The notes under the pieces were generated by a model. It was not told the DNA's origin and did no database searches. It saw only the letters and a list, made by a program, of their open reading frames with translations. A DNA stretch of 41,654 nucleotides from Babesia bigemina (Eukaryota). Position numbers and translations under genes: made by a program. Positions 1 through 41,654 of this stretch are shown one piece after another. How positions within the stretch are numbered: the stretch's first letter is position 1; every line of letters begins with the position of its first letter. The stretch covers positions 1 to 41,654 of the forward strand of contig NW_012237372.1 in assembly GCF_000981445.1 (NCBI RefSeq), in the 5' to 3' direction.

Positions 1-50
1 GTGGGTAAAGGGGCGATGTAGAGTGGGTTAGGGAGCGATGTAGAGTGGAT
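1..50. repeat. Partial 22-bp G-rich minisatellite (truncated by window edge)
   Basis: Two units of CGATGTAGAGTGG(G/A)T(T/A)A(A/G)GG(G/A)G, the same as the arrays at 5849, 16796, 27165 and 33478; suggests another ves-like gene lies left of the window. Confidence 0.9.
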
Positions 51-71
51 AATAATCACCACTTTGGTCAC

Positions 72-728
72 CATGTCATCGCTGCCGTGACCATGTCATC
101 GCTGCCGTAACCATGTCATCGCTGCCGTGACCATGTCATCGCTGCCGTGCCCATGACATCGCTGCCGTGACCATGTCATCGCTGCCGTGACCATGTCATC
201 GCTGCCTAACCATGTCATCGCTGCCGTGACCATGTCATCGCTGTTGTGACCATGTCATCGCTACTGTGTCCATGTCATCGCTGCCGTGACCATGTCATCG
301 CTGCCGTGACCATGTCATCGCTGCCGTGACCATGTCCTCGCTGCCGTGACCATAACAATGTCATCGCTGCCGTAACCATGTCATCGCTGCCGTGACCATA
401 ACAATGTCATCGCTGCCGTGACCATGTCATCGCTGCCGTGACCATAACAATGTCATCGCTGCCGTAACCATGTCATCGCTGCTTAACCATTCCATCGCTG
501 CCGTGACCATGTCATCGCTGCCGTGACCATGTAATCGCTGCCGTAACCATGTCATCGCTGCCGTGACCATGTCACCGCTGCCGTAACCATGTCATCGCTG
601 CCGTAACCATGTCATCGCTGCCGTAACCATGTCATCGCTGCCGTAACCATGTCATCGCTGCCGTAACCATGTCCTCGCTGCCGTGACCATGACATCGCTG
701 CCGTAACCATGACATCGCTGCCGTGACC
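72..728. repeat. 20-bp minisatellite (CATGTCATCGCTGCCGT(G/A)AC), ~32 units
   Basis: Direct tandem repeat; a few units carry a 6-bp insertion (ccataacaatg). Confidence 0.97.
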
Positions 729-734
729 GCTAAC

Positions 735-957
735 TTGGTCAGGTGCTTGGTCATGGCATTGGTCAGGTGCTTGGTCACCGCTTTGGTCAACACGTTGGTC
801 AGCACTTTGGTCAGCACGTTGGTCACCACCTTGGTCAGCACGTTGGTCACCACTTTGGTCATGGCATTGGTCAACACATTGGTCAACACGTTGGTCAGCA
901 CTTTGGTCAACACTTTGGTCAGCACCTTGGTCAGCACTTTGGGCAGCACTTTAGTTA
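735..957. repeat. 12-bp minisatellite (TTGGTCA(G/A/C)CAC(T/G/A/C)), ~18 units
   Basis: Direct tandem repeat; source of the spurious VLTK/LVST/GQHF ORFs. Confidence 0.95.
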
Positions 958-1076
958 ACTACTACACAATCACATACAACGATTAGTGAGTGATGCAACA
1001 GATTAAAGTACAATTCATGAGTTAGGTGAGTAGGTGATATGCTAGGTGAGTGTAGGTAGTAAACACGTGAGTACGA
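958..1076 (-). promoter_or_regulatory. Conserved 3' flank / putative 3'UTR of NRVFYLQP-type genes
   Basis: Closely similar ~115-bp blocks at 27973-28087 and 36393-36511, each directly after the stop codon; contains clustered ACTCAC (sense) motifs. Confidence 0.6.
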
Positions 1077-4000
1077 TTATGGCTGCAGGTAAAACACTCT
1101 GTTAAGCTTGTTAACACGTGCAGCGGCGAGTAGTGATTGAGCAGCAATCCTATGACTCGAGGGACTATGTAGATGCGATTTGATGTGGAGGAGGTCTAGG
1201 CGGATGACCATGATGTGGATGAGGTACAGGAAAGAGAGGAGCCAGAGGGTAAGGACAAGGTAGGAGAAGGGTTGTCTGATAGTCCAAATGAAGTTGTCAC
1301 ATTCCTCAAATAATTTGGTGAAATATTGCGATTTTAGTACGTTTTGTAATTGCGCGTACAGGTTACGGCAGTATCTTCTTTGATCACCGGATAACAATTT
1401 TTTGACGTCGCCAAATGTGAAGCCGTAACTGTATAAAATGCTCATCACACCGCGGCATCCCACCAGCGATCGGCACTTGCAGCCGTAGCCATCGCCGTGC
1501 TTGCCCGGTTTACAAGAGCTGCCGTCGACGCATGTGCTGCATCCCCAATCTTGGCAAGAGATACTGCTGAATGAATCAAACAATGATTTAAGATAGTCAT
1601 ACAGTGTCCATGGTAGATAAACGGCCCATGAGAGATACACGTTAGTATGTTTAGCTGCGATGTAGTAGTACGTGTCGCAGAATAGGGTCTGCAGGTACGG
1701 CCCGCAGTGGACGTTATCTTCGATTGCAAGCATACATGACTGACTCATCGCGAGGCTCGACATATCAGCCGATTTTGGAATATGATTACTTGCATTATGA
1801 CTACTCTGACTGTTGCCATAAGCGGCACTAAGCGCACCTGTGAGTTTGGTTGTCTCCTTATATAAGTCAATGGACAACTGTTTGGTTGTGATTTCAAAAG
1901 CCGTTTTGATAGCATCGGTACCAGAATCCGTATTACTATTCAGCACATTAACTAATGAGACGGCAAAATTGAAGTGCTCGGGTAGCGATGAGGGCGGTTT
2001 AGTCATTAAGCAAAATAGCGTTGTTATATATGAGTTTGCGAAGAAATTTTCTAGCATCTCACATAATGCTCTACCCGTCTTCTCACTACCAGAAAACCCC
2101 CTGAAACCGAGAGGTGTCAAACACGGCATACCCTTCTTAGCTTTCGGGCACGTTGAACATACAGCTCTACACCCTATGGAACTGACATGATGAGGCAAGT
2201 GGCCAGGTAAGCAGTCGTTGAGGTAGCTCATTAAAGGGGAGTTTGGTTGGCAATTTGGTTGGTATTTGCCTGGCACGTGGCAAACACCCTACTTGGCTCG
2301 TGCTTTGTTCTTTTGGGTGCTCGTTACATTGCCATTTAGCTGATGGGACGTTCTGGCCGTATACACAATCGGCCCACCCGTAGTGTTGAGCACCGATGCT
2401 ACATTGCCTATACAAAAATCTCAGTGGCGGGTACAACCTGCTTAGGACATCCAGTAGCATCTGGAGGCAATCTTCGCCCTTGGATGGGTAGTGAAAGTTA
2501 AGCGAATTGGCGCAGTAGTCGACGGCGTACATGGTATGAGCATTTCCGTAACCGACGATTCTGGTCAGAACGTCATATGACTTTGAGCACAAACGCATCA
2601 CCGCTTTCCGTGTATCATCATATAACATGTTGTTTGGATGCGCTGGGAGGAAGTCATCTCTCATGTCTGTAACAGTTATCTCAAACCCGTCGAGATCTGC
2701 TGCGACCTGTTTATTTGGATCCTCAAATAATTCACTCACAGCATCACGCAGAACTTCTTCATAAACGGAACTGCATGGAAGCCCTGACAGCCAACAAAGT
2801 ATTTCGAACACGTTACATGGCCGCTTCTTGGCAGCAAACGTTGAGACGTGACAGACTTGATAGTAATCGTTAAGGTGCTCGTTCAGCATCTGAAGCGCAA
2901 GTTTGGTGTCTTTATCTGTGTGGTATATATGCTTGTAATCGTCGCTAATCAGAAGCTTTTTGATTTTTGTGGCAGCAACGTTCTTATCTAACTCCCCCTT
3001 TTGCTTCTCTTTGACGGAGACATCATAGCCTTGATGGTAAAAGAACATTCCAACATCTGTGTTTTTGTTAATTTTCTGAAATCTCTGTTCCGTATAACAA
3101 TACTTCTTCAGAACTTTAAAGGCAATGTGCAAGTTAGAGACAACAGTCAAACAGACCTTAGACAGCTTTTCACCGTAAGGCGTTAATTTTTCGTTTTGAC
3201 CAGAATTTTTACCAGCATCATTTTTAACAAGTGGATTTAACGTAAAATTGATTAATGTTCCATCATCATACCCGTTCACATACACCCGCTCCATCTGCTC
3301 GACAAACCCCTGCAGCCCCGCTCTGACCGCATCGAGCAGCTCCGGGTGCCGGGGGTTGGCGAAGTGGGAGGGGTGGAGGAGGTGGAGGGAGGAGGAGAGG
3401 GATTCATGCTTTTTGGTGTATGTATGATCAAATATATATGTTCTAGAAGGTGTAGAGTCATTTTTGAGGTGGTCGAGTAATTCGTTGAATTTAGTGTTGA
3501 CGGCGGTGAGGTGCTGGAGGTTGGTAGCATTGATGCCTTGAAGGGCCTGCGGTTCCGACGCAATTTCGGATTTGATTTGGTAATCAGTATACTTATGAAT
3601 ATTAGTGAAATAGGCGTGGAATGCTGTGGAGAGTTCTTTGAATTTCCCAAGATGCTGTGCGCCCTTAGGTGACGGAGCAAGGGGCTGGGCAAGATTGGAA
3701 ATTTCGTTAAACAATTCAGTGGGCAAATTATCATCAAAATATGAAGAATGGTCTGGTTTTACAGTGTACTTATTACCTCCCATCACTCTCATCAACCCCT
3801 TGAACCCGATGCGCAGATCCCTCTCAATCTCCCCCGGCAACCCCTGCAACTCCTGGCTGACCTTGTCCGCGAACGCGGTGAGCATTAGTTTAGTATGACG
3901 AACGTAGCGTTTCCTGAGGTCTGTGATGATTATGTTTTTCGAGTCGGTGATTGCCGAGTTTATATACGACTGCAGTCCGCTGACGCATTTGCTACGCAGT

Positions 4001-5820
4001 CCATCGATTGCGGAAATATATGACTCCACTTCCTGTAACCACGTATCTAATTTGCTTTCCACTTCTTCGGCAACATCGAGTATCCTATTAATGCTTGTAG
4101 TTAGCGATCTCATGTTGGTGGGTAAGGTTTTAGTGATGCTTGTAAGCGTTGAGTCTGGTACATTCGTATTGGTCGATTGAGTTTTAAGATTCGAAATGTC
4201 GTTTTTGATGCCTTGAACTAACTGCCCTATACGCTGTAAATCGCCTTTTGAATTTTCCATGAATTTCTCAATATTGATTTTCATAGATCCGTACTTTTTA
4301 AGTACCGTATTACCTCTCTCGGCTGCCTTCGCATCAAGCGTCTTAATTACGCTTTCTAAAACATTATTTATGAATTCAGAACAAAGGCCAGCATATGCTT
4401 CACCATCACTTAAACTTGTAACGTATTCGTTCATCAATTTTGTGATTTGTATACGCAAGCTGTCTAGATCTGTCTCTATCGCTTTAGGAAATATTTCTAC
4501 TGCATTATTTAGATCTTCGGCAAATCCTTCAAGCACTGGTTGGTTTTTCATACGGATACCGATGGACATCAAATCATTCAGCGGCTGAACCACCTTTTTT
4601 ATTTCCGCAAGCGCCGTATGAATCTTAGGATAACGATCTTCGAATATCAAAATATCGTCGCCGACGTAACTGCGGGATGCTACTAATTTCTCTTTATTGT
4701 TCTTAACCCAGTCGCTCAATGGTTGGTAAATGTCTTTTTTCATGGTACTTTGAAATGCGTTCATTTTGTTTCTAATATCATTTAATAGAGCCTCCACTTT
4801 TGTCCTAGTCTCATCATCGACTTTTCTATGTATGTCATTGCACCTCTCAACAACTTTCTTAATGCTGTATTCCAAATCGTGACTCTGATTCTGACACGAA
4901 AATTGCAGCACGTCTAATTCACGTTTCATGGCATTTATAGCATTATTAACATTATTACGAGTGTCGAAATTCAAATCAGCAATCTCAGTCTGCAAAGTCT
5001 TAGTAGTCTCGGTGAATCCGACAGTCGCCTTAATTGAATCCTTTAACTTCCGGTTCACGTCATCAACCGCTTGCTTAGCGACATCGGCGTCCCCCGTCCT
5101 CAGGATCATAGTAGTACCTGCAACAGCATTATCATTTAATATAGCACTTACCTGAGTTTTAAGCTCTTTCATCTCCCCTTCAAGCTTTTTTATTGGTTGT
5201 TTAACTTTCTCATTCCCCTCCTGCACTTCCCTGTTATACCCCGCGATGCGAGCAGGCAACTCGGTGAAAAGCCTTTTAAAGCCCTCGTGACCTGAGCAAA
5301 GATGTTTGTTAATAAGCGTTAAAATGTTGTTAATTAATATATTTTTACCCACACTGTAAGGCTGTTTCTCGCTGACATCCCTAAGCACCTGATACAAAAA
5401 TCCCATCACTGCATCACAAAGCCTATCCAAGTCAGAGTACACAATCCCCTGGCCAGTGTAGCCTTTTGACTCAGAGTTGAAGCCGAGGAAAGTTTCGAGG
5501 CCAGAACAAAGATTCTCTAAAAGATTTTGGCAATTGTCATTTTTAGTCAATCCTTCAAGACTCTCTTTAAGTTTTTCAAGCTGAGACAACTTGGAGTCAA
5601 TGTCCTGCAAGGCTTTCTTAGTAGCATCGTCAGTAAGAGAATGGTCAGTATCAGCAAGTTATTATAATGGTTTAAAGAGGTCATAGCGTTAATAAGACGA
5701 ACTGATTCGAGATATTTGGAGATAGGGTGAACATGATGGCACATGGCAGTGGCAAGAGGTGGAAGAAGGGAAGTGAAGGGTGACGAGGCACAAGTTATTA
5801 GGATGGTTTAAAGAGGTCAT
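1077..5820 (-). pseudogene. ves: ves-like gene E (variant erythrocyte surface antigen superfamily), frameshifted and 5'-interrupted
   Basis: ORF 2167-5610 (GIVYSDLDRLCDAVMGFL motif) and ORF 1077-2276 (Cys-rich domain, TM, ...RVNKLNRVFYLQP) together form one gene homologous to A-D. Frameshift near 2255-2280. The ORF-track start at 5610 is TTG. The leader ATG at 5820 is in frame but is followed by in-frame TAA stops (5689-5691 and ~5660). Confidence 0.85.
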
Positions 5821-5850
5821 AGCGGTATTATTGCGAGGTAATTCGAGGGA
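5650..5850 (-). other. Conserved leader element (MTSLNHPNNLCLVTL-encoding), here in two diverged copies
   Basis: 5790-5850 matches 16737-16797, 27107-27167 and 33420-33480; 5654-5712 is a second, diverged copy (caagttattataatggtttaaagaggtcatagcg). Confidence 0.8.
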
Positions 5851-6697
5851 TGTGGAGTGGATTAAGGAGCGATGTAGAGTGGGTTAAGGAGCGATGTAGA
5901 GTGGATAAAGGAGCGATGTAGAGTGGGTAAAGAAGCGATGTAGAGTGGGTTAGGGAGCGATGTAGAGTGGGTTAAGGGGCGATGTAGAGTGGATAAAGGG
6001 GCGATGTAAGGTGGATTAGGGAGCGATGTAGAGTGGATAGAGGAGCGATGTGGAGTGGGTTAAGGGGCGATGTAGGGTGGGTAAAGGGGCGATGTAGAGT
6101 GGATTAAGGGGCGATGTGGAGTGGGTTAAGGGGCGATGTAGAGTGGACAAAGGAGCGATGTGGAGTGGGTTAGGGAGCGATGTGGAGTGGGTTAAGGGGC
6201 GATGTGGAGTGGGTTAGGGAGCGATGTAGAGTGGACAAAGGGGCGATGTAGAGTGGTTAAAGGAGCGATGTGGAGTGGGTTAGGGAGCGATGTAGAGTGG
6301 GTAAAGGGGCGATGTGGAGTGGACTAAGGGGCGATGTGGAGTGGGTTAGGGAGCGATGTAGAGTGGGTTAAGGAGCGATGTAGAGTGGGTTAAGGGGCGA
6401 TGTAGAGTGGATAGAGGAGCGATGTAGAGTGGATAAGGGAGCGATGTAGAGTGGGTAAGGGGCGATGTAGAGTGGGTTAAGGGGCGATGTAGAGTGGATA
6501 AAGGGGCGATGTAGAGTGGATAGAGGAGCGATGTAGAGTGGGTTAGGGAGCGATGTAGAGTGGGTAAAGGGGCGATGTAGAGTGGGTAAAGGGGCGATGT
6601 AGAGTGGGTAAAGGCGCGATGCAGAGTGGGTTAAGGAGCGATGTGGAGTGGGTAAAGGGGCGATGTGGAGTGGATAAAGGGGCGATGTAGAGTGGGT
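5849..6697. repeat. 22-bp G-rich minisatellite, ~38 units
   Basis: Tandem CGATGTAGAGTGGGTTAGGGAG / CGATGTAGAGTGGATAAAGGGG variants. Confidence 0.97.
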
Positions 6698-6719
6698 AAT
6701 AATCACCACTTATGTCACC

Positions 6720-7152
6720 ACTGTCATCGCTGCCGTAACCATGTCATCGCTGCCGTAACCATGTCATCGCTGCTGTAACCATGTCATCGCTGCCGTGACC
6801 ATGTCATCGCTGCCGTGACCATGTCATCGCTGCCGTAACCATCAACTGTCATCGCTGCCGTAACCATCAACTGTCATCGCTGCCGTGACCATGACATCGC
6901 TGCCGTAACCATGTCATCGCTGCCGTGACCATGTCATCGCTGCCGTGACCATGTCATCGCTGCCGTGACCATGTCATCGCTGCCGTGACCATGTGATCGC
7001 TGCCGTGACCATGACATCGCTGCCGTGACCATGTGATCGCTGCCGTGACCATGTGATCGCTGCCGTGACCGTGTCATCGCTGCCGTAACCATGTCATCGC
7101 TGCAGTGACCATGTCATCGCTGCCGTGACCATGTCATCGCTGCCGTGACCAT
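6720..7152. repeat. 20-bp minisatellite, ~21 units
   Basis: Tandem CATGTCATCGCTGCCGTGAC. Confidence 0.96.
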
Positions 7153-7156
7153 ACAC

Positions 7157-7490
7157 TTGGTCAGGGGTTAGGTCACCACATTGGTCACCACTTTGGTCAG
7201 CACCTTGGTCAGCACCTTGGTCAGCACCTTGGTCAGCACATTGGTCAGCACATTGGTCAACACATTGGTCAGCACATTGGTCACCACTCTGGTCATGGCA
7301 TTGGTCACCACTTTGGGCAGCACATTGGTCAACACTTTGGTCATGGCATTGGTCAACACATTGGTCAGCACTCTGGTCAACACTTTGGGCAGCATCTTGG
7401 TCAGGTGCTTGGTCACCACGTTAGTCATGGCATTGGTCACCACGTTGGTCACCACGTTGGTCAGCACATCGGCCAGATGCTTGGTCACCT
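7157..7490. repeat. 12-bp minisatellite, ~27 units
   Basis: Tandem TTGGTCAGCACA variants. Confidence 0.95.
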
Positions 7491-8895
7491 CACTGCTCAT
7501 GTGCCTGGTCATCAACGCAATCATTACTCTGTCTAGCACATTAGATGTAGTTGCCAGTTAGGTGATCGGTGGGATTTGGATGAAGAAGTTATGCGCTTAC
7601 AGATTGTTGAGCTCAGCTGTAGAACGCGATGCAGAAGGGTATCTTGCGGACGAGGAAATCGCGGATTCTGTGGCCCACCGGGAAGCGGAAGATGCACAGG
7701 TCGAGCAGGATGATGGCGACGATGATGGCAACGATGACGGCGGCGATGGCGGAGTAGGGAGGGGGGGATGGTCACTTCACTGCTCATGTGATTGTTCATC
7801 AATTCAATCATTACTCTGTCTAGAACATTTGACGTCAGTTGGCAGTTGGGTGATCAGTGGAATTTGGATTACGATGTTTGCACTAACAAATTGCGGAGAT
7901 CAGCTGTAGAACGCGATGCAGAAGGGTATCTTGCGGACGAGGAAATCGCGGATTCTGTGGCCCACCGGGAAGCGGAAGATGCACAGGTCGAGCAGGATGA
8001 TGGCGACGATGATGGCAACGATGACGGCGGCGATGGCGGAGTAGGGAGGGAGGAAGCAGTCACTTCACTGCTCCTGTTATTGATCATCAACGCGATCATT
8101 ATGGTCCACAACATTAGATGTCAGTTGGCAGTTATGTGATCTGTGGAATAAGGATTAAGAAATTTGCGCCAACCAAATTGCGGAGATCAGCTGTAGAACG
8201 CGATGCAGAAGGGTATCTTGCGGACGAGGAAATCGCGGATGTTGCGGCCCACCGGGAAGCGGAAGATGCACAGGTCGAGCAGGATGATGGCGACGATGAT
8301 GGCAACGATGACGGCGGCGATGGCGGAGTAGAGAGGGAGGAAGCAGTCACTTCACTGCTCCTGTTATTGATCATCAACGCGATCATTATGGTCCACAACA
8401 TTAGATGTCAGTTGGCAGTTATGTGATCTGTGGAATAAGGATTAAGAAATTTGCGCCAACCAAATTGCGGAGATCAGCTGTAGAACGCGATGCAGAAGGG
8501 TATCTTGCGGACGAGGAAATCGCGGATGTTGCGGCCCACCGGGAAGCGGAAGATGCACAGGTCGAGCAGGATGATGGCGACGATGATGGCAACGATGACG
8601 GCGGCGATGGCGGAGTAGGGAGGGGGGGATGGTCACTTCACTGCTCATGTGATTGTTCATCAATTCAATCATTACTCTGTCTAGAACATTTGACGTCAGT
8701 TGGCAGTTGGGTGATCAGTGGAATTTGGATTACGATGTTTGCACTAACAAATTGCGGAGATCAGCTGTAGAACGCGATGCAGAAGGGTATCTTGCGGACG
8801 AGGAAATCGCGGATGTTGCGGCCCACCGGGAAGCGGAAGATGCACAGGTCGAGCAGGATGATGGCGACGATGATGGCAACGATGACGGCGGCGAT
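7480..8895 (-). repeat. Five tandem 287-bp units, each a TM/cytoplasmic-tail coding segment plus 3' spacer; four are orphan copies
   Basis: TGA stops (plus-strand tca) at 7613, 7900, 8187, 8474 and 8761, exactly 287 bp apart; each unit encodes IAAVIVAIIVAIILLDLCIFRFPVG(RN/HR)IRDFLVRKIPFCIAFYS*. Confidence 0.93.
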
Positions 8896-9273
8896 AACTT
8901 GGGGGGAAGGGGGGGGAAGTGGAGAAATGTTTTCATCGGACTCAGAGCCTACAAAAGGAGAAAAAGCGGTATGCTCTGCACTGCTTAAGGAATGAACACC
9001 AGAGGCGGCAACTTCTTCACGTGGACGTTTCTCAAGACAGCATCGACATTCACATGTCTCTTTGTGACACTTATTACATGTCCTTTTCTCATCGCACTGG
9101 TAATTTCGATTTCTGCTATCTTTGCGTTTTTGGAAATAATACCAACAGCCATTGCAACCCCAGCCATTTGTACATATTTTACAACACCAGGGACAGCAGT
9201 AACAAACTTCATACGTTCGACATCCATAATCACACTCACCACACGGATGACCTCTAATGTACGACCTCCCCAT
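8761..9273 (-). CDS. Small Cys-rich single-TM protein 1 (170 aa, 18 Cys in the first 79 aa, C-terminal TM and basic tail)
   Basis: True ATG at 9273 with an in-frame TGA shortly upstream; Cys pattern conserved with paralog 18939-19370; hydrophobic VIAAVIVAIIVAIILLDLCIF segment. Confidence 0.82.
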   Translation of the reverse strand: MGRSYIRGHPCGECDYGCRTYEVCYCCPWCCKICTNGWGCNGCWYYFQKRKDSRNRNYQCDEKRTCNKCHKETCECRCCLEKRPREEVAASGVHSLSSAEHTAFSPFVGSESDENISPLPPPSPQVIAAVIVAIIVAIILLDLCIFRFPVGRNIRDFLVRKIPFCIAFYS

Positions 9274-9284
9274 CTTCCTGTTTC

Positions 9285-9750
9285 CCTCCCAATCCCCTCA
9301 ACCTGCGAACATATCAAGCACTCAAGCTAAGCACTCACCAACGACAACACGTACCACTGCCGCGCCCAGCCCCTCAACCTGCAAACATCAATCACTCACG
9401 CAGCACTCACCAACTGCAACACTACCACTGCCGCGCCCACTCCCCTCAACCTGCGAACATATCAATCACATAACCAACGCACTCACCAACTGCAACGCGT
9501 ACCACTGCCGCGCCCAGTCCCCTCAACCTGCAAACATGTCAATCACATAAGCAGCACTCACCAACCACAACACTACCACTGCCGCGCCCAGTCCCCTCAA
9601 CCTGCAAACATGTCAATCACCTAGCAACGCACTCACCAACTGCAACACTACCACTGCCGCTCCCACTCCCCTCAACCTGCGAACATACCAATCACCTAGC
9701 AACGCACTCACCAACTGCAACACTACCACTGCCGCTACCAGTCACCTCAT
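9285..9750 (-). repeat. ~75-bp tandem repeat, ~6 units, each with a putative ~35-nt GT-AG mini-intron (5' leader of Cys-rich gene 1)
   Basis: Minus-strand unit ...TTG|GTGAGTGC...ATGTT(T/C)GCAG|GTTGAGGGGA...; the intron closest to the gene is 9303-9338 (36 nt). Confidence 0.8.
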
Positions 9751-10245
9751 CAACACGTACCCTCACCGCTGTGTCCCCCCAGCCCAGGCCACCGACACCC
9801 ACGCTGCCCAGGATACCACAGCTGCGGCTGACGCGACGCATGTGAACAGCAGCAACTGTCACTCTAAATAAATGACAATTCGCAACGCCATAAAAATTGC
9901 AGCGACCCGTGCGCTCAACTCCCACAGTGCAGCAGCACCGTGCTACGAGCCGCGGTATCGGCGCCATACTGGCGGAGCGTGTCGGCTACGTGCCTAAATG
10001 TGATATTAACAATCGCTACATTGCCGCCTATAAATGCTACTTAACCGGGCCAACGCGGATTACGCCACCCTGCCAGTGACTCGCAACACACGACTTGGGT
10101 CACCCGCCGCGGCCCTCACGGCCGCCTACGCCAGCAACCTATCACCCAGCCTCACTCGACACTGACTCAATGGGCAACGCGGACGCCTCTAACAGTCATC
10201 GCGTAACTCAACGTGCTACAACACCCACCAAATTACGGTGCAGCC
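9750..10245. promoter_or_regulatory. Conserved ~500-bp non-repetitive spacer, putative promoter of Cys-rich gene 1
   Basis: Colinear and highly similar to 20450-20955; indels break any shared ORF; lies upstream of the small gene. Confidence 0.55.
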
Positions 10246-10248
10246 GCC

Positions 10249-10767
10249 AGCTCAGCACTTTGCCTGTGTGCTAGCTAAGCACTTAGTCTGCGTGCTAGCT
10301 CAGCACTTTGCCTGATAGCTACCTTAGCACTTTGCCTGGTTGCTAGCTTATCACGTTGCCTGGTTGCTGGGTTAGCACTTAGCCTGGGTGCTAGCTTAGC
10401 ACTTTGCCTGGTTGCTAGCTTAGCACTTTGCCTGGGTGCTAGCCTAGCACGTTGCCTGGGTGCCAGCTTAGCACTTAACCTGGTTACTAGCTCAGCACTT
10501 TGCCTGAGTGCTAGCTTACCACTTAGCCTGGTTGCCAGCTTACCACTTTGCCTGGATGCTTGCTTAACACTTTGCCTGGGTGCCAGCTTAGCACTTTGCC
10601 TTGTTGCTACCTTAGCACTTAGCTTGTGTGCTTGCTTAGCACTTTGCCTGGTTGCTTGCTTAGCACTTTGCCTGGGTGCTAGCTTAGCACTTTGCCTGTG
10701 TGCCAACTTACCACTTTGCCTGGGTGCTAGCTTACCACTTAGCCTGAGTGCTAGCTTAGCACGTTGC
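10249..10767. repeat. 24-bp minisatellite (AGCTTAGCACTTTGCCTGGGTGCT), ~21 units
   Basis: Direct tandem repeat; source of the spurious RQSAKLAP ORF. Confidence 0.95.
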
Positions 10768-10912
10768 TTCGTCGTTTAGTCATAACCTAATCCAAGTGCC
10801 ATTTAGTTCACAGGTTGCCGCTAGAGTAATTCGAGACATTAGACTACGTTTGTCAGCTAAGTGAGTAGGTGAGTTGTTACGTGAGTTGTGTGAATTACAA
10901 ATGTGACGATGA

Positions 10913-13900
10913 TCACGGTTGCAGGTACGATATCTTGGCAAGCCTTCCGACTTGCGCCGCCGCCAACAATGACTGCGCCGTTATCTTGTGCGACGACGGT
11001 ACCCTCAGGTGTGACCTAATGTGGAGCACATCCAGTCTGCCAACCATTACGCAGATGAGGTAGAAGAGGGACAGCGACCAGAGTGCGACATTGAGCCAGA
11101 TGAAGGGCTGCCTGATGGTGAATAGGAAATCCGGAAGTTTTTTAAAAACCAAATCGGCAAGTACGTGCCCGCGGTTTTCTTCTTTGTTGAGTACCCTTTC
11201 TAGGGCCTTGCAGAGATCTTTGCAGGATCGTTTCGTCGCATTGTTATACGATCCGCTGAGATCCGATGCACTTCCATAATAGAAGCCATATTTGAATAAG
11301 TTGGGAAGCGATGATTGGCATTGTACTATTGATTTGCAGGCCTCATCGTGATTGAGAGCTGGGCTTTCAGTGGTAGAAACAACGGCACGGCAATTCTTAA
11401 CGCACGTCTGCTGCTGACATCTGGACTTTGGTGAGCCACACCTGCTCTTGCAATCGTCAAGCAGTTTAGAGAGCAGATCATAGAACGTCTCCGTCAGGTA
11501 TACAATCCACGACAGATATTTGTCAGCGTGTTCCTTTGAATACATGTTACAAATGTCTCCGCAGAGAGGTTGGAGGTATGATCCGCACGTGCCGACGGGG
11601 TCCAGTGCTGCTTTCTCACCGTTGCATTTGACAAGCATGAACAGGTCTCCTTTGACGTGAGTCGTTGACGTGCCTGTATGCGCAGTGCTCTCGAACAGTG
11701 GAGAGATGTCCAACTCTGTACTGGAATCCCCGAAGTTCGCATCTTGAACGGCATTTCTATAAGCATCTTCCCTGTGCTCCTTGCGATTTTTGTCCTGCTG
11801 CTCCCATCTATTGAGGAACCCGTAATAGAACCCGAACATCTCACCGAGTGTTTTCGGCGCACTGAGAATAGCACAATTCAATAGACTGCACATCTTTGCT
11901 AGAGGAGACATCTGATTGCCGCAGAAGCCAGCAAGCACATCCGCGATGCGGTGACCTGTTTGAGTGACGGAAGCAACGTGACTGATGTCGGCAAAGCCCA
12001 TCGGCGTGATACACTGTATGCCGGCATGAGACTTAACGTTGCACTCCAGTTTGCCTTTTTCATATTTGATTTGATGAGGTAAGAAACCCTGGAGGCCGTC
12101 TTCCAAAAACGACTGAAGTGGCGATTTTACTCCGCACTTAGGGTGTAACTTACAGTTTTGGTTCCTCTTTTGGTCAGCTATTTGCTTGCACGTTTGGTCA
12201 GCACATTGGTTGGTATTGCACCGCCATGACGAGCCGCCGACGTCTCTACCGTACTCACATTCCAGCCAACCGCTCAGCGAAGTGCCGTACTGACACTGTT
12301 GGAATAGGAAGTGCAGCTGAAGGTACACGCGATTTACAATCTCACGCAACATACACAATAACGTGTCCATATTACCGGGATACATGAACCCGTCGTAGTT
12401 GGTATTGAACTCACAAGCGTAGATGCCATCGGCGTGACCATTGCCAAGCAGACAGGTGAGCACGTCCTGGGAGTAGTGGCAGACATCAATAAGTACATCT
12501 CTTAGTTGGCGAGTTGTGACGTCATACGGGTACGCCGACAGAGACGCGGGCTTCTCATCTATAATAGGGATGTCACCAGTCGTAGCTGCAGCTTCCGTCT
12601 CCTTTTTGTCTTTCTCAAACAGCACATCGAAGCCGTTGAGTGTCAGGTCGTTGTAGACGGTACTGGAAGTGAGGCCGCACAGCCACTTGAGCATGTCAAA
12701 TACGGTGCACGGATATTTCCTCGCGGCGAAATGCGGTAGATGACATACGCTGTAGTAAGCGTGGAGGTGGTCGACGAGCTGCTTCAGGATGCCATACTGC
12801 TTTGCACTGGCTGCGTCGTCTGTCTGCGGTTGTCTATGCAAAACGGCATCGTCAAGATCTTCTTTGGTGACAAGCTTATATTTGGTAGTCCCTTGTGTTG
12901 GTATTTCTGCATCCAACTTCTTGTGAATATGCCCGCCCCTGCACTTCACCGTATTCCGCAGCTCCCCGTTATGCTTGTTCGGGCCTGAGCAGACAGTGTA
13001 ACCGCAGCGCTGGAAAAACCTTCCGAGTGGATTGGTGATTGTATTACCGTGTTGCGCAGCTTCGGTTAGCGAAATAGTTTTGTGCTCCCAGGCAGCTTTA
13101 CTCGAGCAGTTTTGCCGAAGCTCATGCAGACCGTCGAAGAGCATTTGCAAGCAACTGAAAAAAACTTTACCGCACTTCAACGCTTCTCCAGTAGGCTCGT
13201 TTTCTCCAGTCTTAGACCCCTCAACGTTCTTCAACCACTCAATGGTTTTCCCCGAGTACCTGCTGACGTACTGCTTCGCGAGCTCCCCGTGGAACGCCCG
13301 GACGCCGGCCTTGACGACGTTGAGCAGCGGGGAGGCGTCGGCGAATGAGGAGGGGGTGAGGGTGTCGAGCGCGGATTGGAGTTCGGCGAGGCGAGAGGAG
13401 ACGTCGGCGTGGAAGTGGCGTTGGGTGTTCATTGTGGACAGGAGGGCGGAGAGGGCGTCGGCGAGGGGGGTGAGGCGGTCGGGGGAGAGGTCGGTGAGGT
13501 GAGATAATGCTGCTAAGAAATTTGCGAAGAAGTTCTTCACTCTGTTAGAGTAAGCGTCGAAAGATGTACCGGAAGTGTGAAGTAGCGTCGTTATGACGGT
13601 AAACGTTTTCATGAGCCCTTTGAGGCCTGCTTTAGCATCATCATCAATAATTTTTTGAAGCATCGGAATTTGAGTTCCAACGCACTTCTGAACCATTTTT
13701 AATTCGGATTTTTTCTGTGCGTCAAACATTTCTTGAACGTTGTATTCCAAATCAGCGAATGCCTGAGTTACCTGCTTTTGTAGGTGAGTCTGCAGAGCTG
13801 GCAGAGCAAACTTTACGAAGCTTCGGGTACTACTTACGGAGCTTTCTAGAGTGTCAATAACCTTATTGAACGCCTTTTCGGCTGATTCAACGAGTGGCAT

Positions 13901-16732
13901 AATGTGCTCAATGGCCTTTTGTATTTTCGTTATCTCAGCTTTCAGGTTGTCCATGGTTTCATCAGCCTCGCCGCTTTTGCTGGTGACATATGCTGGAAGT
14001 TGATTCAACAGATCAAGCTGTTTTCCTATTAAAGAAACAGCAGTAGTCAGAGACGTGTTCGCCTCTTCAAACTGCTCCATAATAGTCTTGACGTCAATGG
14101 TATCATTGCTACTTTGTGTATTGAAACATTTCACGGCTTCTTCAATAGCTGTATCCGCGGCGTCTTTGATACGGTCCCTAGCTTCTTCATCGAACATAGA
14201 TATGGAGTCGTTAAGGTTGTCAACAGCTGCGATTAACGCGTCGAGTTTGCTTTGTACATCTGCTTCCGTTGATTTTGCAGTCTTTGACGATGATCGTAAC
14301 TCAGTGAGCTTCGCTTCGAAATCTTTGAATTGAATCTGAAAATCATCAGGGCTCTGGTCATTCAAAGGATTTTTAATTCTTTTAATTTCTATATCAATTT
14401 TACCATAGATGCCGACGTTGTTCATAGCAACTCCCTCACCATTGATATTCTTGCGAAGGTTTTCGGCATAATCTTCTGTCCCCTTTTTAGCTGCAGCTTC
14501 AAGGAGATCTTCCAGCTGTGTACTTTTAGCCGCTTCAATTTTCATATTGATCTGCTCAGATATTGCGGATTTCATGGATTCTAGGAGTTCCGACGATTTG
14601 GAGAGTGGGTGGGTTTTCCATTGCGCATTAGCTTCATGGAGACTTTTCAAACATATTTCTAGATAATGAACAACTTTGTTGGATGATTGCAGTTTTGCTT
14701 GCTGAATTAGTGTTTGCAGCTGATTGCCGCTTGATTTCAATGTTGCTATAAGTTTATCCAATCCGTCATGTGAGCCGTTACTAGGATAATTCGTTGCAGC
14801 ATTTACACCCGCCTGCAACGCATTCTTCAACTCCTCCACATACGCATTTACCACTTTGTTTATTTCAACGTAGAGTAAATCAACATGGCTCTTCAACTTC
14901 CCATCCTTAAGATTCTTAAACTCCGCGTTCACCGAATTCTTCACTGTCGTGTGGATGTTCTTGAGCGTCGCCAGCTGCTCTTCGATTCGTTCCGCCAACC
15001 GACTTAGCTGAATCTTAACGTTGCCCATGCTAACGTCGGTGGCCTGCCGCGTTAACGTATTGAATTTTGGTTTAAACGTTAGATGGTATGTAGTCTTAAG
15101 ATTATTAGATGGCCCAGAAGCTGCTAGGTACGCCGCATCCAGCCTACTTTTCTGTTTTTGAAGTTTCTCAAAAGCTTTCTGAACAAGAATATTTTTAATA
15201 GGTTCGCTGTGTACAGTGTCGGCCAGTGTTTCAATCTTATTCTTCAAACTCTCCAACCCATGGCGAACGTTCTCCTCCAAGCCGGCTACCCCGCTCTTGA
15301 GCTTCTCAAACTCAGCAGACAGCGGGGTGCTATTATCCGTAAACTTCTCAATCTCCGTTTTTATATTCGCAAACTTCAGACCAAAGCCTTTCTTATAATT
15401 CTCAAACCCATTATCTCCCTTATCACCAACCAATTTTTCACCCAACTGCTCTGCCGTCCGAATGGCCCTTTTAATTGCACCAACGTGATAATCTTTATCG
15501 TGCCTGAGACTGCTGATATTTCGACCTATCTCGGCAAAATTACCATTCAATGACACGTGCAATTCCTGTATATTCTTTTCAATTCCTTGGTTAACGTTTT
15601 GCGGAAGGTCTGCCAGCTTAGCCTTAACCGCCCCGACAGTACGCTTCACGCTCTCATCATTTACGGTTGCTTCGAAATTCTCAACTACCATTTTTACTAA
15701 CTCCATTCCGGGTGACAATTTATTTTTTAGGTTTTCATCGATGCCATCCAACGCCGATTCTAAGTCCAATAGATCACCAACGTAGTCACCTGCAATGCCT
15801 TGCCAGTTCTCCAATTGCTCTGTAACCGGCTTGTCTTCCATTGATGCCGTTAAATGGCCTTTTATTCTTAATTGCAGATATTCTAATGGCCTTGTTACCG
15901 CTTTATTTTTCCCCTCCACCCCCCTCACCCATTCCCTAATCCCCTGACTGACAAAGGCAATACTACTATCAAAATGCGTTTTTCTATTATATTTAGCGAG
16001 TTCAATGCTATTTAATATTGTTTGTAAATTGCCATTATAAATAGTTAAATTTGTATCTTTTTTTACGTCAGTGATTATACTAAGCAAAAATCCCATCACC
16101 CCGTCACACAGCCTGTCAAGGTCAGAGTAGACAATCCCACTGCCATCGTAGCCTTTGGAGTCAGGGTTGAAGCCGAGGAAGGTTTCGAGGCCGGAACATA
16201 AATGCGTTAAAATATTATTATTATTAGTTTTATCAAGTTCTTCAGCAAATTTCTTAAGCTTCTCAACAATTTCTCTCTGCTGCCTCACTTCCTCCAATCC
16301 CTTCTGCCTCTCCTCCTCAGGGAGGTAATGGGTCTTAGCACAGTCATTTTTAGCATCTTCGGCTTTTTTGATTTGAGATTTTAGGGCAGCAATTTCTTTC
16401 TTTTTAGAGTCTTCAGATTGCGTAGATTCAGACTGTTTAGTTTTAAGTTCATTTTTAGCTTTTTCAATTTCAGCATCCTGCTTCTTACAACAGGGCTGGA
16501 CAGAGGGGTCAGAAGAGGAGGAGTCAGAAGGTTTATCAGTAGGTTTTCCACGGCAAAGAAGCTTGGATTCGCGTTCATCAAGGGACTTATTAGCGTTACC
16601 TATAGCCTCCTCAATCAACTTATTCAAAGCTTGAGACAACTGGTCAAGACCTTCATCACCTTGACCATTCCCATACCTAAGCTGGATCAACCAGTCGATG
16701 GACTCAGTCAGAAGGGAAGCGAAGGGTGACAA
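10913..16732 (-). CDS. ves: ves-like gene D, ~1940-codon open frame with AKISYLQP tail and no in-frame 5' ATG (possibly a silent cassette)
   Basis: ESIDWLIQ N-terminal motif, GIVYSDLDRLCDGVMGFL, Cys-rich C-terminal domain, TM (FIWLNVALWSLSLFYLICVMVG). The start at 16732 is TTG; leader ATG 16766 is out of frame and stops at 16704-16706; first in-frame ATG is at 16096. Confidence 0.88.
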   Translation of the reverse strand: MSPFASLLTESIDWLIQLRYGNGQGDEGLDQLSQALNKLIEEAIGNANKSLDERESKLLCRGKPTDKPSDSSSSDPSVQPCCKKQDAEIEKAKNELKTKQSESTQSEDSKKKEIAALKSQIKKAEDAKNDCAKTHYLPEEERQKGLEEVRQQREIVEKLKKFAEELDKTNNNNILTHLCSGLETFLGFNPDSKGYDGSGIVYSDLDRLCDGVMGFLLSIITDVKKDTNLTIYNGNLQTILNSIELAKYNRKTHFDSSIAFVSQGIREWVRGVEGKNKAVTRPLEYLQLRIKGHLTASMEDKPVTEQLENWQGIAGDYVGDLLDLESALDGIDENLKNKLSPGMELVKMVVENFEATVNDESVKRTVGAVKAKLADLPQNVNQGIEKNIQELHVSLNGNFAEIGRNISSLRHDKDYHVGAIKRAIRTAEQLGEKLVGDKGDNGFENYKKGFGLKFANIKTEIEKFTDNSTPLSAEFEKLKSGVAGLEENVRHGLESLKNKIETLADTVHSEPIKNILVQKAFEKLQKQKSRLDAAYLAASGPSNNLKTTYHLTFKPKFNTLTRQATDVSMGNVKIQLSRLAERIEEQLATLKNIHTTVKNSVNAEFKNLKDGKLKSHVDLLYVEINKVVNAYVEELKNALQAGVNAATNYPSNGSHDGLDKLIATLKSSGNQLQTLIQQAKLQSSNKVVHYLEICLKSLHEANAQWKTHPLSKSSELLESMKSAISEQINMKIEAAKSTQLEDLLEAAAKKGTEDYAENLRKNINGEGVAMNNVGIYGKIDIEIKRIKNPLNDQSPDDFQIQFKDFEAKLTELRSSSKTAKSTEADVQSKLDALIAAVDNLNDSISMFDEEARDRIKDAADTAIEEAVKCFNTQSSNDTIDVKTIMEQFEEANTSLTTAVSLIGKQLDLLNQLPAYVTSKSGEADETMDNLKAEITKIQKAIEHIMPLVESAEKAFNKVIDTLESSVSSTRSFVKFALPALQTHLQKQVTQAFADLEYNVQEMFDAQKKSELKMVQKCVGTQIPMLQKIIDDDAKAGLKGLMKTFTVITTLLHTSGTSFDAYSNRVKNFFANFLAALSHLTDLSPDRLTPLADALSALLSTMNTQRHFHADVSSRLAELQSALDTLTPSSFADASPLLNVVKAGVRAFHGELAKQYVSRYSGKTIEWLKNVEGSKTGENEPTGEALKCGKVFFSCLQMLFDGLHELRQNCSSKAAWEHKTISLTEAAQHGNTITNPLGRFFQRCGYTVCSGPNKHNGELRNTVKCRGGHIHKKLDAEIPTQGTTKYKLVTKEDLDDAVLHRQPQTDDAASAKQYGILKQLVDHLHAYYSVCHLPHFAARKYPCTVFDMLKWLCGLTSSTVYNDLTLNGFDVLFEKDKKETEAAATTGDIPIIDEKPASLSAYPYDVTTRQLRDVLIDVCHYSQDVLTCLLGNGHADGIYACEFNTNYDGFMYPGNMDTLLCMLREIVNRVYLQLHFLFQQCQYGTSLSGWLECEYGRDVGGSSWRCNTNQCADQTCKQIADQKRNQNCKLHPKCGVKSPLQSFLEDGLQGFLPHQIKYEKGKLECNVKSHAGIQCITPMGFADISHVASVTQTGHRIADVLAGFCGNQMSPLAKMCSLLNCAILSAPKTLGEMFGFYYGFLNRWEQQDKNRKEHREDAYRNAVQDANFGDSSTELDISPLFESTAHTGTSTTHVKGDLFMLVKCNGEKAALDPVGTCGSYLQPLCGDICNMYSKEHADKYLSWIVYLTETFYDLLSKLLDDCKSRCGSPKSRCQQQTCVKNCRAVVSTTESPALNHDEACKSIVQCQSSLPNLFKYGFYYGSASDLSGSYNNATKRSCKDLCKALERVLNKEENRGHVLADLVFKKLPDFLFTIRQPFIWLNVALWSLSLFYLICVMVGRLDVLHIRSHLRVPSSHKITAQSLLAAAQVGRLAKISYLQP

Positions 16733-16910
16733 GGCACAAGTTATAAGGATGGTTTAAAGAGGACATAGCGGTAATATGGCGAAATAATTCGAAGGATGTA
16801 GAGTGGACAAAGGGGCGATGTAGAGTGGGTAAAGGGGCGATGTAGAGTGGGTTAAGGAGCGATGTAGAGGAGGTGAAGGGGCGATGTAGAGTGGGTAAAG
16901 GAGCGATGTA
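16085..16910. repeat. ~826-bp block apparently identical to 32768-33593
   Basis: Identical translations of the first ~216 codons of D and B, with matching leader and first 22-mer units; constant offset of 16683 bp. Confidence 0.9.
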
Positions 16911-18124
16911 GAGTGGGTTAAGGGGCGATGTGGAGTGGATAGAGGGCCGATGTAGAGTGGATAAAGGAGCGATGTAGAGTGGATAAGGAGCGATGTAGAG
17001 TGGATAAGGGGGCGATGTAGAGTGGATAAAGGGGCGATGTAGAGTGGGTTAGGGAGCGATGTAGAGTGGGTTAAGGGGCGATGTAGAGTGGGTTAGGGAG
17101 CGATGTAGAGTGGATAAAGGGGCGATGTAGAGTGGGTTAGGGAGCGATGTAGAGTGGATTAGGGAGCGATGTAGGGTGGGTTAGGGAGCGATGTAGAGTG
17201 GGTTAGGGAGCGATGTAGAGTGGATAAAGGGGCGATGTGGAGTGGGTTAAGGAGCGATATAGAGTAAGTTAGGGAGCGATGTGGAGTGGGTTAAGGAGCG
17301 ATATAGAGTGGATAAAGGGGCGATGTAGAGTGGGTTAGGGAGCGATGAAGAGTGGGTTAGGGAGCGATGTAGAGTGGATAAGGGGCGATGTAGAGTGGGT
17401 TAGGGAGCGATGTAGGGTGGGTTAAGGGGCGATGAAGGGTGGATAAAGGAGCGATGTAGAGTGGATAAAGGAGCGATGTAGAGTGGATAAAGGGGCGATG
17501 TAGAGTGGATAAAGGGGCGATGTAGAGTGGGTTAGGGAGCGATGTAGAGTGGATAAAGGGGCGATGTGCAGTGGATAGAGGAGCGATGTAGAGTGGATAA
17601 GGGGCGATGTAGAGTGGGTTAAGGGGCGATGTGGAGTGGATAAAGGGGCGATGTGGAGTGGGTTAGGGAGCGATGTGGAGTGGGTAAAGGAGCGATGTAG
17701 AGTGGATTAAGGAGCGATGTGTAGTGGGTAAAGGAGCGATGTGTAGTGGGTAAAGGAGCGATGTAGAGTGGGTAAAGGGGCGATGTAGAGTGGATAAGGG
17801 GCGATGTAGAGTGGGTTAAGGAGCGATGTAGAGTGGGTAAGGGAGCGATGTAGAGTGGATTAGGGAGCGATGTAGAGTGGATAAGGGGCGATGTAGAGTG
17901 GGTTAGGGAGCGATGTGGAGTGGATAAAGGAGCGATGTAGGGTGGAGTAAGGGGCGATGTGGAGTGGGTTAGGGAGCGATGTAGAGTGGGTTAGGGAGCG
18001 ATGTAGAGTGGGTTAGGAAGCGATGTAGAGTGGGTTAGGAAGCGATGTGGAGTGGATAAGGGAGCGATGTGGAGTGGATTAGGGAGCGATGTAGAGTGGA
18101 TAAAGGGGCGATGTAGAGTGGGTT
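16796..18124. repeat. 22-bp G-rich minisatellite, ~60 units
   Basis: Direct tandem repeat. Confidence 0.97.
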
Positions 18125-18144
18125 ATAATCACCACTTTGGTCAC

Positions 18145-18330
18145 CATGTCATCGCTGCCGTGACCATCAACTGTCATCGCTGCCGTGACCATGACATCGC
18201 TGCCGTAACCATGTCATCGCTGCCGTGACCATGTCATCGCTGCCGTAACCATGTCATCGCTGCCGTAACCATGTCATCGCTGCCGTAACCATGTCATCGC
18301 TGCCGTAACCATGTCATCGCTGCCGTGTCC
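18145..18330. repeat. 20-bp minisatellite, ~9 units
   Basis: Direct tandem repeat. Confidence 0.95.
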
Positions 18331-18337
18331 ACTAACT

Positions 18338-18550
18338 TGGTCAGGTGGTTGGTCAGCACATAGGTCAGCACCTTGGTCAGCACTCTGGTCAGCACATTGG
18401 TCAGCACTTAGGTCAGCACTTAGGTCATGGCATTGGTCAGCACATTTGTCAACACGTTGGTCACCACGTTGGTCAACACTTTGGTCAACACATTGGTTAG
18501 CACTTTGGTCAACACATTGGTCACCAGTTTGGGCTGGTGGTTGGTCACCT
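18338..18550. repeat. 12-bp minisatellite, ~17 units
   Basis: Direct tandem repeat. Confidence 0.93.
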
Positions 18551-18670
18551 CGCTGCTCATGTAATTGGTCATCAACGCAATCATTACTGTCTAGCACATT
18601 AGATGCCAGTTGCCAGTTAGGTGATCAGTGGGATTTGGATTACGATGTTTGCGTCAACAAATTGCTGATC

Positions 18671-18853
18671 TCAGCTGTAAAACGCGATGCAGAAGGGTAT
18701 CTTGCGTACGAGGAAATCGCGGATGTTGCGGCCCACCGGGAAGCGGAAGATGCACAGGTCCAGCAAGATGATGGCGACGATGATGGCAACGATGACGGCG
18801 GCGATGGCGGCAACGATGACGGCGGCGATGGTTTCGGGGGAAGGGAAAGATGG
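18671..18853 (-). pseudogene. Orphan TM-tail segment (CIAFYS type) with a 24-bp internal duplication
   Basis: Reads *PSFPSPETIAAVIVAAIAAVIVAIIVAIILLDLCIFRFPVGRNIRDFLVRKIPFCIAFYS*; no ATG, and an in-frame TGA immediately upstream (18854-18856). Confidence 0.85.
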
Positions 18854-18938
18854 TCACCTCACTGCTCATTTGATTGATCAACGCAATCATTACTTTGTCT
18901 AGAACGTTAGATGTCAGTTGCCAGTTAGGTTATTGTTA

Positions 18939-19370
18939 TTAGCTGCGCAGTAGATACCGCACCCTGTGGAACGGCCGGATGCGGAAGTAGATCATGACGC
19001 AGACGACGACGATGATGAGGGCGACCGGGACGATGATGATGGGGAGGAGAAGGGAAGGAAATGATGATGAGTCGTCGGTGTGAGGGGACACAAGCAGTTG
19101 ACGGGAAGCGGCGGGGCGTTTATTTAAACAACATTGACATTCGCAAGTGGGCTCCTTGCCCTTACATCTGATATCGCATACAGAAGGCTCGCAAGTATAA
19201 TTCGATTTCAATTGAACATTGTGTACATAGTGCAAGTAACATGGAGTACAAGGGTAATCACTAGGATTACAATTCTCACAACACCAGAAACAACAATCGC
19301 ACTTCTTATACGGTATACATTTGTTAACTGTACATTTACACGTTCTATCATCACCATCATAACCGTCCAT
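18939..19370 (-). CDS. Small Cys-rich single-TM protein 2 (143 aa, 18 Cys in the N-terminal domain, different TM tail)
   Basis: True ATG at 19370 in the same GGAAGATGG context as paralog 1; shared CxCCxWCCxxC, NYxC and TCECxCCLxKRP motifs; TM LLLPIIIVPVALIIVVVCVMIYF followed by RIRPFHRVRYLLRS. Confidence 0.82.
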   Translation of the reverse strand: MDGYDGDDRTCKCTVNKCIPYKKCDCCFWCCENCNPSDYPCTPCYLHYVHNVQLKSNYTCEPSVCDIRCKGKEPTCECQCCLNKRPAASRQLLVSPHTDDSSSFPSLLLPIIIVPVALIIVVVCVMIYFRIRPFHRVRYLLRS

Positions 19371-19382
19371 CTTCCCCTTCCC

Positions 19383-20450
19383 CTCCCAGTCCCCTCAACC
19401 TGCAAACATCAATCACCTAAGCAACGCACTCACCAACTGCAACACGTACCACTGCCGCTACCAGTCCCTCAGCCTGCGAACATATCAGTCACTCAAGCAG
19501 CACTCACCAACTGCAACACGTACCACTGCCGCTCCCACTCCACTCAACCTGCGAACATGTCAATCACCTAGCAACGCACTCACCAACTGCAACACGTGCC
19601 ACTGCCGCTCCCAGTCCTCTCAACCTGCAAACATATCAGTCACCTAGCAAGCACTCACCAACTGCAACGCTACCACTGCCGCTCCCAGTCCCCCCAGCCT
19701 GCTAGCATATCAATCACCTAGCAACGCACTCACCAATTACAACACGTACCACTGCCGCTACCAGTCCCCTCAACCTGCAAACATATCAATCACTCAAGCA
19801 GCACTCACCAATTGCAACACGTACCACTGCCGCTCCCACTCCCCTCAACCTGCTAACATATCAATCACTCAAGCAACGCACTCACCAACTGCAACACGTG
19901 ACACTGCCGCTCCACTCCCCTCAACCTGCAAACATATCAATCACTAACCAACGCACTCACCAACTGCAACACGTACCACTGCCGCTCCCACTCCCCTCAA
20001 CCTGCAACTATATCAATCACTCAAGCAGCACTCACCAACTGCAACACGTACCACTGCCGCTCCCAGTCCCCTCAACCTGCAGACATATCAATCACCTAGC
20101 AACGCACTCACCAACTGCAACACGTAACACTGCCGCGCCCAGTCCCCTCAGCCTGCAAGCATATCAATCACCTAGCAAGCACTCACCAACTGCGACACGT
20201 AACACTGCCGTTCACACTCCCCTCAGCCTGCTAACATATCAATCACTAAGCAACGCACTCACCAACTGCAACACGTACCACTGCCGCTCCCAGTCCCCTC
20301 AACCTGCAAACATATCAATCACCTAAGCAGCACTCACCAACAGCAACACTACCACTGCCGCTCCCAGTCCCCTCAACCAGCTAACATCAATCACTCAAGC
20401 AGCACTCACCAACTGCAACACTACCACTGCCGCTCTCACTCCCCTCATCA
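19383..20450 (-). repeat. ~75-bp tandem repeat, ~14 units, each with a putative mini-intron (5' leader of Cys-rich gene 2)
   Basis: Measured unit lengths 74-76 bp (starts 19621, 19695, 19771, 19846); the intron closest to the gene is 19400-19433 (34 nt). Confidence 0.82.
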
Positions 20451-20955
20451 ACACCTCCCCTCACCCCTGTATCCCCCCAGCCCAGGCCGCCGACACCCAC
20501 GCTGCCCGGGATACCACAGATGCCCTGACGCGACGCATGTGATCGGCACCAACTGTCACTCTAAATTATTCATTATTCGCAACGCCATAAAAATTGCAGC
20601 GAACCCCGTGCGCTCAACTCCCACAGTGCAGCAGCACCGTGCTACCAGCCGCGGTATCGGCGCCATGCTGGCGGAGCGTGTCGGCTAGGTGCCCAAATGT
20701 GATATTAACGATGGCTACATCGCTGCATATAAATGCCATTTAACCAGGCCAACTCGGATTACGCCACCGTGCCAGTGACTCGCAACACACGACTTAGGTC
20801 ACCCGCCGCGGCGCTCACGGACGCCTACGTTAGCAACCAATCACCCAGCCTCACGTGACACTGACTCAATGGGCAACGCGGACACCTCTCACAGTCAACG
20901 CACAACTCAACTCACCAGACAATCAACGTGCTACAACACCTACTAAATTACGGTT
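20450..20955. promoter_or_regulatory. Conserved ~500-bp spacer, putative promoter of Cys-rich gene 2
   Basis: Paralogous to 9750-10245. Confidence 0.55.
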
Positions 20956-20962
20956 CATCCGC

Positions 20963-21267
20963 CAGCTTCGCACTTTGCCTTGATGCCAGCTTATCACTTT
21001 GCCTGGGTGCCAGCTTAACACTTTGCCTGGCTGCCAGCTTAACACTTTGCCTGGTTGCTAGGTCAACACGTTGCCTGGGTGCCAGCTTAGCACTTTGCCT
21101 GCGTGCTTGCTTAGCACTTTGCCTGGTTGCTACCTTACCACTTTGCCTGGGTGCTAGCTTACCACGTTGCCTGGGTGCTAGCTTAGCACTTTGCCTGGTT
21201 GCCAGCTTTGCACTCTGCCTGGTTGCTAGCTTACCACTTTGCCTGGGTGCTAGGTCATCACGTTGCA
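20963..21267. repeat. 24-bp minisatellite, ~12-13 units
   Basis: Same unit as 10249-10767. Confidence 0.94.
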
Positions 21268-21412
21268 TCGTCGTATAGTCATCACCTAATCTAGCTGCTA
21301 TCTGATTCACAGGTTGCCGCTAGAGTAAGTCAAAACATTAGACTACGTTTGTCGGTTAGGTGAGTAGGTGAGTAGTTACGTGAGTTACAGTGAGTTACAA
21401 ATGTGAATACAA

Positions 21413-24400
21413 TTACGGTTGTAGATACGATATCTTGGCAAGCCTTCCGACTTGCGCTGCAGCCAACAATGACTGCGCAGTTATCTTGTGCGACGACGGT
21501 ATCCTCAGGTGTGAGCGTATGTGGAGCACATCCAGTCTGCCAACCATTACGCAGATGAGGTAGAAGAGGGACAGCGACCAGAGGGCGACATTGAGCCATA
21601 TAAACGGCTCTCTGATGGTGAACAGGAATTCGTCGCACTCTTTGAACAATGCTGTGAAATGCGTCGATTGCAGTACATTTTTCAGTTGTATGTAAAAATG
21701 ATGGCAATAACTCTTACTGGTATCGCCGTGTAATTTAGTCGAATCGCGAAAAGTGAATCCGTAACTGTAAAAAGTACTACTTACACCGCGGCATTCGACA
21801 ATTCCGCGACACTGACAGTTCTCCATGCCGTGCTTACCGCGAGAACATTTCGTTCCATGAGTACAACGACTGCATCCCCAGTCGCGGCAGGAAATATTGC
21901 CGAATGAGTCCAGCAGTGATTTCAGGCAATCGTACAATGCCAATGGTAAATAGAGAGCCCATGAGAAATACAGTTCTGAATGCTTCTCGGCGAGATAGGT
22001 ATATGAATCGTCGCATAGAGCTCTGAGATAAGGAGCGCAATGAATCTTATCGCTACTAGCAAACGTACATGGCGTTGATACCGAAAGCGTGGACAGGTCG
22101 GCTTCTGAGTATGTTTTATGGCCGTCTGGACGGTGGCTGTGATATGCATTGCGAAGTGCATTCGTGAAGTCACTAGTATCATTGTACAGTTCGATAGACA
22201 TCTCTTTGGTGGCCGTTTCAAATGCTGTTTTGACTGCACTGTCGTTGACGCCTTTGCTATTCTCCAGCACGCGCGCTAATGTAGATACAAACTGGAAGTG
22301 CTCTGGTAATGTAGACGGCGGTTTGGGCATCAAGCAAAGCAACGATGAATATTGGACATTGACGAAGAATTTAGTCAGCGCTTTGCATAGGTCCTCACCT
22401 GTCTTCATACCACCTGAAAAGCCACGGAAGCCCAGAGGAGTAATGCACGGTTGGCCAGGGAGGCCCTTAGGACACGTCGCACATTTGGCCTTGCAACCGA
22501 TGCTGCTTACCTGGTGAGGCAAGTGGCCGGTAAGGCAATCGGACAAATACGACTGAAGTGGCGACGTTGGTTGACACGTTGCCTGGCACTTTGGTTGACC
22601 ATCTGCTTGGCACGCTGCTTTGCCCGTTGAGTGATCATTACACTGCGATTTGGATGACTGTACGCCTTTACCGTACCAACAGTCGGACCAACCGCGATGT
22701 TCGGCAGTCAACTTACACTGGCTGTGCAAGAAGTTGAGCGATGGCAATAAACTACGGAGGATGTCAAGCAGCATTTGTAGGCAGTCGTCGCCTTTCTGCG
22801 GATAATAGAAATTATGCGAGTTGTTGCAAAAGTCGACGGCGTACATGGAGTACGCGTCTCCGGTGCCGAGGATTGCAGTCAGCAGATCGTAGGATCTCAG
22901 ACAAAGGTGGCGCACTGCCTTTACGCTATTGCCATACGTGATGTTACTCGGGTACGCGTTCAGGCATAATGCATCTGGCGTGACTAGCGTGAACTCATGG
23001 TCCTCGCCGGCCTCCGTCGTCTGCTTCTTCGGGTCCTCGAATAAGTCACTCATCGTGTCACGCAACAAAGCTTCATATACAGAATTGCACGGCAACCCAC
23101 ACAACCAGCACAGCATTTCGAACACGGAGGATGGCTGTCGCTTCGAAGCGAAAGTGGACTGGTGACAGACTTCATAATATGTTTCGATGCAGTTGTGCAG
23201 AGTTTTAAGTGGACCGTTGTCCTTATCAGCATCATGATGTCTGTAGACACGGCCATCGGCATTCTTAACGAGGCTTTTGTAAACATGCCAGCCTAGCATA
23301 CCATCTCCGTTCCGCAACTGGCCGTCTTGTATGTCCTTGGATACGACGTATCCGTTGTTGCCGAGAAAGTGTCCGATTGGTGTCGATTGATTTATCTTGT
23401 CAGACCTCCACATGGTACCGGAGTACTTCCTCACTGTGTTCAACACATTGTATGACGTCGAAACTACGGTCAAGCAGACCTTACTTAACTTGGTTCCGTA
23501 CGCTGTTAGTTTATCTTTTTCGACGAGCTCAGCACCAAACCTCTCACTGTCGTAGGTCGAGATGTACGCATTGTTGAGCTCCGTTGCCGAAGTCGTGAAA
23601 CCGTTCTTCAGAGCATTGAGAAGCGAAGGGGTATTCCCTTCACCATATAATGAAGGCTTCAATTCACTGAGCGTTACTTTCAGCGCCGATAGATTTCGAG
23701 AAAACTCGTGATTGAAGTACTCCGAAGTGACAAGATCTCCGAACAACTTAGCCAGCGCGTCACGTGTTGGCTTAATTTTTTCATAGTCCGTTTTGAAGTC
23801 CGGCTGCTTCTCTAGATCATGCAAAAACCTATTTAGGCTTCCAAAGAACTTTGCTGCCGCCTGACTCATTGGTGATTTTTCTTGCGCAACGGGCTTAGGA
23901 TTTATGTCTTTGATGGTCTTGATTGACTTTTCGTGCGTTACGAAGTGCTTCTCAAATTTCTTCATGAACCCCTTGTAACCGATGTCCAAATCGTCGGTGA
24001 TTTCCTTAGGTAGAGGCGCCAACTCCTTCTCGGCTTTCTCCGCGAACTCTAGCAGAATGGCTTTCACTGACGTGACGTAGTTCTTGTTGACTTGGGTGAT
24101 GAGATCGTTCTGGGCTTCTTCGACGTTGGAGCTTACTACGCCTCTGATTGACGTGATTGTTGCCTGGGCTGTTGGATCGGCGCTGGTGAGGAAGTTCTCA
24201 GCATCCCTGATTGCAGCGCTTAAATCAAAGGTTTGTAGCTCACCAAGTTTGTTCTTAATACGCGCCAATTTCTCCTTTATCGTCGTATTGAGCAATGCCC
24301 TGAGATTATCCACGCCGTATGTGCCTTCAGTTTTGATGGCCTCGCAGAGCTGTGTGAGATTCTCCTTCACCGCTTCGAACTGTTTGAGAGCTGCCTCATC

Positions 24401-27136
24401 AAAGGTGGTGAGGATTCCCAGGTTATCGGTAACCTGGGTTTGTATGTCACTGAGAGCGTTGGTGATGTCTTGCTTGATGGTCTCGAGGCCCTTGGTGGAT
24501 GCTTGATCAGGCCAGGTTTCATTATTGGCAAAGCCGGCGTCATGCAGATCTTCCAATCTGTTGATCACGTCCTTCTTGTCACTGTTGAGCAAGATGTTAT
24601 TTCGAAGGTTGGTGAGCTCAATCCCAATGTTGCCGATGCCACCGGTGATTGTGATGCTTCTGTTCAGACTGTCTTGATGCAATTGCCGAATAGCAGTAGT
24701 GATCGTTTGGAGGCCAGACACTTTACCAGTTCCGTGTGATCTCCAATTCGACGTATCACCAAGACCGTTGCTTAGCAAAACCATGTAATCTTTGATACCA
24801 TTTTTGTCACCGCTGTAACCGCTAGGAGTATTGCCGTTGTTCTTGCTCTTATCAATGAACCAAGCGGCCTCCTTCAGCTCACTTATAATCGTAGTTACAT
24901 GCATTTTAACAGCTTTCTCAGCATCATCAATAGCGCCATTCGTGAGTCTTTGGGCAGTTTGTTCTTTATCTCTGAAAGCCTCCAGTTTCTCGAAATCTTT
25001 AAGCGCGCCATTAACGTTGCCAATCATCTTTTGCAGCAGCGTCTTATCTTGTATGTTTGTATGATAGTTATGCATAACTGTCATGAATTCATCACTTTCG
25101 CGTGTCATTGTTGTAGGATCCTTGAACGGTTCACTTGATGCTTTCTTGAACTCTTCAATAATGTTTGTAAGCGTTTTCTTAAGGCCTGAAACTTCAGACA
25201 AAGTGTCGTAATTATATTGCCCACCTAGCTTGCTTTTTAATTGTAACAACAGCATTTCAATATGTGTCGCAATTGAATTTTGTTTCAAGCTGACGTCGAG
25301 GCCCTCAAAAATTTTTTTCCATGCATCCGTTAATTGTACACCATTTTGCAAATCTTTAAGACCTAATGCGCTATCGTATTCTAGCATGTTAGATTTTTCC
25401 GTTGCTCCCAATACTGCGTTTATAATTTTTTTGACATGCGTTTCAATTCCCTTCTCGACTTGACCTTTCAACAACTCCAAATCTTTGACAATGTGTTTTT
25501 TTAGTCCATTTACCTGCTCCTTAATATTTCTGACTAAGGACCCAAGACCTGTATGCGCTTTATTGTAAGCGTTCAATAACGCTTTGCCTTTTCTTTCTAA
25601 TTCCATAGCTTCCTGCCTTATCTTTGTTCCATTCATACGATTAGTTACATACGTGTCATCCAATTTTTTAAATAATTCTCTACATTTTGCATCCGCCTTG
25701 CCAACTACATCCGTGGCCTCCGTATTCCAATGCTCCAACTCTCCAACATACTGCTGCAGCTTATTATTAGCGGCGCCAACTGCTTCTCCTGCCTTCCGTA
25801 TTTCCTCGAGGTTGTAACCAAGTTCATGTTTTAGTGCATCATGTTGTCCATGATCCAACGCTTCGTGCACCTCTTTCGCCTTCTTAACAGCTTCACTGAT
25901 AACACTCTGCGCCGCTGTCTTCCAACCTTCCAGCTGTTTTGCTTTCTCCGTTCCCTTTGTCACCCAATCCGCAATATTATCTTTCACGTTTTTGCCAGCC
26001 CTGTGAAGGTCCTCAACATCCCGACCAAGTGACTCGGCCGCCGTTTTTATATTCATGGTATACGTACTTGCAGTCCCATCCATGTGTTTTAATATCTTAT
26101 TAATCCTTTCCAACGCCGCAGTAGCGAACTCCTCGGCCTCCTTTATCCACGCTCCCAGCTCACTGATATACTTCTCTAAATTGCTACTAATCTCCCTCAG
26201 CTTCTTCAAAATTTTCTGCACCCTCACCATTAAACTTTTAACAAGCTTATCTATATCGTCACCCACCTGCTTGTTGATGCAGCTCTTGAGATTGCGAAAA
26301 CTTGTCTTAATCTTCTCCGTCGTCTCCTTCAACTCAGCGTCTTTCCGCTTATGCACGCTGGCCAGCCGCTGGCTCTCGTACTCAACAAGCTTACGAACAT
26401 GCAACACTTTGTCACGCAACTTATCATTAAGGTCATAAATGTTTTTTTTCATCTTAGTGTTGTTATTTGCCTTGGGGTCCAGAAATTCCGCGCACCTCTT
26501 GCTCCTCTCTGTGGCCTCCTTCAGCCGGTCCCCGCAGGACCTTACGGCGTCGGCCAGCTGTGGATCCAGACGATGACTCTCAGCCTGAATATTATTAATG
26601 CTAGTAATCAACTCACCTCCATTTTTCTTGGTGTAGTCGAGCAGTAATTGAAGGGGCTCAATCACTGCTTCATTAGAAGACTTTACATTACCATTATACC
26701 CCCGCACCCCTGCGACCACCCTTCCAATCGCATCATTAAAACCTTTTTTACCAAGGTGTTTATTGGTCTCAAGTATCTTAATTACAGGTGTAATTGTCTC
26801 TTTATGCTGCCCTAAATGCTTGTGGATGTTGCTGAGAACACCACTCAAAAATCCCATCACCCCGTCACACAGCCTGTCCAAGTCAGAGTACACAATGCCA
26901 TGGCCGTCGTAGCCTTTGGAAGATGGATTGAAGCCGAGGAATTTCTCGAGGCCGGTGCAAAGGTTATTAAGGATGTTAGTAGGGTTGTTATTTGAGGTAT
27001 TTTTAAGGTTTTAAAATTTGTCAAATTTCATGTCAAGCTCCCTAGGCGGCACATGGTAAGGGCAGTGGCAAGCGGTGGAAGAGGGGAAGAGAAGGGTGAC
27101 AAGGCACAAGTTATTAGGATGGTTTATAGAGGTCAT
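21413..27136 (-). pseudogene. ves: ves-like gene C, AKISYLQP tail, with a single in-frame stop near the 5' end
   Basis: ATG 27136 reads MTSINHPNNLCLVTLLFPSSTACHCPYHVPPRELDMKFDKF, then TAA (27011-27013), then NLKNTSNNNPTNILNNLCTGLEKFLGFNPSSKGYDGHGIVYSDLDRLCDGVMGFL in the same frame as the 1826-codon ORF (whose listed start, 26893, is GTG). Confidence 0.85.
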
Positions 27137-27164
27137 AACGGTATTATGGCGAGGTGATTCGAGG

Positions 27165-27441
27165 GATGTAGAGTGGATTAGGGAGCGATGTAGAGTGGGT
27201 AAAGGGGCGATGTGGAGTGGGTTAGGGAGCGATGTGGAGTGGGTAAAGGGGCGATGTAGAGTGGGTTAAGGGGCGATGTAGAGTGGATAAAGGAGCGATG
27301 TAGAGTGGATAGAGGAGCGATGTAGAGTGGGTTAAGGGGCGATGTAGAGTGGGTTAAGGGGCGATGTAGAGTGGGTAAAGGGGCGATGTAGAGTGGGTTA
27401 GGGAGCGATGTAGAGTGGGTTAAGGGGCGATGTAGAGTGGA
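27165..27441. repeat. 22-bp G-rich minisatellite, ~12 units
   Basis: Direct tandem repeat. Confidence 0.96.
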
Positions 27442-27464
27442 TGATCATCACCACTTAAGTCACC

Positions 27465-27527
27465 ACTGTCATCGCTGCCGTGCCCATGTCATCGCTGCCG
27501 TGACCATGTCATCGCTGCCGTGACCAT
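27465..27527. repeat. 20-bp minisatellite, ~3 units
   Basis: Three TGTCATCGCTGCCGTG units. Confidence 0.9.
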
Positions 27528-27530
27528 CAA

Positions 27531-27972
27531 CTTGGTCAGCACCTTGGTCAGCACATTGGTCACCACTTTGGTCACCACGTTTGTCAGCACATTGGTCAGC
27601 ACTTTGGTCACCACGTTGGTCACCACTCAGGTCAGAGCATTGGTCAGGTGGTTGGTCACCACGTTGGTCAACACTTTGGGCAGCATCTTGGTCAACACGT
27701 TGGTCAACACATAGGTCAGCACTTTGGTCAGCACTTTGGTCAGCACGTTGGTCAACACTTTGGGCAGCATCTTGGTCAACACGTTGGTCAACACTTTGGT
27801 CACCACGTTGGTCACCACGTTGGTCAGCACCTTGGTCATGGCATTGGTCAACACGTTGGTCAGCACATTGGTCTTGGCATTGGTCAGCACCTTGGTCAAC
27901 ACATTGGTCAACACGTTGGTCAACACCTTGGTCAACACTTTGGGCAGCACGTTGGTCAACACTTTAGTTAAC
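27531..27972. repeat. 12-bp minisatellite, ~36 units
   Basis: Direct tandem repeat. Confidence 0.95.
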
Positions 27973-28087
27973 TATTACACAATCACATACAACGATTAAT
28001 GAGTGATTCAACAGATTAAAGCACAATTCATAAGTTAGGTGAGTAGGTGATGCTAGGTGAGTGTAGATAGTAAACACGTGAGTACGA

Positions 28088-31000
28088 TTATGGTTGCAGA
28101 TAAAACACCCTGTTAAGCTTGTTAACACGTCCAGCAGCGAGCAGTGATTGGGCAGCTATGCGATGTGATGAGGGACTATGCAAATGCGATTTGATGTGGA
28201 GCAGGTCTAGGCGGATGACCATGATGTGGAGGAGGTACAACAGAGAGAGGAGCCAGAGGGCTAATACAAGATACGAGAATGGCGTCCTGATATCCCACAA
28301 GAATTGATCGATTTGTTTGCGTAATTCAATAAGCACAGATTTCTCTCCTAGCATCAATTTCAACGCTTCACAGAAATCTTTGCACGTCCTCTGCGTAGCT
28401 GTATTATTTCCGATGCCACTGAGACCCAACGCGTTGCCGAATGTGAATCCGTATTTATACAGATTAGGGTGCGTGTTGCGGCAGTGGACGATTGACTTGC
28501 AATCTTTGTTGTGATTCTTGTCGTCAAGCTTCTTTGCCTCATTGTCTTCACTCTTTGACTCTATTGCTGCATATGCCTTCTTTACCTCACATCCATTAGT
28601 ACAGCATTTGTCATAGCATCTGCTGCCAGGCTTCTTACACGTTCCGCAGCAGTCGTCGTACAGTTTCTTCAACAGGTCGTAAAATGTTTCCGTGATGTAC
28701 ACGATCCAAGACAGGTGATTGGTCTTATGCTTAGATGAGTAATAGCTGTAGGTGTTCAATGTCAGTGGCTGCACGTAAAGACCACATGGCTTATGGGAGA
28801 CCGAATGACAGTTTGTTATACTCAGCAGATTGCCATCGGAATGGGCTGTTTTGTGCCCACTGTTACTGCACAATGCACTTGGAGCAAGAGATTCATACCC
28901 ATTGCCGAAATAAGCTTCAGTGACTGCATCGGTGTATGCCTGTTGAGTATGCAACAGCTCAGATTTGACACCATAATAATTGCCGGTCCAATTCGCGAGA
29001 TAACTATAATAATACGCGTATACATCACCCAGCGATTGCGGCGGTTTCTGCATAATACACGTGAAGTAACCACAAAGCTTCGTAAGTGGACTATCCTGCT
29101 TTCCACAAAATTCATCAAGCACCTTCCAAAGATGTTCACCGTTTTTAGTATGCGATGCCATAACGCTGATTTCATTGAATCCCATCGGTGTCTTACACGG
29201 TATGCCGCGATGGTTGGACACCGTGCATTCCAATTTACAACCTGGTTTCTTAAATGAATGCGGTAAGAAGCCAGGCAAACCATCTTCTAAGTATGACTGT
29301 AATGGGGATTTTACACCGCACTTAGGGTGTTGGTCACAGTTTTGGTTGACCTTTTGGTTACACTTTTGGTCAGCGCATTGCTTTGAGTTGCACTTCCAAT
29401 CTGACCCACCGATTGCATTGCCATACAAACAACCCCGCCACCCGGAACAAATTTCGTCGTTGCAGCATTGGCAGTATACGAAGTAGAGCTGCTGGTAAAT
29501 GCGATGCAGTATGTCTACTAGCATATCAATGCATTGACCGTAGCGAGAGGGGTACGAGAACCCTTGCGAATTAGTGTTGAAGTCCACCGCGTATATTCCG
29601 TCCGCGTGTCCATGGCCAAGTATAGATGTAAGTACGTCGTGAGCCTGATGGCATACTTCCGTCAGCATGCCAGATATTCCTCCAACGGTGATGTCTTCCG
29701 GGTGAGCAGGCAGTGTATTGGCGTCGTCGGTTTCAAGCAAGATGTCGTCCCCCTCACTGTTAGCAGCGTTGTTCTCCTCCTTCTCAAACAGCTCACTGAA
29801 TCCGTTAAATGACAACGGTTGGTAGACGGGATTGTATGGAAAACCGGACAACCATAGAAGCATTTGGTATACGCTCGACGGTTGCTTGGTGGCGAACATG
29901 GTACCGTAGTGGCATACTTCGTAGTATTCGTGTAGGTGGGTGAACAATCTACTTAAGATGCCCCCCTGTTCTCTGAAGTTATCAGCGCATGCCTTCAGCG
30001 AAGTAAAATCGTTGGGATACTTATTAAATTCTTTGTGTTTACGGAAGCCTTTGCTTAATTTCATCGAGACATTCCAACCGGTATCGTCCTTAGTTATGAG
30101 ATTCTTAACGTCGTAACCACATTGTGTTAAGAAATCTCTCAACGCCGCGTTGTTATCTTCACTCTGCATTCGGCACTCTCTGAAGGTATGACCACCCTCG
30201 TAATACAGCTGATGAAGCTGATCGAACAGCATCGTCGCGCAAGTCAAAAACACCTTCGCGCAATTCTTCCCATTTGTCGTCAGAATCATATTTTGATCGT
30301 AGTCCTGCACTTTTTGAGCGCTTTCCTTATTAGGGTCTTTTATCAACCACTGACCGATTGCCGGCGAGCCCTCGTACCTACTGACGTACGCCCTCCCAAG
30401 TTCACCAATCAATTTGCGAAGTCCACCTTTCATGGCATCAGGCAACTCCGGATGATTATGACCAGCGAACGTGGATGGCTGCAGTGCGCTAAGTGTATTA
30501 GTAAAATCAGCGAGATTACGGGAGAATGTATGATCAAAGTGATTCGAGGAGGAGAGGTCGTCGAGCGAAAGGCCGAGCATGGTTTTCACGTTAGCAATTT
30601 TGGTGGATGCAACAGTGTCTTTCTTCGTTTGTTGTGCCGTTGAGATTTTAACTTGATCTTCGACGTATTGGAGCAACTCTTCTAAATACATTCTGACTTG
30701 GGTGGTGGCTGTTCGTATTTCCGTTTGTTTTTGTAGCGTGTCGAGATAGGTATCATTCGCCTTCATTTTGCCCATCATTCCCTTCAATCCGCTTTCCAGA
30801 TCTTGCTGAATAATTTCACCAATTTCTGTATATTTCTGAGTGACCAATCCTTTGAGCGCCTCCAACTCTTTCTCTTTGGTGTCCGCAAACATTCTCAGGG
30901 CCTCCTGTTTAATGCTTCTCTTGGCGGTGGCACTATCGCTGGTAACTTTTGAGGTGATTGTGGATTGGCAGAGATTAGTGGCTTTCTCTAGCGTGCCTTC

Positions 31001-33415
31001 TTTTAATGTTCTAACTTGTGCATCCAGGGTAGAGGTCACTTGTTGGTTTAGTTCGTTGGTCTTTTCATCAATCTGATTCTTCACACCGACCAGCTTTTTG
31101 TCGTGTTTATCGTTTTTATCTTTCTTGTCTTCTAGGATAGCGCTAATGTTTCTGAGCTCCATATTAACTGAGTCGATAACATAAGCAAGTCCTTGCTTTA
31201 TTTTTTCGGCAGGCATTGACACATCGTTGTTAAGCTTAGTTTGAATTTTTTCGATCAATGGTTTCTCAACTAATTTTTTAAGTTCTTCGCCTAGTGCTTT
31301 AACACCGTCGATAGCAGCTGTCAACTTTCCCATATTTATCTCTGATTTGAATCGTTGAATTTCTATTTCCGCGCCTTTCGCAAGCGACTGTAACTCAGTT
31401 AGGGCGGCTTCTACCCCCCACTTGAGATACGGATTATAGCCTGATTCGGATACATCGGTCATCTGTAGATCGTAGCCATCTTGCAAATCACTTTGAATTT
31501 TCCCTACTACATCTGCAACTTTATGTATTACTTGCTCCGCGTAGTTGCTAAGATACTTATGAACGTTTTGTAAATGGCCATCTACAGTGGATTGAGATCC
31601 AGGCTTTGGATTGGCTTTAATAGCAGTTAGTGCTGCTTTAATATTTTTTTGAACGATTGAAAGGAATACCTTGAGAATAGCATCATTATCGGCAGCGGTA
31701 AAACGGCCCTTGAATTTTTTTGCGTGGTTGTTCCCGCTAACATACGAATACAAATACTGTTTCACCGGCTCTTCGTCAACAATCGCCGTAACCGCATCAT
31801 TGATTGATTGTTTGAATGTCTCCTCGAAATTAGTTGCGTACTCTCCTACAGAAGTAACGATGTCATTTAAGTGACCTTGATTACCTTCCTTATCTGCAAT
31901 CCCATCGGTAAGCCCAGTAAGCGCCAACTGTATTTCCGCCCACAAACTGCCAAGATCATCATCTCGGAGCGTCGCAGCATTAGTGACAATATTTTGCGCC
32001 AAACTGGCAGCCCCCAAGGCCGTATTTGGAGAGGTATCTTTTTCATCAAATTTTCCATTAATAACATCAACGGACTTCTTAATGTTTTGTCGAACAGTGT
32101 GCAACTTCCAGACTGTGTCAGTCAAAAGCTTAACCTTCCTCTCAAGTTCTTCTTTTACTAGCATACGAAGACCGTCAATACCCTTAGTCACCGTTTCCTT
32201 AAGTACCCTGACCTGCTCTGTAACTGTGCTACTAATCTGACTTTCAAGCGTTGTAAGGTCTCTATCGACACTACTGGCTACCGCCACCAAGTCGCTATAG
32301 TCAAGTTTCGTGGATTCTACAAATGTATTAACACTATTAAAAATTACGCAGACGTTGGTTTCTAACTTATTTTTTAGGTTAGGATCTAAATCTCTAAGTG
32401 AATCTAATGAAGATTTCGGTTGTGTCACTAAGCTATTGACAGAGTCAGCCCAGTCTGCTAACTTATCTGAGACGGCATCATATTCTTGACTACGCAGTGT
32501 TTTGATATATTCCGCAGATTGATATATGTCACGAATTGTTGTATCTAATGGCCCAGTCACTGTTTTTGTTCTCGTTTTCATTTCACCTTCATACCCCTCC
32601 AACCACTCCCTCACCGCGCCGACAGCATCCACAAGCCCATCACGCCCGGAGCCAATTTGTTTAGTTAAGGTGTCAAGTACACTTTTAAGCTTTTTATCCT
32701 CTCCACTGATGTAATTATCATAAGTTGTCACTTCATTTTCGTTTTTCACCCCCTCAAGCACACCACTCAAAAATCCCATCACCCCGTCACACAGCCTGTC
32801 AAGGTCAGAGTAGACAATCCCACTGCCATCGTAGCCTTTGGAGTCAGGGTTGAAGCCGAGGAAGGTTTCGAGGCCGGAACATAAATGCGTTAAAATATTA
32901 TTATTATTAGTTTTATCAAGTTCTTCAGCAAATTTCTTAAGCTTCTCAACAATTTCTCTCTGCTGCCTCACTTCCTCCAATCCCTTCTGCCTCTCCTCCT
33001 CAGGGAGGTAATGGGTCTTAGCACAGTCATTTTTAGCATCTTCGGCTTTTTTGATTTGAGATTTTAGGGCAGCAATTTCTTTCTTTTTAGAGTCTTCAGA
33101 TTGCGTAGATTCAGACTGTTTAGTTTTAAGTTCATTTTTAGCTTTTTCAATTTCAGCATCCTGCTTCTTACAACAGGGCTGGACAGAGGGGTCAGAAGAG
33201 GAGGAGTCAGAAGGTTTATCAGTAGGTTTTCCACGGCAAAGAAGCTTGGATTCGCGTTCATCAAGGGACTTATTAGCGTTACCTATAGCCTCCTCAATCA
33301 ACTTATTCAAAGCTTGAGACAACTGGTCAAGACCTTCATCACCTTGACCATTCCCATACCTAAGCTGGATCAACCAGTCGATGGACTCAGTCAGAAGGGA
33401 AGCGAAGGGTGACAA
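28088..33415 (-). CDS. ves: ves-like gene B, ~1775-codon open frame with NRVFYLQP tail and no in-frame 5' ATG (possibly a silent cassette)
   Basis: Same motifs as D with an identical 5' end. Start 33415 is TTG, in-frame TAA at 33437-33439, leader ATG 33449 out of frame. Confidence 0.88.
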   Translation of the reverse strand: MSPFASLLTESIDWLIQLRYGNGQGDEGLDQLSQALNKLIEEAIGNANKSLDERESKLLCRGKPTDKPSDSSSSDPSVQPCCKKQDAEIEKAKNELKTKQSESTQSEDSKKKEIAALKSQIKKAEDAKNDCAKTHYLPEEERQKGLEEVRQQREIVEKLKKFAEELDKTNNNNILTHLCSGLETFLGFNPDSKGYDGSGIVYSDLDRLCDGVMGFLSGVLEGVKNENEVTTYDNYISGEDKKLKSVLDTLTKQIGSGRDGLVDAVGAVREWLEGYEGEMKTRTKTVTGPLDTTIRDIYQSAEYIKTLRSQEYDAVSDKLADWADSVNSLVTQPKSSLDSLRDLDPNLKNKLETNVCVIFNSVNTFVESTKLDYSDLVAVASSVDRDLTTLESQISSTVTEQVRVLKETVTKGIDGLRMLVKEELERKVKLLTDTVWKLHTVRQNIKKSVDVINGKFDEKDTSPNTALGAASLAQNIVTNAATLRDDDLGSLWAEIQLALTGLTDGIADKEGNQGHLNDIVTSVGEYATNFEETFKQSINDAVTAIVDEEPVKQYLYSYVSGNNHAKKFKGRFTAADNDAILKVFLSIVQKNIKAALTAIKANPKPGSQSTVDGHLQNVHKYLSNYAEQVIHKVADVVGKIQSDLQDGYDLQMTDVSESGYNPYLKWGVEAALTELQSLAKGAEIEIQRFKSEINMGKLTAAIDGVKALGEELKKLVEKPLIEKIQTKLNNDVSMPAEKIKQGLAYVIDSVNMELRNISAILEDKKDKNDKHDKKLVGVKNQIDEKTNELNQQVTSTLDAQVRTLKEGTLEKATNLCQSTITSKVTSDSATAKRSIKQEALRMFADTKEKELEALKGLVTQKYTEIGEIIQQDLESGLKGMMGKMKANDTYLDTLQKQTEIRTATTQVRMYLEELLQYVEDQVKISTAQQTKKDTVASTKIANVKTMLGLSLDDLSSSNHFDHTFSRNLADFTNTLSALQPSTFAGHNHPELPDAMKGGLRKLIGELGRAYVSRYEGSPAIGQWLIKDPNKESAQKVQDYDQNMILTTNGKNCAKVFLTCATMLFDQLHQLYYEGGHTFRECRMQSEDNNAALRDFLTQCGYDVKNLITKDDTGWNVSMKLSKGFRKHKEFNKYPNDFTSLKACADNFREQGGILSRLFTHLHEYYEVCHYGTMFATKQPSSVYQMLLWLSGFPYNPVYQPLSFNGFSELFEKEENNAANSEGDDILLETDDANTLPAHPEDITVGGISGMLTEVCHQAHDVLTSILGHGHADGIYAVDFNTNSQGFSYPSRYGQCIDMLVDILHRIYQQLYFVYCQCCNDEICSGWRGCLYGNAIGGSDWKCNSKQCADQKCNQKVNQNCDQHPKCGVKSPLQSYLEDGLPGFLPHSFKKPGCKLECTVSNHRGIPCKTPMGFNEISVMASHTKNGEHLWKVLDEFCGKQDSPLTKLCGYFTCIMQKPPQSLGDVYAYYYSYLANWTGNYYGVKSELLHTQQAYTDAVTEAYFGNGYESLAPSALCSNSGHKTAHSDGNLLSITNCHSVSHKPCGLYVQPLTLNTYSYYSSKHKTNHLSWIVYITETFYDLLKKLYDDCCGTCKKPGSRCYDKCCTNGCEVKKAYAAIESKSEDNEAKKLDDKNHNKDCKSIVHCRNTHPNLYKYGFTFGNALGLSGIGNNTATQRTCKDFCEALKLMLGEKSVLIELRKQIDQFLWDIRTPFSYLVLALWLLSLLYLLHIMVIRLDLLHIKSHLHSPSSHRIAAQSLLAAGRVNKLNRVFYLQP

Positions 33416-33477
33416 GGCACAAGTTATAAGGATGGTTTAAAGAGGACATAGCGGTAATATGGCGAAATAATTCGAAG

Positions 33478-36100
33478 GATGTAGAGTGGACAAAGGGGCG
33501 ATGTAGAGTGGGTAAAGGGGCGATGTAGAGTGGGTTAAGGAGCGATGTAGAGGAGGTGAAGGGGCGATGTAGAGTGGGTAAAGGAGCGATGTAAGGTGGG
33601 TAAAGGGGCGATGTAGAGTGGGTTAAGGGGCGATGTAGAGTGGATAAAGGGGCGATGTAGAGTGGATAAAGGGGCGATGTAGGGTGGATAAGGGGCGATG
33701 TGGAGTGGGTAAAGGGGCGATGAAGGGTGGGTAAAGGGGCGATGTAGAATGCGTTAAGGGGCGATGTAGAGTGGGTTAAGGGGCGATGTAGAGTGGGTAA
33801 AGGGGCGATGTAGAGTGGATAAGGGAGCGATGTAGAGTGGATTAGGGAGCGATGTAGAGTGGATAAAGGGGCGATGTAGAGTGGGTAAAGGGGCGATGTA
33901 GAGTGGGTTAAGGGGCGATGTAGAGTGGGTTAAGGGGCGATGTAGAGTGGGTTAAGGGGCGATGTAGAGTGGATAAAGGGGCGATGTAGAGTGGATAAAG
34001 GGGCGATGTAGAGTGGGTTAGGGAGCGATTAGAGGAGGTTAAGGGGCGATGTAGAGTGGGTTAAGGAGCGATGTGGAGTGGTTAAAGGGGCGATGTGGAG
34101 TGGATATAGGAGCGATGTAGAGTGGGTTAGGGAGCGATGTAGAGTGGATAAAGGGGCGATGTAGAGTGGGTTAGGGAGCGATGTAGAGTGGGTTAGGGAG
34201 CGATGTGGAGTGGATAAAGGAGCGATGTAGAGTGGATAAAGGAGCGATGTAGGGTGGGTTAAGGAGCGATGTGGAGTGGATTAGGGAGCGATGTAGAGTG
34301 GATAAAGGGGCGATGTAGAGTGGGTAAAGGGGCGATGTAGAGTGGGTAAAGGGGCGATGTAGAGTGGGTTAGGGAGCGATGTAGAGTGGATAAAGGGGCG
34401 ATGTGGAGTGGGTTAAGGAGCGATATAGAGTAAGTTAGGGAGCGATGTGGAGTGGGTTAAGGAGCGATATAGAGTGGATAAAGGGGCGATGTAGAGTGGG
34501 TTAGGGAGCGATGAAGAGTGGGTTAGGGAGCGATGTAGAGTGGATAAGGGGCGATGTAGAGTGGGTTAGGGAGCGATGTAGGGTGGGTTAAGGGGCGATG
34601 AAGGGTGGATAAAGGAGCGATGTAGAGTGGATAAAGGAGCGATGTAGAGTGGATAAAGGGGCGATGTAGAGTGGATAAAGGGGCGATGTAGAGTGGGTTA
34701 GGGAGCGATGTAGAGTGGATAAAGGGGCGATGTAGAGTGGATAAGGGGCGATGTAGAGTGGGTTAAGGGGCGATGTGGAGTGGATAAAGGGGCGATGTGG
34801 AGTGGGTTAGGGAGCGATGTGGAGTGGGTTAAGGGGCGATGTAGAGTGGGTAAAAGGGCGATGTAGGGTGGGTTAAGGGGCGATGTAGAGTGGGTTAAGG
34901 GGCGATGTAGAGTGGGTTAAGGGGCGATGTAGAGTGGATAAAGGGGCGATGTAGAGTGGATAAAGGGGCGATGTAGAGTGGGTTAGGGAGCGATGTAGAG
35001 TGGATAAAGGGGCGATGTAGAGTGGATAAAGGGGCGATGTAGAGTGGGTTAGGGAGCGATGTAGAGTGGATAAAGGGGCGATGTGCAGTGGGTTAAGGAG
35101 CGATGTAGAGTGGATTAGGGAGCGATGTAGAGTGGGTTAGGGAGCGATGTAGAGTGGGTTAAGGACCGATGTGGAGTGGGTTAAGGGGCGATGTAGAGTG
35201 GGTAAAGGGCGATGTAGGGTGGGTTAAGGGGCGATGTAGAGTGGGTTAAGGGGCGATGTAGAGTGGGTTAGGGGCGATGTAGAGTGGATAAAGGGGCGAT
35301 GTAGAGTGGATAAAGGGGCGATGTGAGTGCATAAAGGGAGCGATGTAGAGTGGGTTAGGGAGCGATGTAGAGTGGATTAGGGAGCGATGTGGAGTGGATA
35401 AAGGGGCGATGTAGAGTGGATTAGGGAGCGATGTAGAGTGGGTTAGGGAGCGATGTAGAGTGGATAAAGGAGCGATGTAGAGTGGGTAAAGGAGCGATGT
35501 GGAGTAGGTTAAGGGAGCGATGTAGAGTGGATAAAGGGGCGATGTGGAGTGGGTAAAGGGGCGATGTGGAGTGGATAAAGGGGCGATGTAGAGTGGGTTA
35601 AGGAGCGATGTAGAGTGGGTAAAGGAGCGATGTAGAGTGGATTAGGGAGCGATGTAGAGTGGATTAGGGAGCGATGTAGAGTGGATTAGGGGCGATGTAG
35701 AGTGGATAAGGGGCGATGTGGAGTGGGTTAGGGAGCGATGTAGAGTGGATTAGGAGCGATGTAGAGTGGGTAAAGGGGCGATGAAGAGTGGATAAAGGGG
35801 CGATGTAGAGTGGATATAGGGGCGATGTAAGGTGGGTTAAGGAGCGATGTAGAGTGGATAAAGGGGCGATGTAGAGTGGGTAAAGGAGCGATGTGGAGTG
35901 GTTCAGGGAGCGATGTAAAGTGGGTAAAGGGGCGATGTAAAGTGGATTAGGGAGCGATGTAGAGTGGGTTAAGGAGCGATTAGAGGAGGTTAAGGGGCGA
36001 TGTAGAGTGGATAAGGGAGCGATGTAGAGTGGGTAAAGGGGCCATGTAGAGTGGGTTAAGGGGCGATGTGGAGTGGGTTAAGGGGCGATGTAGAGTGGAT
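33478..36100. repeat. 22-bp G-rich minisatellite, ~119 units
   Basis: Longest array, about 2.6 kb. Confidence 0.97.
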
Positions 36101-36136
36101 TGTTAATCACCACTTAGGTCAGGTGCTTGGTCACCA

Positions 36137-36236
36137 CTGTCATCGCTGCCGTCACAATGTCATCGCTGCCGTGACCATGACATCGGTGCCGTGACCATGT
36201 CATCGCTGCCGTGACCATGTCATCGCTGCCGTGACC
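36137..36236. repeat. 20-bp minisatellite, ~5 units
   Basis: Direct tandem repeat. Confidence 0.92.
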
Positions 36237-36240
36237 TTAA

Positions 36241-36392
36241 CTTGGTCAGCACCTTGGTCATGGCATTGGTCAGCACTTTGGTCAGCACATTGGTCACCAC
36301 TTTGGTCAGCACCTTGGTCAGCACTTTGGTCAGCATTTTGGTCAACACGTTGGTCAACACTTTGGTCAGCATCTTGATCAGCACATTAGTTA
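36241..36392. repeat. 12-bp minisatellite, ~12 units
   Basis: Direct tandem repeat. Confidence 0.93.
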
Positions 36393-36511
36393 AGTACTAC
36401 ACAATCACATACAACGATAAATGAGTGATTCAAAACATTAGACAACAATTAGTTGTATAGGTGAGTAGGTGAGATGCTAGGTGAGTGTAGATAGTAGACA
36501 CGTGAGTACGA

Positions 36512-39500
36512 TTATGGCTGCAGATAAAACACCCTGTTAAGCTTGCCAACACGTGCTGCAGCCAGTAGTGATTGAGCAGCTATACGATGCGATGATGGAC
36601 TATGTAGATGCGATTTGATGTGGAGCAGGTCTAGGCGGATGACCATGATGTGGAGGAGGTAGAGGAGAGAGAGGAGCCAGAGGGCGAGGACAAGGTAGGA
36701 GAATGGTTCACGGATTCTCCACAAGATCATATCGCACTGATCGAATAGTTTGGTGAAATACGTCGATTTGACTACACTCTCCAGTTGAGTGTAGAAATGA
36801 CTGCAACGCTTCCTGTGTCTACCATCCAGCAATTTTTGAGGGTCCTTAAATGTAAACCCGTATCTGTAGAATGTGGGCAGCACGGCACGGCAACATACGA
36901 GAGCTCTGCATCTGCAATTGTGTTTGGTGCCGTGAGATGATGGTTTACATGAACATCCGGGGCACCCGAAACTTTTGCAGTTGATGCTTCCAAATGCGTC
37001 AAGTAGAGAACATAGATAATTCCAGAGATTCCATGGCAGATATATGGACCACGAAAGATACAGGTTTGCGTGTTGCTTGGCCATGAATTTATAGCAGTTG
37101 GCAGATAAGCAGTCGACGTATGGAGCGCAGTGAACATCTTGATCAGAACAGGGCGTTTTCATCGACAGGCTGGACAAGTCGGTGAGTGCAGGTAGATGCT
37201 TCTTAGGTTCATGATTCTCAACACTGCTACCATACGCTTTATTCAAGGCGTTTGTAATTTCAGCAGCGTTGTATAATTTAATGGATTGTTTGTGGACGGA
37301 TTCGTTTACCCATGTAAGTACGGGACGATTACCTGTTCCTTGCAATCCTTTAACAAGCGACATGGCAAAAGCGTAGTGTTCGGGCAATGTGGATGGCGGT
37401 TTGGGGACCAGCGTGAGCAGGCACGTAACATGGTCGTTACTTAGGAATTTGGTCAGCACGTTGCTTAGGTCTTTGCCTGTGCGCGTACCTCTCGAGAAAC
37501 GGCTGAATCCGAGGGGAGTCAAACATGGCATTCCAGGCGACGATTTGGTGCAGGTGGAACATGACGATTTGCAACCGATGGAACTCAGACTGTGAGGCAA
37601 CATGCCTCCTAGACTGTCAGTCAGGTACAGCTGCAGGGGCGACGTGCCTGAACAATCGTGACTGGACGACGGATAGATGGAAGAGTGCTCACCGCACTGC
37701 CAACAGGAAGGCTGAACCCCGCTGCCATACGTACACTGCTGCCAACCGTAATATTTTGTTTCCAGCGCGCATTGCTTTTTCAAAAATGTGAGCGGCTGCA
37801 GCATACTTCGAAGCACATCGATGATCATCTGAAGGCAGTCCTCACTGCGAGGCGGATAATACAAGTTGAGTGAGTTGTTGGAATGCTCAACGGCGTACGT
37901 GCAGTCAGCATCTCCGTGGCCGAGTACGGTGATCAATACATCTTCCGCGTAGTAGCATACTTCTGTGATGGCGTCTGTTAAATTCGCGGCGGTGATGGTT
38001 TGGGGATACGCCACCAAGGATTTGGCAGTTTGGATTTCAAGAGAGATACCGTCTACCTCAAAAGCGTCGTCTGATCTTTCAGGTTTGTCGAGCAAATCAT
38101 TGAAGCTGTTAAGCGATACGTCTTGGTAGTACGATCTGTAAGTGAGGCCAGTCAGCCAGCAGAGCATGTCGTACACGCTGCACGGTGACCTAGGCTTAGG
38201 GCGGGGAGTGAGGTGGCAGACACGGAGATACGTCTGCAGACTATTATAGATGTCGTTTAGATTTCCGACATAATATTTGTTGAACACTTTATCATCTTTA
38301 ATAAGCAGGCGTATGAGGTGGCGGCCCTGCAATTCCGAAGTGTTCCTCAACTCACCGTCCCGGTTTGCGTCAGACGTGGAAACACGGAAGCCGCACTGCC
38401 CGAACCATTTTCCGAGATCTGTCTTTGAATTAATTATTTGAGAAATCCAAGCGTATTGACACTCATTCATCAGCTTGCTGAGGTATTCAAACAGAGTGGA
38501 CAAGCAAGTAAGGAAAAGCTTGGCGCACCGGTCGGCGTCGTCGGTCAATTGAGGTTTGCCGTTAATTCTCTTAGACCACTCGACGGTCAGGCCGGAGTAG
38601 CTGTTAACGTAGGCGTGGTTGAGCTGACCACAGCAATCAGTCAGACCGGCACGTAAGGCATCTGCCAACGCGGGGTTGTGAATGCCGTTGAACTTGGAGG
38701 GGGTGAAAGTGGTGAGTTGCTTTCTCAGCGCGGTTAGGTTATCACTAAAGACTTGATCAAAGTGATTCGAGAAGGTTAATTGACTAAGTAGCTTGTCGGC
38801 ACAATATTTTACGTCATACACTTTGATAGAATTATCATTCTCGGCAGGCTTAAGGGGAGTTTTATACGGTGTCTTAACCTGCTCCTCAGTGTACTCGAGG
38901 AGAGAGTCCAATAAATACTTGAACTCCGTTGTGACTGATTCATAAGACAATGGAGTCTTGAAAAGGATGGGTGTACCATGTTGTGGGAACCACGTTTCAA
39001 TTTTGTTTAGCAGACCTTTCGTACCACTGATTTTGTCCTCGTCAATTAATTTCATGATTTCTACGTGCTGCGCACCAACCAATTCCTTGAGAGAATTCAG
39101 GTCGGCAATCTTTTGGGTAGCGAACAGTGTTCTGATATTTTTGGTGAGTTCTTTAAACGCTTTAGTTGTTTCATCGGTAAGGTGTTGCTTACCTTTGGCG
39201 ATTTGTTGTGTCAAATCCTGACCGCCGTTACGAATAGTGTTCTCAACTTCATTAATGTATTTGTCCAAGTATGAATCGGCATTATCAACTGCTGATAGGA
39301 TTGCGTCAAGTTTCTTTGTCATTTCTTGCTTCAACTCCTTCATCGCATTTTCTGCTTCATCCGTCTTCTTCTCAATAACAACATCGTCATCCAGCGCCTT
39401 CTCACCCCTTCCATTTTGAAGAATGTTGAGCTTATCAATCACGTCTTCCTTGAGATTTCCGACAGCATTATGAAGCGATTCATTTCCAGTTTGATCAATT

Positions 39501-41654
39501 AGATATTTATCAAGCTCGTTAATTTTTTTTTGCACAATGACAAATGCGTTAGTAATTTGTTGACCTATAGGGTTATCATCGCCGCCAAGCTTCAAAGGGA
39601 TTGCTTCCAAATTTTTTCTGATCCGTGTTAGATTGGCAATCTTGGAAGTCGTTCTAAATTTATCCAGTTGTAAAGCAACTTGCCTGGCGGCAGAGGCAAC
39701 AGCGGTCAGAGTAGCGTTGACTGCATCATCTAGATACGGTTTATAGGAGGAGGTAGACGCATTAGAAAAAAGCAACTCTTGATCGTCCCCAAGCTGTTGC
39801 TCAATTAGATTTATTACGTTGCTTTCGTTCTCCGTTACTGCACTTGCAAACTTATCGAGATACCTTACAGTTTCAGACAGATCTCCGTCCACTGTGGATT
39901 GAGTTCCAAGCAATATATTGGGCTTCATTTGCTTCAGCGCATCCGCAATCTTCTCCTGAATAACTAAGGTTACGTGAGAAACGATTGACGTGGTGTCATG
40001 TCCTAAACTACCATTAAAACCGTTCTTATTTCCACGTACGTACGCATCGATGTTAGTTTTTATTGGTTCGTGCTTTAGAATTTCCCTCATCCACTCTTTA
40101 ACTATATTCCCCAATGCGGTCTTTCCGTTAAACCCAACCGCATACATGCCAACTCCGCTAATAATACGCCGAATACCATTATCCCCGCCAACTATTTCAC
40201 CATTAATAAGCGTCGTAATCTCATCTCTCAGCGTACCCCAGTGCTTCACTAAACCGTCCGTTGATCCATTCCCAACCTGAGTTTTCAGAGTCGTAAACTC
40301 TTCCTGCGTTACCCTAAGCAACTCTACCATTCGCAACCTAATTGTTGCCAAATTGTTGTAGAGATGTTTTACTTTATTTCGTATCTCGTTAAAATACCCC
40401 CAAATTTTGTACGTATACTGACTGTCAAAATTTTCGACCAGAAATTTCTGCGCATCCCCTAACCTATTCTTAACAGCAGATATATGTTCTCTCTTACACT
40501 CACGCATTCGATACGTTTCCTTCAATGTATTTATAAATGCTCCATCCACTTTCACTTGAAGTTGTTGAGATTCATCTGCTATTTTCCTAAGCATCGAGAT
40601 TTCTTCATCCCTCAGAGTCTCATCCACCAACTTGGCCTGCCACCCAATAACGTCATTACCTGACGACTTTTTTAAAACATCAATCGCAGCCTCTATTTTA
40701 CCCATTGGACTGTCCAGCTTGTTTTTTAACGCATTATCTAACCCTGAATGCCCATCTTTGTTGTTCTTAAGCTTCCTCATCTCAGTCCCTAACGCTTTTA
40801 CAGCCTCCTTGAAAGCGTTATTCATAGCGTTTAAACCTTGATTCTGAACATTGTTGATTTCACCCATTTTTTCAACAATTTTGCTGTCTTTTAGCGTTGT
40901 TAATTCTTCATTTAGTTTATTTGTTAAGTCACTTGTTTTCCTCTCATACCCCTCCAGCCACCCCTTCACCGCGCCGACAGACTCCACAAGCCCAGTACGC
41001 CCGGAGCCAATATTTTTAGTTACCTCATCTAGTACTTTATTAAGTCTTTTCTCAGGTTCACTGATGTAATTATCATAAGTTGTCACTTCATTTTCGTTTT
41101 TCACCGCACCAAGCACACCACTCAAAAATCCCATCACCCCGTCACACAGCCTGTCCAAGTCGGAGTACACAATTCCAGTGCCGTCGTAGCCTTTGGACTC
41201 AGAGTTGAAGCCGAGGAATTTCTCGAGGCCGTCACATAAATTCTCTAAGAGCTTTTTAGGATCATTTGGCATAGTTTTAAGATTCTCATGAAATCCACAA
41301 AGCTCCTTCACTTTCCTCAAAGCGTCCAACTTGGACTGCAATTTGGCTGGGTCAGCAGAGGGAGAGGGGGATGGAAGAGAGTTATTAAGAGGGCTATTAA
41401 GGTTATTAATACGTTGATTAAGGTCATTAATTTCTTGACTAACTAACTTACTAAGCTCACTAATTTTCTCGGTGTCACCAGCCTGGTCAGCAGACTTGAC
41501 AGACTCAGAAAGGGTAGTAACATGAGAAGAGTAAACATCATTTAGGTCATTTTTAAGGTCTTGATTAGTGTCGAAACAAGCGATAATAGCATATATAACG
41601 GCTTTCTTAACACTCTCACTTTGACCAACAAATCCGCCAAGCTGGCCAGCAAGG
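36512..41654 (-). CDS. ves: ves-like gene A, NRVFYLQP tail, 5' end beyond the window
   Basis: The frame of ORF 36512-41341 stays open to the window edge (LAGQLGGFVGQSESVKKAVIYAIIACFDTNQDLK...PSPSADPAKLQSKL); it carries the conserved GIVYSDLDRLCDGVMGFL motif, Cys-rich domain and TM. Confidence 0.92.
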   Translation of the reverse strand, partial: LAGQLGGFVGQSESVKKAVIYAIIACFDTNQDLKNDLNDVYSSHVTTLSESVKSADQAGDTEKISELSKLVSQEINDLNQRINNLNSPLNNSLPSPSPSADPAKLQSKLDALRKVKELCGFHENLKTMPNDPKKLLENLCDGLEKFLGFNSESKGYDGTGIVYSDLDRLCDGVMGFLSGVLGAVKNENEVTTYDNYISEPEKRLNKVLDEVTKNIGSGRTGLVESVGAVKGWLEGYERKTSDLTNKLNEELTTLKDSKIVEKMGEINNVQNQGLNAMNNAFKEAVKALGTEMRKLKNNKDGHSGLDNALKNKLDSPMGKIEAAIDVLKKSSGNDVIGWQAKLVDETLRDEEISMLRKIADESQQLQVKVDGAFINTLKETYRMRECKREHISAVKNRLGDAQKFLVENFDSQYTYKIWGYFNEIRNKVKHLYNNLATIRLRMVELLRVTQEEFTTLKTQVGNGSTDGLVKHWGTLRDEITTLINGEIVGGDNGIRRIISGVGMYAVGFNGKTALGNIVKEWMREILKHEPIKTNIDAYVRGNKNGFNGSLGHDTTSIVSHVTLVIQEKIADALKQMKPNILLGTQSTVDGDLSETVRYLDKFASAVTENESNVINLIEQQLGDDQELLFSNASTSSYKPYLDDAVNATLTAVASAARQVALQLDKFRTTSKIANLTRIRKNLEAIPLKLGGDDNPIGQQITNAFVIVQKKINELDKYLIDQTGNESLHNAVGNLKEDVIDKLNILQNGRGEKALDDDVVIEKKTDEAENAMKELKQEMTKKLDAILSAVDNADSYLDKYINEVENTIRNGGQDLTQQIAKGKQHLTDETTKAFKELTKNIRTLFATQKIADLNSLKELVGAQHVEIMKLIDEDKISGTKGLLNKIETWFPQHGTPILFKTPLSYESVTTEFKYLLDSLLEYTEEQVKTPYKTPLKPAENDNSIKVYDVKYCADKLLSQLTFSNHFDQVFSDNLTALRKQLTTFTPSKFNGIHNPALADALRAGLTDCCGQLNHAYVNSYSGLTVEWSKRINGKPQLTDDADRCAKLFLTCLSTLFEYLSKLMNECQYAWISQIINSKTDLGKWFGQCGFRVSTSDANRDGELRNTSELQGRHLIRLLIKDDKVFNKYYVGNLNDIYNSLQTYLRVCHLTPRPKPRSPCSVYDMLCWLTGLTYRSYYQDVSLNSFNDLLDKPERSDDAFEVDGISLEIQTAKSLVAYPQTITAANLTDAITEVCYYAEDVLITVLGHGDADCTYAVEHSNNSLNLYYPPRSEDCLQMIIDVLRSMLQPLTFLKKQCALETKYYGWQQCTYGSGVQPSCWQCGEHSSIYPSSSHDCSGTSPLQLYLTDSLGGMLPHSLSSIGCKSSCSTCTKSSPGMPCLTPLGFSRFSRGTRTGKDLSNVLTKFLSNDHVTCLLTLVPKPPSTLPEHYAFAMSLVKGLQGTGNRPVLTWVNESVHKQSIKLYNAAEITNALNKAYGSSVENHEPKKHLPALTDLSSLSMKTPCSDQDVHCAPYVDCLSANCYKFMAKQHANLYLSWSIYLPWNLWNYLCSLLDAFGSINCKSFGCPGCSCKPSSHGTKHNCRCRALVCCRAVLPTFYRYGFTFKDPQKLLDGRHRKRCSHFYTQLESVVKSTYFTKLFDQCDMILWRIREPFSYLVLALWLLSLLYLLHIMVIRLDLLHIKSHLHSPSSHRIAAQSLLAAARVGKLNRVFYLQP

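What the first reader, a model, noticed from the sequence alone, without database searches (positions are those of the whole stretch)
1..36392. Invariant three-part minisatellite cassette (12-mer, 20-mer, 22-mer) in front of every ves-like gene
Seen: the cassette occurs five times (1-957, 5849-7490, 16796-18550, 27165-27972, 33478-36392) with the same order and orientation. The 22/20 junction is conserved (ATCACCACTT..GTCA..), and the same leader follows the 22-mer in all four complete cases. Copy numbers vary independently (22-mer ~12-119, 20-mer ~3-32, 12-mer ~12-36). Established: P. falciparum subtelomeric var genes sit next to ordered repeats (Rep20/TAREs, SPE2 arrays bound by the ApiAP2 protein PfSIP2), and trypanosome VSG cassettes are preceded by 70-bp repeats that guide conversion. 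Inference: a per-gene silencing/boundary element or upstream homology anchor for gene conversion.
Basis: partly seen in the sequence, partly recalled or inferred. Interest (0 to 1): 0.82.

Follow-up and report, generated by a model that had tools for sequence, protein, structure and literature searches.

The report
Repeat-tagged archive of Babesia antigen genes
In this contig of the cattle parasite Babesia bigemina, the same three-part block of short DNA repeats sits before each start-damaged copy of a variable surface-antigen gene, and it likely helps these spare copies swap pieces, much as repeats do in trypanosomes.

Summary
The cassette is real: five copies, same order and strand. In gene direction it reads 12-mer, 20-mer, 22-mer, an ~80-bp leader, then a Babesia bigemina ves1b gene (4 of 4 genes whose 5' end is in the window).

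None of those four genes encodes the family's intact N-terminus, and each leader ATG closes within 20-43 codons. Four of five bodies stay open for 1,713-1,946 codons. Among 69 annotated relatives, the intact start is in 17 of 17 chromosome-3-internal genes but 2 of 49 unplaced or right-end ones. The cassette therefore likely marks a terminal, 5'-decayed ves1b class, not every ves gene.

Two window genes with unrelated bodies share an 826-bp identical tract from the conserved YSDLDRLCD block into the 22-mer array, plus a 17-unit array block. The 22-mer is G4-prone.

Best reading (0.5): a recombination flank for shuffling archive copies, with the internal block as the likely route into intact genes. 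Silencing, neutral duplication and an alternative promoter remain open. There is no SPE2 motif. Not found in ten paper searches or in earlier scan notes.

The parts
1..952 (+). Cassette C1: end of 22-mer array (cut by contig end), junction at 55, 20-mer array 70-728, 12-mer array 734-952; its gene lies off the contig
953..1076 (-). Conserved 3' tail of ves1b gene G1, abutting the 12-mer array; 78-88% alike to the tails at 27963 and 36385 (with the gene ends)
1077..5658 (-). G1, ves1b-like gene in two overlapping frames (2167-5658 and 1077-2288), no intact N-terminus; preceded by two leader copies (ATGs at 5820 and 5684)
5764..5844 (-). Leader of G1
5845..7469 (+). Cassette C2: 22-mer 5845-6697, junction 6702, 20-mer 6717-7152, 12-mer 7171-7469
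10913..16753 (-). G3, ves1b-like open frame of 1,946 codons; first Met at codon 220; begins at the ESIDWLIQ motif without the KKLTDCPENLR segment
16085..16910 (.). 826-bp tract 100% identical to 32768-33593: from the YSDLDRLCDGVMGFL block through the N-terminal stub and leader into the first five 22-mer units
16710..16790 (-). Leader of G3 (ATG at 16766, frame closes after 20 codons)
16795..18523 (+). Cassette C3: 22-mer 16795-18125, junction 18128, 20-mer 18143-18326, 12-mer 18349-18523; 17-unit block from 17189 shared with C5 from 34355
21413..27010 (-). G4, ves1b-like open frame of 1,865 codons; identical to annotated P0117 over 1,075 residues but 83% alike in its first 100
27061..27160 (-). 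Leader of G4 (ATG at 27136, frame closes after 41 codons)
27165..27962 (+). Cassette C4: 22-mer 27165-27440, junction 27447, 20-mer 27462-27527, 12-mer 27532-27962
28088..33436 (-). G5, ves1b-like open frame of 1,782 codons; 5' part identical to G3, next ~180 bases 86% alike to G6, 3' end of the G1/G6 type
33393..33473 (-). Leader of G5, identical to that of G3; the leader/22-mer join is also seen in runs X11 and X12
33478..36384 (+). Cassette C5: 22-mer 33478-36098, junction 36106 with two 12-mer units, 20-mer 36133-36236, 12-mer 36242-36384
36512..41653 (-). G6, ves1b-like open frame of 1,713 codons running off the contig end at its 5' side

Best explanation
The 12-20-22 repeat cassette and its leader form the shared upstream flank of a tandem array of B. 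bigemina ves1b copies that lack the family's intact start, and this flank likely acts as a homology block through which these likely-silent archive copies exchange 5' modules. Shown: the anatomy, the missing N-terminal motif, the open bodies, an identical tract bounded by the 22-mer array and the conserved YSDLDRLCD block, and patchwork sharing between two 22-mer arrays. Inferred: the array is subtelomeric; the G-rich 22-mer strand forms G-quadruplexes that stall forks or start breaks; repair uses another cassette as template and resolves at the internal conserved block or at the conserved 3' end; archive bodies reach intact, expressible ves1b genes through the internal block and 3' end rather than through the repeats. 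The fixed order reflects descent from one composite flank kept alike by this exchange.
For: (1) 826 bp at 100% between G3 and G5, ending at the MGFL end of the conserved block and five units into the 22-mer, while the bodies are 7-24% alike over the following ~800 residues. (2) C3 and C5 arrays share 17 exact units, then a one-unit indel, then 4 more, separated from their shared start by 13 versus 35 unshared units; shuffled maximum 4; the other five array pairs share 2. (3) G4 equals P0117 for 1,075 residues but not at its 5' end. (4) Flanks are more alike than bodies: leaders 87.5-91%, the conserved block 70-92% in its two 60-bp bins, gene ends 82-98% within a type, and 18-45% just downstream of the block except G5/G6. 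(5) No TDCP or NLRE motif in six frames; 4 of 4 leader frames close in 20-43 codons. The leader frame changes like neutral DNA: mean BLOSUM of substitutions -0.88 against -0.71 expected, and 4 synonymous to 9 non-synonymous among three window leaders, against 37 to 25 in the conserved block (pairs are not independent). (6) Intact start in 17 of 17 chromosome-3-internal, 2 of 2 left-end, 0 of 7 right-end and 2 of 42 unplaced relatives; 22 of 69 begin with the leader's translation (Fisher 7e-14 for 17/17 against 2/49). (7) A co-dominant expressed VESA1b, BBBOND_0303890 = P0039, has the intact start. (8) 28 of 31 plus-strand G4 motifs lie in the 22-mer arrays, 5.5 per kb against 0.25 elsewhere; G4 enrichment near B. 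bovis ves loci is reported (PMC9047050, passages). (9) The leader/22-mer join recurs in X11 and X12, and one X1 contig joins the 22-mer straight to the gene stub without the leader.
Against: No genome was held, so the cassette's presence or absence at intact loci is inferred from annotated N-termini only, from 69 proteins drawn from the top 120 of 181 hits to a window gene plus two. Gene-finder starts are unreliable, and 26 of the 69 start internally. Exchange between intact chromosomal genes and the terminal class looks rare: 14 of 912 pairs share 25 or more identical residues and none shares 50, against 10 of 1,128 terminal pairs sharing 50; 0 of 114 intact/window pairs share 25. The identical tract is one event and could be an assembly join, though the internal one-unit indel argues for real descent. 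A leader-type gene (BBBOND_0212310) has peptides at about 8% of the dominant protein (6 peptides, 1 used; another strain), and two runs guessed to be RNA cross the 22-mer/leader join, so silence is not shown. Short GT-AG introns could formally join leader and body in all four genes. Mean G4Hunter is about 1.0, below the usual 1.2 cut-off for 63-79% of windows. Recombination in a repeat does not prove the repeat is kept for it.
Confidence: 0.5

Rival explanations
1. The cassette is mainly a per-gene heterochromatin seed or boundary. Arrayed short words recruit a DNA-binding protein (ApiAP2 or telomere-type) that keeps each copy silent, and recombination is a side effect.
For: The 22-mer carries TTAGGG 55 times on one strand. 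AGCGATG is shared in inverted orientation by the 22-mer and 20-mer (p about 0.012). B. gibsoni subtelomeric ves1 regions are H3K9me3-marked and AP2-P-bound (PMC13720069, passages).
Against: No SPE2-like site, no (G/A)TGGGG, and no TTTAGGG, the telomere unit of B. bovis and B. caballi. Genes without an intact start need less silencing. No chromatin data were available.
Confidence: 0.2
2. The cassette is a neutral passenger. One ancestral flank was copied with each gene duplication, slippage set the copy numbers, and exchange happens there only because any repeat recombines.
For: The units look related: the junction is 12-mer-like and the 20-mer holds an inverted 22-mer core. The leader evolves neutrally and can be lost. 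The leader's translation was seen in 0 of 52 B. ovata relatives. Shared descent alone explains the fixed order.
Against: Flanks stay about 90% alike beside bodies that barely align, which needs continual homogenisation. Four of five bodies are open over more than 1,700 codons. A second family has its own upstream minisatellite, so the layout recurs.
Confidence: 0.17
3. Cassette plus leader is an alternative promoter and short first exon for a stage-specific ves1b subclass that is expressed directly with a different N-terminus.
For: The ATG is always 25 bases from the 22-mer. 22 of 69 relatives are annotated from it, and 13 of those 22 reach the conserved block at residue 84. Formal introns exist. 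RNA-guessed contigs cross the leader. Low-level peptides map to terminal genes.
Against: The frame is closed in 4 of 4 window genes and changes neutrally. The leader joins the body at several depths (residue 15, ~27, ~128, ~142-230 of intact relatives). The candidate donors do not resemble the usual GTA/GTG-AG type (recalled, not tested).
Confidence: 0.1
4. The arrays are real, but the tandem layout and the identical tract are partly assembly chimeras joined through repeats.
For: The contig begins inside a 22-mer array and ends inside a gene. 826 bp is about one capillary read, and the annotated reference whose proteins are cited here was a capillary 8x Phrap assembly.
Against: The second shared block differs by a one-unit indel and is set among unshared units. 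The leader/22-mer join is in other runs. Many separate contigs encode the leader.
Confidence: 0.03

Closest known systems
Trypanosoma brucei 70-bp repeats upstream of VSG genes (PMC4858185, abstract and passages)
   Same: Oriented repeat directly upstream of archive antigen genes; marks the 5' limit of an exchanged tract; conserved 3' end as second anchor.
   Different: One AT-rich unit there, three ordered GC-rich units here. The 70-bp repeats also precede the expressed VSG and so guide activation; here the intact class seems to lack the leader and the repeat-linked copies have damaged starts. Unrelated origin.
Pneumocystis msg-I archive with CRJE and single UCS (PMC10622565, passages)
   Same: Subtelomeric tandem copies without their own start region, open bodies, flanks more alike than genes, a short conserved block near the 5' end as the likely crossover site (CRJE there, YSDLDRLCD block here).
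   Different: One expression site there; at least 17 intact ves1b loci here. No ordered minisatellite cassette appears in the passages read. Here decayed N-terminal stubs of several lengths remain.
P. falciparum SPE2/PfSIP2 arrays and TAREs at upsB var genes (PMC2829057, passages)
   Same: Ordered repeats upstream of subtelomeric variant-antigen genes in an apicomplexan.
   Different: No SPE2 motif here; var genes are intact and switch in situ; TAREs occur per chromosome end (recalled), the cassette per gene.
B. bovis ves1 LAT with segmental gene conversion (PMC6630957, PMC9047050, passages)
   Same: Same superfamily, mosaic genes, G4 motifs near ves loci.
   Different: Head-to-head alpha/beta pairs with a bidirectional promoter there; head-to-tail ves1b-only array here. 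No upstream repeat cassette in the passages read.
BbigVes1b family (PMC4066756; sections 8, 21-24, 26 and supplements)
   Same: The genes belong here: hits include BBBOND_0303890, labelled BbigVes1b. The paper reports almost no orthology of ves1b between strains (0-3.3%) and poor assembly of many loci.
   Different: The word 'repeat' occurs three times in the main text, none about flanking arrays. The sections read describe no 5'-decayed class; the discussion only says analogous flanking motifs 'may exist'.

Membership tests
BbigVes1b | Homology to annotated ves1b proteins | tested here: met
   181 hits; the 120 listed are all B. bigemina or B. ovata; P0039 = BBBOND_0303890 at E 1e-41, labelled BbigVes1b
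BbigVes1b | Conserved C-terminal transmembrane region of ves1 (absent in ves2) | tested here: met
   All five genes end in the W-L-rich segment plus H(I)(K/R)SHL...YLQP, as relatives do; hydrophobicity read by eye
BbigVes1b, intact class | Start Met followed by KKLTDCPENLRE(S/A)IDWLIQ | tested here: not met
   No TDCP or NLRE in six frames; only ESIDWL remains in G3 and G5; G6's 5' end is outside the window
70-bp-repeat-type conversion anchor | Oriented repeat upstream of archive genes | tested here: met
   4 of 4
70-bp-repeat-type conversion anchor | Exchange tract ends in the repeat | tested here: met
   One tract, 16085-16910 = 32768-33593; assembly join not excluded
70-bp-repeat-type conversion anchor | Same repeat upstream of the expressed locus | not testable with these tools
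   No genome held; protein proxy suggests intact loci lack the leader
70-bp-repeat-type conversion anchor | Deleting the repeat changes donor choice | not testable with these tools
   Needs genetics
SPE2/PfSIP2 array | Bipartite SPE2 motif in tandem | tested here: not met
   0 matches to a recalled consensus; 3 GTGCA half-sites in five cassettes
Babesia telomere repeat | (TTTAGGG)n | tested here: not met
   0 TTTAGGG in the cassettes; unit from PMC10463595; the B. bigemina unit itself was not found in print
G-quadruplex-forming minisatellite | Four G3+ runs with loops of 12 or fewer | tested here: inconclusive
   28 motifs in 5,133 bp of 22-mer; mean G4Hunter 0.97-1.08; folding not measured
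Known RNA family | Rfam match | tested here: not met
   0 at gathering score

The most novel reading that the evidence does not exclude
B. bigemina runs a two-tier ves1b system not described for Babesia. A few dozen intact, chromosome-internal genes act as expression-competent acceptors. A larger terminal archive of start-less copies, each tagged by an ordered G4-forming minisatellite cassette, drives module shuffling and feeds bodies into intact genes through the YSDLDRLCD block. A neighbouring small membrane-protein family carries its own, different repeat tag, so family-specific minisatellites would act as address labels that keep recombination within a family.
Probability: 0.3. Interest if true: 0.8.

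Novelty: new variant of a known kind. Interest (0 to 1): 0.6.

Why it matters
How Babesia focuses recombination on its ves genes and chooses donors is open (PMC9047050; PMC4066756 only suggests that flanking motifs may exist). This gives a named cis-element, a candidate internal crossover block and a split of ves1b into intact and 5'-decayed classes, all testable with one long-read assembly and strain comparison. It also indicates that many annotated ves1b N-termini (the MTSINH type) are probably gene-finder artefacts. It would be another independent arrival at the repeat-flanked archive design of trypanosomes and Pneumocystis.

Tried and rejected
No whole genome was held, so genome-wide mapping was impossible. 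Pfam gave no hit above a curated cut-off for 8 ORFs. Rfam: 0. A 33-base 20-mer pattern found 0 stretches in metagenome contigs; the viral and prokaryote collections were not scanned. A search with the leader region of P0012 returned only 3 candidates, all B. bigemina, too few to give the range. The profile-free representative search for the leader peptide met a full queue three times and was not run. Sequencing runs: no RNA holder on record; only 4 of 24 runs were laid, on one stretch. What follows ves 3' tails in other samples, and whether X11 and X12 are truly RNA, stayed open. An X1 loose end at 33071 resembles the 22-mer but is short (median 11 letters) and may be variant coding sequence, so it is not counted. 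A fold-back across the 22/20 junction was stronger than shuffles at C4 (-24.7 against -16.9 +/- 2.9) but not at C2: rejected as general. Leader versus arrays: no significant local alignment, so a foldback-element or inverted-end reading was dropped. 12-mer arrays share no run longer than 2 units. A C-terminal tree of 77 rows (proteins lacking the usual C-terminus left out; 11 of 52 B. ovata rows) mixes intact and leader types, with 9 changes for the intact label and an unsettled bootstrap: no clean clade. The proteome table rows seen carried only chromosome-placed locus tags, and two searches for unplaced tags found nothing, so unplaced genes could not be checked; I saw part 1 of 11 plus searched rows. 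The ESM Atlas gave no informative hit for the small protein. Earlier scan notes: one unrelated hit, otherwise nothing.
Full report
Observation. Tandem Repeats Finder and motif scans confirm five cassettes at the stated places, each 22-mer, 20-mer, 12-mer on the + strand, with no unit on the other strand. ATCACCACTT occurs five times, always at the 22/20 junction, and is followed by 12-mer-like sequence. All long ORFs run on the minus strand, so in gene direction each unit reads 12-mer, 20-mer, 22-mer, ~80-bp leader, gene. This holds for 4 of 4 genes whose 5' end lies in the window. C1 is cut by one contig end and G6 by the other. Leaders are 87.5-100% identical. Independence of copy numbers cannot be judged from four complete cassettes. 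Repeat arrays make up 28% of the window.

Identity. A search with residues 1-500 of G5 gave 181 hits; the 120 listed are B. bigemina and B. ovata proteins. P0001 matches G3 and sits on a 41,654-bp contig, so the window is a whole unplaced B. bigemina contig. Hit P0039 is BBBOND_0303890, labelled BbigVes1b and one of two co-dominant expressed VESA1b in PMC4066756. The genes are ves1b.

The genes behind the cassette have damaged starts. Intact relatives begin M..KKLTDCPENLRE(S/A)IDWLIQ. No TDCP or NLRE is encoded in any frame of the window, and the leader ATG frames close after 43, 20, 41 and 20 codons. The leader joins the body at several depths of the intact N-terminus. Its Met frame changes like neutral DNA, whereas the GIVYSDLDRLCDGVMGFL block shows more synonymous change (small, non-independent counts). 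G3-G6 stay open for 1,713-1,946 codons although they are mostly 10-45% alike per 100 residues; G1 is in two frames. Short GT-AG introns could formally join leader and body, so a spliced reading is not excluded.

Genome-wide proxy. No genome was held. I classed 69 B. bigemina relatives: 67 of the 120 listed (P0001 and 52 B. ovata rows set aside) plus two. Location was assigned from contig length and locus-tag number. The intact start was in 17 of 17 chromosome-3-internal, 2 of 2 left-end, 0 of 7 right-end and 2 of 42 unplaced proteins; 22 begin with the leader's translation and 26 at an internal Met. The leader was seen in 0 of 52 B. ovata rows. Five of 5 right-end relatives with coordinates in Table S1 lie on the reverse strand, so terminal ves1b genes would point away from the chromosome end, and the G-rich 22-mer strand toward it (inferred). 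The sample is biased toward the query, and starts are gene-finder calls, but the split is sharp (Fisher 7e-14). The cassette likely marks a terminal class, not every ves gene.

Traces of exchange. G3 and G5 share 826 identical bases, 16085-16910 and 32768-33593, from the end of the conserved block through stub and leader into the fifth 22-mer unit. Beyond the block G5 resembles G6, and at the 3' end G3 resembles G4. Coding the 22-mer units shows a further 17-unit block shared by C3 and C5, then a one-unit indel and 4 more units, against a shuffled maximum of 4; other array pairs share 2. G4 equals P0117 for 1,075 residues but not in its 5' part. In other samples, contigs of X11 and X12 join leader and 22-mer, and one X1 contig joins the 22-mer directly to the stub at 33399 (4 of 24 runs laid; RNA status is a guess). 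Against a strong donor role: exact blocks of 50 or more residues occur in 10 of 1,128 terminal pairs but 0 of 912 intact/terminal pairs (14 reach 25), and in 1 of 96 pairs with the two unplaced intact genes. A C-terminal tree mixes the classes but is poorly resolved. Peptides map at low level to terminal genes, from another strain and with 1-2 quantified peptides; this fits donation or direct expression.

Repeat properties. The 22-mer has GC skew 0.8, mean G4Hunter about 1.0, and holds 28 of the 31 plus-strand high-stringency G4 motifs. PMC9047050 (passages) reports G4 enrichment near B. bovis ves loci and proposes that it focuses conversion. The 22-mer carries TTAGGG but never TTTAGGG, the telomere unit of B. 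bovis and B. caballi. There is no SPE2-like site and no B. gibsoni AP2-P motif. The 20-mer contains an inverted 7-base core of the 22-mer (p about 0.012) and an inverted 6-base core of the 12-mer (p about 0.1), which suggests one composite origin.

Mechanism. Most likely (0.5) the cassette is the upstream homology block of a ves1b archive. A break or stalled fork in the G-rich array would be repaired from another cassette, moving the leader and stub up to the conserved block. The block and the conserved 3' end would let bodies move between copies and, more rarely, into intact genes. Because the repeat-linked starts are damaged, the repeats would not themselves guide activation, unlike the trypanosome 70-bp repeats (PMC4858185). 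The layout is closer to the Pneumocystis msg archive with its CRJE (PMC10622565). Rivals are a silencing or boundary element (0.2), a neutral passenger (0.17), an alternative promoter with a short first exon (0.1) and assembly chimerism (0.03).

Novelty. Ten full-text searches of the open library showed no description of this cassette or of a 5'-decayed ves1b class; subscription papers are not covered. Seen: PMC4066756 sections 8, 21, 22 (part 1 of 2), 23, 24 and 26, supplement 2 whole, supplement 3 part 1 of 11 plus searched rows; passages only of PMC10463595, PMC13720069, PMC6630957, PMC5660447, PMC4858185, PMC9047050, PMC10622565 and PMC2829057. Figures were not visible; Figure 3 of PMC4066756 (gene models, introns) may bear on the intron question. 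Verdict: real, apparently undescribed, a new variant of the repeat-flanked antigen archive; function inferred from sequence only. Interest 0.6.

Noticed in passing
window 9288-10767 and 19383-21253: A second ordered cassette: 24-mer array, ~500-bp spacer (87% identical between copies), 75-mer array, then a small Cys-rich protein gene with a C-terminal membrane segment (minus strand, Met at 9273 and 19370). It follows the two ves genes with the KITAQ...KISYLQP end. 15 of 36 annotated B. bigemina relatives carry translated 75-mer words, including chromosome-placed ones, so this family seems to have its own upstream minisatellite genome-wide.
   Followed up: partly
window 7482-8895 and 18536-18940: The small gene is followed by tandem 287-bp copies of its C-terminal membrane module (five units at 7482-8895, the last being the gene's own end). 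The second small gene ends in a different C-terminus, with a spare standard module behind it.
   Followed up: partly
P0121-P0156: All 36 relatives of the small protein are B. bigemina hypotheticals with a near-invariant C-terminus. Several locus tags lie one or two numbers from ves1b genes, including both dominant expressed ones (0303910 by 0303890; 0305330 by 0305310). No Pfam hit; not named in the paper sections read.
   Followed up: partly
window 1025, 10860, 21359, 28038, 36460: A short conserved word follows the stop codon of all five ves genes, in both 3' types, and resembles part of the 75-mer; a possible 3' processing or crossover element.
   Followed up: no
window 5655-5844: G1 has two leader copies in tandem; the chromosome-3 protein P0043 shows the same doubled leader.
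   Followed up: no
P0005 and P0068: Two unplaced genes have an intact MRHVPKKLTDCPENLRE start; P0068 has the terminal-class C-terminus, and P0005 shares 73 identical residues with leader-type P0021. They are candidates for terminal expression-competent loci.
   Followed up: partly
window 10249-10767: The 24-mer resembles two 12-mer-like halves with an internal TAGCAC/GTGCTA inverted pair (seen by eye).
   Followed up: no

What the first reader, a model, noticed from the sequence alone, without database searches (positions are those of the whole stretch)
8761..19370. Small hypervariable 18-cysteine single-TM gene family embedded in the ves array
Seen: two ORFs (8761-9273, 18939-19370) have real ATGs in the same context (GGAAGATGG). 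Each has exactly 18 Cys in about 80 N-terminal residues with a shared scaffold (CxCCxWCCxxC ... CxxC ... NYxC ... TCECxCCLxKRP), while most residues between the cysteines differ. Each ends in a Ser/Pro linker, one TM helix and a short basic tail, and has no N-terminal signal peptide. Established: B. bovis ves loci are accompanied by SmORFs, which are signal-peptide proteins, and VESA1 contains Cys/Lys-rich domains; I do not recognise a named family with this architecture. Inference: a variant mini-antigen or metal/disulfide-knotted partner of VESA under diversifying selection.
Basis: partly seen in the sequence, partly recalled or inferred. Interest (0 to 1): 0.9.

Follow-up and report, generated by a model that had tools for sequence, protein, structure and literature searches.

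The report
Unnamed cysteine-knot Babesia membrane protein family
These two short genes belong to a family of at least 50 annotated but unnamed Babesia bigemina genes, often next to the parasite's large variable surface-antigen genes, that encode a small membrane-anchored protein with fixed cysteines and highly variable sequence between them, which likely acts as a miniature variable surface antigen, although its expression and location are untested.

Summary
Both minus-strand ORFs are intact, have 18 domain cysteines, one C-terminal transmembrane helix and no signal peptide. They belong to a family with 51 'hypothetical' hits, all named B. bigemina. A profile search of 1.84 billion proteins gave 35 hits, none over 280 aa. 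No Pfam, PDB, Atlas or ves1 C-terminal match was found, and I found no description in print. Among tail-A members, cysteines are 98% and the TM/tail 97% conserved against 22% between cysteines. 8 of 28 members sit next to a listed ves1b (0.6 expected). New here: each gene rides in a conserved cassette with a 75-bp repeat whose units look like 32-36 nt introns holding 21 of 23 nearby upstream ATGs, and start-less copies of the TM-tail. Best reading: a miniature, signal-less, disulfide-knotted variant membrane antigen, diversified by recombination. Weak points: no expression evidence was obtained, only 17 of 57 database models have the full domain, dN/dS of the window pair is below 1 with saturated dS, and topology is inferred.

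The parts
8761..9273 (-). Gene 1, 170 aa, 18-Cys domain, Ser/Pro linker, TM helix, type A tail
9037..9243 (-). Cys scaffold of gene 1 (residues 11-79)
8839..8895 (-). Predicted TM helix of gene 1 (residues 127-145)
   Evidence: hydropathy; helix 124-146
18939..19370 (-). Gene 2, 143 aa, 18-Cys domain, linker, TM helix, type B tail
19128..19340 (-). Cys scaffold of gene 2 (residues 11-81)
18996..19052 (-). Predicted TM helix of gene 2 (residues 107-125)
   Evidence: helix 110-134
9288..9749 (-). 75-bp tandem repeat directly upstream of gene 1; 6 units, each a predicted 32-36 nt GTGAGT..CAG intron plus a 40-41 nt exon
   Evidence: splicing is predicted, not shown
19383..20447 (-). 75-bp tandem repeat directly upstream of gene 2; 14 units, 13 with CAG acceptor, 1 with CTG
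9750..10250 (-). Non-repetitive upstream segment, candidate promoter and first exon; 91% identical to 20448-20965
20448..20965 (-). Second copy of the upstream segment
10249..10767 (.). 24-bp repeat between the ves1 stop and the cassette (second copy at 20964-21253)
7482..8895 (-). 287-bp tandem array: the TM-tail of gene 1 plus four start-less, frame-intact copies of the type A TM-tail (8477-8632, 8190-8351, 7903-8064, 7616-7771)
18674..18853 (-). Start-less type A TM-tail copy downstream of gene 2
10913..16753 (-). ves1-type ORF (1946 aa stop to stop) upstream of gene 1 on the same strand; subtype ves1b inferred
   Evidence: degenerate ves1 motif described in PMC6630957
21413..27010 (-). ves1-type ORF (1865 aa stop to stop) upstream of gene 2 on the same strand; subtype ves1b inferred

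Best explanation
These are two intact members of a B. bigemina multigene family of small single-pass membrane proteins with a fixed 18- or 20-cysteine scaffold, highly variable loops and a near-invariant TM and tail, which likely work as miniature variant surface antigens. Shown: the architecture, the family, the conservation pattern, the ves1b linkage and the cassette. Inferred steps: (1) the gene is transcribed from the conserved upstream segment and the 75-bp units are spliced out of the 5' leader, which removes most upstream ATGs; (2) the TM helix acts as an uncleaved signal-anchor with the basic tail in the cytoplasm and the Cys domain outside, the route described for signal-less VESA1; (3) the cysteines form 9 or 10 disulfides that hold variable loops towards the host; (4) variation is kept up by recombination that swaps domain halves and tails, while gene conversion homogenises the TM-tail and the flanks, the start-less TM-tail copies being products of, or donors for, that process.
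For: Among 13 tail-A members, mean pairwise identity is 0.98 at Cys columns, 0.22 at other domain columns, 0.28 in the linker and 0.97 in TM/tail. 17 of 23 columns around the domain that are invariant in 18 members of both tail types are Cys (invariant list: 17 Cys in the domain, one Trp, plus TM residues). The extra Cys come as a pair: 10 of 18 both, 8 of 18 neither. 4 Lys/Arg after the helix and 0 before in both proteins, which points to tail-in topology by the positive-inside rule (rule from general knowledge). VESA1 has no signal peptide, one C-terminal TM and a short conserved cytoplasmic tail (PMC6630957, passages; PMC9477259, passages). Domain is 24% Cys and 13% Lys. 8 of 28 members adjacent to a listed ves1b/ves1ba against 0.59 expected, 13 of 28 within 4 genes against 1.87, 0 of 20000 draws as high. 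Tail type needs 4 changes on the domain tree (shuffled mean 4.6; starred branches force at least 2) and identities of the two domain halves are uncorrelated (Spearman 0.11); hybrid tails occur (P0052, P0058). Flanks of the two genes are 83-91% identical and the domain 51%.
Against: No transcript or peptide evidence was obtained: 0 of 6 member IDs in the PR-strain proteome table (366 quantified proteins, another strain), 0 of 6 in the single-cell supplements, 0 of 39 tagged members among the top differential genes in Tables 2-3 of PMC9806345. Only 17 of 57 database models have the whole scaffold. dN/dS of the window pair is about 0.35-0.5 with dS near saturation, so positive selection is not shown. 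Tree and half-domain results could also come from saturation (11 of 15 inner branches open; pairs not independent). 15 of 28 members are far from any listed ves1b. A 110-125 residue basic, Cys-rich N-terminus is long for a signal-less protein to translocate, and the 16-25 residue tail also fits a tail anchor. Structure models are low-confidence (pLDDT 54 and 56) and say nothing on disulfides.
Confidence: 0.5

Rival explanations
1. Tail-anchored membrane protein whose Cys domain faces the cytosol (of parasite or red cell) and binds Zn or other metals in metallothionein-like clusters, or is palmitoylated.
For: No signal peptide and only 16-25 residues after the helix. CxC, CC and CxxC motifs with 18-20 Cys and many Lys resemble metallothioneins (recalled). 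AlphaFold gives no confident fold.
Against: No Pfam or PDB match to any metal-binding family. 22% identity between cysteines across dozens of paralogs with a near-invariant TM/tail is the pattern of exposed antigens rather than of housekeeping metal binders (general knowledge). Charge bias favours tail-in.
Confidence: 0.2
2. A largely silent, decaying archive: a cassette copied along with ves1b duplications, with few or no copies expressed.
For: 40 of 57 database models lack the whole scaffold and 4 of these match the +1 frame of the domain. Five start-less TM-tail copies in the window. One neighbouring ves1 copy is split in two frames. No expression evidence found.
Against: 17 database models plus 2 of 2 window genes are whole, with invariant Cys despite near-saturated synonymous sites, which needs purifying selection on the protein. 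The +1 frame of the domain is nearly open by itself (0 and 1 stops) and domain GC3 is 0.35 against 0.9 in the tail, so the ab initio models may be wrong over intact genes.
Confidence: 0.17
3. A shortened derivative of the ves1 3' end (C-terminal Cys region, TM, tail), the mirror image of ves2, which came from the 5' end.
For: Same order of parts as the VESA1 C-terminus. By eye, C-x2-W-x-C-x2-C-x5-C occurs in gene 1 and in two window ves1 ORFs, and the type B tail faintly resembles the ves1 tail.
Against: Profile-profile comparison with five ves1 C-termini: probability 0.2, E 0.3. Against 300 shuffles each, the best ves1 C-terminus was matched or beaten by 12 of 298, the others by 59 to 292. 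No hit over 280 aa in 1.84 billion representatives; none among 7993 longer candidates (weak test).
Confidence: 0.08

Closest known systems
smORF (B. bovis)
   Same: Small, variable, multicopy genes interspersed with ves loci (PMC2034396 and PMC6630957, passages).
   Different: SmORFs have a signal peptide and no TM helix; this family has the reverse and a Cys scaffold. No smORF homologs in B. bigemina.
BbigVes2 (B. bigemina, N = 116)
   Same: Short, ves-associated, same species.
   Different: Ves2 is homologous to the ves1b 5' end, has a predicted signal peptide and no membrane anchor. Three members checked in the cluster table of PMC5660447 carry no VESA label.
VESA1 and its CKRD / C-terminal Cys-rich domain
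   Same: No signal peptide, variable Cys/Lys-rich region, one C-terminal TM, short conserved tail.
   Different: One tenth of the size; no detectable homology; B. bigemina VESA lacks CKRD.
Giardia variant-specific surface proteins (recalled, not tested by any search)
   Same: Variable Cys-rich region on a near-invariant TM and short tail.
   Different: VSPs are larger, built of CXXC repeats and have signal peptides; no profile match here.
Plasmodium PEXEL-negative exported proteins
   Same: Export via a TM domain without a PEXEL (PMC9477259, passage).
   Different: No homology; export of this family is untested.

Membership tests
smORF | N-terminal signal peptide | tested here: not met
   Best 11-residue hydropathy in first 30 aa 0.45 and 0.28; in-frame TGA 9 codons before the ATG in both genes, also after the nearest predicted acceptor
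smORF | No TM helix | tested here: not met
   One strong TM helix in each
smORF | Linkage to ves loci | tested here: met
   8 of 28 adjacent, 13 of 28 within 4 genes of a listed ves1b/ba
BbigVes2 | Homology to the ves1b 5' end | tested here: not met
   Family profiles score no window ves1 frame below E 1; no long hit; no VESA1_N match
BbigVes2 | Secreted, no membrane anchor | tested here: not met
   TM helix present, no signal peptide
VESA1 (ves1) | Conserved VESA C-terminal domain | tested here: not met
   hhalign probability 0.2 (shallow profiles of 18 and 5 sequences); shuffle controls
VESA1 (ves1) | No signal peptide, one C-terminal TM, short tail | tested here: met
VESA1 (ves1) | Exposure on the infected red cell surface and switching | not testable with these tools
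   needs antibodies or tagging
6-Cys (s48/45) proteins | s48/45 domain with signal peptide | tested here: not met
   No such Pfam match in 18 members at E 0.1
Metallothionein | Profile match | tested here: not met
   No Pfam or PDB match
Metallothionein | Metal-thiolate clusters | not testable with these tools
   needs protein chemistry

The most novel reading that the evidence does not exclude
B. bigemina has a fourth, overlooked variant antigen family: a free-standing Cys/Lys knot on its own membrane anchor that supplies in trans the kind of variable Cys/Lys-rich domain its VESA1 lacks. It moves as a cassette behind one ves1b tail type, is switched on only when an expandable array of 6 to 14 mini-introns is spliced out of the leader, and is re-tailed from an array of start-less TM-tail donors.
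Probability: 0.2. Interest if true: 0.85.

Novelty: new variant of a known kind. Interest (0 to 1): 0.6.

Why it matters
B. bigemina varies antigenically but the role of its VES proteins is unknown (PMC9806345), and it lacks smORF and the CKRD. An unnamed family of 50 or more variable membrane proteins beside ves1b is a concrete candidate for the missing part of that system. Its near-invariant TM-tail gives one primer or antibody target for the whole family, so expression, switching and location can be tested at once. If the 75-bp units are spliced, this is a 5' leader whose intron number changes by repeat expansion, and it explains why public gene models of the family are often wrong.

Tried and rejected
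No whole genome is held, so intact copies could not be counted on DNA and dN/dS rests on one pair. Sequencing-run search: no RNA holder listed; not used as evidence. Pfam: nothing significant for the two proteins; only scattered TM-type hits in 1 or 2 of 18 members. PDB sequence search: two Vpu TM peptides at E 0.27 and 0.37. AlphaFold2 models at pLDDT 54 and 56; Foldseek on the first gave 0 matches; the second was not searched. ESM Atlas: no hit for the domain of gene 1; for P0005 best feature score 0.85 and best TM-score 0.30, both under the tool's bars. Rfam: 0 matches in 7000-21500. Earlier findings: nothing by sequence, place or words. An N-terminal extension from the repeat (as in many public models) was rejected: any splice into the nearest acceptor meets an in-frame TGA. 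A conserved two-TM fusion of a type B gene with the downstream type A cassette (as in models P0026, P0030, P0033) was rejected for this window: the predicted 64-nt splice in gene 2 ends in a stop two codons later (read). Origin from the ves1 3' end was considered and not supported. Literature searches found no description of the family; one search found 0 papers naming any of 6 member IDs. The library holds open-licence papers only.
Full report
Observation. Both ORFs exist on the minus strand at the stated coordinates: 170 aa and 143 aa, each with its ATG in GGAAGATGG. Each has 18 Cys before a single hydrophobic helix and no hydrophobic N-terminus. A profile of the Cys domain finds only these two among 813 six-frame segments of the window (both are in the profile). 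In both genes a TGA lies in frame 9 codons before the ATG, inside the last repeat exon, so neither the genomic frame nor a splice into the nearest acceptor can extend the protein.

Family. The first protein found 36 relatives among 610 candidates and the second 16 among 21; with one shared, that is 51 proteins, all named 'hypothetical protein' of Babesia bigemina, 39 with chromosomal BBBOND tags on chromosomes 1 to 4. An HMMER search of 1.84 billion representatives with an 18-sequence profile gave 35 hits at E 0.001 or better: 29 of those proteins and 6 unnamed ones, the longest 280 aa. The species of the 6 is unknown, so restriction to B. bigemina is shown only for named hits. A search for longer forms scored none of 7993 candidates, a weak test. 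17 of the 57 database models have the whole scaffold. The rest are partial. They come from ab initio prediction with manual improvement (PMC4066756, methods section); many begin in the upstream repeat and 4 match the +1 frame of the domain, which is nearly open by itself. Without DNA I cannot tell bad models from broken genes, so the intact share lies between about 30% and an unknown upper bound.

Conservation. In the 18 full-length members aligned (16 database, 2 window; P0055 was found later and is not in it), 17 domain cysteines and the tryptophan are invariant. Among the 13 with tail A, identity is 0.98 at Cys columns, 0.22 at other domain columns, 0.28 in the linker and 0.97 in the TM and tail. 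A further Cys pair is present in 10 and absent in 8, never single; this fits a disulfide but also simple co-inheritance. There are two tail types, A (13) and B (5), with hybrids. Tail type does not cluster on the domain tree (4 changes, shuffled mean 4.6) and the two domain halves are uncorrelated in identity (Spearman 0.11, p 0.18); the tree is poorly resolved, so mosaicism is suggested, not proved. For the window pair the domain is 51% identical in DNA while the flanks are 83-91% identical; dN is 0.74 and dS 2.11 with pS 0.70. So the domains are old and constrained at the cysteines, the flanks are homogenised, and positive selection is not shown.

Context. The five large ORFs carry degenerate forms of the ves1 motif quoted in PMC6630957 and a shared C-terminal TM region; Pfam gave no VESA1_N hit for the five large frames scanned, and the ves1b subtype is my inference from size and from the BOND neighbours. 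The two ORFs ending KISYLQP are each followed by the cassette: 24-bp repeat, 500-bp conserved segment, 75-bp repeat, small gene, TM-tail copies. The three ending RVFYLQP run straight into the 12-bp repeat. For BOND, I took the 81 rows labelled ves1b or ves1ba in Table S2 of PMC5660447 (Jackson counts 80 plus 16) and the accessions of 30 of the 51 members, dropping 2 on unplaced contigs. Taking accession order as gene order, 8 of 28 are adjacent to a listed gene (0.59 expected) and 13 of 28 within 4 (1.87 expected), with 0 of 20000 random draws as high; the other 15 are 16 to 235 genes away. ves1a and ves2 were not included in this test.

The 75-bp repeat has 6 units before gene 1 and 14 before gene 2. 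Aligned on an exon anchor, all 20 have GTGAGTG and 19 have CAG 32-36 nt on; the stretches between are 40-41 nt. 21 of the 23 ATGs in these two stretches lie inside the predicted introns. Gene finders trained on B. bovis spliced the same units in many BOND models. All units descend from one ancestor, so they are not independent evidence, and no read data test the splicing. That introns of about 35 nt are usual in Babesia is recalled, not from a call; one search found no paper on it. Downstream, five start-less copies of the type A TM-tail keep their frame. With gene 1's own tail, the six copies are 98% identical in the coding part (4 synonymous and 2 non-synonymous variable codons) and 82% in the spacer.

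What is known. Jackson et al. 2014 (PMC4066756; I read sections 8 and 20-23, passages, part 1 of 11 of Table S1 and one ID search) describe ves1a, ves1b, ves1ba and secreted ves2 in B. bigemina, no smORF and no CKRD. They mention unnamed 'other multi-copy genes' at ves positions and species-specific genes with a conserved C-terminus and TM, which may include this family; I could not see the figures. Yamagishi et al. 2017 (PMC5660447; parts 2-3 and table searches) list ves, ebh and 6-Cys expansions; 3 of 6 members checked are in their table, in two-gene clusters without a label. Parts or passages of PMC10463595, PMC10471129, PMC9531838, PMC6537212, PMC9477259, PMC6630957, PMC8226867, PMC2034396 and PMC9806345 do not describe it. 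Eight searches found no description. Homology to the ves1 C-terminus was tested and not found.

Expression. None was found, and the tests were weak: 0 of 6 IDs in a proteome of another strain, 0 of 6 in single-cell supplements, 0 of 39 tagged members in the top differential tables of PMC9806345. The full differential list of that paper was not seen.

Mechanism. The pattern of variable loops on fixed cysteines above a near-invariant anchor, the positive charge after the helix (4 against 0), the ves linkage and the precedent of signal-less VESA1 favour a small exported or surface antigen with a disulfide-knotted outer domain (0.5). A cytosol-facing metal-binding tail-anchored protein (0.2), a mostly silent archive (0.17) and a ves1 3' derivative (0.08) remain. 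That the family is real and constrained at the protein level is much firmer than any of these.

Verdict. An undescribed, sequence-unique family that works like known ves-associated variant families but fails membership of each: new variant of a known kind, interest 0.6.

Noticed in passing
window 1077-5658 (-): One ves1-type copy is split into two overlapping frames (2167-5658 and 1077-2288): a broken copy or a sequence error.
   Followed up: no
window 16085-16910 and 32768-33593 (-): The ves1 ORFs starting at 16753 and 33436 share 669 identical 5' bases plus 157 upstream bases, then diverge: recent segmental conversion or duplication.
   Followed up: partly
window 5658-5830, 16753-16800, 27010-27100, 33436-33480 (-): The ves1 ORFs have no in-frame ATG at their 5' edge; a conserved short upstream ATG frame follows the 22-bp repeat in each. 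First exon unresolved; they may be silent donor copies.
   Followed up: no
window 1077, 10913, 21413, 28088, 36512 (ves1 stops): The ves1 tail type predicts the downstream DNA in 5 of 5 cases: KISYLQP is followed by the small-gene cassette, RVFYLQP by the 12-bp repeat.
   Followed up: partly
window 18899-18962 (-): A possible 64-nt intron in the type B tail (GTGCGG donor, CTAAC, TTCTAG); several public models use it with different read-through frames.
   Followed up: partly
window 986-1060, 21360-21390, 28039-28070, 36461-36490 (+): Just after the ves1 stops the opposite strand carries clustered GTGAGT donor-like words; possible antisense transcript or binding site.
   Followed up: no
BOND genes BBBOND_0312490 and BBBOND_0100160 (PMC9806345 Table 2): Two family members (0312480, 0100170) are next to genes strongly up in kinetes, one a 6-Cys gene; another (0313960) is next to 0313950, up 178-fold in blood stages.
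   Followed up: no
P0054: A 65-aa database model made of a TM-tail cassette alone with an in-frame Met; the five such cassettes in this window have none.
   Followed up: partly
window 70-952, 5845-7469, 16795-18523, 27165-27962, 33478-36384: Every ves1 5' flank has the same ordered 12-, 20- and 22-bp repeat arrays with widely varying copy number (22-bp: 12.5 to 119.5 copies) and strong GC skew.
   Followed up: no
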